Notes: generated from the letters alone by a model not told the origin. Positions 1-64,000 are shown, counted from the first letter of the stretch. The stretch is 64,000 nt of DNA from Macrostomum lignano (GCA_002269645.1 NIVC01000349.1:124001-188000), one strand, 5' to 3'. Program-made: numbers and translations.

Positions 1-1240
1 GGAGGAGGACGGAATCCGAATCCGATACCTCACCGGAGCCTGCAGGGAGGTCCGTGCAGCGTTGCGATCAGAAATCCACCGACTGTGGCAAACACCAGCC
101 CCATAGTGGGACGACCAGGAGAAGACCGGCCTAATAATCCCGCTGCACAAAAAGGGCGACCGGTCCAACCTCAACAACTTTCGCGGCATCTGCCTTCTAC
201 CAAGCGTCAGTAGGATCATCGCTTGAATCCTAGCAACCCGTGTAGGGACCTGGGCCGAGCAGATTGGCATCCTGGACGAGAACCAAGCCGGTTTCCACAA
301 AGGCCGCTCCACGATGGACCCCACACAAGTTCTACTGAGGCTAAACGAGGACGCGGAAAAGCTGCGGGACAGCCCAGACTTTGTGGATTCCATGAACGGT
401 GAGATAACGCTCCTCGATCTGCGAAAGGCGTACCCTCGGGTTAACAAACCAGCATTGTGGGAACTGCTGAAGCATTACAACATGCCCGACCGTGTCATCG
501 CGAAGCCCCGCGACCTGCACGAGCACACCATGTACAAGGTGATGTCCGACAAAGAAGTCAGTACCGGCTTCTTCCCTCAACGAGGCCTCCGAGAAGGCTG
601 CGCTACCTCACCTACACTGTTCAACGTTTACCACCAAGCAATCATCCGCCTCGCAGAGACGAAACGTGCCGAAAGAGCCACGGCTATCGGACTCGAGCAT
701 GATATACGGTGGACTACACGCTCTGGGCACAGTTTACCACCCCAACGTGTCAACATCTACAACGAGGAAACCACAGAGGTGAACATCTCCATATCGCTGT
801 TCGCGGACGACACGACGATCATTGGCACAAGAGCTGAGTGCCAGCTCGGCACACAGACCGTAAAGGAAATAATGGGCACGCTGGAAGAACGCACTAACGA
901 CGACAAGGAAGAACATGCGGTCTTAGGAACTGAAGAGGCTAAGAAAATCCGAATGCTCGGGACCTGGCTGGGAAGAAAAGAAGACCTAGGCCAGAGACTG
1001 CAAAGGGGGGCCAGAGCGTGGGCGGGCGTGCGCAACATGCTACGCCGCACTCGACTGAGCAAGAAGACCCAAGCCAGAGTGGTCGAGGCCTGCGTTGAGA
1101 GCACGATGCTTTTCAACGCCGGAGCGCGCCCTTTCCAAAAAGGAGAAATTCGCAAACTGCAACAAGCAATGGATCGGCGGTATCGAACAATATGGAGTAG
1201 CAAGTCGAAACCACCGCTGATCGAAATGGAGGTCGATCGG
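1..1240 (+). mobile_element. Decayed non-LTR retrotransposon (LINE) reverse transcriptase fragment
   Basis: Frame from nt 2 reads GLIIPLHKKGDRSNLNNFRGICLL...ENQAGFHKGRST...LLDLRKAY...GLREGCATSPTLFN...LFADD, the canonical LINE RT motifs. In-frame stops lie at about 101 and 221. The sequence ends abruptly against lectin sequence at about 1240. Confidence 0.92.
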
Positions 1241-2449
1241 GACTGACAGAAACTGAACAAAGCTGCTGTTGCTCCGAGTCAGCCTGAAGTACATGGTCCA
1301 CTCTGCTGTGTTCCAAATCGACTCATTGAATGCCACGGGAGCTCCGACATTGTAGAACTCCCCATAACTGGCACTGAAATTCTGCTTGAAGCAGGCCCCC
1401 TCCTCTGCCGACCTCTCCACGCCGAACTGGTCCTCGATGGCGAAGGTACGCGGGTACACCAGGTTGTCGAGGCCCCTCCTGAAGTCGAACGCAGCCACGA
1501 GGTCGCCAACCTGCGCCTCCGTCTTGCACACGAACCTGTGCCTGCTGTGGCACCTGTCACTGCGCAGTCGACCAGCTGACAGCGTGACGCAGTTCACAGT
1601 CCAGTCCGCACTGTCCGGGTGTCCAGTCTCCCATGCGGGCAGCTTGTTGTCGTGTTTCCCTAAGAAATCCGTCCACTGGTAGCAGAGCTCGCGACCCGCA
1701 CTGTCAGGGAAGCAGGGGTTCAGCTTGATGAGGCCGAGCCACACCGAGTCGAGCAGCTCTGCCGACTCGCAGCTGTCGATTCCGAAGCTGAGCTTGTTCA
1801 CAAAGTCCAGCTCAGACTGGGTGAGTACCGACGCCAGCTGCGACGAGTTTCGCTGGCAGTAGAAGTTGGCCTCGTTGAAGTTGGCCTCAAACTGCGGCAT
1901 CACGTAGCACTGCTCGTCGTGCAGCCACCAGCCGCTGGGACATCGGCCCTTCGACCGCCACCACAAGTCGACGAGACTGCTGGAGTTGGCGCTCAACTTG
2001 CACACAAACGGGTGCCGCTCGTGATACAGCGAGTTGAGCCACCACTCACCGTCACTTCGGATCAGAGGTTTGTGAACGCTGTCCAGCTGAGAGAAGTTGT
2101 GTCTCTTGAAGCTCCCTACGCCGCCGCCGTCCGTCCACCTGTAGCTTGTAGGGTCGGCCAGACGGTCGAGGTCGGTGCCGAACAAACCGATCCAGGCGTC
2201 TCTGCAGTGAGACAGTCGGCTTACCAGTCGGTTCTCTTGCTCACTTTGGATGGACGCGAGGTGAGCCCGGTTAGACAGACACGTCTGCTCGGCCTGAAAC
2301 CAGTAGTTCGGCTCGCTGAACCACTTGTAGCATGAGTGAGCTCGGTGTGTCCAGCCGTGTCCGGGACACTGATTAGAGGCGGCGCCGGTGAGCAGCAGAG
2401 CTGCAGTGGCTGCGGCGAGGCAGGCAGCGAGTAGCTGGTGGTGCTGCAT
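1040..2449 (-). pseudogene. C-type lectin copy 1: signal peptide + 2 CTLDs + truncated C-terminal module, read through into antisense LINE sequence
   Basis: ATG at 2449 (MQHHQLLAACLAAATAALLLTG). Near-identical to 23283-24905 down to about 1238, after which the last ~65 codons are antisense LINE RT sequence. Confidence 0.8.
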
Positions 2450-3049
2450 TTGCTGAGTCGCCAATGGGAGTCGCTGATTGGAGCGGCCACTTTGAGTTGC
2501 AAATTTGAGCAGGCATTGCGAGGCGGCATTTATCCACTCGAGCTGCTGCTGGAATGCGTGGAGGGCGTGGAATCTCGCCAGATTGAGTGGCGCCGCCTCA
2601 GCTGAGGCTCTGCTGCAGTTGCAGGTCCGATGTGGCTGTCCGAGTCACGTCTCATAGTGGAGCTGCGATCGTGACAGCAGCCGAGTTGCTGAGTCCGTCA
2701 GAGTGAGGCCGCAGGGCCGCCACCGACAAGGCGCTGAAGAGGCGCGGTGGCAGAGCTGGCCGTTGCGGCTGCAGCTGCCGCTTCTCACGGGCGGAGCCGC
2801 TCGGACCGCCAGGAGGGCCGGAAAATTCTCGGCTTTTCAGGAGCCGCCTCTCGGAGCTTTTCTGCTTTCTGGTGTGGATTGCCGGGCGTGTCTTATTGCG
2901 TGTGGGACAGGTGCAGGGGCTGAGCGGCTGCATTCAATTGTTGCTGGGGTTCAATGCTCGAACAGAAATAAAAATTGTACTGTAGAATTGCTGTTTTTGT
3001 TGCCATGTAGACACTGATGCAGGCTTACGGACACAACTTTACAACACGG

Positions 3050-4670
3050 GAAAAAGCCAGAGAGAGAGAGGGGGGGGGGCAGAGTGCAGAAGCGAAATCG
3101 CTCATCTCAGCGATCTGAGAGCGGCCCGGTATTATACTTTCGGATATCCGTGTCTTGTGTTGTCCGCCCAGATAGTACAACTACTTTCTGATCTCCTCCC
3201 GGTTATTGCAGGTGCTTTCTGATCTCCCCCCAGATATTCCAAGCATCTTAAAGTATCCGGTCCGGATATCTCAAGCTGCTTTACGTTCTCCGGGGTACTT
3301 GCAGTCTCCCCTCTCCGGAAGTCACAAGCAGGTTGAAATATCCGGCCGGAAAACTAAGGTTTGCTATGCGATATCCGGATTGTGATGTACGGGTCAAAAA
3401 ACGATAATTTATAAAAAACGATCGACGTGCAGTGTTTTGATCTTTTCCCTGAATTCATCCTCAGTAAATAACACACGCCGCTACTGTTCCGGGCGCCTTT
3501 TCTTGCCACAGTTCCGGTTTCTCACTTTTTAGAATAATTGACCGTCTTGGAATAAGAGGCTTTACTTTTCTCTCGAATTTTGCGCTTCAAATTGTCCCTC
3601 ACTTTGAGCTCGTAAAAAACACTTGGTTTAGACTCGCCTTTGCCATGTCTGTCTTTACTTGAAACTACAAATACCTCAGTCACACTTGCAGCCTTCTAAG
3701 TTCTTAATTAAATAGCTTTTAAAAAAGAGCATCAGTCAGAATGAAGACATTGCGCAATTACACTGACAATTCAGCTAGAGCTCAGCCCTGCTAGGTACAG
3801 ATATATTAGCTGTTTGCATATAAAGGCTGCGTGAGTCCCCGCACATGCAACCAATAATTATTTGGCAGAGTTTTAGCATCGTGGTTGTACTGTAGTGACC
3901 TTCGCGAAATTTCTATACCGTACGATGTTTATTTCTAGAAAATTCTGCGATAGAATACGAGTTAAATTCTAGAAACTTCTTTCTCTAGCTTTTTCTAATC
4001 TTGTAGTAAATATTTCTACTCAATAGATATTTAATCACTGTAATTTATGATCATACTAAATATGAATACCGTACGTACGATACTAACTATAGAATTTGTT
4101 TTACTGCACTAGAACGATTCCAGAAATTTCCGGAAGACCAAATTACAGTATAAATAGACAGTATCCGAATCAGCATTTTTCTCCAAGCCTCTTCGATACT
4201 CAAGCAACTCAAGTGCTAACACAAAGAAGCAAAAACAAAGGCGAACCACCTCCTAGCTCTGCTTTCTCCCTTTCTCAGTCGCTACAGTACACCGCTCATG
4301 TACATTTTCCCCCGGAGATCTCAAATCAGGGACAACGCAAGGCATGGCTTATGTTATGCCTTGCGTTGTCTGGGACTGGAGATCGCAAAGCAAAGTCACA
4401 TTTTTCTTGCAATCTCCGGCCGGAGACTGCAAGCGCACGGAGATTGCAAAGCCTAACACCGGTCTGAGAGAGGAGCAGATTTCTGACAGTGAAAGCATGC
4501 AGTCTGTGTTACGCATGACTGAGGAGACAAGAGAGGCTGGGACAGCGACCGATTCGAGTCCAGGACTTCCCTCCTCTCGGCTCCTTCAAGAGCTCTGACA
4601 AATGTCTACCCGCGTGCAGTAAATGCAGTGAGAGCTTAGCTCCCTATACCGATATGTATCGAAAAGACTT
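3050..4670. repeat. Dispersed repeat (host of the Ginger-like insertion), also present at about 43680-43890 and 45170-45775
   Basis: 3052-3129 plus 4463-4598 match 43682-43890 almost exactly. The motif agcttagctccct..accgatatgtatcgaaaa at about 4635 matches the 61-bp repeat unit at 45170-45775. Confidence 0.8.
3130..4458. mobile_element. Non-autonomous DNA transposon, Ginger1-like
   Basis: Flanked by CCGG (3126-3129 and 4459-4462). Termini TATTATACTTT... and ...AAAGCCTAACA are imperfect inverted repeats. A related uninterrupted site is visible at 43740-43770. Confidence 0.65.
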
Positions 4671-5298
4671 ACACGAGCACCAGCTATTTATGAATGATGC
4701 ATGAAGTTGTCTCAATGCTTTAGCTGCTGCACATTCCGTCACAAGCATAGCATGTGCTTATAGCCCCACAGCCTATGGCCAGCCACCCCGAGTCCTGAAC
4801 TGCTCTACAAAAGTACAACTTAGATAATTGCTGCCGATTTTTATAATGTACCATATATTATATATTTAACTCTGTTAATTTTCCTTCATTAATGCGCTTC
4901 TAAACTAGTATCAAGTATCAAGCTACAAAAGCGCTAAAGCGGCAATTCAGGTGCATAATCTTCCAAGTCTAAAGTCCAACTTCAAGCGGTCGAAGGTGAG
5001 AAGGTTTTTAGACTGTTTTAAGGTTTTAGTAATATAAATATACACATGGTACTGTGGCCCTTAAAAGGGCCGTTTTACCTTTTTTTACATAAAGACGGAA
5101 TGAAATTTTTGCTGCCCGAACCAAGCTAAACGCATAATAAACAGAATAAGATTTCATGATCTTACATGCAAATCATTTTTACGCATAAGCATAGGGGCTG
5201 ATTATAATATACTGGTACAAAACACATTTATTGACCTGAAATGCCACAGTGGCGACTTTTTGGCTTCCTGTTATGAAGCTGAACAGAGAATTAAATCT

Positions 5299-5427
5299 TA
5301 ATTCACAATTCCTTATAATTCACAATCCCTTATAATTCACAAACTCTTATAATTCACAATCCCTTCTAATTCACAATCCCTTATAATTCACAATCCCTTC
5401 TAATTTACAATACCTTATAATTCACAA
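5299..5427. repeat. 17-bp tandem repeat (taattcacaatccctta)
   Basis: About 7 direct units read in the sequence. Confidence 0.85.
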
Positions 5428-5671
5428 AGCATTGCTTTACGAAACATTCAGTCACAAACTCCCAATTCACAGTCAAATTCGCAAGCCTTGACGAATAATA
5501 TATTCCTCAAATATTTTGTCGTGTAACTGAATTTGTCCCAGTGAGATGTGAATAAGTCCTTGGTCTGTTGGGATCCATTTTACAGTTTAATAGTGATGGC
5601 ATCCGCTGATATTCATTTATTCATGATCCTGTGGCGCATGCAGAATGTATGAGAGGGGCTGCGTTCCTAAG

Positions 5672-5856
5672 GGGTGCCAATGCTTGGTGCCTTGATGGGC
5701 GCCCCTGTCTCTTGGTGGGCGCCCCTGTCTCTTGGTGGGCGCCCCTGTCTCTTGGTTGGGTGCCCCTGTCTCTTGGTTGGGTGCCCCTGTCTCTTGGTGG
5801 GGTGCCCCTGTCTCTTGGTGGGGTGCCCCTGTTTCTTGGTGGGGTGCCCTGTCTCT
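5672..5856. repeat. 21-bp tandem repeat (gggtgcccctgtctcttggtg)
   Basis: About 8 units. Confidence 0.9.
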
Positions 5857-6069
5857 TGCAAATCAAAACAGTTTCGCTGGTTGGCTCGATTTGAGGGCTC
5901 TGAGTTTCGAAGTCCCTGGTCTCTCCGAGCCTGTGGCTGAACAGAATTCTCCGAGGAGGTTTTTTCTGAGAGGTCAAAGGTTCTGAGTTAAATGTTGTGA
6001 GTGAATTAAACGTGAATGTGTTACGAATATTGGTAAACATTTATGAATAGTGCAGGTGATATTGGTATG

Positions 6070-6309
6070 TTATTTAACCTTTATTTCTCTGATAAGTCGA
6101 GAGGCGGAGTTCATAGCTTCTGCCCTAATGAAAAGATAAAGCGGAGGCAAATTAAGGATAGTGCTCAGCCCCTCGTAAGGGGTTGACGCACCTGTGATGG
6201 CGCGGCAGATGCTGGCCTGTAGCTGGGATGGACGCTCACAGGCGGTCTTCTGCTCCAGCGCGCTCGGCCAGATCTTCACCTGTAATATACAGTCAGAAAC
6301 TTTCACCAA
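6070..6309 (-). mobile_element. LINE fragment, post-RT region of I/R1/Loa-type elements
   Basis: Translation ...SQLQASICRAITGASTPYEGLSTILNLPPLYLFIRAEAM matches the Q..RxITGA..TP..L..L.LPPL motif downstream of RT in these clades. Confidence 0.7.
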
Positions 6310-6529
6310 ACTTTCACCAATATTCGCAATAAGGTTCCTGCCGAAATTCAGCCCAGAATCGAAGCTCTCACTGATGACCTCGTCTGAAATTTCTGCTCAG
6401 CCGAGGGCCCGGACAGACTGGAATGTCAGCTTAGGAACTGACTCGGCCACTGGGGAGCTGGGGTGGCTGAATCGTGTGACCCCATCTCCCAGATCCCAAA
6501 TCTGACTGATTCCCCACCCAGATGCCACA

Positions 6530-7363
6530 TTATCCATATTGAGTTACATGTAATCTTCCATATTGAGCTACAAGTAATCTCCCATATTGAGCTACATGTA
6601 AACTTTCATATTGAGCTACATGTAATCTTCCATATTGAGCTACATGTAATCTTCCATATTGAGCTACATGTAATCTTCCATATTGAGCTACATGTAATCT
6701 TACATTTTGAGCTACATGTAATCTTCCATATCGAGCTACATGTAATCTTCCATATTGAGCTACATGTAATCTTCCATATTGAGCTACATGTAATCTTCCA
6801 TATTGAGCTACATGTAATCTTCCACATTGAGCTACATGTAATCTTCCATATTGAGCTACATGCAATCTTCCATATTGAGCTACATGTAATCTTCCATATT
6901 GAGCTACATGTAATCTTCCATATTGAGCTACATGTAATCTTCCATATTGAGCTACATGTAATCTTCCATATTGAGCTACATGTAATCTTCCATATTGAGC
7001 TACATGTAATCTTACATTTTGAGCTACATGTAATCTTCCATATCGAGCTACATGTAATCTTCCATATTGAGCTACATGTAATCTTCCATATTGAGCTACA
7101 TGTAATCTTCCATATTGAGCTACATGTAATCTTCCACATTGAGCTACATGTAATCTTCCATATTGAGCTACATGCAATCTTCCATATTGAGCTACATGTA
7201 ATCTTCCATATTGAGCTACATGTAATCTTCCATATTGAGCTACATGTAATCTTCCATATCGAGCTACATGTAATCTTCCATATTGAGCTACATGTAATCT
7301 TCCATATTGAGCTACATGTAATCTTCCATATTGAGCTACATGTAATCTTACATATTGAGCTAC
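6530..7363. repeat. 24-bp minisatellite (catattgagctacatgtaatcttc); paralog at 27110-27535
   Basis: About 35 units here versus about 18 in the paralog. Confidence 0.95.
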
Positions 7364-8069
7364 AAAGACTCAGAGAACAGCGGCTGACTGTATTGAAGTG
7401 TTCTGAAACTAGCTAAGTAGTCAGTACGAGTTGTATATCAGCGCATATTTATTAGTTGTCAATGCAGATGCAGGTAAAAAAACACAAAAGCTTTAATCCG
7501 CAGACAATGTCAATCACATTGGGAGGTGACAGTCCAGGTCGGGACAGACCGCATGGTTTGGGACAAAATCACCAAATGAATGAAGGAGTCGAACAGCAGG
7601 TACTGAAGGTGACACAAATACTGACAGACTGCAGTGCCATCCGGGGTGAAGGCAACCAACTCAGGAAATAAAAAAGCAAAACTGACAAGCAATTTCAATT
7701 CGTAAAAAAGGCCAATAGCAGCAATTAATGGAATACTTTCCTCGGGACTGAAGAACTGCGTGACAAAAAAAGACGCACAAAACGCATGACTTACTACTTA
7801 TAACAAATTGTGAATCAGTAGTACATCACAATAAATAAATCAGTTCGATTATGCAACAGAGAAGATTGTTAGAACTGTGACTGGGGAATGAATGCAGATT
7901 AACTGGGGACTGGCTGGGACTGAAACTGGTTGTGGGGACTCGAGGCTGATCGGCTTTGATTGACAGGTGACTGACCATTGCTTGAGGTGATCAGCAATGG
8001 GAATTGGACACTGATGCAGCAGAGAAGCTTGCAGTCTCAGTGGGGTTTGGCTCATAGACTGGGAAAAGA

Positions 8070-8327
8070 GAGAGGCTGATGGGGAAGCTGGAGAGGCTGA
8101 TGGGGAAGCTGGAGAGGCTGATGGGGAAGCTGGAGAGGCTGATGGGGAAGCTGGAGAGGCTGATGGGGAAGCTGGAGAGGCCGATGGGGAAGCTGGAGAG
8201 GCTGATGGGGAAGCTGGAGAGGCTGATGGGGAAGCTGGAGAGGCTGATGGGGAAGCTGGAGAGGCTGATGGGGAAGCTGGAGAGACTGATGAGGAAGCTG
8301 GAGAGGCTGATGGAGAGGCTGATGGAG
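8070..8327. repeat. 21-bp minisatellite (gatggggaagctggagaggct) just 3' of the kinesin stop; paralog at 28222-28565
   Basis: Direct tandem units immediately downstream of the TGA. Confidence 0.9.
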
Positions 8328-8956
8328 AACTCCAAACTGGCACGAGAGCCGCAGCCTCATTTTCCAGCCTTCATCTGCTGCCACGCCCTCCTCTGCGGCT
8401 GCAGCACCTTGTCGTGCCTGACGAACAGACCGTGCCGGGCCCTGCACCTGAAGTACTTGACGCCCTTCACCGAGCCGTCGTTGCGGCCCTCGGGCTGGTC
8501 CAGTTCCACCCCCACCCAGGTGCCCGCCGCGAACTGGGTCGGGCCGCAGAACCTCACGTGACCCGGCAGCTTCGCGCCCTGCGGCTGCTGCACCAGACAC
8601 GGCTCACCCGGCTTCAGCCAGGCTGGCGGCGCGGTGTCCACCCTGCCGGAGCCGCTGAGGTCCTGTCGGGAGCCGAAGGCTGACGCGCTGTCGGAGAACT
8701 CCTCGTCACCGCCTCCGCCGTTCGGCGCCTTCTGGGCGGAGCGCTTGGGGCTCTGCAGCAGGCGGGTGAGGCGGACAAGGCCCTCGCCTTCGCCGGCCTC
8801 CGCGGCCTCCGGCGGCTGCTCCGCCGCGGTGCCCACCGGCGGGGGCGGCGGCTGCGTCGGCGACGGAGCTTCCGGGGGCTCAGCGGGTGGCGGCTGCGCG
8901 GTCTCGAGGACTGCGGAGTCCACGGGCTGCGGCACCTCCTGAGAGCGGCAGGTTTG

Positions 8957-9580
8957 ACATCCCATCTGACTGATTCCCCACTCAGATCCCATCTGACTGA
9001 TTCCCCACTCAGATCCCATCTGACTGATTCCCCACTCAGATCCCACTTGACTGATTCCCCACTCAGATCCCACCTGACCGATTCCCCACTCAGATCCCAC
9101 CTGACCGATTCCCTCACATCCCACCTGACTGATTCCCCACTGAGATCCCACCTGACCGATTCCCTCACATCCCATGTGACCGATTCCCTCACATCCCACC
9201 TGACCGATTCTCTCACATCCCACCTGACCGATTCCCTCACATCCCACCTGACCGATTCCCTCACATCCCACCTGACCGATTCTCTCACATCCCACCTGAC
9301 CGATTCCCTCACATCCCACCTGACCGATTCCCTCACATCCCACCTGACCGATTCCCTCACAACCCACCTGACCGATTCCCTCACATCCCACCTGACCGAT
9401 TCCCTCACATCCCACCTGACCGATTCTCTCACATCCCACCTGACCGATTCTCTCACATCCCACCTGACCGATTCTCTCACATCCCACCTGACCGATTCCC
9501 TCACATCCCACCTGACCGATTCCCTCACATCCCACCTGACCGATTCCCTCACATCCCACCTGACCGATTCCCTCACATCC
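8957..9580. repeat. 24/27-bp minisatellite (tcccacctgaccgattccctcaca); paralog at 29190-29450
   Basis: Fills the last intron almost from donor to acceptor. Confidence 0.9.
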
Positions 9581-10054
9581 TCACCTGCTGCTGGAAGGCC
9601 GCCCACGAGGTGTCCCTGTCCAGGTACATGGACTGCGTCAGCTGTGCCCTCTCCGACTTGCTCTTCCGCATCCGCCCTCCGCAGTCCTCGTTGAAGGGAT
9701 TCCGGCGCCGGCTGCCCCCGTCACCGCCGTCGCTGTCTTCAGAGGCCGCGTCGCCGCCTCGGTCGGGGAAGTCCGCCTCGCCGAGGAAGTCGCCGCCGGG
9801 GCCGCCGCGGTGTCCGCCGAAGCTGGCGGCCTCCTCAGCCAGCGGCTTCATGGGAGTCAGCAGCAGCGAGGACCGCGACATCAGCCCGCCTGCGCCTCCG
9901 GTGCCTCCTGCGCCACCGCCTCCGCTGCCTCCGGCTCCGCCAAGGACTCCGGCAGGGTGCGAGGACAGCGGGCTGATCAGGGGGTTCTTGGCCGCTGCTG
10001 ACGCCGGGTTGGAAGGGAGCGGAGGGGGGCGAGGGGCTGCAGAGCTCTGACGTC

Positions 10055-10588
10055 TGACATTCACTAGTCATGCCGTCTGACATCCACTGACATTCACCAG
10101 TCATGCCGTCTGACATCCACTGACAATCACCAGTCATGCCGTCTGACATCCACCGACATTCACCAGTCATGCCGTCTGACATCCACTGACATTCACCAGT
10201 CATGCCGTCTGACATCCACTAACATTCACCAGTCATGCCGTCTGACATCCACTGACATTCACCAGTCATGCCGTCTGACATCCACCGACATTCACCAGCC
10301 ATGCCGTCTGACATCCACTGACAATCACCAGTCATGCCGTCTGACATCCACCGACATTCACCAGTCATGCCGTCTGACATCCACTGACATTCACCAGTCA
10401 TGCCGTCTGACATCCACTGACATTCACCAGTCATGCCGTCTGACATCCACTGACATTCACCAGTCATGCCGTCTGACATCCACTGACATTCACCAGTCAT
10501 GCCGTCTGACATCCACTGACAATCACCAGTCATGCCGTCTGACATCCACTGACATTCACCAGTCATGCCGTCTGACATCCACTAACAT
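10055..10588. repeat. 33-bp minisatellite (gacatccactgacattcaccagtcatgccgtct); paralog at 29920-30213
   Basis: Tandem units abutting the exon-15 acceptor. Confidence 0.9.
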
Positions 10589-11157
10589 TATTTACATCTG
10601 TCTCTGACACCCTCCCTTCACACCCTCTCTCCCACCTTCTCACTCGCAATCCATCAAGCCACAAACTTCATAACAAAGAAGAACAAGAGCAATAAAAACT
10701 GAAAAAGTTAAACTAAAATGAACAAATAAAGGTCAAGTTACTGAAAAGCGCGCAATTTGGTACATATTTAGCCTACTGTTTAGCCTAAGTAGCATAGCGC
10801 GCTTCTGGGCTTTCAGACTGAAACCTGAACCGGAAGGGAGAGTTTGGATTCCCTACTTTCCGCATGCTGCACTGCTACTCACAGTAGTAAGCACCTGATA
10901 CAGGAGTTGTCAGTTCATGCGGCATGCTAAAATAGATTCATATGCATTTCACCTACTGACAGTACTGCATGGCTAACAAAATAAACACAATAGTCAGATA
11001 TCGGATCCGACTTATGGAAATATATAATTATATATATTATAATTAAGTGACAAAGTGCGAGTTAAAATGCTAATACACTAATTGGGTGCAGGGCATTAGT
11101 AAGTCTGGACTAATGCTGAGCTGCTGCGATGCTGAGGCAGCTCGTGCGATGCATCAT

Positions 11158-13272
11158 CTCAGACTCACTCAGAGTATCTCAGACTGACTCAGAGTATCTC
11201 AGTCTCATCCAGAGTATCTCAGTCCCACCCAGAGTATCTCAGTCTCACCCAGAGTACCTCAGTCTCACCCAGAGTACCTCAGTCTCACTTAGAGTATCTC
11301 AGTCTCACCAAGAGTATCTTAGTCTCACTCAGAGTACCTCAGTCTCACTCAGAGTACCTCAGTCTCACTTAGAGTATCTCAGTCTCACCAAGGTTTTGTC
11401 TCGCATAGAGACGCCTAACCGCAGTCACTTCTGTGAAACTTGTCTCTGCCTGGCTGAAAGCTTGTAATGAGTGAGTAGGCTGGGTTGGAGGGTAATAGTG
11501 GATCGGGAGGGGCTGTGGGTAGCTGTATAGGAAGGCAGGCCTATACCTGTACCAAGGTGCTCTGACGGTATCCCTCAGGCGCCCTCTGAGCGTACAGCCA
11601 GCGACCCTATTAAAGCTGGAGTGTGCCAGAACCAGGACTGAGTCTGAGCAGGACGAGACCGTTGGCACGGTCACAATAGAAATGGCGGGTTGGCGAAGCA
11701 AAGGGTGAAACAGTCCCGGCGATTAGCCCTCCTGCCGCTTCAAAGATAAGAGACTGTCTGTTGGCAAGAGTACCCGGGGTTTAGTTGGGGGGGAGGCTCC
11801 TTCGGGTTGCCACGGCCGTGGGGAGCGGTCAAATGACCGGCATTGGCTTAACTAACCCAGGAGTAGGCACGGGCTTCCCTGAATGGTTCACTCAACCCCC
11901 TCTGGCCCCGGGGAGGTTTTTGTTTTGTACCCGGGGGTGGTGGGCGATCGGCCCCAGCATGGTTGCCACGGCTCTAGGCCTTCGGGCCACCTCTAATAGG
12001 CTTTGGGGGCCTTCTAACCTGGTTTTTTGGGCACGGGCTTCCTGACTGGTTCGTCGAACCGCTGTCACTGTCCCCCGGGGAGGTTTGGTTTTTTGATACT
12101 GCCCTGTACAGTCCTCTATAGTCTAATTTGGCTTTTAGTGTACATGAGTACACTCCCAATCTGGAATCTAAATTATCTCTAGTGGCGTAAGAGCCTTTTT
12201 ACTTAGGCTGAGGCGCCGGAAGTACTTATCATAGTCATATAGTAAGTGACAAAGTGCGAGTTAAAATGCTAATACACTAATTGGGTGCAGGGCATTAGTA
12301 AGTCTGGACTAATGCTGAGCTGCTGCGATGCTGAGGCAGCTCGTGCGATGCATCATCTCAGACTCACTCAGAGTATCTCAGACTGACTCAGAGTATCTCA
12401 GTCTCATCCAGAGTATCTCAGTCCCACCCAGAGTATCTCAGTCTCACCCAGAGTACCTCAGTCTCACCTAGAGTACCTCAGTCTCACTTAGAGTATCTCA
12501 GTCTCACCAAGAGTATCTTAGTCTCACTCAGAGTACCTCAGTCTCACTCAGAGTACCTCAGTCTCACTTAGAGTATCTCAGTCTCACCAAGAGTATCTTA
12601 GTCTCACCCAGAGTATCTCAGTCTCACTCAGAGTATCTCAGTCCCACCCAGAGTATTTCAGTCTCACCCAGTGTATCTCAGTCCACTTAAAGTATCTCAG
12701 TCTCACCCAGAGTACCTCAGTCTCACTTAGAGTATCTCAGTCTCACCAAGAGTATCTTAGTCTCACCCAGAGTACCTCAGTCTCACTCAGAGTACCTCAG
12801 TCTCACCCAGAGTATCTCAGTCCCACCCAGAGTATCTCAGTCTCACCAAGAGTATCTTAGTCTCACTCAGAGTATCTCAGTCTCACCCAGAGTATCTCAG
12901 TCCCACCCAGAGTATCTCAGTCTCACCCAGAGTACCTCAGTATCACTTAGAGTATCTCAGTCTCACCAAGAGTATCTTAGTCTCACTCAGAGTATCTCAG
13001 TCTCACTTAGAGTATCTCAGTCTCACTCAGAGTACCTCAGTCTCACTTAGAGTATCTCAGTCTCACTCAGAGTACCTCAGTCTCACTTAGAGTATCTCAG
13101 TCCCACCCAGAGTATCTCAGTCTCACTTAGAGTATCTCAGTCTCACTCAGAGTATCTCAGTCTCACTTAGAGTATCTCAGTCTCACTCAGAGTACCTCAG
13201 TCTCACTTAGAGTATCTCAGTCTCACTCAGAGTATCTCAGTCTCACCCAGAGTATCTCAGTCTCACTCAGAA
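11158..13272. repeat. 20-bp minisatellite (cagtctcactcagagtatct), split by the insertion; paralog at 30790-31482
   Basis: Direct tandem units. Confidence 0.9.
11393..12242. mobile_element. 850-bp insertion flanked by a 349-bp direct duplication (11044-11392 and 12243-12591)
   Basis: The paralogous intron (30680-31480) has a single copy of the flank and no insert. Confidence 0.7.
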
Positions 13273-13769
13273 TGCACAAGCATCTTGAGTATGAGTTATT
13301 TTCAGTTAGTTCACAACACTGACAGCGTACTGCAACAGAAATATTTGAGCAATAAGACTGACATGAGGGGAAAGGGTGGGCAGTGAGACGGCAGTCTGAG
13401 TTCTCATAAATCTCACAGACGGCTGCCTCTCTCGGGTAAAAAAAAATAAATCAATATTGATGCGCCAAAATAAAACCGGAATGAGAAAACACGACTCCGT
13501 CAGCTGATTAACTGAATTTCTGGCGCCGATTCAAATATTTACCTATTGGCCAGTACTTTCTAATCTTTTGCGTGTTCAAGTTAAGAAAGTTGGGGCGGCT
13601 GCCTGCAAACAGGTTGGCAGGACAAGATTTCTTGTCATGATATTTTTGTGAATATGAAAATGGCGGTTTTTAAGGCATTCTGGACTGTAGGTAGCAATTT
13701 GTTAAAATCTCAAAGACAACGCTTCAAAAAGGGTATCGGGGGCGTGGTGTGGGGAGATTGAGAGATGGG

Positions 13770-14140
13770 TGGGAGATGGAGGAGAGAGAAGAGAAAAGAG
13801 AAAGAAGAGGGAGATAAGACAAGAGAGATCAGGAGGGACTTGGGAGAAGAGAGAGAAGAGAGGAGAGATGAGAGATGAGAGAGGAGAGAGGAGAGAGGAG
13901 AGATGAGGGAGGAGAGATGAGATGAGAGATGAGAGATGAGAGAGGAGAGATGAGAGGAGAGAGGAGAGATGAGAGGAGAGAGGAGAGATGAGAGAGGGGA
14001 GATGAGAGATGAGAGAGGAGAGAGAAGAGTGGAGAGATGAGAGGGGAGAGATGAGGAGAGAGATGAGAGTAGAGAGATGAGAGGAGAGATGAGAGTGGAG
14101 AGATGAGAGAGGAGAGTTGAGAGAGAAAGAGAAGAGAGAA
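13770..14140. repeat. Purine-rich low-complexity repeat (gatgagaggaga); paralog at 31940-32335
   Basis: Read directly from the sequence. Confidence 0.85.
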
Positions 14141-14504
14141 GAGGACGAGCTGCCCTCACCGCAATCGTATGCAGAAAATAAAAGTAAAAGTTGCAATTTA
14201 TGAAACAGGACAGGAACTTCTGCATCTGCAGCACCGCAACCTCATGCTGAAGAACACTGTGCTTTTTAATATTTAATATTTAGGAGTAACGGTTCGAAAG
14301 AATATTTAAAAACTGCTCGGGTAGGTAAAACAGCGTACTTGTTCAAGATTAACAATATCTAGTAAAACAGATTATATAAAACTTAAATTACTTAAATTAA
14401 AAATGGAAAATTTATGCAATACCTTCAAGAGGCTCCGGGTGTTCTAAAAGCAGACAGCAGATTAAGGTTCAGATTTAGAACTGCTGCTACAGGTGAACGG
14501 TTGA

Positions 14505-14885
14505 GGGGGCAGGGGAGGGTACAGAGGGACAGGAGAGGGTACTGAGGGGACAGCAGAGGGTACAGAGGGGACACAAGAAGGTACAGAGGGGACAGCAGAG
14601 GGTACAGAGGGGACAGGAGAGGGTACAGAGGGGACAGGAGAGGGTACAGAGGGGACAGGAAAGGGTACAGAGGGGACAGGAGAGGGTACAGAGGGGACAG
14701 GGGAGGGTACAGAGGGGACCGCAGAGGGTACAGAGGGGACACCAGAGGGTACAGAGGGGACAGGAGAGGGTACAGAGGGGACAGGGTAGGGTACAGAGGG
14801 GACAGGAGAGGGTACAGAGGGGACAGGAGAGGGTACAGAGGGGACAGCAGAGGGTTCAGAGAGGACAGGAGAGGGTACAGAGGGT
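14505..14885. repeat. 21-bp minisatellite (gggtacagaggggacaggaga); paralog at 32700-32835
   Basis: About 17 versus about 6 units. Confidence 0.9.
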
Positions 14886-15934
14886 TCCCCAAGCAGCGCA
14901 CAGATCCCGAATTCGAACCCGTGATCACAGGCACGCACGCACAGGCTCGCACACTTACTGCCAACTGGGCCAATCAGAGCGCTCGGCGGTTCGGCTCTGC
15001 GCAGTGCGGCGTGCAGGTTCTGCACAGAAGCGCTGGGATGCTGCTGCGGCTGCTGCTGCTGCGGGGGGACCGGCGGCCCGCCAGCGGCCGCGGCGACAGA
15101 GGCTGCCTGACCACCGGCAAGATAGCCGGGCTCATTCAATTTGAGCAGACTCAGCGAGCCAAGCGATACGGATCGAATCATTTGCTGAAATTTGGCGTAG
15201 CGAAATCATGTTCGATATTAGCTACTGACTGACTGCGATGAGTAGCCAAGTAAAACATTTTAAGACCGTTTTTAATATACAGGGGTAAATTTTACTTACG
15301 AATATCTTAGCTTCTTAAAACCTTATTAACTTATCTATGGTGAAAACCCTGGCTTGGCTATCATGATATAAACTGTTTATCTTATGATATAAACAGTCCA
15401 TAAACAGTTTATCCTACTCTAAACGGCCACTATCGCACAGAAACCCACACAGCCGCAACTCACCCCACCGTCCGCGCCCATGACCTGCATGGACTTTCTG
15501 GTCGCTCTGGTTTTTGCATTCTTCGAGAACTTCACCGCACCCTCCAGCCTGGCCTTCTCCTCGCGAAGGAAGTACTCAACAGCCGACACTGCGCTCAGGT
15601 ACTGCTTGATGTAGGTCTCACTGTCCGGCTGAGCTGGTCTCCAGCTTCCGTTTGATGAGGCGGCTGACCCGGGAGCGGCGGGAGCGGCGGAATTTCCGTC
15701 AGTCAGTTTGGAGTCGCTGATGGCGGAGGACTCAGCCAGCAGTGAGCAGCTGCTTGAGTCCTCTGCCGGGCCTGCCAGGGAGCTGATGGCGTCTGATGAG
15801 GCTGCGGCCAGCACTGCCAGGGACTTCCGGTCCTCCACTTCCCCAGTTGCTGGGGGAATGCTGGACACAATCTGATAGGTGATGCCAGTCTCCGAGATGA
15901 GGTCCTGGGGACATGAAGGGGCCGGTTGCGTGCT

Positions 15935-17180
15935 CAGATCCCAAGTCCTCAGATCCCAGCTCAGCCAGTCCTCAGATCCCAGCTCAGCCAGTCCTCAGAT
16001 CCCAGCTCAGCCAGTCCTCAGATCCCAGCTCAAACAGTCCTCAGATCCCAGCTCAGACAGTCCTCAGATCCCAGCTCAGCCAGTCCTCAGATCCCCGCTC
16101 AGCCCGTCCTCAGATCCCAGCTCAGCCAGTCCTCAGATCCCAGCTCAGCCAGTCCTCAGATCCCAGCTCAGCCAATCCTCAGATCCCAGCTCAGCCAGTC
16201 CCCAGATCCCAGCCCAGCCAGTCCTCAGATCCCAGCTCAGCCAATCCTTAGATCCCAGCTCAGCCAATCCTCAGATCCCAGCACAGCCAATCCTTAGATC
16301 CCAGCTCAGCCAATCCTCAGATCCCAGCACAGCCAATCCTTAGATCCCAGCCCAGCCAGTCCTCAGATCCCAGCTCAGCCAATCCTTAGATCCCAGCTCA
16401 GCCAATCCTCAGATCCCAGCTCAGCCAATCCTTAGATCCTAGCTCAGCCAATCCTCAGATCCCAGCACAGCCAATCCTTAGATCCCAGCTCAGCCAATCC
16501 TCAGATCCCAGCACAGCCAATCCTTAGATCCCAGCACAGCCAATCCTCAGATCCCAGCCCAGCCAGTCCTCAGATCCCAGCACAGCGAGTCCTAAGATCC
16601 CAGCTCAGCCAGTCCTCAGATCCCAAGTCCTCAGATCCCAGCTCAGCCAGTCCTCAGATCCCAGCTCAGCCAGTCCTCAGATCCCAGCTCAGCCAGTCCT
16701 CAGATCCCAGCTCAGCCAGTCCTCAGATCCCAGCTCAGACAGTCCTCAGATCCCAGCTCAGCCAATCCTCAGATCCCAGCTCAGCCAATCCTCAGATCCC
16801 AACTCAGCCAGTCCTCAGATCCCAGCTTAGCCAGTCCTCAGATCCCAAGTCCTTAGATCCCAGCTCAGCCAGTCCTCAGATCCCAAGTCCTTAGATCCCT
16901 GCTCAGCCAGTCCTCAGATCCCAGCTCAGCCAGTCCTCAGATCCCAGCTCAGCCAGTCCTCAGATCCCAGCACAGTCAGTCCTCAGATCCCAGCTCAGCC
17001 AGTCCTCAGATCCCAGCTCAGCCAGTCCACAGATCTTAGCTCAGCCAGTCCTCAGATCCCAGCTCAGCCAGTCCTCAGATCCCAGCTCAGCCAGTCGTCT
17101 GATCCCAGCTCAGCCAGTCCTCAGATCCCAGCTCAGCCAGTCCTCAGATCCCAGCACAGCCAGTCCTCAGATCCCAGCAC
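15935..17180. repeat. 23-bp minisatellite (cagatcccagctcagccagtcct); paralog at 33915-34610 with a 15-bp variant
   Basis: Direct tandem units. Confidence 0.9.
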
Positions 17181-17689
17181 AGAACGCTTCTCAGATCTCT
17201 TCAAAGAACTCCATGCACTTTAAAAGACACCAAAATGCAGTTGACAACATCAATACAACAACTAAGGTAAGAGACTCACTTCAGCTAAACTTTGACAGGT
17301 TCATGCAAGAAAAATAGCAGCAATTTACTAAAACTGCCGCTCAAAGTAGGCTAATGAAGGCGTGCAAAAATGCAAAACAGAAAAATTACTATCTAAACTA
17401 GATTTTAAGAAGTACAAAGGTTATTAGGGTTTAAATTGGATATAATGAGTTTAAAAAAGTGAACTGAATGCCACCTACCAGCTGCTGTCAGTGACGAGAA
17501 TATAAAATGGCTTCATCTTCCCAACCAAACTTATCGAGTCTGGGCAGCACATCCTTGATGATTCTTTAATCTGCATCCTGTCTTTCTTAGAATTAGAGTT
17601 AGTCTGTTTTACACTCACCTGTCAGTCTGTATGCCTTACCTGTCAGCCTGTTTTACACCAAGTGGTCAGCACAGCACCTGTAAGTCTGT

Positions 17690-18447
17690 ATATTCTAACT
17701 GTCAGTCTGTATAATCTGGCTGTCAGCCTGTATAATCAGCCTGTCAGTCTGTATAATCTGCCTGTAAGTCTGTATAATCTGGCTGTCAGCCTGTATAATC
17801 AGCCTGTCAGTCTGTATAATCTGCCTGTCAGTCTGTAGAATCTGCCTGTCAGTCTGTGTAATCTGCCTGTCAGTCTGTAAAATAGCCTGTCAGTCTGTAT
17901 AATCTGCCTGTCAGTCTGTGTAATCTGCCTGTCAGTCTGTAAAATCACATATCAGTCTGTAAAATCTGTCTGTAAGTCTGTATAATCTGGCTGTCAGCCT
18001 GTATAATCTGCCTGTCAGTCTGTATAGTCTGCCTGTCAGTCTGTATAATCTGCCTGTCAGTCTGTACTGTATAATCTGCCTGTCAGTCTGTACTGTATAA
18101 TCTGCCTGTCAGTCTGTATAATCTGCCTGTCAGTCTGTGTAATCTGCCTGTCAGTCTGTAAAATCACATATCAGTCTGTAAAATCTGTCTGTCAGTCTGT
18201 GTAATCTGCCTGTCAGTCTGTATAATCTGCCTGTCAGTCTGTAAAATCTGCCTGTCAGTCTGTAAAATCACCAGTCAGTCTGTAAAGTCTGCCTGTCAGT
18301 CTGTATAATCTGCCTGTCAGTCTGTAAAATCTGCCTGTCAGTCTGTATAATCTGCATGTTAGTCTGTAAAATCTGCCTGTCAGTCTGTGTAATCTGCCTG
18401 TCAGTCTGTATAATCTGCCTGTCAGTCTGTAAAATCACCTGTCAGTC
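17690..18447. repeat. 21-bp minisatellite (ctgtcagtctgtataatctgc); paralog at 35165-36372
   Basis: Direct tandem units. Confidence 0.9.
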
Positions 18448-19389
18448 TTTAATTCCCGTACAGGTGAATCCAGCAACCCCACAAAAATGCGCTGCCACTA
18501 AAAGCAGCAAAAAAGCAGCAGTGCAAAAGCAAGCATAGAGGTGCAGACGGGAGGTGACAACATCGACTCACGCGGATCGGGTCGGCAGAGGCCGGACTCA
18601 CATAGGCTCTCATGTAGCCAAACAGGGCACTTCTGATGCCCTTTGACTTGTACACCGAAACGCACGCCCGCTTCCTCAGCACAATATCCATTGGAGCTGG
18701 GTGCGAGATTCGAACCCTGGCCCGCACAATCAGGTAGATGAGCTCGTTATTTCCCGTGATCCGATTCAAATAGATCGAGTCGTGCAGTGAAGCGTCCCAC
18801 TGGCAGATGACGCAGCAGTCTTTGTCCAGACTCCGCATGATGGGGACTTGCACAAACTCGCTGTTGTGCTCTTTGGGCAGCTGGAGTTCACACCTGCTGG
18901 CGGCAGCTCAAGCCGCTGGTGATGGTCAGGCTGCAGATCTAAGAACAGCACCGGGATGTGCTCCTCCATGCCCAGCGGGGGTCCCAGTCAGCTGGAGCTC
19001 CGGGCACACAGGAGTGCGGCCTGGGCACCAGCACAGCCTCCTTCTCCACCGTCATTCGGCTCCACTGCTCCATCAGCGACCGCTCCCTGGCCTCATCTGC
19101 CGCGGTCTTCACCGGCTTGGAGGTAATGAGGCTCAACTGAGACTGCAGATGTCCCTGACGCCTGGAGACGGCCTCTCTCCATTTGTCCCTGAGGCGGGTC
19201 AGGTCCTCTTCCTGGTAGCTGTCGAGGCCTCTCTGCATGCTGCGGTCCCGGCGGACAATGCAGCCGACCGACACGTCCGTGATGCGCTCGCAGATCACCG
19301 GCAGGCTGCCCGACTCCGGACCGCTGACGGGACGAACTCGGATGAGCAGCCGGCGGGACTGGCCGTGCTTGAGGCGGTACACTCCGCCT

Positions 19390-20218
19390 GGGGTACGTTT
19401 GAAGGGCGCGATGGGGTACGTTTGAAGGGCGCGATGGGGTACGTTTGAAGGGCGCGATGGTGTACGTTTGAAGGGCGCGATGGGGTACGTTTGAAGGGCG
19501 CGATGAGGTACGTTTGAAGGCCGGCTGCGTGATGGGGTACGTTTGAAGGGCGCGATGGGGTACGTTTGAAGGGCGCGATGGGGTACGTTTGAAGGGCGCG
19601 ATGGGGTACGTTTGAAGGGCGCGATGGGGTACGTTTGAAGGGCGCGATGGGGTACGTTTGAAGGGCGCGATGAGGTACGTTTGAAGGGCGGCTGCGTGAT
19701 GGGGTAGCTGATGGGGTCTGTCTGATGGGACCTGTCTGATGCGGTTTGTCTGATGGGTCTGTCCAATGGGGTCTGGGTGATGGGGTCTGGGTGATGGGGT
19801 CTGGGTGATGGGGTCTGGATGATGGGGTCTGGGTGATGGGGTCTGGGTGATGGGGTCTGGGTGATGGGGTCTGGGTGATGGGGTCTGGGTGATGGGGTCT
19901 GGGTGATGGGGTCTGGGTGATGGGGTCTGGGTGATGGGGTCTGGGTGATGGGACCTGGATGATGGAGTCTGGGTGATGGGGTCTGGGTGATGGGGTCTTG
20001 GTGATGGGACCTGAATGATGGGACCTGAATGATGGGGTCTGGGTGATGGGGTCTGGGTGATGGGACCTGGATGATGGAGTCTGGGTGATGGGGTCTGGGT
20101 GATGGGGTCTGGGTGATGGGGTCTGGGTGATGGGGTCTGGGTGATGGGGTCTGGGTGATGGGGTCTGGGTGATGGGACCTGGATGATGGGACCTGGATGA
20201 TGGGGTCTGGGTGATGGG
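19390..20218. repeat. Adjacent 23-bp (gggtacgtttgaagggcgcgatg) and 14-bp (gggtctgggtgatg) minisatellites; paralogs at 37310-37990
   Basis: The 23-bp array directly abuts the exon-11 acceptor. Confidence 0.9.
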
Positions 20219-20399
20219 TCTGTCTATCAGTGCCTGTTTTTCCGCCCATCAGCCAGAAGCTAAGCTTCTGACAAGTGCCTCTACAGCTGCCATGAGCCAA
20301 GCAGGGTGGCTCAGCTAATTAACAGACCCCAGGTGTCACCTTGGCACTCGCTTGATAGAAATATCCTAAATTTAAACTGAGATAAATTTTATTGTGAGA

Positions 20400-21130
20400 A
20401 GTGAGAGGAGACAGCTGAGAGGGGAGAGGAGACAGCTGAGAGGGGAGAGCAGACAGCTGAGAGGGGAGAGCAGACAGCTGAGAGGGGAGAGGAGACAGCT
20501 GAGATGGGAGAGGAGACAGCTGAGAGGGGAGACGAGACAGCTGAGAGGTGAGAGGAGACAGCTGAGAGGGGAGAGCAGACAGCTGAGAGGTGAGAGGAGA
20601 CAGCTGAGAGGGGAGAGGAGACAGCTGAGAGGGGAGAGCAGACAGCTGAGAGGGGAGAGCAGACAGCTGAGAGGGGAGAGCAGACAGCTGAGAGGGGAGA
20701 GGAGACAGCTGAGAGGGGAGAGGAGACAGCTGAGAGGGGAGACGAGACAGCTGAGAGGTGAGAGGAGACAGCTGAGAGGGGAGAGCAGACAGCTGAGAGG
20801 TGAGAGGAGACAGCTGAGAGGGGAGAGGAGACAGCTGAGAGGGGAGAGGAGACAGCTGAGAGGGGAGAGCAGACAGCGGAGAGGGGAGAGCAGACAGCGG
20901 AGAGGGGAGAGCAGACAGCGGAGAGGGGAGAGGAGACAGCTGAGAGGGGAGAGGAGACAGCTGAGAGGGGAGAGGAGACAGCTGAGAGGGGAGAGCAGAC
21001 AGCTGAGAGGGGAGAGCAGACAGCTGAGAGGTGAGAGGAGACAGCTGAGAGGGGAGAGGAGACAGCTGAGAGGGGAGAGCAGACAGCTGAGAGGTGAGAG
21101 GAGACAGCGGAAAGATGAGAGGAGACAGCT
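20400..21130. repeat. 21-bp minisatellite (gagaggagacagctgagaggg); paralog at 38180-38720
   Basis: Direct tandem units. Confidence 0.9.
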
Positions 21131-21569
21131 GGGAGGTCTCTGCACCGCATGAAACACAGGAACCAACTACATGTAAAAAGCGCATAAAATGGAGAATGGC
21201 ATTGAGCACAGTGAGCATGAGAGCGGGTTGTTCAGAAACAGAGTGAGATCAGGTGATCAAACCTGCCAAAAGAGACACGGGTGACACAGCACAATGCAGT
21301 GCAGTCAAATGTACAGACAGAGATAAGAGAGTCACCACAAGACCAACCTGTTTGCCCAAATAAAGGCAGTTTAAAATAACCTTTCAACCCACAGATAAGC
21401 GAGTTCGCTGATTCCGGTGTCACAAAGCCGATCTGAGAATTGCATGCCCTGCCCGCTTGGCAGCATATCTGATGTGATGTCAGCATTCTTTCGGGCTCCG
21501 GCGTTTCATGTTCTCAGTGCCCGCTTTTGGGATTTTCATTCTTAGGGGAGATTTTCTTAGGGGCGATTT

Positions 21570-22170
21570 TTCTGATTAGATTTTCTCAGGGTGACTTTCT
21601 CAGATGAGATAATCTCAGGGGCGATTTTCTCAGGAGAGATTTTCTCAGGGGCGATTTTCTAAGGAGAGATTTTCTCACGGGCGATTTTTTCAGGTGAGAT
21701 TTTCTCAGGGGTGATGTTCTCTGAGGAGATTTTTTCAGAGGCGATTTTCTCTGGGGCGATTTACTCAAGGGCGACTTTTCTAGGTGAGATTTTCTCAGGT
21801 GAGATTTTCTCCGGTGAGATTTTCTCAGGTGAGATTTTCTCAGGGGCGATTTTCTCAGGTCGGATTCTCTCAGGGACGATTATTTAGGTGAGATTTTTTC
21901 AGGTGAGACTTTCTCAGGTGAGACTTTCTCAGGTGAGACTTTCTCAGGTGAGACTTTCTCAGGTGAGACTTTCTCAGGTGAGACTTTCTCAGGTGAGACT
22001 TTCTCAGGTGAGACTTTCTCAGGTGAGATTTTCTCAGGTGAGACTTTCTCAGGTGAGACTTTCTCAGGTGAGATTTTCTCAGGTGAGATTTTCTCAGGTG
22101 AGATTTTCTTAGGTGAGATTTTCTCAGGTGAGATTTTCTCAGGTGAGATTTTCTCAGGTGATATTTTCTC
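21570..22170. repeat. 15-bp minisatellite (ttttctcaggtgaga); paralog at 39140-39760
   Basis: Direct tandem units, homogeneous in the distal half. Confidence 0.9.
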
Positions 22171-22507
22171 TTAGACAAAGGAAGGATTTCCTTTGAAGGA
22201 TTTAACAGACAATTTTTCCCGATATTCCCAAAAGTAATATCTCAACCTCTAATCGAAATTCCCGCCAGCAAGCGCCACTGACAAGTGGGGATGACGTCCT
22301 TCTCCCTGCCCTGCCGGTCCCTCTGCGTGGGGTGCTGAATCTCCACAGGCAGGTACTGCCCGTTCTCGCTCAGCTCCTGGATGCACAGCCACATCTCCAG
22401 GCGGCGGCAGTACTCGGACCAGTTGTCCCCGCTGCGCTCGCCCCGGACCTCCGCGCCGTTGCTGCGGTTGCCGTACACCTGGGGGACATTGGGACTGCTG
22501 TGCATGG

Positions 22508-23142
<635 letters not shown>

Positions 23143-23282
23143 GTTTTAGAACAAACGAGAAGGCAATAAATTTGCTTTTCCCTTGACCCGCGATATATTT
23201 TGGAAATAATGTCAAATATTAATTAATATTTCGATTTATTTTTTATCCATAGTTTATTAACCAGCAGTTGCAGTCCGCAGCC

Positions 23283-24905
23283 TCAGGGGCAGAAGGCCGA
23301 CATCGCCTGCCGCACCTCATCGTCGCTCAGCTGCCTGCGGGCGACTCCGAAGCACCTCACGCAGAGCCGCTGGGAAGAAGAAGAAAATCGATAAAGATTT
23401 CCGAGCCGCAGTTGCTGCAGTCCCAGCTCCTGAGCCACCCAAGTCGAGTTAGAATAGTAAACTCTCAGCGGCTCTCCGATGGTAGGAGAATCCAAAATGC
23501 GGTTCTTCATCGCCAGCCGAATGTCGCACCAGCTGCCAGCACAGCCGGATCCGCTGAAGTAGTGGTCGTTGTGATGCCTAAGGAAATGCGTTGAGTTTCC
23601 AAGGTCCCGTTGCCGAACATCAAAACTAAATCTGTCCCCAGAATATTTAAAAATCTCAGCATAAAGGCTTTCCCTCCAATCCGGGCGCAAATGGTCGCTC
23701 AGGACCGACAGAAACCGAACCCAGCTGCCGTTGCTCCGAGTCAGCCTGAAGTACATGGTCCACTCTGCTGCGTTCCAGATCGACTCATTGAATGCCACGG
23801 GAGCTCCGACATTGTAGAGCTCCCCATAACTGGCACTTGAATTCTGCTTGAAGCAGGCCCCGTCCTCTGCCGACCTCTCCACGCCGAACTGGTCCTCGAT
23901 GGCGAAGGTGCGCGGGTCCACCAGGTTGTCGAGGCCCCTCCTGAAGTCGAACGCAGCCACAATGCCGTCCGACGCCTCCGTCTTGCACACGAACCTGTGC
24001 CTGCTGTGGCACCTGTCGCTGCGCAGTCGACCAGCTGACAGCGTGACGCAGTTCACAGTCCAGTCCGCACTGTCCGGGTGTCCAGTCTCCCATGCGGGCA
24101 GCTTGTTGTCGTGTTTCCCTGAGAAATCCGTCCACTGGTAGCAGAGCTCGCGACCCGCACTGTCAGGGAAGCAGGGGTTCAGCTTGATGAGGCCGAGCCA
24201 CACCGAGTCGAGCAGCTCTGCCGACTCGCAGCTGTCGATTCCGAAGCTGAGCTTGTTCACAAAGTCCAGCTCAGACTGGGTGAGCACCGACGCCAGCTGC
24301 GACGAGTTTCGCTGGCAGTAGAAGTTGGCCTCGTTGAAGTTGGCCTCAAACTGCGGCATCACGTAGCACTGCTCGTTGTGCAGCCACCAGCCGCTGGGAC
24401 ATCGGCCCTTCGACCGCCACCACAAGTCGACGAGACTGCTGGATTTGGCGCTCAACTTGCACACAAACGGGTGCCGCTCGTGATGCAGCGAGTTGAGCCA
24501 CCACTCACCGTCACTGCGGATCAGAGGCTTGTGAACGCTGTCCAGCTGAGAGAAGTTGTGTCTCTCGAAGCTCCCTACGCCGCCGCCGTCCGTCCACCTG
24601 TAGCTTGTAGGGTCGGCCAGACGGTCGAGGTCGGTGCCGAACAAACCGATCCAGGCGTCTCTGCAGTGAGACAGTCGGCCTACCAGTCGGTTCTCTTGCT
24701 CACTTTGGATGGACGCGAGGTGAGCCCGGTGAGACAGACAAGTCTGCTCGGCCTGAAACCAGTAGTTCGGCTCGCTGAACCACTTGTAGCATGAGTGAGC
24801 TCGGTGTGTCCAGCCGTGTCCGGGACACTGAGCAGAGGCAGCGGTGAGCAGCAGAGCTGCAGTGGCTGCGGCGAGGCAGGCAGCGAGTAGCTGGCGGTGC
24901 TGCAT
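23283..24905 (-). CDS. C-type lectin copy 2: secreted, 2 CTLDs + C-terminal putative LamG/ConA-like module (540 aa)
   Basis: Uninterrupted ORF with a hydrophobic signal peptide. CTLD motifs CYKW..WFQAEQTC..LASI..WIGL..FVCK and CY...C..QLAS..WLGL..C...C...FVCK. AATAAA on the minus strand at about 23253-23258 and 23235-23240. An in-frame upstream ATG lies at 25028. Confidence 0.9.
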   Translation of the reverse strand: MQHRQLLAACLAAATAALLLTAASAQCPGHGWTHRAHSCYKWFSEPNYWFQAEQTCLSHRAHLASIQSEQENRLVGRLSHCRDAWIGLFGTDLDRLADPTSYRWTDGGGVGSFERHNFSQLDSVHKPLIRSDGEWWLNSLHHERHPFVCKLSAKSSSLVDLWWRSKGRCPSGWWLHNEQCYVMPQFEANFNEANFYCQRNSSQLASVLTQSELDFVNKLSFGIDSCESAELLDSVWLGLIKLNPCFPDSAGRELCYQWTDFSGKHDNKLPAWETGHPDSADWTVNCVTLSAGRLRSDRCHSRHRFVCKTEASDGIVAAFDFRRGLDNLVDPRTFAIEDQFGVERSAEDGACFKQNSSASYGELYNVGAPVAFNESIWNAAEWTMYFRLTRSNGSWVRFLSVLSDHLRPDWRESLYAEIFKYSGDRFSFDVRQRDLGNSTHFLRHHNDHYFSGSGCAGSWCDIRLAMKNRILDSPTIGEPLRVYYSNSTWVAQELGLQQLRLGNLYRFSSSSQRLCVRCFGVARRQLSDDEVRQAMSAFCP

Positions 24906-25368
24906 TTGCTGAGTCGGCAATGGGAGTCGCTGATTGAAGCGGCCACTTTGAGTTGCAGATTTGAGCAGACATTTGAGAAGCAACTGTACAAGTCCCTTTA
25001 GCAGCAGCTGTACAAGTCCCTGTAGCATCAGTTGTACTTGATCAAGTGCTTGAAATGAATTATTTTCATTAGTAGTAGCACTAGCTATGACTTACCTGTA
25101 TGTCTATTGACAAGCAGTAAGCACTACTAACAAACACAGATTTCTTCACTGAAGTTGGTTCCGCATTCCAAAAGTCTATAGGTCTACAGGAAGCATTTCG
25201 GCTAAAATGCAGTGCGAGTTTGTAAAATTTTCGGCAGCTGCCTGCATGAAAATAGCTGTCAATTGTTCTTTGAAGTTTTGCCCAGGCATCATTGGGACTT
25301 TCCATTTCATTTCATTTCATTTGAGGTTGGGGTACCTTTATAAGCGCCAAACACCAGGCGACAAAGAT

Positions 25369-26931
25369 CACAGAATATACACAGAATGGCGAATCGGCAG
25401 TTCTCTATGGAAGCGAAAATAAATGCGCTTGCACTACTAACGTTGTGAAGCTGATAAGTAGCTGCGATTTTTTAAACGCAAAGTTGAATGTAAAAGTTGA
25501 GCTCAAGACAGCCTTTGAAAGCTCTGAATCGTCGTTTTGACGCTGCAGATGAATGCTGCGCTATCCTTGTAATTAATTTGTTCAAACGGTACGTCCGCAA
25601 AGTCATGAGCAGTAGTAAGAACTGTTATAACCTCATTGCCATGTACATGTAAGCTAAAAAACAAAAGGAACAAACATATAACAGCAGGTTAAGTTTTAGC
25701 GCTGCACGCAAGGCAGGAAATGCCAGACGCAACAGAAATAGCAAATCTCATGCAATCACACTCATCCTCTTGAACTTCCTCAATTGCTCATTGCAAAATG
25801 CTCACCCGCGCTTTCTCTCCTGAGCCGCAATCCTGTGCCAATTGCACCAATGGTGCAAGCACAGCCTCGAGAACAGCCTCACAATGCCCATCACGCATCT
25901 CTCTGAGTGCTCAGCGCAATGAGTCACAATAATTGGCCTGATGCAATCGGCCAAAAATTTTCTGATTCTGTGTGACACAACAGCATGCATGAACTCTGCC
26001 ACTTCCAGCAATTTGAATTGGCGTTCCATCTCAGTGACAGCTCTGATAACTGCTCTGCTTGGGGTGGCTAAGCTGTCATCCCGCTTGCACTTCAGTCGCA
26101 GGAAGCGTGTCCGAATTGCTTTTCCTTCAGTTCCTGCTGGCACACCTCACACTTGAACTCGGTTTTAAAGAAGCGGATCACAGCAACCAGCCGCCGACAT
26201 ATGCGCACTTCTCGTCATCTAAGTCATCCGATGTAGCAAAGAGCTCATCACCTGCTTCCGTGAGATCTGAGTCACAAGTGTTGCCCTGCAGGTGGACTGG
26301 ATCTGGAGCTTCTTGGCTCACTGCAGCCTTGGATGCTCTCTGGCTGCTGGAAACCGGTGAAATCTAGTGCCCGGCGGCCACTTGCCGGCGTAGTTGGGGC
26401 ATCCGTACGCAGCGCACTGAAGCCTCAAAGCAGACGCAGTTCATGCGAAAACAGTATCACAATAAGCTGCGTATTAAAACTCTAGCAGTATGCCTTCGGT
26501 ATTACATGTAGCACTTTTGAAGCCAAACCTAGCTTCAGCAGCACCAGCCTGGGCCATAGAGAATGCAATACAGCAAAGACAGGCTAGCGCGATCAATAAT
26601 GCATTTGACCTGCATGCTTTCACGCCACGAGCTCGTGCTTGAACGCCCAAGGCATGCTGTCTATGGCACTAACTTAAAGCGCAGCAGAAGGCAGGGCCAG
26701 CCTTAAGGTAGTTTCTAAAAATAGCACAGTTTAGAAGGGGGGTGGGTTGGTTCATCAAGCCTTCCTATATTCTGTGGGACAAACCCGCAATAAATGGTAA
26801 AGAATTGGTAAAGTGCCATTCAGCAGCCTACTTAGTTTCTCTTCACAACAAGAGTAGCCAGTATAGAATATCATTCTTGTGCAAGAAATTTTCTCAAAAT
26901 GCGGGATTCGCCATTCTGTGTATATTCTGTG
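25369..26931 (-). mobile_element. Non-autonomous P-element-like (THAP) DNA transposon
   Basis: Perfect 27-bp TIR CACAGAATATACACAGAATGGCGAATC (25369-25395 and 26905-26931). 8-bp TSD ACAAAGAT/ACAAATAT. Internal THAP start CAAYGCPN...RFHRFP (26318-26428) and a transposase C-terminal remnant CAYVGGWL..CEVC..LATPS..EMERQF (25802-26300). Confidence 0.85.
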
Positions 26932-27619
26932 ACAAATATTGCGAATATTACTGCTGCAATTGTAGTTTAAAAAGGCGTGATAAGCAGAGACTCTTAATTC
27001 ACAAACCCTTACTTCCAATCATTCACCCTCCCTTTGATTCACCAAAAGTTCAGTCACAGACTCCAAATTCACACTCAATTCACCAACTCCAAGATTACAT
27101 GGAATTCAATATGTAGCTCAGTTACATGTAATCTTCCATATTGAGCTACATGTAATATTCCATATTGAGCTACATGTAATCTTCCATATTGAGCTACATG
27201 TAATCTTCCATATTGAGCTACATGTAATCAATTCCATATTGAGCTACATGTAATATTCCATATTGAGCTACATGTAATCTTCCATATTGAGCTACATGTA
27301 ATCTTCCATATTGAGCTACATGTAATCTTCCACATTGAGCTACATGTAATCTTCCATATTGAGCTACATGTAATCTTCCATATTGAGCTACATGTAATCT
27401 TCCACATTGAGCTACATGTAATCTTCCATATTGAGCTACATGTAATCTTCCACATTGAGCTACATGTAATCTTCCATATTGAGCTACATGTAATCTTCCA
27501 TATTGAGCTACATGTAATCTTCCATATTGAGCTACAAGGCCTCAGAGAACAGTGGCTGACTGTGTTGAAGTGTTCTGAAACCAGCTAAGTAGTCAGTACG
27601 AGTAGTATATCAGCGCATA

Positions 27620-27625
27620 TTTATT
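27620..27625 (-). terminator. Candidate kinesin poly(A) signal (AATAAA); paralog at about 7448-7453
   Basis: An AATAAA on the sense strand about 1 kb after the stop, conserved in both copies. Confidence 0.35.
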
Positions 27626-28588
27626 AGTTGTCAATGCAGATGCAGGTAAAAAAACACAAAAGCTTCAATCCGCAGACAATGTCAATCACATTGGGAGGTG
27701 ACAGTCGAGGTCGGGACAGACCGCATGGTTTGGGACAAAATCACCAAATGAATGAAGGAGTCGAGCAGCAGGTACTGAAGGTGACACAAATACTGACAGA
27801 CTGCAGTGCCATCCGGGGTGAAGGCAATCAACTCAGGAAATAAAAAAGCAAAACTGACAAGCAATTCCAATTCGTAAAAAGGCCAATAGCAGCAATTAAT
27901 GGAATACTTTCCTCGGGACTGAAGAACTGCGTGACAAAAAAGACGCACAAAACGCATGACTTACTACTTATAACAAATTGTGAATCAGTAGTACATCACA
28001 ATAAATAAATCAGTTCGATTATGCAACAGAGAAGATTGTTGGAACTGTGACTGGGGAATGAATGCAGATTAACTGGGGACTGGCTGGGACTGAAACTGGT
28101 TGTGGGGACTCGAGGCTGATCGGCTTTGATTGACAGGTGACTGAACATTGCTGAGGTGATCAGCAATGGGAATTGGACTGATGCAGCACAGAAACTTGCA
28201 GGCTCAGTGGGGTTTCGCCCGTAGAGAGGCTGATGGAGAAGCTGGAGAGGCTGATGGGGAAGCTGGAGAGAATGATGAGGAAGCTGGACAGGCTGATGGA
28301 GAAGCTGGAGAGGCTGATGGGGAAGCTAGAGAGGCTGAAGGGGAAGCTGGAGAGGCTGATAGAGAAGCTGGAGAGGCTGATGGGGAAGCTAGAGAGGCTG
28401 AAGGGGAAGCTAGAGAGGCTGATGGGGAAGCTGGAGAGGCTGATGGGAAAGCTGGAGAGGCTGATGGGGAAGCTGGAGAGACTGATGAGGAAGCTGGAGA
28501 GGCTGATGAGGAAGCTGGAGAGGCTGATGAGGAAGCTGGAGAGGCTGATGGAGAGGCTGATGGAGAACTCCGAACGAGAGCCGCAGCC

Positions 28589-29170
28589 TCATTTTCCAGC
28601 CTTCATCTGCTGCGACGCCCTCCTCCGCGGCTGCAGCACCTTGTCGTGCCTGACGAACAGGCCGTGGCGGGCCCTGCACCTGAAGTACTTGACGCCCTTC
28701 ACCGAGCCGTCGTTGCGGCCCTCAGGCTGGTCCAGTTCCACCCCCACCCAGGTGCCCGCCGCGAACTGGGTGGGGCCGCAGAACCTCACGTGACCCGGCA
28801 GCCTCGCGCCCTGCGGCTGCTGCACCAGACACGGCTCACCCGGCTTCAGCCAGGCTGGCGGCGCGGTGTCCACCCTGCCGGAGCCGCTAAGGTCCTGTCG
28901 GGAGCCGAAGGCTGACGCGCTGTCGGAGAACTCCTCGTCACCGCCTCCGCCGTTCGGCGCCTTCTGGGCGGCCCGCTTGGGGCTCTGCAGCAGGCGGGTG
29001 AGGCGGACAAGGTCCTCGCCTTCGCCGGCCTCCGCGGCCTCCTGCGGCTGCTCCGCCGCGGTGCTCAACGGCGGGGGCGGCGGCTGCGTCAGCGACGGAG
29101 CTTCCGGGGGCTCAGCGGGTGGCGGCTGCGCGGTCTCGAGGACTGCGGAGTCCACGGACTGCGGCACCTC
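28589..29170 (-). CDS. KIF13: KIF13 terminal exon with CAP-Gly domain
   Basis: [40 protein letters not shown]...GLFVR; stop at 28589. Confidence 0.95.
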   Translation of the reverse strand, partial: EVPQSVDSAVLETAQPPPAEPPEAPSLTQPPPPPLSTAAEQPQEAAEAGEGEDLVRLTRLLQSPKRAAQKAPNGGGGDEEFSDSASAFGSRQDLSGSGRVDTAPPAWLKPGEPCLVQQPQGARLPGHVRFCGPTQFAAGTWVGVELDQPEGRNDGSVKGVKYFRCRARHGLFVRHDKVLQPRRRASQQMKAGK

Positions 29171-32100
29171 CTGAGAGCAGCAGGTTTGAAATCCCATCTT
29201 ACTGATTCCCCACTCAGATCCCACCTGACTAATTCCCCACTCAGATCCCACCTGACTGATTCCCCACTCAGATCCCACCTGACTGATTCCATACTCAGAT
29301 CCCGTCTGACTGATTCCCCACTCACATCCCGTCTGATTGATTCCCTCACATCCCACCTGACCGATTCCCTCACATCCTCACCTGACCAATTCCCTCACAT
29401 CCCACCTGACCGATTCCCTCACATCCCACCTGACCGATTCCCTCACGCCCTCACCTGCTGCTGGAAGGCCGCCCACGAGGTGTCCCTGTCCAGGTACATG
29501 GACTGCGTCAGCTGTGCCCTCTCCGACTTGCTCTTCCGCATCCGCCCGCCGCAGTCCTCGTTGAAGGGATTCCGGCGCCGGCTGCCCCCGTCATCGCCGT
29601 CGCTGTCTTCAGACGCCGCGTCGCCGCCGCGGTCGGGGAAGTCCGCCTCGCCGAGGAAGTCGCCGCCGGGGCCGCCACGGTGACCGCCGAAGCTGGCGGC
29701 CTCCTCAGCCAGCGGCTTCATGGGAGTCAGCAGCAGCGAGGACCGCGACATCAGCCCGCCTGCGCCTCCGCTGCCTCCACCGCTGCCTCCGCTGCCTCCG
29801 GCTCCGCCAAGGACTCCGGCAGGGTGCGAGGACAGCGGGCTGATCAGGGGGTTCTTGGCCGCTGCTGACGCCGGGTTGGAAGGGAGCGGAGGGGGGCGGG
29901 GGTCTGCAGAGCTCTGACGTCTGACATTCACCAGTCATGCCGTCTAACATCCACTGACATTCACTAGTCATGCTGTCTGACATTCACCAGTCATGCCGTC
30001 TGACATCCACTGACATTCACCAGTCATGCTGTCTGACATTCACTGACATTCACCAGTCATGCGTCTGACATTCACTGACATTCACCAGTCATGCCGTCTG
30101 ACATCCACTGACATTCACCAGTCATGCCGTCTGACATCCACTGACATTCACAAGTCATGCCGTCTGACATCCACTGACATTCACCAGTCATGCCGTCTGA
30201 CATCCACTGACATTATTTACATCTGTCTCTAACACCCTCCCTTCACACTCTCCCTCCCACACCCTCCGTCACATTCGCATTTCATCAAGCCACAAACTTC
30301 ATAACAAAGAAGAACAAGAGCAATAAAAACGGAAAAAGTTAAACTAAAATGAACAAATAAAGGTCAAATTACTGAAAAGCGCGCAAATGTGTACATATTT
30401 AGCCTACTGGTCATAAGTAGCATAGCGCGCTTCGAAGTTTTCAGACTGAGACCTGAACGGGAAGGGAGAGTTGGGATTCCCTACTTTCCGCATGCTGCAC
30501 TGCTACTCACAGTAGTAAGCACCTGATACAGGAGTTGTCAGTTCATGCGGCATGCTAAAATAGATTCATATGCATTTCACCTACTGACAGTACTGCATGG
30601 CTACCAAAATAAACACAATAGTCAGATATCGAATCCGACTTATGGAAATATATAATTATTGGCAAATGAATTATTATAAGTGGCACAGTGCGAGTTAAAA
30701 TGCTAATACACTAATTGGGTGCAGGGCATTAGTAAGTCTGGACTAATGCTGAGCTGCTGCGATGCTGAGGCAGCTCGTGCGATGCATCATCTCAGACTCA
30801 CTCAGAGTATCTCAGCCTCACTCAGAGTATCTCAGACTGACTCAGAGTATCTCAGTCTCACTCAGAGTATCTCAGTCTCACTCAGAGTATCTCAGTCTCA
30901 CCCAGAGTATCTCAGTCTCACCCAGTGTATCTCAGTCCACTTAAAGTATCTTAGTCTCACCCAGAGTACCTCAGTCTCACTCAGAGTATCTCAGTCCCAC
31001 CCAGAGTATTTCAGTCTCACTCAGAGTATCTCAGTCTCACCCAGAGTATCTCAGTCTCACTCAGAGTATCTCAGTCTCACCCAGAGTATCTCAGTCTCAC
31101 CCAGTGTATCTCAGTCCACTTAAAGTATCTCAGTCTCACTCAGAGTACCTCAGTCTCACTCAGAGTATCTCAGTCCCACCCAGAGTATCTCAGTCCCACC
31201 CAGAGTATCTCAGTCTCACTTAGAGTATCTCAGTCTCACCCAGAGTACCTCAGTCTCACTCAAAGTATCTCAGTCTCACTCAGAGTATCTCAGTCTCACC
31301 CAGAGTACCTCAGTCTCACTTAGAGTATCTCAGTCTCACCCAGAGTACCTCAGTCTCACTTAGAGTATCTCAGTCTCACCCAGAGTACCTCAGTCTCACT
31401 TAGAGTATCTCAGTCTCACCAAGAGTATCTTAGTCTCACTCAGAGTATCTCAGTCTCACCCAGAGTATCTCAGTCTCACTCAGAATGCACAAGCATCTTG
31501 AGTATGAGTTATTTTCAGTTAGTTCACAACACTGACAGCCTACTGCAACAGAAATATTTGAGCAATGCGACTGACATGAGGGGATGGGGTGGGCAGTGAG
31601 ACGGCAGTCTGAGTTCTCATAAATCTCACAGACGGCTGCCTCTCTCGGGTAAAAATAAAAAATAAATCAATATTGATGCGCCAAAATAAAACCGGAATGA
31701 GAAAACACGACTCCGTCAGCTGATTAACTGAATTTCTGGCGCCGATTCAAATATTTACCTATTGGCCAGTACTTTCTAATCTTTTGCGTGTTCAAGTTAA
31801 GAAAGTTGGGGCGGCTGCCTGCAAACAGGTTGGCAGGACAAGATTTCTTGTCATGATGTTCTTGTGAAAATGAAAATTGCGATTTTTAAGGCATTGCTGG
31901 TAGGTAAGAATTTGGTAAAAGCTCAAAGACAACGCTCAAAGAGAAAAGAGAAAAGAGAAAGGAGAGGGAGATAAGACAAGAGAGATCAGGAGGGAGTTGG
32001 GAGAAGAGAGAGAAGAGAGGAGAGATAAGAAAGGCGAGATGAGAGATGAGAGAGGAGAGATGAGAGGAGAGATGAGAGATGAGAGAGGGGATATGAGAGA

Positions 32101-35100
32101 TGAGAGAGGAGAGATGAGAGAGGGGAGCTGAGAGAGGAGAGATGAGAGATGAGAGATGAGAGAGGAGAGATGAGAGAGGAGAGAGTAGAGATGAGAGAGG
32201 GGAGATGAGGGATGAGAGATGAGAGATGAGAGAGGAGAGATGAGAGATGAGACAGGAGGGATGAGAGATGAGAGGAGAGATGAGAGATGAGAGAGGAGAG
32301 AGGAGAGATGAGAGAGGGGAGATGAGAGAAGAGGAGCAGCTGCCCTCACCGCAATCGTATGCAGAAAATAAAAGTAAAAGTTGCAGTTTATGAAACAGGA
32401 CAGGAACTTCTGCAGCACCGCAACCTCATGCTAAAGAACACTGTGATTTTTAATATTTAATATTTATGAGTAACTGTTCGAAAGAATATTTAAAAACTGC
32501 TCGGGTTGGTAAAACAGCGTACTTGTTCAAGATTAACAATATCTAGTAAAACAGATTATATAAAACTTAAATTACTTAAATTGAAAATGGAAAATTTATG
32601 CAATACCTTCAAGAGGCTCCGGGTGTTCTAAAAGCAGACAGCAGATTAAGCTTCAGATTTAGAACTCTTGCTATAGGTGAACAGTAGAGGGGGCAGGGGA
32701 GGGTACAGAGGGGAAAGCAGAGGGTACAGAGGGGACAGGAGAGGGTACAGAGGGGACAGGAGAGGGTACAGAGGGGACAGGGTAGGGTACAGAGGGGACA
32801 GGAGAGGGTACAGAGGGGACAGGAGAGGGTACAGGGGGGGAGTAGAGGGTACACATGGTTCCCCAAGCAGCGCACAGATCCCGAATTCGAACCCGCGACC
32901 ACAGGCACGCACGCACAGGCTCGCACACTTACTGCCAACTGGGCCAATCAGAGCGCTTGGCGGTTCGGCTCTGCGCAGTGCGGCGTGCAGGTTCTGCACA
33001 GAAGCGCTGGGCTGCTGCTGCGGCTGCTGCTGCTGCGGGGGGACCGGCGGCCCGCCAGCGGCCGCGGCGACAGAGGCTGCCTGACCACCGGCAAGATAGC
33101 CGGGCTCATTCAATTTGAGCAGACTCAGCGAGCCAAGCGATACGGATCGAATCATTTGCTGAAATTTGGCGTAGCGAAATCATGTTCGATATTAGCTACT
33201 GACTGACTGCGATGAGTAGCCAAGTAAAACATTTTAAGACCGTTTCTAATATACAGGGTAAATTTTACTTACGAATATCTTAGCTTCTTAAAACCTTATT
33301 AACTGTCTATGGTGAAAACCCTGGCTTGGCTATCATGATATAAACTGTTTATCTTATGATATAAACAGTCCATAAACAGTTTATCCTACTCTAAACGGCC
33401 ACACAGAAACCACACAGCCGCAACTCACCCCACCGTCCGCGCCCATGACCTGCATGGACTTTCTGGTCGCTCTGGTTTTTGCATTCTTCGAGAATTTCAC
33501 CGCAGCCTCCTGCCTGGCCTTCTCCTCCCGAAGGAAGTACTCAACAGCCGACACTGCGCTCAGGTACTGCTTGATGTAGGTCTCGCTGTCGGGCTGAGCT
33601 GGTTTCCAGCTTCCGTTTGATGAGGCACCTGCGGCAGATGAGGCGGCTGACCCGGGAGCGGCCGGTGCGGCGGAATTTCCGTCAGTCAGTTTGGAGTCGC
33701 TGATGGCGGAGGACTCGGCCAGCAGTGAGCAGCTGCTTGAGTCCTCTGCCGGGCCTGCCAGGGAGCTGATGGCGTCTGATGAGGCTGCGGCCAGCACTGC
33801 CAGGGACTTCCGGTCCTCCACTTCCCCAGTTGCTGGGGGAATGCTGGACACAATCTGATAGGTGATGCCCGTCTCCGAGATGAGGTCCTGGGGACATGAT
33901 GGGGCCGGTTGCGTGCTCAGATCCCAAGTCCTCAGATCCCAGCTCAGCCAGTCCTCAGATCCCAAGTCCTCAGATCCCAAGTCCTCAGATCCCAAGTCCT
34001 CAGATCCCAGCTCAGCCAGTCCTCAGATCCCAAGTCCTCAGATCCCAGCTCAGCCAGTCCTCAGATCCCAAGTCCTCAGATCCCAGCTCAGCCAGTCCTC
34101 AGATCCCAGCTCAGCCAGTCCTCAGATCCCAGCTCAGCCCGTCCTCAGATCCCAAGTCCTCAGATCCCAGCTCAGCCAGTCCTCAGATCCCAGCTCAGCC
34201 AGTCCTCAGATCCCAAGTCCTCAGATCCCAAGTCCTCAGATCCCAAGTCCTCAGATCCCAAGTCCTCAGATCCCAAGTCTTCAGATCCCAAGTCCTCAGA
34301 TCCCAAGTCTTCAGATCCCAAGTCTTCAGATCATAAGTCCTCAGATCCCAAGTCTTCAGATCCCAAGTCCTCAGATCCCAAGTCCTCAGATCCCAAGTCC
34401 TCAGATCCCAAGTCCTCAGATCCAAAGTCCTCAGATAGCTCAGCCAGTCCTCAGATCCCAAGTCCTCAGATCCAAAGTCCTCAGATCCCTGCTCAGCCAG
34501 TCCTAAGATCCCAAGTCCTCAGATCCCAAATCCTCAGATTTGAAGTCCTCAGATCCCAGCTCATCCCAGTCCTCAGATCCCAGCTCAGCCAGTCCTCAGA
34601 TCCCAGCTCATCCCAGTCTTCAAATCCCTTCAAACAAAGAGCTTCATGCACTTTAGAATACACAAAAATAAAGTTGACAACATCAATACAACAACTAACG
34701 TAAGAGACTCACTTCAGCTGAACAATGACAGGTTCATGCAAGAAAAATAGCAGCAATTTACTAAAACTGCCGCTCAAAGTAGGCTAATGAAGGCGTGCAA
34801 AATGCAAAACAGAAAAATTACTATCTAAACTAGATTTTAAGAAGTACAAAGGTTATTAGAGTTTAAATTGGATATAATGAGTTTAAAAGTGAACTGAATG
34901 CCACCTACCAGCTGCTGTCAGTGACGAGAATATAAAATGGCTTCATCTTCCCAACCAAACTTATCGAGTCTGGGCAGCACATCCTTGATTGAAATCTCCC
35001 GTTTTAAACCAATTTTCAAGAAGACACACTGAACAAAATTTTGATGATTCTTTAATCTGCATCCTGTCTTTCTTAGAATTGGAGTTAGTCTGTTTCACAC

Positions 35101-38100
35101 TCACCTGTCAGTCTGTATGCCTTACCTGTCAGCCTGTTTTACACCAAGTGGTCAGCACAGCACCTGTAAGTCTGTATAATCTGGCTGTCAGTCTGTATAA
35201 TCTGCCTGTCAGTCTGTATAGTCTGCCTGTCAGTCTGTGTAATCAGCCTGTCAGTCTGTATAATCTGCCTGTCAGTCTGTGCAATCTGCCTGTCAGTCTG
35301 TATAATCTGCCTGTCAGTCTGTAAAACCTGCCTGTCAGTCTGTAAAATCACATATCAGTCTGTATAATCTGCCTGTCAGTCTGTATAATCTGCCTGTCAG
35401 TCTGTATAGTCTGCCTGTCAGTCTGTGTAATCAGCCTGTCAGTCTGTATAATCTGCCTGTCAGTCTGTGCAATCTGCCTGTCAGTCTGTATAATCTGCCT
35501 GTCAGTCTGTAAAACCTGCCTGTCAGTCTGTAAAATCACATATCAGTCTGTATAATCTGCCTGTCAGTCTGTATAATCTGCCTGTCAGTCTGTATAGTCT
35601 GCCTGGCAGTCTGTGTAATCAGCCTGTCAGTCTGTATAATCTGCCTGTCAGTCTGTGCAATCTGCCTGTCAGTCTGTATAATCTGCCTGTCAGTCTGTAA
35701 AACCTGCCTGTCAGTCTGTAAAATCACATATCAGTCTGTATAATCTGCCTGTCAGTCTGTATAATCTGCCTGTCAGTCTGTATAGTCTGCCTGTCAGTCT
35801 GTGTAATCAGCCTGTCAGTCTGTATAATCTGCCTGTCAGTCTGTGCAATCTGCCTGTCAGTCTGTATAATCTGCCTGTCAGTCTGTAAAACCTGCCTGTC
35901 AGTCTGTAAAATCACATATCAGTCTGTATAATCTGCCTGTCAGTCTGTAAAATCTGCCTGTCAGTCTGTATAATCTGCCTGTCAGTCTGTGTAATCTGCC
36001 TGTCAGTCTGTATAATCTGCCTGTCAGTCTGTGTAATCTGCCTGTCAGTCTGTGTAATCTGCCTGTCAGTCTGTATAATCTGCCTGTCAGTCTGTATAAT
36101 CTGCCTGTCAGTCTGTGTAATCTGCCTGTCAGTCTGTATAATCTGCCTACTGTTAGTCTGTGTAATCTGCCCGTCAGTCTGTAAAATCTGCCTGTCAGTC
36201 TGTAAAATCTGCCTGTCAGTCTGTATAATCTGCCTGTCAGTCTGTATAATCTGCCTACTGTTAGTCTGTAAAATCTGCCTGTCAGTCTGTAAAATCTGCC
36301 TGTCAGTCTGTAAAATCTGCCTGTCAGTCTGTAAAATCTGCCTGTCAGTCTGTAAAATCTGCCTGTCAGTCTTTATTCCCGCACAGGAGAATACAGCAAC
36401 CCCACAGCAATGCCACTAAAAGCAGCAAAAAAGCAGCAGTGCAAAAGCAAGCAGAGAGGTGCAGACGGGAGGTGACAACATCGACTCACGCGGATCGGAT
36501 CGGCAGAGGCCGGACTCACATAGGCTCTCATGTAGCCAAACAGGGCACTTCTGATGCCCTTTGACTTGTACACCGAAACGCACGCCCGCTTCCTCAGCAC
36601 AATATCCATTGGAGCTGGGTGCGAGATTCGAACCCTGGCCCGCACAATCAGGTAGATGAGCTCGTTATTTCCCGTGATCCGATTCAAATAGATCGAGTCG
36701 TGCAGCGAAGCGTCCCACTGGCAGATGACGCAGCAGTCTTTGTCCAGACTCCGCATGATGGGGACTTGCACAAACTCGCTGTTGTGCTCTTTGGGCAGCT
36801 GGGAGTTCACACCTGCTGGCGGCAGCTCAAGCCGCTGGTGATGGTCAGGCTGCAGATCTAAGAACAGCACCGGGATGTGCTCCTCCATGCCCAGCGGGGG
36901 GTCCCAGTCAGCTGGAGCTCCGGGCACACAGGAGTGCGGCCTGGGCACCAGCACAGCCTCCTTCTCCACCGTCATTCGGCTCCACTGCTCCATCAGCGAC
37001 CGCTCCCTGGCCTCATCTGCCGCGGTCTTCACCGGCTTGGAGGTGATGAGGCTTAACTGAGACTGCAGATGTCCCTGACGCCTGGAGACGGCCTCTCTCC
37101 ATTTGTCCCTGAGGCGGGTCAGGTCCTCTTCCTGGTAGCTGTCGAGGCCTCTCTGCATGCTGCGGTCCCGGCGGACAATGCAGCCGACCGACACGTCCGT
37201 GATGCGCTCGCAGATCACCGGCAGGCTGCCCGACTCCGGACCGCTGACGGGACGAACTCGGATAAGCAGCCGGCGGGACTGGCCGTGCTTGAGGCGGTAC
37301 ACTCCGCCTGGGGTACGTTTGAAGGGCGCGATGGGGTACGTTTGAAGGGCGCGATGGTGTACGTTTGAAAGGCGCGATGGGGTACGTTTGAAGGGCGGCG
37401 GCGTGTTGGGGTGGCTGATGGGGTCTGTCTGATGAGACCTGTCTGATGCGGTTTGTCTGATGGGGTCTGGGTGATAGGGTCTGGGTGATGGGGTCTGGGT
37501 GATGGGGTCTGGGTGATGGGGTCTGGGTGATGGGGTCTGGGTGATGGGGTCTGGGTGATGGGTTCTGGGTGATGGGGTCTAGGTGATGGGGTCTGTGTGA
37601 TGGGGTCTGTGTGATGGGGTCTGTGTGATGGGGTCTGTGTGATGGGGTCTGTGTGATGGGGTCTGTGTGATGGGGTCTGTGTGATGGGGTCTGGGTGATG
37701 GGGTCTGGGTGATGGGGTCTGGGTGATGGGGTCTGTGTGATGGGGTCTGTGTGATGGGGTCTGGGTGATGGGGTCTGTGTGATGGGGTCTGTGTGATGGG
37801 GTCTGTGTGATGGGGTCTGGGTGATGGGGTCTGGGTGATGGGACCTGAATGATGGGGTCTGGGTGATGGGACCTGAATGATGGGGTCTGGGTGATGGGAC
37901 CTGGATGATGGGGTCTGTGTGATGGGGTCTGGGTGATGGGGTCTGGGTGATGGGACCTGGATGATGGGGTCTGGGTGATGGGACCTGCCTGATGGGTCTG
38001 TCTATCAGTGCCTGTTTTTCCGCCCATCAGCCAGAAGCTAAGCTTCTGACAAGTGCCTCTACAGCTGCCATGAGCCAAGCAGGGTGGCTCAGCTAACTAA

Positions 38101-40116
38101 CATACCCCAGGTGTGACCTTGGCACTCGCTTGATAGAAATATCCTAAATTTAAACTCAGATAAATTTTATTGTGAGAAGTGAGAGGAGACAGCTGAGAGG
38201 GGAGAGGAGACAGCTGAGAGGGGAGAGCAGACAGCTGAGAGGGGAGAGCAGACAGCTGAGAGGGGAGAGCAGACAGCTGAGAGGGGAGAGGAGACAGCTG
38301 AGAGGGGAGAGGAGACAGCTGAGAGGGGAGAGCAGACAGCTGAGAGGGGAGAGCAGACAGCTGAGAGGGGAGAGCAGACAGCTGAGAGGGGAGAGCAGAC
38401 AGCTGAGAGGGGAGAGGAGACAGCTGAGAGGGGAGAGCAGACAGCTGAGAGGGGAGAGCAGACAGCTGAGAGGGGAGAGGAGACAGCTGAGAGGGGAGAG
38501 CAGACAGCTGAGAGGGGAGAGCAGACAGCTGAGAGGGGAGAGGAGACAGCTGAGAGGGGAGAGCAGACAGCTGAGAGGGGAGAGCAGACAGCTGAGAGGG
38601 GAGAGGAGACAGCTGAGAGGGGAGAGCAGACAGCTGAGAGGGGAGAGGAGACAGCTGAGAGGGGAGAGCAGACAGCTGAGAGGGGAGAGCAGACAGCTGA
38701 GAGGTGAGAGGAGACAGCTGGGAGCTGCCTGCACCGCATGAAACACAGGAACTAACTACATGTAAAAAGCGCATAAAATGAAGTGGCATTGAGCACAGTG
38801 AGCATGAGAGCGAGTTGTTCAGAAACAGAGTGAGATCAGGTGATCAAATCTGCCAAAGAGACACAGGTGACACAGCACAGTGCACTGCAATCACATGTAC
38901 AGGCACAGAGATAAGAGAGTCACCACAAGACCAACCTGTTTGCCCAAATAAAGGCAGTTTAAAATAACCTTTCAACCCACAGATAAGCGAGTTCGCTGAT
39001 TCCGGTGTCACAAAGCCGATCTGAGAATTGCATGCCCTGCCCGCTTGGCAGCATATCTGATGTGATGTCAGCATTCTTTCGGGCTCCGGCGTTTCATGTT
39101 CTCAGTGCCCGATTTTGGGATTTTCATTCTTAGGGGAGATTTTCTTAGGGGCGATTTTTCTGATTAGATTTTCTCAGGGTGACTTTCTCAGATGAGATAA
39201 TCTCAGGGGCGATTTTCTTAGGAGAGATTTTCTCACGGGCGATTTTTTCAGGTGAGATTTTCTCAGGGGCGATGTTCTCTGAGGAGATTTTTTCAGAGGC
39301 GATTTTCTCTGGGGCGATTTACTCAAGGGCGACTTTCCTAGGTGAGATTTTCTCAGGTGAGATTTTCTCCGGTGAGATTTTCTCAGGTGAGATTTTCTCA
39401 GGGGCGATTTTCTCAGGTCGGATTCTCTCAGGGACGATTATTTAGGTGAGATTTTTTCAGGTGAGACTTTCTCAGGTGAGACTTTCTCAGGTGAGATTTT
39501 CTCAGGTGAGACTTTCTCAGGTGAGACTTTCTCAGGTGAGACTTTCTCATGTGAGATTTTCTCAGGTGAGACTTTCTCAGGTGAGACTTTCTCAGGTGAG
39601 ATTTTCTCAGGTGAGACTTTCTCAGGTGAGATTTTCTCAGGTGAGACTTTCTCAGGTGAGATTTTCTCAGGTGAGACTTTCTCAGGTGAGACTTTCTCAG
39701 GTGAGATTTTCTCAGGTGAGACTTTCTCAGGTGAGATTTTCTCAGGTGAGATTTTCTCTGAGGAGATTTTCGAGGCATTAAACAGAAAATTTTTCCGGAT
39801 AATCCCAAAGGCGATTTCTCAACGCAGAATTTCTCTACGCGAAATTTTCGCCCGCAAGCGCCACTGACCAGTGGGGATGACGTCCTTCTCCCTGCCCTGC
39901 CGGTCCCTCTGCGTGGGGTGCTGGATCTCCACAGGCAGGTACTGCCCGTTCTCGCTCAGCTCCTGGATGCACAGCCACATCTCCAGGCGGCGGCAGTACT
40001 CGGACCAGTTGTCCCCGATGCGCTCGCCCCGGACCTCCGCGCCGTTGCTGCGGTTGCCGTACACCTGGGGGACATTGGGACTGCTGTGCATGGGACAGAC
40101 AGACAGACAGAAACTA

Positions 40117-40151
<35 letters not shown>

Positions 40152-40156
40152 AACTA

Positions 40157-40187
<31 letters not shown>

Positions 40188-40192
40188 AACTA

Positions 40193-40245
<53 letters not shown>

Positions 40246-40260
40246 CATAGACAGACACTA

Positions 40261-40329
<69 letters not shown>

Positions 40330-40344
40330 CATAGACAGACACTA

Positions 40345-40409
<65 letters not shown>

Positions 40410-40410
40410 C

Positions 40411-40469
<59 letters not shown>

Positions 40470-40518
40470 CAGACAGACAGACAGACAGACATACAGACAG
40501 ACAGACAGACAGACACGC

Positions 40519-40559
<41 letters not shown>

Positions 40560-40596
40560 CACAGACAGACACACAGACAGACACACAGACAGACAC

Positions 40597-40631
<35 letters not shown>

Positions 40632-40634
40632 CAA

Positions 40635-40687
<53 letters not shown>

Positions 40688-43600
40688 GGCAGTAGTCCAA
40701 CCTGCACAGCCAGGGAGCCATCCGCAGCAAACTCCAGGAACTCGTCATTAACAAAGATGTCGAACTGGGCCTCGTGGTCGAAGGCGATGAGGTCAGGCGG
40801 CGGGTCGCCGCAGTCGGCAGTGACGGGAGGCACCACCTGCGGAGCCGACATGCCCCACAGCTGGTACTGCACGTACACAAAGTGCGACAACTCTTTCGGC
40901 AGAGCCTTGGCGCTGCGAATGCACACCTTCAGCGTGACCTGCTGCCCGGGTTCGAATCTGCCAGAGACTTTCGCCAGCCTGACGTGCAGCTTGCCGGCAA
41001 TCTCGCCCTGGGTGTTGATCACCGGCACATTGTAGTCAAGCGGAGCGTCGTAAAACAGGGGCGACAGAAAGGCGTGCGCCACCCCGATCAGGTCGTGCTG
41101 CTCGTGATGGTCGCGGAACGCCGACACAGAATCAGTGGAGCCGGCAGTGAATTCGTGGTAAGATTCGCGCATGTCAACCAGGCGATTCTCGAACTTGTCC
41201 AGACTCCAGGTGGCCAGCACAGCTCCCGGACTGTCCGCATCTTCATCACTGCCAGCTGCAGTCAGCTGAATGGCCGGCTCCGTGGCGATGTGACGCCGGA
41301 TCAAGTTGTGCGCCGGGATCTGCAGGGTGACGCTGTACTCCACGCCGGCGCCCAGCTCGGCTGACAGGAAGTTCGCCTCGCGCACCAGAGCGTTCGCTCG
41401 GGCCAGCTGCTCCTTCAGCCGGCTGAGGTTCAACTGCTGCGCCTTGAGCTGCTGCCCTTCCGGACCGTCTGAGCTGCCCTGCTCACAGCCACCGGCACCG
41501 CTGCTGTTTAAACTGAAACTGCTGCTAGCGCCATCGTGAGACATCAGCATCATAGGCGGGCAGTAGCTTGGCGTGGCTGGCGATAAAATATTGCTGAAGT
41601 TTTTCAACAGGCCTTCGTACATCTGCTTCTGGCGAGCCAGGGCCTCTGCGAGAGGATTGGGGAGGGGAGATGGGTTTTTGTACTTTTAGCTTATCAGCTG
41701 CAACTGGGACTGCAGGGTGAGCGCAGTGATATGCATTCGGTATGGTATATGAATATAGGGCTGCATAATGCTGACTTACAGAGTTTACAGGCTTACAGAC
41801 ACGAATACAGGCTTACAGACACTAATATAGCCTTACAGACACCAATACACGATTACAGACACTAATACAGGCTTACAGACACTAATACTGGCTTACAGAC
41901 ACTAATACAGGCTTACAGACACTAATACAGGCTTACAGACACTAATACAGGCTTAGAGACACGAATACAGACTTATAGACACTAATACAGGCTTACAGAC
42001 ACTAATACAGGCTTACAGACACTAATATAGCCTTACAGACACCAATACACGATTACAGACACTAATACAGGCTTACAGACACTAATACTGGCTTACAGAC
42101 ACTAATACAGGCTTACAGACACTAATACAGGCTTACAGACACTAATACAGGCTTACAGACACTAATACAGGCTTAGAGACACGAATACAGACTTATAGAC
42201 ACTAATACAGGCTTACAGACACTAATACTGGCTTACAAACACTAATACAGGCTTACAGACACTAATACAGACTTATAGACACTAATACAGGCTTACAGAC
42301 ACTAATACAGACTTATAGACACGAATACTGGCTTACAGACACTAATACTGGCTTACAGACACTAATACAGGCTTAGAGACACTAATACAGGCTTACAGAC
42401 ACTAATACAGGCTTATAGACACTAATACAGGCTTACAGACACTAATACAGGCTTACAGACACTAATACAGGCTTAGAGACACGAATACAGACTTATAGAC
42501 ACTAATACAGGCTTATAGACACTAATACAGGCTTACAGACACTAATACAGACTTATAGACACTAATACAGGCTTACAGACACGAATACAGGCTTACAGAC
42601 ACTAATACAGGCTTACAGACACGAATACAGGCTTACAGACACTAATACAGGCTTACAGACACTAATACAGGCTTACAGACACTAATACAGGCTTACAGAC
42701 ACTAATACTGGCTTAGAGACACGAATACAGACTTATAGACACTAATACAGGCTTACAGACACTAATACAGGCTTACAGACACTAATACAGGCTTAGAGAC
42801 ACGAATACAGACTTATAGACACTAATACAGGCTTACAGACACTAATACTGGCTTACAAACACTAATACAGGCTTACAGACACTAATACAGACTTATAGAC
42901 ACTAATACAGGCTTACAGACACTAATACAGACTTATAGACACTAATACAGGCTTACAGACACTAATACAGACTTATAGACACTAATACAGGCTTACAGAC
43001 ACGAATACTGGCTTACAGAGACTAATACAGGCTTAGAGACACTAATACTGGCCTACAGACACTAATACAGGCTTAGAGACACTAATACAGGCTTACAGAC
43101 ACGAATACAGGCTTACAGACACTAATACAGACTTATAGACACGAATACTGGCTTACAGACACGAATACTGGCTTACAGACACTAATACAGGCTTAGAGAC
43201 ACTAATACTGGCTTACAGACACTAATACAGGCTTAGAGACACTAATACAGGCTTACAGACACTAATACAGGCTTACAGACACTAATACAGGCTTACAGAC
43301 ACTAATACAGGCTTACAGACGCGAACATTAGCTTGTAGACACTAATACAGGCTTACAGACACTAATACAGGCTTACAGACACTAATACAGGCTTACAGAC
43401 GCGAACATTAGCTTGTAGACACATAGTGACTAACAAGCTACTAAAACAGACTATAAAAATGCGGTACAACAAAAATAGGAGAAATTCAAAAGCAGAAATG
43501 GGCCAATTTATGTTGGAAATATCTGCAAGCAATTAACATACAGACAGACAGACAGACACATCAAAATGTTTAGCAATTCAGCACTCATCAACTTTCCCCT

Positions 43601-44115
43601 GTCCTTCTCTCTCCCTCTCTCTGTCTCTCTCAGTTCATCGATCCTATTCCTCTTCAACGAGGCGTTTTACAAAACCGACAAAAGCCAGAAAGAGAGAGAG
43701 AGAAAGGCAGAGTGCAGAAGCGAAATCGCCCATCTCAGCGATCTGAGAGCGGCTCGGTTCTGAGAGAGAAGCAGATTTCTGACAGTGAAAGCATGCAGTC
43801 TGTGTTACGCATGACTGAGGAGACAAGAGAGGCTGGGACAGCGACCGATTCGGAGACAAGGACTCCCCTCCTCTCGGCTCCTTCAAGAGCTCTGAGAGAA
43901 CGAACAGCTCACTGAAATGAACGCGCGACAGGGTAGAAGAGACGGGATTAGGGACAGCGGGGTTTTGGCTGGTTGGTTGGTTGGTAGTTTTGCGGCACTT
44001 CGAGGCGCTGAACCACTGGGTTGGGGGGACAGAGATGAGGGGCTGCGACTCTGAGCGCGGAGGGTATGGGAGTTCTAAAAATACTGTTGCGAGATATACA
44101 GACAGACAGACAGAC

Positions 44116-44158
<43 letters not shown>

Positions 44159-44169
44159 CACAGACAGGC

Positions 44170-44238
<69 letters not shown>

Positions 44239-44243
44239 CACAA

Positions 44244-44280
<37 letters not shown>

Positions 44281-44285
44281 CACAA

Positions 44286-44338
<53 letters not shown>

Positions 44339-44343
44339 CACAA

Positions 44344-44380
<37 letters not shown>

Positions 44381-44388
44381 CACAAAGG

Positions 44389-44421
<33 letters not shown>

Positions 44422-46945
44422 ACAGTATATGCAGAGCTAGAAAGTACAGTTTCCCAAGTTTCCCACTCAGGAGCAGATCGAATGGGGCAAGCCAAATAAA
44501 AGGAGATTTATTATCGGTAATCTGTTTACGCTACCCGATACGAATGACTCAGCAAATCCGGTCAGAATGTACTACTCAAGACTGATAGGCATATTGACTC
44601 CAGTCAACATGCAGCACAGATTTCAGACAGAAACTGGTGTAATTAAAAGTGAAAAGTACATTTCATACTATGAGACAGTCGCACCACATATGCTAAGCCA
44701 ATGTACATCGTGCGTGAGCCATGTGTGTATGAGTAGTTATGAGACCGTCTAGGATGGCATGCAAGTTAAGCCATCCACGCTAATCTGTTAATCCCACAAC
44801 AGTCGAACTGAGACGAGCATTCGTTATAAGCCAAAACAGGCGAGTAAGGAGAGGCAAAGGACCAATTCATAAATTATGAGGCGGAGAGAGAGAGAAAAGT
44901 ATTTATAGAAAGCAGATGATTTACAATCCGAGCTTTGGGGAAAAGCAGTTTCGGTGTGGACTCTGATCAATAATCCAGCTGGGGGGGGGGCATTAGAGTG
45001 AATTATTCAGACAGGCTGAGCCAAAGTCTGCTTAAAACCGAATTTCGAAGATGTTTCTTTAACAAAAATTGAGGCTTTTGGGCTGACTTAATAGCAGAAT
45101 TTTGGAAAACGTGTGGCTTATTGGATCAGCGATAGGTAACGAAAACTATTAGGGAATACAGTATTATACACGTAGCTTAGCTCCCTACCGACATGTATCA
45201 AAACTATTAAGGAATATAGTAATATACACACGTAGCTTAATTAGCTCCCTACCGATATGTATCGAAAAATAATAGAGAATACAGTACTATACACACGTAG
45301 CTTAGCTCCCTACCAATGTGTATCGAAAACAATTAAAGAATACAGTACTATACACACGTAGCTTAGCTATCTACCGATGTGTATCGAAAACCATTAGAGA
45401 ATACAGTACTGTACACACGTAGCCTAATTTGCTCCCTACCGATATGTATCGAAAACTATTTGAGAATACAGTACTGTACACACGTAGCCTAATTTGCTCC
45501 CTACCGATATGTATCGAAAACTATTTGAGAATACAGTACTGTACACACGTAGCCTAATTTGCTCCCTACCGATATGTATCGAAAACTATTTGAGAATACA
45601 GTACTGTACACACGTAGCCTAATTTGCTCCCTACCGATATGTATCGAAAACTATTTGAGAATACAGTACTGTACACACGTAGCCTAATTTGCTCCCTACC
45701 GATATGCATCGAAAACTATTAGAGAACAGAGTACTATACACACGTAGCTTAATTACCTCCCTACCGATATGCCTTGAAAAGTACTTTAATGGAGATAAGA
45801 GAAAGACGCATCAGAGCTTATAAGACACAAGCGAAGGATTTGAAGTGCAAACCGAATAACAGTTAAGAGAGCAGAAAGAAACGCGGAAAAAAGCAAGGGC
45901 CAGCAGCAGGGAAAAACAGAGTTAAGGAGAGGAAGAGAGATGAACACAGAGACGGGGATGCGCGCTCTCAGACAGGATAATTAGCCGCGGCACTCGCAGG
46001 AGAAGCTGGGGTTGGAGGATGAGGGGAAGGGAAGGAAGCGGACAGACAAATCCCCTGGACACAGAGCGGCCTTCTCATCCCTGCCTCGGCAGCCTCCCCA
46101 TTGCTCGAGCTGACGGCTGACACACACAACACACAAACAGCATACTAGTTCTCCATGAAACTTCATGAAAAGATGTCTTGCTCGCTGTCTGAGTGTCTTA
46201 GTAGTATCGTACCAAGCACAGGAGTACAGACACAGACACACATATGTAACCGGATTCTTTTAACTTATTTTATTAAAGATAAGGCATCAAAACTTTATAT
46301 GATTACAATTATTATTCTTCATTTTCAACAAATAATGAATAGAAATTTTATAGGGAAATACGGACACATTCATAGATAAGTATAGGAATTTACAGACAGA
46401 TCTGCAAACAAATCTTCAGACAGATCTACAGAAAGATCTACAGACAGATCTACAGAGAGATCTACAGACAAATATACAGAGATCTACAGTTAAATCTACA
46501 GATAGATCTACAGACAGATCTACAGACAGATCTACAGACAGATCTACAGACAGATCTACAGACAGATCTACAGACAGATCCATAGACATCTATAAACAAA
46601 TTTATGAACAGATGTATCTACAAACAGATCTTCATACAGATATGCAGACAGATCTACAGACAGATCTACAGAAAGATCTACACATTCAGACAGATCTAGA
46701 GACAACAAATTTAGTGAAGAACAAAACAAGCGTCAAAAAGCAGCAAGCAGCAGCAAAAGCAGAGCCACAGAGCCGGAGAATGAAGGAATGTCGCAGGAAG
46801 AGCGGATGAAGGAGAGGCCGGGGATCTCCCATGGGAGATTCGGGAATGACCAGGTCTGGCTCGTGGCCAGTTTCAAACTTTATTCCCTACTTTTCCCCTC
46901 ATCTCCGCCTCTCCCATCCCCTTTCCATCTCAGCTTTCGCTTACT

Positions 46946-46998
<53 letters not shown>

Positions 46999-49900
46999 AG
47001 ACGAAAAAACGAAAAAAGAAGAATTTGTTGGGGAGCGAGGATGGCGAGCTGATGGAGCGGGAGTCTGAGCGAGACAGACGAGGCGTGAACTGATGCCCAG
47101 TGCAAAGAGAAATCCCGATCGCACAGGCCAGATTAGGCAGAGACGGCAGAGAGGAAAAACTGCAGTTTTAATTCAAAAAAGAGAATAGAATTAAGATAGA
47201 ATGTTCTTATTAATTTATGACATGACAATACGGAAACTATATATACTTAACTCTTGTAAACAGAAGGCATTTCCTAAATTGGCGGTCTATGAGTGTATTA
47301 ACTCCTTCTTTCCACTCCTACACCCTCTCTGACCCTCTATTTCACTCCTACACCCTCTCTGACCCTCCATTCTACTCCTACACCCTCTCTGACCCTCCAT
47401 TCCACTCCTACACCCTCTCTGACCCTCAATTCCACTCCTACACCCTCTCTGACCCTCCATTCCACTCCTACACCCTCTCTGACCCTCCATTCCACTCCTA
47501 CACCCTCTCTGACCCTCCATTCTACTCCTACACCCTCTCTGACCCTCCATTCCACTCTTACACCCTCTCTGAACCTCCATTCCACTCTTACACCCTCTCT
47601 GAACCTCCATTCCACTCTTACACCCTCTCTGAACCTCCATTCCACTCTTACACCCTCTCTGACCTTCCATTCTACTCCTTAACCCTCCCTGACCATCCAG
47701 CAGACAGTCAAACCCTCCCTGACCATCCAGCAGACAGCCAAACCCTCCCTGACCATCCAGCAGACAGTCAAACCCTCCCTGACCATCCAGTAGACAGTCG
47801 AACCCTCCCTGACCATCCAGTAGACAGTCGAACCCTCCCTGACCATCCAGTAGACAGTCAAACCCTCCCTGACCATCCAGTAGACAGTCAAATCCTCCCT
47901 GATATCCGCAAACACTGCCTCACCCTCTTTATCAGACTCGTAGCGCCGTTCCAAAGCTTCCATAGCCAGCCGCAGCGACTCAGACGAGGTGCCATTCAGG
48001 GCGACTTCGGCTTGAGCATCCGCGTAATCAAAATTTGACGTCTCATCTAACGAAAAATTGTTTGATTAAAGTTTCCAGTTGATTTCATTATTTATTGTAA
48101 AATTGTTTATGTTTATTAAAGCAACTCACGAGAAGCTGACGCGGCCATCTTTGGATGATTAACACGAAAATAGTGATGATTGCCCCACAGAATCCTGTCA
48201 CCGTGTTTTGCCTTCGTTGGTGATGTGATCTCGCAACCGTTCAACAGGGTTCTGGCGTGAGGGAGGGCGGGAATCTCAGTATCTATTGGAGAAATTAATC
48301 TCTAGATTTAGACCATCGATATCTATCGGGGAATCCAATCTCAATAGATAACACAGCAGATATCTATCGGGGAATCCGCTAGATCACACAGCAGATATCT
48401 ATCGGGGAATCCGCTAGATCACACAGCAGATATCTATCGGGGAATCCAATCTCAATAGATCACACAGTAGGATATCTATCGGGGAATCCAATCTCACTAG
48501 ATCACACAGTAGATATCTATCGGGGAATCCAATCTCACTAGATCACACAGTAGATATCTATCGGGGAATCCAATCTCAATAGATCACACAGTAGGATATC
48601 TATCGGGGAATCCAATCTCACTAGATCACACAGTAGGATATCTATCGGGGAATCCAATCTCACTAGATCACACAGTAGGATATCTATCGGGGAATCTAAT
48701 CTCACTAGATCACACATTGAGATATCTATCGGGGAATCCAATCTCACTAGATCACACAGTAGGATATCTATCGGGGAATCCAATCTCACTAGATCACACA
48801 GTAGGATATCTATCGGGGAATCTAATCTCACTAGATCACACATTGAGATATCTATCGGGAATCCAATCTCACTAGATCACACAGTAGGATATCTATCGGG
48901 GAATCCAATCTCACTAGATCACACAGTAGGATATCTTTTGGGGAATCCAATCTCACTAGATCACACAGTAGGATATTTATCGGGGAATCTAATCTCACTA
49001 GATCACACAGTAGGATATCTATCGGGGAATCTAATCTCACTAGATCACACATTGAGATATCTATCGGGGAATCCAATCTCACTAGATCACACAGTAGGAT
49101 ATCTATCGGGGAATCCAATCTCACTAGATCACACAGTGAGATATCTATCGGGGAATCCAATTTCACTAGATCACACAGTAGGATATCTATCGAGGAATCC
49201 AATCTCACTAGATCACACAGTAGGATATCTATCGGGGAATCCAATCTCACTAGATCACACATTAAAATATCTATCGGGGAATCCAATCTCACGAGATCAC
49301 ACAGTAGGATATCTATCGGGGAATCCAATCTCACTAGATCACACAGTGAGATATCTATCGGGGAATCCAATCTCACTAGATCACACAGTGAGATATCTAT
49401 CGGGGAATCCAATCTCACTAGATCACACATTAAAATATCTATCGGGGAATCCAATCTCACTAGATCACACAGTAGGATATCTATCGGGGAATCCAATCTC
49501 ACTAGATCACACAGTAGGATATCTATCGGGGAATCCAATCTCACTAGATCACACAGTAGGATATCTTTTGGGGAATCCAATCTCACTAGATCACACAGTA
49601 GGATATCTATCGGGGAATCCAATCTCACTAGATCACACAGTAGGATATCTTTTGGGGAATCCAATCTCACTAGATCACACAGTAGGATATCTATCGGGGA
49701 ATCCAATCTCACTAGATCACACAGTAGGATATCTTTTGGGGAATCCAATCTCACTAGATCACACAGTAGGATATCTATCGGGGAATCCAATCTCACTAGA
49801 TCACACAGTAGGATATTTTTTGGGGAATCCAATCTCACTAGATCACACAGTAGGATATCTTTTGGGGAATCCAATCTCACTAGATCACACAGTAGGATAT

Positions 49901-52900
49901 CTATCGGGGAATCCAATCTCACTAGATCACACAGTATCATATCTATCGGGGAATCCAATCTCACTAGATCACACAGCAGATATTTATCGGGGAATCCAAT
50001 CTCACTAGATCACACATTAAAATATCTATCGGGGAATCCAATCTCACTAGATCACACAGTATCATATCTATCGGGGAATCCAATCTCACTAGATCACACA
50101 GTAGGATATCTATCGGGGAATCCAATCTCACTAGATCACACAGTAGGATATCTATCGGGGAATCCAATCTCACTAGATCACACAGCAGATATCTATCGGG
50201 GAATCCAATCTCACTAGATCACACAGTAGGATATCTATCGGGGAATCCAATCTCACTAGATCACACAGCAGATATCTATCGGGGACTCCACCAGATCTTG
50301 TCTCACCTGGCATGGGGCTGTGGCGCAATCAGTACATCGTCCTCATTGCTGACTGTGATAACGCAGTGCTGCGGCTTTATGCCAAGACCATTGAGTTGAA
50401 TATCCTGATTCTCGGCGCAACCAATGCAGGTTCGCTCCTTGCAAAATAGATCAGAGAATATGGACAAGCAAAATGTTATTAACTTGACACTGCAAAAGTC
50501 TGCAATCTATGCAAATTAGAAACACCCAGCTCTAGTGCTCTTCGGCTCAAAAATGTCACATGCGCAAATTCTGAATTTTATTTAACACTATTTATATCAG
50601 ATTCTTATTATTAATCAAGTAAGGATTGCAGTGCATTTAATTAACTTGTTGAGATTGCCTAACCCCCTATTACTTTTCAGTATATTGCAGATTACATTAG
50701 CTAATAAGACTAATTAATTAAGTGTACCTCCATTAGGGCAGGTGTTCTTAAAGTCTGTTTTTTTTATAGCAAATCTGATAATAAATTTTACTTGCTGATA
50801 TGTGAGCTCAGATTGAGCATAGGGAGTGCAACGTATGAGTCAGCATTTTTATTTTCTGTTTATGGAGCCTGCTGACATGACATGCCTTACTGTGTCTGCA
50901 GTCTCACCCTCCCTGTCTGCAGTCTCACCCTCCCTGTCTGCAGTCTCACACTACCTGTCTGCAGTCTCACCCTCCCTGTCTGCAGTCTTACCCTCCCTGT
51001 CTGCAGTCTCACCCTCCCTGTCTGCAGTCTCACACTACCTGTCTGCAGTCTAACCCTCCCTGTCTGCAGTCTCACCCTCCCTGTCTGCAGTTTCACTCTC
51101 CCTGTCTGCAGTCTCACCCTCCCTGTCTGCAGTCTTACCCTCCCTGTCAGCAGTCTCACCCTCCCTGTCTGCAGTCTCACCCTCCCTGTCTGCAGTCTTA
51201 CCCTCCCTGTCTGCAGTCTCACCCTCCCTGTCTGCAGTCTCACCCTCCCTGTCTGCAGTCTCACCCTCCCTGCCTGCAGTCTCACCCTCCCTGTCTGCAG
51301 TCTCACCTCCCTTTCTGCAGTCTCACCCTCCCTGCCTGCAGTCTCACCCTCCCTGATTGCAGTCTCACCCTCCCTGATTGCAGTCTCACCCTAGTCTCAC
51401 CCTAGTATCGCTCTAGTCTCACCCTAGTCTCACCCTAGTATCGCTCTAGTCTCACCCTAGTCTCACCCTAGTATCGCTCTAGTCTCACCCTAGTCTCACC
51501 CTAGTATCGCTCTAGTCTCGCCCTAGTCCCACCCTAGTCTCACCCTAATCTCAGCTTATTCTCACCCTAGTCTCACCCTAGTCTCACCCTAGTCTCACAA
51601 TAGTCTCACCCTAGTCTCACAATAGTCTCACCCTAGTCTCACAATAGTCTCAACCTAGTCTCACAATAGTCTCACCCTAGTCTCACCCTAGTCTAACAAT
51701 AGTCTCACCCTAGTCTCACCCTAGTCTAACAATAGTCTCACCCTAGTCTCACCCTAGTATCGCTCTAGTCTCGCCCTAGTCCCACCCTAGTCTCACCCTA
51801 GTCCCACCCTAGTCTCACCCTAATCTCAGCTTATTCTCACCCTAGTCTCACCCTAGTCTCACAATAGTCTCACCCTAGTCTCACAATAGTCTCACCCTAG
51901 TCTCACAATAGTCTCACCCTAGTCTCACAATAGTCTCAACCTAGTCTCACAATAGTCTCACCCTAGTGTAACAATAGTCTCACCCTAGTCTCACCCTAGT
52001 CTAACAATAGTCTCACCCTAGTCTCACCCTAGTATCGCTCTAGTCTCGCCCTAGTCCCACCCTAGTCTCACCCTAGTCCCACCCTAGTCTCACCCTAATC
52101 TCAGCTTATTCTCACCCTAGTCTCACAATAGTCTCACCCTAGTCTCACAATAGTCTCACCCTAGTCTCACAATAGTCTCAACCTAGTCTCACAATAGTCT
52201 CACCCTAGTCTCACAATAGTCTCAACCTAGTCTCACAATAGTCTTACCCTAGTCTCAGCCTAGTCTCACCCTAGTCTCACCTTCAAATAGTACACAAGCA
52301 GCTCATTGAGGCTGGGATCGGCATTGAGGTTGACCAGATAGCACGAGCTCGAGTCCACCCTGATCCCGCTGGCCTGCACTGAGACGCCCATCTTCTCTAG
52401 GGCTTCGTGTCTCTCCTTGTGTCGCCGTTCAGTCTCCAGCAGTTTCTCCTCCCAAGTCTTGGACATCTCCTTCATCAGTTTCTCGCTCTCCTGCAGTTTC
52501 TCAGTCAGCTGCGGAGCGGCCACAGCTTGAGCACTTTCCAGTTGAGCTTTCAAAGTTTCAACTTCCTCTCTGAGCTCTCGAATAATCCTAGCATTGGGAT
52601 CTTCATTCACAACAGCGTGGTTGACGATTCGTTTAGCTCGATCGGCATAGCGCAGAGTAGACAGAGTCTCCTCATAGTTATCCCCAGCCGGACTCAGTGT
52701 GGCAACCATCAAGGTGCGAGAATTACCACCCAGATTGTCTTTGAGCAACCAGGTGAGCACTGAGTCTCTGTAAGGTACAAATTTCTTAGTCTTGGAGTTA
52801 TCAGCCAGAGCTGAGATCACCAAGCCGAGCGTTGTCAGCGACTTGTTGATGTTTGAGCCTTCGCGAAGTCGGTCGCCGACTGCTCCGGTTTTCACGGCTC

Positions 52901-55900
52901 TCTCGCTGCCAGCGAGGTCGACCAGACTCAACTTGCTGACTTTCTCGCCTTGTACATCCAGCTGACAGTCGCTGACGGTCTGTGTCAGGGTGATGTTGAA
53001 CACAGCGTGAGATCTACTGCTCTCGTTGTTCATGTTGGTGGCGGCCACAGTGCGAGACTTGTTGCCCTCGTTCATCAAGCTATCGATGTCCTGTGTGTTG
53101 TTGGTGTTGGTGGTGTATTAGCGGTTATGATTGTTGACCTGTGGCATCTACTTCTATATATACTTCTATATAGCTTCACCATCTCTCTGATCCCATCTCC
53201 TAGATCCCATCTCCCAGATCCCATCTCTCAGATCCCATCTCTCAGATCCCATCTCTCAGATCCCATCTTTCAGATCCTATCTCTCAGATCCCATCTATCA
53301 GATCCCATCTCTCAGATCCCAGCTCTCAGATCCCAGCTCTCAGATCCCAGGTCTCAGATCCCATCTCTTAGATCCCATCTCTCATATCACAACTCCACAT
53401 CACATCTCTCAGATCCCATCTCTGAGATCCAATCTCTCATATTACAACTCCACATCACATCTCTCAGATCCCATCTCTCAGATCCCATCTATCAGATCCC
53501 ATCTCTCATATCTCATCTTTCAGATCTCATCTTTCAGATCCCATCTCTCAGATCCAATCTCTCATATTACAACTCCACATCACATCTCTCAGATCCCATC
53601 TCTCAAATCCTATTTATCAGATGTCATCTTTCAGATCCCATCCCTCAGATCCCATCTATCAGATTCAATCTCTCATATTAAAACTCTCTCAGCTATACAG
53701 ATATACAAAAATATCCAATCCAAAAATGCTACATATAGAGAAAGAAATACATAAAAATACATACACAGCAATACTGATTCAGCTGGTACAAAAAACTCCC
53801 CAACATCCTCAACATACTGAAAGGCGGACGCAAGCGACCAGGAATTCAGGAGCCTAATCCAGAATCGGTTGAGATTATGTAACACATATACAGCAAGTAT
53901 ATAGGAAAAAAAGAAGAAATTGCAAAGCAAAGAGGCTCAAGTTAAGCCCTGACATCTAATCAATGGCTTGACCCTCTATCCGATGCATACATTAGTCCCT
54001 CTGATGTTGAGTTGAGGCTGAGCCAGCCTGAGCTCAAGTTTATTAGAGTAACCAAATCCCCTGTATGCAATTGAAGCAACCAACTACAGATATGCACATT
54101 CATATAGAATTATTAATATTACACTATTATGATTATAATTATTATCAAACTCGATTGAATGTTCAAACACGCTACCGCCCCTCGCTCATTCATATGCAAA
54201 TTTTATGCATATAAGGCTTTTATTACGGTACTTTACTATAATTAATTAATAGTACTATTGTAAACCAGAAATTCAATCAGGGCAATGCTGATAATGAAAT
54301 AGACAGTTAAAAGATGCACTGGAGACCTGGAGTTTAAATGGCCATGGCTTTCTAATCCAGATCTCCGGATAACAGTCCATGATGCGATTTTAATCAAGAA
54401 TCAAGTAACAAAAAAGCGGGACAGGAGGGGGAAGGAAGCGGAGACAGAGTGGGAGATTGAGAGCACAATGGACAGATCTACAAATGGGAAATTGACAATG
54501 GCGATGGCACAGATGGAATACGAGTAGAAAGGCAAAATTTAATCAGTTTAGTCCGCTCTGCCACCAGACCTGGCAGGATTCGAGGAAAGTAATAAAAATA
54601 TATAGACAGAACGGCTAAAGAATATAAAAAATCACAGATGACAGACTGAGGGAGGGGGGCAGCTGGGGACAGAGGCCGTACTGGAGGGACATGAAGATAA
54701 AGAAGCTTGAGGAACGGATGGGTGAGCTTGGGAAAGGACACAGGGCGAGATGGGAAGGACACTCACTCTAAATCTCTCTCCATCTCACTCTCACTCTCTC
54801 ACTCTCATTCTCCATCTCACACTCTGTCCCTCTCACTCTCACTCTCACTCTCTCTCTCTCTCTCCATCCCACTCTCTCTACCCCTCCCACACTCTCTCAC
54901 TCTCACTCACTCTCACACTATCTCACCCTCTCACAATCTCTCCCTCGACCCTCTCACTCTCTCTACCCCTCACTCTCTTTCCCTCTCACTCTCTCCCTCT
55001 TACTCTCTCCATCCCTCTCATTCTCCCTTCGAAAGCAATTGGCAGAATGGCAGAAGAGCTCACAAGGGTAAACAAGTCCAAATCTCACACCACGACCCCT
55101 ATCGTGTTGATTCGGGGCGCGGCTATATCTATGCCTGACAGTATTAGAAAGTCAAAGGACCGATGTACACCCCGTGTGAGCGTGTGTACGAGTGCTGTTC
55201 CTGCGTGTACAAATGGGCCGCTAAAAAAACTGACATAGGAGAACCGGGAAAAGACCAGTTAAAAGACGTTGGTAAATGACACACAACACACTGAACAGAT
55301 ATCACAGAGCCTGCAAGCTAGCATAGCTCACACTACACAACTGATAACTTGGAGCTTTAGCAGGTGCACGCAGCGTGTGTAGAGGAGATAACAAACTCTG
55401 TGTGGAGACAAGACAAGACACTTCAGTAGGCAAGAGTCTTATAAAGTCATGGATTACACCAGAGCCAGAATCTGGAGTTCACACCAGAACACGCACAAAA
55501 CAATTCAACCAACTTTTATTTATGACCCTATCAATCTTGATTGCAATCATTGTTTTCATACTCAAATACCGCGAAGACTTTCATTTAAGCTTTAAAATAA
55601 GAGTTAGGTCCAGGTTCTAGATGTAGGAGTCCATGGACCCAGCCCCCCGGCACAGGATAAGGATTGAGGGTGAAAAAATAGGCAAAGCAAGGATGGAAGG
55701 CTAGAAGAGGATAGCCTTGGGGATAAAAATTAGATTTCTATGCGGGACGACCGCCGCTCCCTTTCTGTGTTCGCTGCATTCGATGGTGGGAAAATTCTTT
55801 CTACAAGCTCTTATAAGCTATTCCCGCCAAAAAAGTCCCAAGAGCCCCCAGCCTCCCCAGCTGCAGCTCGGCTCCCCTTCTAAATCATCCGTGTTAGTTG

Positions 55901-58900
55901 GAGCCCCCGAACTCTTCGTATGCAGTCAAGTTCCACTGCCCGCACGGGCGTCAATTCAATTCTCCGAATCTCTCTATCTCTGCCCGAGCGGTCCTGTCGC
56001 TCACTTCATTCACTTAACTCTCTTTCATTATCCAAGCCACTTACTCATTTTATCGATATTTACTTTTGCATATCACTTCCCTTTGTATGACTGATCTGAG
56101 ATCTGCATGCAAACCTACTCAACTGATCTGAGCTATCTGCATGCAAACCTACTCAACTGATCTGAGCTATCTACATGCAAACCTACTCAACTGATCTGAG
56201 ATCTGCATGCAAACCTACTCAACTGATCTGAGCTATCTGCATGCAAACCTACTCAACTGATCTGAGCTATCTACATGCAAACCTACACAACTGATCTGAG
56301 ATCTGCATGCAAACCTACTCAACTGATCTGAGATCTACATGCAAACCTACTCAACTGATCTGAGATCTACATGCAAACCTACTCAACTGATCTAAGATCT
56401 GCATGCAAACCTACTCAACTGATCTGAGATCTGCATGCAAACCTACTCAACTGATCTGAGATCTACATGCAAACCTACTCAACTGATCTGAGATCTGCAT
56501 GCAAACCTACTCAACTGATCTGAGCTATCTGCATGCAAACCTACTCAATTGATCTGAGATCTGCATGCAAACCTACTCAATTGATCTGAGATCTGCATGC
56601 AAACCTACTCAACTGATCTGAGATCTGCATGCAAACCTACTCAATTGATCTGAGATCTGCATGCAAACCTACTCAACTGATCTGAGATCTGCATGCAAAC
56701 CTACTCAATTGATCTGAGATCTGCATGCAAACCTACTCAATCTGTCCTAAATAAAATCCATTATGGTAGTTAATAAAAGCACTCACCTCAAAAGAGGACA
56801 CAACCAGTTGGGACAATCCATCAACATACGGACCCAAGATATTGTGCTCTCGAACTTTCAAGTACTTCTTCGGTCCGGACAAATCCAGCAGATCGTGCAC
56901 TTTCTCATTGTAGATTTCAATATAGCTGACTTCCACTTTGCAACTGACGGAATCGTCCGTGGCGCCCTGCGATTGAATCCTATTGAACATTGCGTCGCAT
57001 AGTCGGGGAATGATCCCCTTCTGAGTGTCCTGCGATCCCATCATTGTGTAGGATTTCCCCGAACCTGTCTGGCCGTAGGCAAATATGCATCCGTTGTAGC
57101 CTTGGAATGCGCTGTCCAGCACGCATGTGCCAAGGGCTTCGAATACGTCAGCTTGACCTGGCAGCGTGTACGTGCGAAATTGAGTAATTGGAGTGCTAAA
57201 CTGCTCACAATGCGCGATTCCAGCCTCAGTGAAGCTGCTGACTCTTCGTGTATTCAAAACATTTAGCTTCATCAACTAATCCAGATCCTTCAGTGAGTGC
57301 CTCTTCCAGATCCTTCAGTGGGTCCCACTTCCAGATCCTTCAGTGGGTGCCTCTTCCAAATCCTTCAGTGGGTGCCACTTCCAGATCCTTCAGTGGGTCC
57401 CTCTTCCAGATCCTTCAGTGGGTCCCTCTTCCAGATACTTCAGTGGGTCCCTCTTCCAGATCCTTCAGTGGGTCCCTCTTCCAGATCCTTAAGTGGGTCC
57501 CTCTTCCAGATCCTTCAGTGGGTCCCTCTTCCAGATCCTTCAGTGGGTCCCTCTTCCAGATCCTTCAGTGGGTCCCTCTTCCAGATCCTTCAGTGGGTCC
57601 CTCTTCCAGATCCTTCAGTGGGTCTCTCTTCTAGATTTTTCATTTGGTGCTATCAAAAAATTTAACTCAAAAAGCCTCATTTTCTAAACTCTTTAATAAG
57701 CGTCAATTACAATAAGGATTAAAATAATGACACATGACTATAAGCTTAACTTGTTTCAGATTTTCAACAGAAAGACAAATTGACTTACTAGCAAACTGTG
57801 AATCTTCAGGATCCATAGACCAGAAGCAATGATCAAAAGCAAATACTTTAGGCTGCTTTGAGCCACCATCCAAATTGCTAAAAATGTTATAAAATTCAAT
57901 TATAAAGAAAGAAACATCTAATCATATTTAAAAAAGAGATTAACAATTATAACATGACTTACCTATGAGGTGAATGCAAAAATGTTTGATTGTCTTTCAT
58001 CTCCACAATGCATGTTGTCTGTAGCTCCAGCTCTATTGAAAGTAATAACAATTTTAAAAAATAAGTGCCATTATTTTTCAAAGTACAAGATGAATAAATT
58101 ATTGATTTAACCTAAGCTAGGGCTTTATAGCACAAATTGTATCACTAATAATTGAGACAAGAACTGTAGGTGAAGCATTCATTGCATCATTTCGGATTGA
58201 AATCTAAGATTTGACCATTGGTTTTAGGCAAACACCCACCTAATTTTTATTTTATATAATAGAATATTGATTTTATTATATAATATAGTATTATACTATC
58301 AGAGTCAATCTATAATAAGTATAGCTTTAATTGAACCTATGGTATTTCTTTGAAATACCTGCTTATCTTTGACTTCTATATTACTATTTTAAGCTATATT
58401 GCTTTATTTTAAAATGTTTACTAATAGTTAAAAATAAAAAAATCATAGGATATGATTACAAGGACCTAATAATTACTTTCAAAATATTAAGCTTTTATAA
58501 CAACCTACTATATTATTATTTGTTATAGGGCTTACAAAATCCTCTAAATGCCACCAAGTTGTGCTAAGCTTAACGAACTTCTATCTTAATATTTCTAACT
58601 ATTTCCTAGAACTTCATTTGATATATTTCTGGTAACATCTTATGTATGGTTCTAGTAGCATCTTATGTATAGCTCTGGTAGCATTTGGAGTATAGCCTGA
58701 GCAGTCTAATACTGGTATATGTGTTAGTCCAATCAGGCATTACCAGGACTTACATAAGTCATGGGCCATGGCACCTTTCTTAATATGTTTTAGCAAATTT
58801 CTTAGCATTGTTTCTAGCCTTTTTAAATAAATAAGTTGCTTAACTTAAAAGACTTTAGGAGCTTAAAGATTAAACTGCTTTTATTGCTCACAATAGTTAC

Positions 58901-59787
58901 TCATAGATATCTAGACAGTTGGTTTATTTGTTAGAAAACTCATTCCTATATATATCCCAAATTTCCCAATATAATTATAACAAAAATATTTTTCTCATTT
59001 ATTTTGTGCATTAAAACAAATGATTTACCATATTATTATTATAACAACTAGTTGGTACATTCAAAAAACTAATATTTAGCATCTTGCATAGATTTAATTT
59101 CTAAGAAAAGTACAATATTTGAATAGCATGATTACATATAATTATTTTATACATACATTTTAAGCCTTGGAAAAATTATATACATAGAAACTATATTATA
59201 AAGTTAAAATGAGATTTTTTATTTAAACAAAACAAAACTTTATTGACATAGCCAAATTTGGCCAAAAAATACTAAAGAGTTATTTTTTATATTCTATTTT
59301 AGGTCTAGAGTTTTAACTTCTTAAAGAGATCAATATTATAATAAGATGCAGTTAAGTAAAGTAAAGTAGTAAAGTAGATATAAAATAATATAAAAATGTA
59401 TTTAATATATTAAATACCCCATAACAAAACATTGATAGATTAGATTTAGACATTATTATAACATTTAAATAGTAAATAAAACAAAAAACATTATATAAAA
59501 CATAAAATTTTCATACAAACTAAATAAAAAAATCAATAATGAACCACAAATTAAATTAATTTCATAAAAATATTTTTAAGTTACTTTCAAACCATAAGTT
59601 GTGCAACAAGGCTTATAACTATAAGGGCAAGGCTACTTAGAGTTATATTAAAGTTAGGTAAAATAATTGCTTAAGCATAAATACTAACCTACTAAATATA
59701 TATCAGAATAATAAAAACAGTCTGCATACCTCGTTTGTTCATAGGTCGCAGCCGAACAGCGACCTTAACTTTATCTGTCTCTGACAT
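28589..59787 (-). CDS. KIF13: Kinesin-3 family motor with C-terminal CAP-Gly (KIF13A/B, Khc-73-like), spliced, about 1800 aa
   Basis: Exons: 59730-59787, 57963-58032, 57789-57877, 56787-57157, 52281-53090, 50307-50437, 48130-48251, 47924-48046, 40702-41645, 39869-40064, 36520-37307, 33450-33887, 32933-33158, 31759-31818, ~29455-29913, 28589-29170. All are GT-AG and phase-compatible except the exon 14/15 junction. Motifs [40 protein letters not shown]-Gly. Confidence 0.93.
36520..37307 (-). CDS. KIF13: KIF13 exon 11 (DUF3694-like region)
   Basis: [13 protein letters not shown]...[15 protein letters not shown]...[12 protein letters not shown]. Confidence 0.9.
39869..41645 (-). CDS. KIF13: KIF13 exons 9-10 (stalk)
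   Basis: [34 protein letters not shown]..., [17 protein letters not shown]. Confidence 0.9.
41785..43422. repeat. 20-bp minisatellite (gcttacagacactaatacag)
   Basis: About 80 units in intron 8. Confidence 0.95.
45165..45775. repeat. About 61-bp minisatellite (agctccctaccgatatgtatcgaaaactatt...gtacacacgt)
   Basis: About 10 units. Confidence 0.9.
46390..46705. repeat. 12-bp repeat (cagacagatcta)
   Basis: Direct tandem units. Confidence 0.85.
47305..47900. repeat. Two adjacent 30-bp minisatellites
   Basis: ctctgaccctccattccactcctacaccct, then ccctccctgaccatccagtagacagtcaaa. Confidence 0.9.
47924..50437 (-). CDS. KIF13: KIF13 exons 6-8 (FHA domain and following coiled coil)
   Basis: [21 protein letters not shown] | [24 protein letters not shown] | [10 protein letters not shown]; 83-bp intron between exons 7 and 8. 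Confidence 0.9.
48317..50284. repeat. 42-bp minisatellite (gatatctatcggggaatccaatctcactagatcacacagtag)
   Basis: About 46 units filling intron 6. Confidence 0.95.
50895..52280. repeat. 21-bp (cagtctcaccctccctgtctg) and 11-bp (ctagtctcacc) minisatellites
   Basis: The 11-bp array starts exactly at the exon-5 donor. Confidence 0.95.
52281..53090 (-). CDS. KIF13: KIF13 exon 5 (switch I/II, neck)
   Basis: [49 protein letters not shown]. Confidence 0.97.
53185..53690. repeat. 14-bp repeat (ctcagatcccatct)
   Basis: Degenerate tandem units. Confidence 0.8.
56092..56742. repeat. 32/33-bp minisatellite (caactgatctgagatctgcatgcaaacctact)
   Basis: About 20 units. Confidence 0.9.
56787..57157 (-). CDS. 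KIF13: KIF13 exon 4 (P-loop)
   Basis: [24 protein letters not shown]...[17 protein letters not shown]. Confidence 0.97.
57280..57622. repeat. 25-bp minisatellite (ccagatccttcagtgggtccctctt)
   Basis: About 13 units. Confidence 0.9.
57789..58032 (-). CDS. KIF13: KIF13 exons 2-3 (57963-58032; 57789-57877) with an 85-bp intron
   Basis: [10 protein letters not shown]...[11 protein letters not shown]; GTAAGT donors. Confidence 0.9.
59730..59787 (-). CDS. KIF13: KIF13 exon 1 ([19 protein letters not shown])
   Basis: ATG at 59787, donor GTATGC. Confidence 0.9.
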
Positions 59788-61403
59788 TTTAGTTTTCTTT
59801 TATGGTTTATTTATGTACAGTACAAAATAAGATAGAACATTAGGTTTCGCATCCACAAGAGACAGTTACTTTAAAATCTATTTTCGTGCGTCAAAATTCA
59901 AAGAGGTAGTGATTCTTAATTTACTGGCAAAGTCATAGCCTTTAGGTATAGCTTAATTAAAGGCCTAAATTATAGCCAGGGCCAGGACAGTAGGACATTA
60001 AGCAAAAAACTTCTCTAGATCACAATTTTTCACCAAAAGATGTCAAAGCACGCAAACTTAGCTTAAACTTTAAAAATGTAAATAATACAGTAAAGCAGTA
60101 AAGTAAAGGTCGATTCTGTGTCAAAATACCTGAACTACTTAGTGATCAATACTCATCAAGCATGTTAACAAGCTCTATAGAAATTTAGATAAATTAATTA
60201 CGTTAAAAAAGTGCCACGTAAACAATAAAATTTCAACAAATATTCTTGATTTGTCGCGACATTAACAAAGAACAATTTTAAAAAACTTTAAAAAGCACTT
60301 TTTAATATTAGGTACACTTTCCCACTGTGTGCTTTAAATAAAATGAAACCGTTTCGTTCGACTTTGACACGATGGACATCAGATCAAAATAAAATCTATA
60401 TGGCACAAGCATCACAGCTCTATTTAAAACTACTGTTGGGCACTTGGAATTCAGGCTGGTGCCGTATATACAGTACTACCCTATTCGCCGAAATTGCCAT
60501 GGGTACTGTTCCTAAAGATAAAACCAATTATATTTTACCAATAGCTGGCGTATGAAAATGCAACTGCAGCTCAGCCTTTTCTGTCTTGAATTAAGCCGTG
60601 GATACAAAGGACCCCGACAGAATTATTATTTACTAACAGAATCAGCAAGCTGATGGAGAGATGCCACAAGCTAGTTTGTCAGCTGCAGATGGTTAAACGT
60701 ACACGTAACCCGCGAAACTATGAGACTATTTTAACACTACTTACAGGGATATATTATTGTTTAACGACTGGGAACTGAAATCTTGGCTTTGTGCGGCCCC
60801 CACCCGTTTAAATGTTCTCTTGGAGCCTGCATGCAATGCTACGGATCGAGTAAATGCGGTTATTTTACATGTACATGTATGTATCATCCGTATCATCTGA
60901 AACAGCAAACTTTAAAGACACCTTCAATTTCCATGCATACGACTAGTAAAATGTTACCAGTGAGTAAAGCGACTATCCAATTGCACTCGTAATCTATGCA
61001 CAATACACTAAATCAGTGTAAATCTTTATAAAAGGAATTTCGTTGCGTCTTCCCTGGTAGTAGCTTTAATCCGAAATCTGTAACACACGCCTGTGCCAAT
61101 GCTTGTGAGATCAGCCAGCATGAGCGATCCGCAGCGACTAATCGACATGTGCACACGGACGGACTTCATATCTGGCTAACTGACAGCTGCGCCTGTCTCA
61201 AACAAAGCTGAGTATCACAATGCTGCGGCTACAACTGCAGCAGAGCCTCAGCTGAGGCCGCGCCACTCAATCTGGCGAGATTCCACGCCTTTCACACATT
61301 CCAGCAGCAGCTCGAGTGGATAAATGCCGACTCGCAATGTCTGCTCAAATCTGCAACTCAAAGTGGCCGCTCTAATCAGCGACTCCCATTGCCGACTCAG
61401 CAA

Positions 61404-63206
61404 ATGCAGCACCGCCAGCTACTCGCTGCCTGCCTCGCCGCAGCCACTGCAGCTCTGCTGCTCACCGGCGCCTCTGCTCAGTGTCCCGGACACGGCTGGA
61501 CACACCGAGCTCACTCATGCTACAAGTGGTTCAGCGAGCCAAACTACTGGTTTCAGGCCGAGCAGACGTGTCTGTCTCACCGGGCTCAGCTCGCGTCCAT
61601 CCAAAGTGAGCAAGAGAACCGACTGGTAGGCCGACTGTCTCACTGCAGAGACGCCTGGATCGGTTTGTTCGGCACCGACCTCGACCGTCTGGCCGACCCT
61701 ACAAGCTACAGGTGGACGGACGGCGGCGGCGTAGGGAGCTTCGAGAGACACAACTTCTCTCAGCTGGACAGCGTTCACAAGCCTCTGATCCGAAGTGACG
61801 GTGAGTGGTGGCTCAACTCACTGTATCACGAGCGGCACCCGTTTGTGTGCAAGTTGAGCGCCAACTCCAGCAGTCTCGTCGACTTGTGGTGGCGGTCGAA
61901 GGGCCGATGTCGCAGCGGCTGGTGGCTGCACGACAAGCAGTGCTACGTGATGCCGCAGTTTGAGGCCAACTTCAACGAGGCCAACTTCTACTGCCAGCGA
62001 AACTCGTCGCAGCTGGCGTCGGTGCTCACCCAGTCTGAGCTGGACTTTGTGAACAAGCTCAGCTTCGGAATCGACAGCTGCGAGTCGGCAGAGCTGCTCG
62101 ACTCGGTGTGGCTCGGCCTCATCAAGCTGAACCCCTGCTTCCCTGACAGTGCGGGTCGCGAGCTCTGCTACCAGTGGACGGATTTCTCAGGGAAACACGA
62201 CAACAAGCTGCCCGCATGGGAGACTGGACACCCGGACAGTGCGGACTGGACTGTGAACTGCGTCACGCTGTCAGCTGGTCGACTGCGCAGCGACAGGTGC
62301 CACAGCAGGCACAGGTTCGTGTGCAAGACGGAGGCGTCGGACGGTACCTCCACACCTGACGGAGGCGTCACCTCTGCACCTGACGGAGGCGTCACCTCCA
62401 CACATGACGGAGGCGTCACCTCCACACATGACGGAGGCGTCACCTCCACACATGACGGAGGCGTCACCTCCACACCTGACGGAGGCGTCACCTCTGCACC
62501 TGAAGGAGGCGTCACTCCACCTGTGGACGGCCTCGTGGCTGCGTTCGACTTCAGAAGAGGCCTCGACAACCTGGTGGACCCGCGCGCATTCGCCATCGAG
62601 GACCAGTTCGACGTGGAGAGGTCGGCAGAGGCCGGGGCCTGCTTTAAGATGAATGGTAGCATCTACCAGGAATATTTCGGTGTCGGAGGGTTTACATCCT
62701 ACGCAAAATCTGTTTTCTCAACTGGAGAATGGACTATGTACTTCAGGCTGCAGCAAGCCAATAAGAACCGAATGAACTTTTTCTCTGTTCTGTCGGACAG
62801 GCCGAGTCACTATCCATACCTTGTTCATGGCTTCTGGCACAATTCGACAGGCGCATTTGTCCTTGAAGTGAACACGATGGTGCCTGGAAATGCCACGCAC
62901 TCGTTTATCTATTTTAACCGCCACGTGTACGATGCTCACCAGTGCCGTGGATCTCCTTGCGACATCACACTGACAATGAAAGACCAAGTTTTGAGCTCTA
63001 GCATCAATGGCGAGTCCCCTGCAAGCAAGCGCTACTCTGAGAAGTTCGACTCGCCGTTTGAACTCGGACGTCAACAGCTGCAGATTGGGTACGGGTACAG
63101 CTACTTCGATAAGAACCCGGGCCTTTGCGTGAGATGCTTCGGACTGGCTGAGAAGCAACTGAGACAAGAAGATGTCGGGAAAGCGATGTCTGTCCATTGT
63201 TCCTGA
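61404..63206 (+). CDS. C-type lectin copy 3: secreted, 2 CTLDs + Thr/Pro-rich repeat linker + divergent C-terminal module (600 aa)
   Basis: Uninterrupted ORF from ATG 61404. The 5' ~950 nt is near-identical to copies 1 and 2. 24-bp coding repeats at 62341-62530. Confidence 0.9.
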   Translation: MQHRQLLAACLAAATAALLLTGASAQCPGHGWTHRAHSCYKWFSEPNYWFQAEQTCLSHRAQLASIQSEQENRLVGRLSHCRDAWIGLFGTDLDRLADPTSYRWTDGGGVGSFERHNFSQLDSVHKPLIRSDGEWWLNSLYHERHPFVCKLSANSSSLVDLWWRSKGRCRSGWWLHDKQCYVMPQFEANFNEANFYCQRNSSQLASVLTQSELDFVNKLSFGIDSCESAELLDSVWLGLIKLNPCFPDSAGRELCYQWTDFSGKHDNKLPAWETGHPDSADWTVNCVTLSAGRLRSDRCHSRHRFVCKTEASDGTSTPDGGVTSAPDGGVTSTHDGGVTSTHDGGVTSTHDGGVTSTPDGGVTSAPEGGVTPPVDGLVAAFDFRRGLDNLVDPRAFAIEDQFDVERSAEAGACFKMNGSIYQEYFGVGGFTSYAKSVFSTGEWTMYFRLQQANKNRMNFFSVLSDRPSHYPYLVHGFWHNSTGAFVLEVNTMVPGNATHSFIYFNRHVYDAHQCRGSPCDITLTMKDQVLSSSINGESPASKRYSEKFDSPFELGRQQLQIGYGYSYFDKNPGLCVRCFGLAEKQLRQEDVGKAMSVHCS

Positions 63207-63431
63207 GACCGTCAGTCCCCGATACTACGAGTCGGCTACGAGTTCAATTACAGCATAAGATTTTGGTAATGGGAGTGGATTTGTGACTATTGTCTGGCTA
63301 TCTAGCAGATTGTCGGAAATAAATATACTTATCTTCCCGACATCAATATATGATGTCAGAATGCTTCTTAAACTTACATAAATAAAATAACAGAGATCTG
63401 ACTATAAGAACTTCGGAAAAGTACATGTTGG

Positions 63432-64000
63432 AAGCTGTAGGGTCACTGATGGGGAGCTGTAGGGTCTTTGATGAGGAGCTGTAGGGTCACTGATGTGGAG
63501 CTGTAGTCACTGATGTGGAGCTGTAGGGTCACTGATGTGGAGCTGTAGGGTCACTGATGGGAGAGATGCAGGGTCACTGATGGGGGAGCTGTAGGGTCAC
63601 TGATGGGGGAGCTGTAGGGTCACTGATGAGGGAGCTGTAGGGTCACTGATCGGGAGCTGTAGTCACTGATGGGGAGCTGTAGGGTCTTTGATGAGGAGCT
63701 GTAGGGTCACTGATGTGGAGCTGTAGGGTCACTGATGTGGAGCTGTAGGGTCACTGATGTGGAGCTGTAGGGTCACTGATGTGGAGCTGTAGGGTCACTG
63801 ATGTGGAGCTGTAGGGTCACTGATGTGGAGCTGTAGGGTCACTGATGTGGAGCTGTAGGGTCACTGATGTGGAGCTGTAGGGTCACTGATGTGGAGCTGT
63901 AGGGTCACTGATGTGGAGCTGTAGGGTCACTGATGTGGAGCTGTAGGGTCACTGATGTGGAGCTGTAGGGTCACTGATGTGGAGCTGTAGGGTCACTGAT
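63432..64000. repeat. 22-bp minisatellite (gctgtagggtcactgatgtgga), runs off the window
   Basis: Direct tandem units. Confidence 0.95.

Follow-up and report, generated by a model that had tools for sequence, protein, structure and literature searches.

A gene family specific to Macrostomum lignano is likely to have been shaped by recurrent ectopic gene conversion, which overwrites the 5′ part of the gene in front of old, locus-bound C-terminal modules. The gene family is new and its evolutionary mode, partial concerted evolution, is a known one. We analyzed a stretch of 64,000 nucleotides (contig NIVC01000349.1:124001-188000; hereafter the window, with positions counted from its first letter), which holds three copies of one intronless gene, c1, c2 and c3. 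The family sample comprised ten copies at seven loci on four contigs of one assembly (Mlig_3_7), spread over >400 kb plus other contigs and lying in both orientations.

Gene copies and their domains

Copies c2 and c3 were intact and c1 was truncated (Table 1). The start Met common to all copies is that of MQHRQLL, at 24905 in c2, and a 581-aa ORF from 25028 is c2 extended in-frame upstream. The NCBI model PAA85076.1 (BOX15_Mlig009022g2) corresponds to c3, being 99% identical with one linker repeat fewer. In contrast, c2, the intact type A copy of the window, was not found among annotated proteins, and it may not be expressed because its upstream region departs from all other copies beyond 68 nt. 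What is left of c1 is the front and hinge together with 49 aa from the start of a type A1 module; homology to c2 stops at 1231, and the frame continues through unrelated sequence to a stop at 1040. A reverse-transcriptase ORF abuts this truncation point, and c1 was probably interrupted by a retroelement.

Table 1. Coordinates of the gene copies, their domains and neighboring features in the window
Feature	Position	Strand	Description
Tandem segmental duplication	1231..40692	.	85-96% nt identity between unit A (1231-23140) and unit B (23693-40692)
Reverse-transcriptase ORF	314..1246	+	Pfam RVT_1, E = 7e-12; abuts c1 truncation point
Copy c1	1040-2449	-	truncated; c2-homologous part 1231..2449
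Copy c2	23283..24905	-	intact single-exon CDS, 540 aa plus stop
c2 variable module, type A1	23286..23846	-	187 aa; models all-beta with C-terminal helix
c2 hinge	23847..23969	-	41 aa, DGIVAAFDF...GACFK
c2 CTLD2	23982..24401	-	Pfam Lectin_C
c2 CTLD1	24456..24827	-	Pfam Lectin_C and PDB matches to mannose-receptor-family tandem CTLDs
c2 signal peptide	24831..24905	-	MQHRQLLAACLAAATAALLLTAASA, then QC; assigned by reading the sequence
c2 shared upstream segment	24906..24973	-	68 nt; c2 unrelated to other copies beyond 24973
Copy c3	61404..63206	+	intact single-exon CDS, 600 aa plus stop
c3 linker	62346..62520	+	TRF: 24-nt minisatellite, 7.3 copies, encoding mucin-like DGGVTS(A/T)(P/H)
c3 hinge	62526..62648	+	41 aa; 4 residues unlike c2
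c3 variable module, type B	62649..63203	+	185 aa

Stops, frameshifts or truncations were present in about half of the copies, which indicates birth-and-death turnover of the family; since many copies are pseudogenes, some of the variability could reflect relaxed constraint. L2a and L2b are neighbors 8 kb apart, and L2b is without CTLDs. Module-only fragments near these two copies (L002 13214-13487 and 18573-18728) share only ~78% identity with any intact module, which marks them as decayed remnants rather than recent donors. A (CTGT)n tract follows c2, and tandem repeats follow c3 from 63425. Because tandem repeats make up 15% of the M. lignano genome (PMC5730564), repeats adjoining these genes carry little weight.

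The c2 protein matched Pfam PF00059 Lectin_C in two stretches (72.3 bits, cut-off 22.6, E = 6.7e-20), and c3 and c1 gave the same result. The best PDB sequence matches of the two-CTLD front were the tandem CTLDs of FcRY/PLA2R and DEC-205 (E = 4e-20 to 1e-12), and those to DEC-205 spanned both CTLDs and the inter-domain spacer. At Ca2+ site 2, classical Ca2+-dependent C-type lectins carry an EPN or QPD triplet together with WND. With positions assigned by eye, CTLD2 has HPD at the EPN/QPD place (W-E-T-G-HPD-S) and RSD at the WND place (L-RSD-R-C), and a by-eye reading of CTLD1 against the canonical pattern found no EPN/QPD or WND motif. Judged by these residues, both CTLDs are non-canonical and would fall outside the classical Ca2+-dependent sugar-binding type. 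The proteins are read as secreted, since behind the signal peptide they carry no parts other than the domains described here.

Between front and module lie the linker and the hinge. The linker repeat is absent from c1 and c2, occurs once in L2b, ~6-8 times in c3, L7 and L3 and ~20 times in L6; the linker of L2a is of another, Pro-rich kind. The hinge, which is homologous in all copies, is the final segment within the homogenized tract and showed intermediate divergence between copies (0.9-10.5% nt).

For the C-terminal module, four modules gave no relevant Pfam match at E up to 10, and a PDB profile search returned only two weak, irrelevant matches at the same limit. Among 1.84 billion (1.84e9) representative proteins, only M. 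lignano paralogs matched, and protein databases yielded no orthologs. AlphaFold models of two modules (starting sequences 48% identical) reached pLDDT 45.0 and pTM 0.43, and pLDDT 52.5 and pTM 0.56; both low-confidence models were all-beta, comprising 12-13 strands followed by a C-terminal helix. The top Foldseek matches were all ConA-like with probability 1.0 and E about 2e-4, but with TM-scores of only 0.3-0.47 and an rmsd of 6-12 Å. The matched PDB structures were the N-terminal lectin-like subdomain of clostridial neurotoxin Hc, the lectin domain of a trans-sialidase, a legume lectin and a galectin. The ConA/LamG fold suggested in the first-pass annotation is a tentative assignment: the models resemble ConA-like jelly rolls at pLDDT 45-52 and TM 0.3-0.47, and no Pfam match accompanies them.

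Front and module divergence

In a two-rate likelihood scan of c2 against c3, codon 511 of the alignment was the best break, with a 2-lnL support interval of codons 510-513. It coincides with the end of GACFK and exactly with the point, 23847 and 62648, at which a sharp drop in identity had been noticed on first reading. Base differences amounted to 18/1052 (1.7%) on the left of the break and 273/556 (49%) on the right. Past it, amino-acid identity was computed as 39.7%, in agreement with a hand estimate of ~35-40%; both frames are open, and the scaffold described earlier (EWTMYFRL, SVLSD, C.GS.CDI, LCVRCFG, AMS..C) is present. Because the c2-c3 module dN/dS was 0.31 and six cysteines were conserved, the module is a real, constrained domain. 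A tblastn search of the c3 locus with hinge and module of c2 as query gave E = 2.6e-59, which shows the two tails to be homologous rather than unrelated. At four-fold sites of codons for the same residue, 4/141 differed in the front versus 15/32 in the module (Fisher p = 9e-10), indicating that the step does not come from selection alone.

In the ten copies, front distances were flat, at 0.6-2.1% in every pair whatever the relationship, whereas module distances were hierarchical (0-1.6%, 7.8%, 11-18%, 20-32% and 47-55%). Recent duplicates account for the 0-1.6% class, type A modules differed from each other by 8-32%, and types A and B differed by ~50%; the c3 module differs at ~50% of bases from every type A module and at 1.6% from its recent duplicate L7. 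Neither congruent histories nor a family of only two module types, which the first-pass annotation had named as grounds for doubt, was found: front and module patterns disagreed in the distance matrices, and at least four or five module lineages occurred at the seven loci. Front dS was 0.019-0.030 in all pairs (Nei-Gojobori, 314 codons), and module dS was 0.19-0.98 among type A and >2 between types A and B, a step of roughly 100-fold. Likewise, 2-3% of four-fold sites differed in the front versus 25-63% in the module (p 1e-6 to 1e-13, full-length pairs).

The change in synonymous divergence along the gene was abrupt, with a break support interval of 3-4 codons. Eight pairs had their 3′ break at alignment codons 511-513; in comparisons with L2a it fell at 314-316, and for c2-L2a at 535-537. 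Upstream of the ATG, homology extended for 68, 99, 175 or 269 nt depending on the pair; c1 and c3 share ~175 nt there (c1 to about 2624, c3 from 61229). These non-coding 70-270 nt were as uniform as the coding front, and paralogs at different loci had no flanking homology in common. Front sites comprised 35 singletons and 6 informative sites, with all four gametes in 6/15 informative-site pairs, and L2b grouped with L2a in the hinge but with c2 in the module. The ~100-fold dS step, a front pattern unrelated to that of the modules and the failed four-gamete test support the earlier proposal that recombination or gene conversion has set a homogenized constant part before old modules.

The segmental duplication carries c1 and c2 and gives a neutral yardstick of their age. 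Between these copies, 12/153 bases (7.8%) differed in the module part versus 18/936 (1.9%) in the front (p = 3e-4), and the flanks differed by 4-15%. The tract taken as converted was therefore closer than the duplication flanks, and relationships along the gene conflicted. Because the 7.8% module divergence agrees with the 4-11% of the surrounding duplication, the modules keep to their loci, and the word "swappable" used for them in the first-pass annotation fits poorly; the best reading of these alignments is that the front has been overwritten and that the modules do not move.

The proposed process would act on a germline family, specific to M. lignano, of secreted proteins with the order signal peptide, two CTLDs, optional mucin-like linker of 8-residue repeats, 41-residue hinge and ~185-residue beta-sandwich. 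Its copies would be old duplicates in which ectopic (non-allelic) conversion repeatedly overwrites the 5′ part from another copy, in a tract of about 1.05-1.25 kb that starts 70-270 bp before the ATG and reaches the linker or hinge, so that all fronts keep an identity of at least 98%. The tracts would end where the C-terminal domain begins or slightly before it; this domain would thereby keep the true age of each copy (dS 0.2 to saturation). This stop is probably self-reinforcing, since a heteroduplex would be unable to extend into modules differing by 25-50%, and selection may favor modules staying different. Type A modules also appear to swap short patches, and the family would turn over by birth and death. 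A run test (p = 0.0004-0.001) suggests the patch exchange, although uneven rates across the domain confound it; the variable patches had dN/dS of 1.2-1.3 with dS near that of the framework, the patches having been picked post hoc by variability. "Hypervariable", as the module had been called, thus describes patches within type A modules but not the rest.

Competing explanations

The co-divergence of the c1 and c2 modules with their flanks, which the fronts do not share, speaks against modules being placed behind a resident front by reciprocal crossing-over or cassette conversion at the linker minisatellite or hinge. Such movement would be assisted by the 24-nt minisatellite (0-20 copies) directly 5′ of the hinge, and it would agree with the module-only fragments near L2a and L2b, with the recombination within the linker/hinge interval seen in the CTLD-less L2b and with the apparent patch exchange among type A modules. 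However, those fragments are decayed and only ~78% identical to intact modules, both orientations and different contigs would make reciprocal exchange costly, and the shared tract begins at different 5′ points from pair to pair, as front conversion predicts. We therefore regard module movement as improbable.

In recent duplicates, front and module divergence were similar (1.3% and 1.6% for c3/L7, 0.9% and 1.6% for L2a/L5a, 0% and 0% for L2b/L5b), indicating that hypermutation is not ongoing. This at most small module excess bears on a very improbable history, in which whole genes were duplicated in a recent burst (~1-2% ago) and the modules then diverged fast by targeted hypermutation and/or positive selection. 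The star-like relationships of the fronts, with mainly singletons, and the dN/dS of 1.2-1.3 in variable patches of the closest type A modules, at dS near the framework, fit such a burst, but same-residue four-fold sites were 10-30x more diverged in the module, which protein selection cannot achieve. Moreover, c1-c2 module divergence equaled that of the neutral flanks and the front fell below them, and paralogs at different loci were without flanking homology.

Short-read correction could, we assume, slightly over-homogenize near-identical paralogs, and the stops and frameshifts in some copies could be consensus errors. The genome is that of a highly repetitive neopolyploid and is hard to assemble. 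Mlig_3_7, a PacBio assembly for which short-read data were also used, contains 180 Mb of non-repetitive sequence duplicated in blocks of ≥95% identity (PMC5730564). It is nevertheless hardly credible that the 1.1-kb repeated front was collapsed, chimeric or over-polished (PacBio/Canu) and misplaced before unrelated 3′ sequences. The same in-frame junction recurred in ten copies on four contigs, the hinge was homologous throughout, which leaves no foreign join, and each front kept private substitutions (the 35 singletons). Misassembly of the junction, a concern raised on first reading, is further opposed by front-plus-module combinations that each recur at a second locus (c3/L7, L2a/L5a, L2b/L5b) and by the NCBI gene models P0002, P0003 and P0007, which cross the junction; the M. 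lignano annotation is described as genome-guided from transcripts (PMC5730564). In addition, a 1.1-kb front would be shorter than typical PacBio reads.

Least probable of all is purifying selection alone, with a strongly constrained CTLD front, a weakly constrained tail and no recombination: front dN/dS was below 1 (0.14-0.79) and the tail tolerates many amino-acid changes, but synonymous sites and the upstream 70-270 nt were as uniform as the coding front, the step was abrupt rather than graded, and the CTLDs of the distant paralog P0005 have drifted to 46% identity, so the front is not intrinsically slow.

Comparison with known systems

The likely role of these proteins would be to bind outside the cell, the CTLDs forming a constant "handle" and the ConA-like domain a variable "head". 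It is rather unlikely, on present indications, that they form a germline-diversified recognition system with a layout reversed relative to known lectin systems. There, an invariant two-CTLD handle, serving effector or anchoring functions and kept uniform by conversion, would carry a taxon-restricted ConA-like variable surface with old lineages, patch exchange and positive selection on surface patches; the linker minisatellite and hinge would act as recombination boundary, and L2b-type copies lacking CTLDs would supply free "heads". Innate recognition in platyhelminths is a poorly charted field, and transgenesis and RNAi are available in M. lignano. If a conversion-kept constant part does precede old, divergent binding-type domains, the family offers a tractable single exon that is half uniform and half diverse, with the conversion boundary located within a few codons, and a solved structure would tell a highly diverged ConA-like lectin from something else. 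If the genes are unexpressed or mostly decaying, they are a neat textbook case of partial concerted evolution, set in a neopolyploid genome rich in repeats.

Partial concerted evolution is known from MHC class I and II, KIR/Ly49 and plant NLR clusters. As in those systems, conversion homogenizes one part, the ligand-contacting part there keeping old divergent lineages, and a sharp switch in synonymous divergence, conflicting part histories and frequent pseudogenes are shared features. Here, however, the boundary lies within a single exon and not at an exon/intron border, the lectin-like region is conserved and the divergent domain is without detectable sequence relatives, and the copies are dispersed (>400 kb and other contigs).

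In Biomphalaria FREPs and CREPs, one or two IgSF domains at the N-terminus precede an FBG domain or CTLD at the C-terminus, and sea urchin Sp185/333 (SpTransformer) proteins are Gly/His-rich and disordered, with mosaics of element presence and absence and nearby repeats thought to promote recombination. The resemblance to both that the first-pass annotation had proposed is an analogy only, because their defining features are absent. Homology searches found no similarity to either group, only M. lignano paralogs passing the E-value cut-offs. With FREP/CREP the family shares a secreted, modular, lectin-type invertebrate multigene organization and gene conversion invoked for diversity, but its CTLDs form the constant N-terminal part, and Pfam found only Lectin_C and no IgSF or fibrinogen domain. 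With Sp185/333 it shares clustered genes, coding largely in one exon, shared 5′ ends, mosaic patterns and nearby repeats; it differs in composition on direct reading, in having folded Cys-containing domains and in varying by deep module lineages plus patches.

Conus conotoxin precursors combine a conserved signal and pro-region with a short hypervariable mature peptide, thought to be diversified by positive selection. They have in common with this family a very sharp constant/variable boundary in a secreted precursor, with the constant part N-terminal. The variable part here, in contrast, is a 185-residue domain with overall dN/dS below 1 and saturated dS, and the module is therefore old rather than fast-evolving. 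Finally, members of the mannose-receptor family sit in the membrane as receptors and combine 8-10 CTLDs with a cysteine-rich domain and an FNII domain, whereas the present proteins have two CTLDs, are read as secreted and end in an unrelated, modeled beta-sandwich.

Gene copies and domain layout

The window holds three copies of an intronless gene, c1, c2 and c3. Further copies were found through annotated paralogues and their cluster members, whose loci were then fetched, and the family totals ten copies at seven loci. The encoded protein consists of a front (signal peptide and two CTLDs), an optional linker, a 41-aa hinge ending in GACFK and a C-terminal module of ~185 aa. Modules are of type A (subgroups A1, A2 and A3) or type B; c2 carries an A1 module and c3 a type B module.

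Gene copies and neighbouring features (window positions unless a locus or contig is named)
Feature	Location	Strand	Remarks
c1	1040-2449	-	window copy
c2	23283-24905	-	window copy; counted from shared Met
c3	61404-63206	+	window copy
L7	NIVC01000349.1, ~70 kb before window		type B module; TAG at codon 263
L3	NIVC01000349.1, ~290 kb beyond window		TAG 40 codons short of end (L003 about 11171)
L2a + L2b	NIVC01003537.1		inverted orientation, 8 kb apart
L5a + L5b	NIVC01001483.1		near-identical counterparts of L2a/L2b; flanks 94-99.9% identical
L6	NIVC01001950.1		~20 linker repeats
L2b	L002 19447-20241	-	intact 264-aa ORF, both CTLDs deleted in frame
L5b	L005 19407-20201	-	intact ORF identical to L2b
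Module-only fragment	L002 13214-13487	-	front absent, frameshifted; counterpart in L005
Module-only fragment	L002 18573-18728	-	front absent, frameshifted; counterpart in L005
P0005, distant paralogue	L004 10001-11884		two CTLDs, then long low-complexity Ser/Thr/Pro/Glu-rich repeat tail in the module's place
Reverse-transcriptase ORF	314-1246	+	Pfam RVT_1, E = 7e-12
Kinesin-3 gene, 3′ exons	40342-41622, 36373-37302	-	KIF1B and DUF3694 domains; in segmental duplication
Long (CTGT)n-type microsatellites	40342-40880 (-), 22332-23186, 44092-44418		read through as SVCL repeats

At least four of the ten copies are visibly broken (c1, L3, L6 and L7). L6 has an in-frame stop and a frameshift (L006 about 11825-11920) together with a 7-residue deletion in the front, and the TAG of L7 (L007 10820-10822) corresponds to TTG in c1 and TCG in all other copies. 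The stops and frameshift of L3, L6 and L7, which are otherwise full-length, could reflect real pseudogenes or consensus errors. Annotated gene models exist for the c3 type and the L2a type. Because no annotated protein for c2 was found among the proteins retrieved, and because its upstream sequence is unique past 68 nt from the ATG relative to all other copies, expression of c2 is uncertain. The c2 upstream sequence at 24974-25200 contains GGGACTTGTACAG.TGCT twice, as a short direct repeat.

The L2b and L5b ORFs retain the signal peptide, QCPGHG, a single linker repeat (the last one), the hinge and a type A1 module; their product would be a free secreted module. The module-only fragments near L2a and L2b were considered as conversion donors and rejected as decayed remnants: their identity to any intact type A module is 72-79%. 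L003 and L006 were likewise rejected as a homeologous pair, since homology is confined to the gene and the flanks are unrelated. The two CTLDs of a distant paralogue (P0005/P0010) are 46% identical to those of the family and the module is absent, which suggests that two CTLDs followed by a mucin-like tail is the older architecture.

A Pfam scan of the protein returned two Lectin_C domains and no other domain, and the closest matches to the CTLD pair are the tandem CTLDs of FcRY/PLA2R and DEC-205. In the canonical CTLD pattern, EPN/QPD and WND motifs together denote classical Ca2+-dependent sugar binding. Read against this pattern, CTLD2 has HPD at the EPN/QPD position and RSD at the WND position, and CTLD1 has neither motif; such binding is therefore doubtful. 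At the N-terminus, MQHRQLLAACLAAATAALLLTAASA (then QC) has the appearance of a signal peptide. The c3 linker comprises 7.3 copies of a 24-nt unit (62346-62520) that encodes DGGVTS(A/T)(P/H), a mucin-like linker. Copy number of this minisatellite ranges from 0 to 20 repeats across the family, and L2a carries its own Pro-rich linker.

The junction between front and module

In a three-way nucleotide alignment, identity was 95-100% from just 5′ of the ATG through the end of the second CTLD. The 24-nt repeat insert of c3 follows, then ~120 nt at 85-97% identity, after which c2 and c3 drop to 35-55%. In a two-rate likelihood scan, the break between c2 and c3 fell at alignment codon 511 (support codons 510-513), the last codon of GACFK, at nt 23847 in c2 and nt 62648 in c3, precisely where the first-pass annotation had reported a collapse of identity. 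The two copies differ at 18/1052 positions left of the break and at 273/556 right of it. Past this point amino-acid identity is 39.7% and dN/dS is 0.31, and both frames are open with the scaffold motifs present, as had also been reported.

The same 3′ break, at codons 511-513, was found in eight pairs, including pairs within type A (c2-L3 and L3-L6). Pairs with L2a break at codons 314-316, and c2-L2a at 535-537. On the 5′ side, homology begins 68, 99, 175 or 269 nt before the ATG, varying by pair. Homology ends ~10 nt past the stop codon, beyond which the 3′ flanks of the copies are unrelated. Several tract endpoints, as seen here, would be expected from repeated conversion.

An assembly artefact behind the junction, a concern already voiced in the first-pass annotation, is unlikely. 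Ten copies on four contigs show the junction in frame, and every pairing of front and module occurs twice; private substitutions persist in all of the fronts, and there are annotated gene models that run across the junction. Window positions 51368-64000 match locus L001, reached via the annotated protein P0002, at 100%, which places the window at NIVC01000349.1:124001-188000 of GCA_002269645.1. [quoted passage not shown] M. lignano is described as neopolyploid (title of PMC10733133).

Retrocopying was also considered; the homologous stretch comprises the CDS and the ~70-270 nt before it, and stops ~10 nt past the stop codon. A retrocopy origin was rejected: the 3′ flanks differ between copies, a shared poly(A) tail is absent, and the 5′ ends, being pair-dependent, look more like those of conversion tracts than like the fixed end of a transcript or transposon. 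This rejection does not reach as far as the first dispersal of the copies, which may have involved retrocopying.

Uniform fronts over divergent modules

Synonymous divergence (Nei-Gojobori) in the front was 0.019-0.030 in every pair and rose to 0.04-0.40 in the hinge. In the module, c2-L2b gave 0.19 and the remaining type A pairs 0.53-0.98; comparisons of c3 with type A copies were all >2 or saturated. When only codons encoding the same residue were counted, 2-3% of four-fold sites differed in the front versus 25-63% in the module (p from 1e-6 to 1e-13 for pairs of full-length copies). Neutral divergence rather than protein-level selection therefore accounts for the step. A recent duplication burst followed by hypermutation of, or positive selection on, the module is contradicted by this synonymous-site contrast and also by the recent duplicates, in which front and module show similar divergence (1.3% and 1.6%; 0.9% and 1.6%; 0% and 0%). 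Purifying selection alone fails as well, since synonymous sites and upstream non-coding sequence are also uniform and the distant paralogue is down to 46% identity.

Among the ten copies, front distances were flat (0.6-2.1%) and module distances hierarchical. Module distances were 0-1.6% for c3/L7, L2a/L5a and L2b/L5b, 7.8% for c1/c2, 11-18% within the A1 group (c1, c2, L2b and L6), 20-32% among the A1, A2 (L2a) and A3 (L3) groups, and 47-55% between types A and B. Variable front sites comprised 35 singletons and 6 informative sites; all four gametes occurred in 6/15 pairs of informative sites, with groupings that cross module lineages. The hinge has a different topology again: L2b groups with its physical neighbour L2a in the hinge and with c2 in the module.

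The copies c1 and c2 provide an internal clock. They sit in a tandem segmental duplication of ~17-22 kb (unit A, 1231-23140; unit B, 23693-40692), the non-genic parts of which are 85-96% identical. Their module parts differ at 12/153 positions (7.8%), in line with the duplication flanks, whereas their fronts differ at 18/936 (1.9%; Fisher p = 3e-4). The c1 front does not lie nearer to that of c2 than to fronts on other contigs. Thus, the modules have the age of their loci and the fronts were overwritten later, which is why we prefer conversion of the front to swapping of the module. Of the swappable module proposed in the first-pass annotation, the homogenised front over old modules stands; movement of the module is not supported, as c1/c2 module divergence tracks the flanks.

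These results show that the copies are old duplicates with a conversion-homogenised 5′ tract that stops at a domain boundary. This conversion boundary, within a single exon, is unusually clean. Divergence between modules may block heteroduplex extension and so halt conversion at this point, selection may keep the modules different, or both may act. The minisatellite linker would lie within the recombination interval, where the deletion behind L2b appears to end too.

The reverse-transcriptase ORF ends where c1-c2 homology is lost (1231), and c1 was probably truncated by a retroelement insertion; its missing 3′ part was not found in window positions 1-314. Units A and B are full of minisatellites of unequal length between the units, and there is no A/B homology between c1 and unit A (2518-6541) or between c2 and unit B (24974-27119). 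One (CTGT)n-type microsatellite begins ~140 nt 3′ of the c2 stop codon, and read-through of such arrays lengthens spurious ORFs. Another kinesin-plus-lectin duplicate is found ~70 kb ahead of the window, in L007. A 2-kb stretch at 58001-60000, within or adjoining the kinesin gene upstream of c3, has a GC content of 0.26 compared with 0.41-0.65 elsewhere in the window.

Fold, relatives and mosaic structure of the module

Neither a Pfam scan of the module with E up to 10 nor a PDB profile search found relatives outside M. lignano. A word-indexed search of 5.8e9 proteins (single sequence and profile) returned M. lignano paralogues only, as did an exhaustive HMMER profile search of 1.84e9 representatives apart from P0006, a translated tandem repeat whose match (E = 4e-6, six stretches) was rejected as spurious. 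Two AlphaFold models of the module gave pLDDT 45.0 with pTM 0.43 and pLDDT 52.5 with pTM 0.56; the second used six alignment rows, c3 first, and raised pLDDT only from 45 to 52.5. Both models agree on 12-13 strands and a C-terminal helix. The top Foldseek matches in the PDB were all ConA-like jelly rolls (clostridial neurotoxin Hc fragment, trans-sialidase lectin domain, legume lectin and galectins), with probability ~1 but TM-scores of only 0.3-0.47. The ConA/LamG-like fold guessed earlier is plausible, though low pLDDT and TM-scores keep it short of an established fold. In both models, themselves of low confidence, the predicted strands begin at the preferred 3′ endpoint; pLDDT stays <50 across hinge-plus-module residues 1-47, which are nearly devoid of predicted secondary structure. 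Six conserved cysteines and several N-x-S/T sites, read directly from the module, fit an extracellular domain. We speculate that the protein binds extracellular targets through a constant CTLD part and a variable, putatively ConA-like part.

The behaviour of this family matches partial concerted evolution in the MHC, KIR/Ly49 and NLR families. Its layout resembles that of conotoxin precursors and, only loosely, that of FREP/CREP and Sp185/333. It belongs to none of these families: the M. lignano proteins lack IgSF and FBG domains and resemble none of these families in sequence, and the constant and variable parts are arranged otherwise. The likeness to FREP/CREP and Sp185/333 noted earlier is accordingly not one of kinship. 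Literature searches found no mention of Mlig009022, Mlig019923 or Mlig011059 and no report of gene conversion in Macrostomum paralogues; by title, literature on M. lignano and "C-type lectin" mainly concerns adhesion proteins. The family is previously undescribed and species-restricted, in which two CTLDs and a mucin-like linker are joined to a putative beta-sandwich that has no known relatives.

Type A modules are nucleotide-level mosaics in which near-identical framework blocks (synonymous sites included) alternate with saturated, indel-bearing patches, and the nearest neighbour of each module shifts along its length. At polymorphic sites among type A modules only, runs were longer than the permutation expectation for L2b-L2a (p = 0.0004) and c2-L3 (p = 0.001), which suggests patch exchange, the run test being confounded by rate differences along the domain. 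A Sawyer-type run test that included c3 was set aside, since runs are inflated by the conserved framework that type A modules share. For the three type A pairs closest to each other, dS was similar in framework (0.14-0.22) and patches (0.22-0.31). The corresponding dN/dS ratios were 0.3-0.5 and 1.2-1.3, with patches chosen post hoc, and we regard positive selection on type A patches as a lead.
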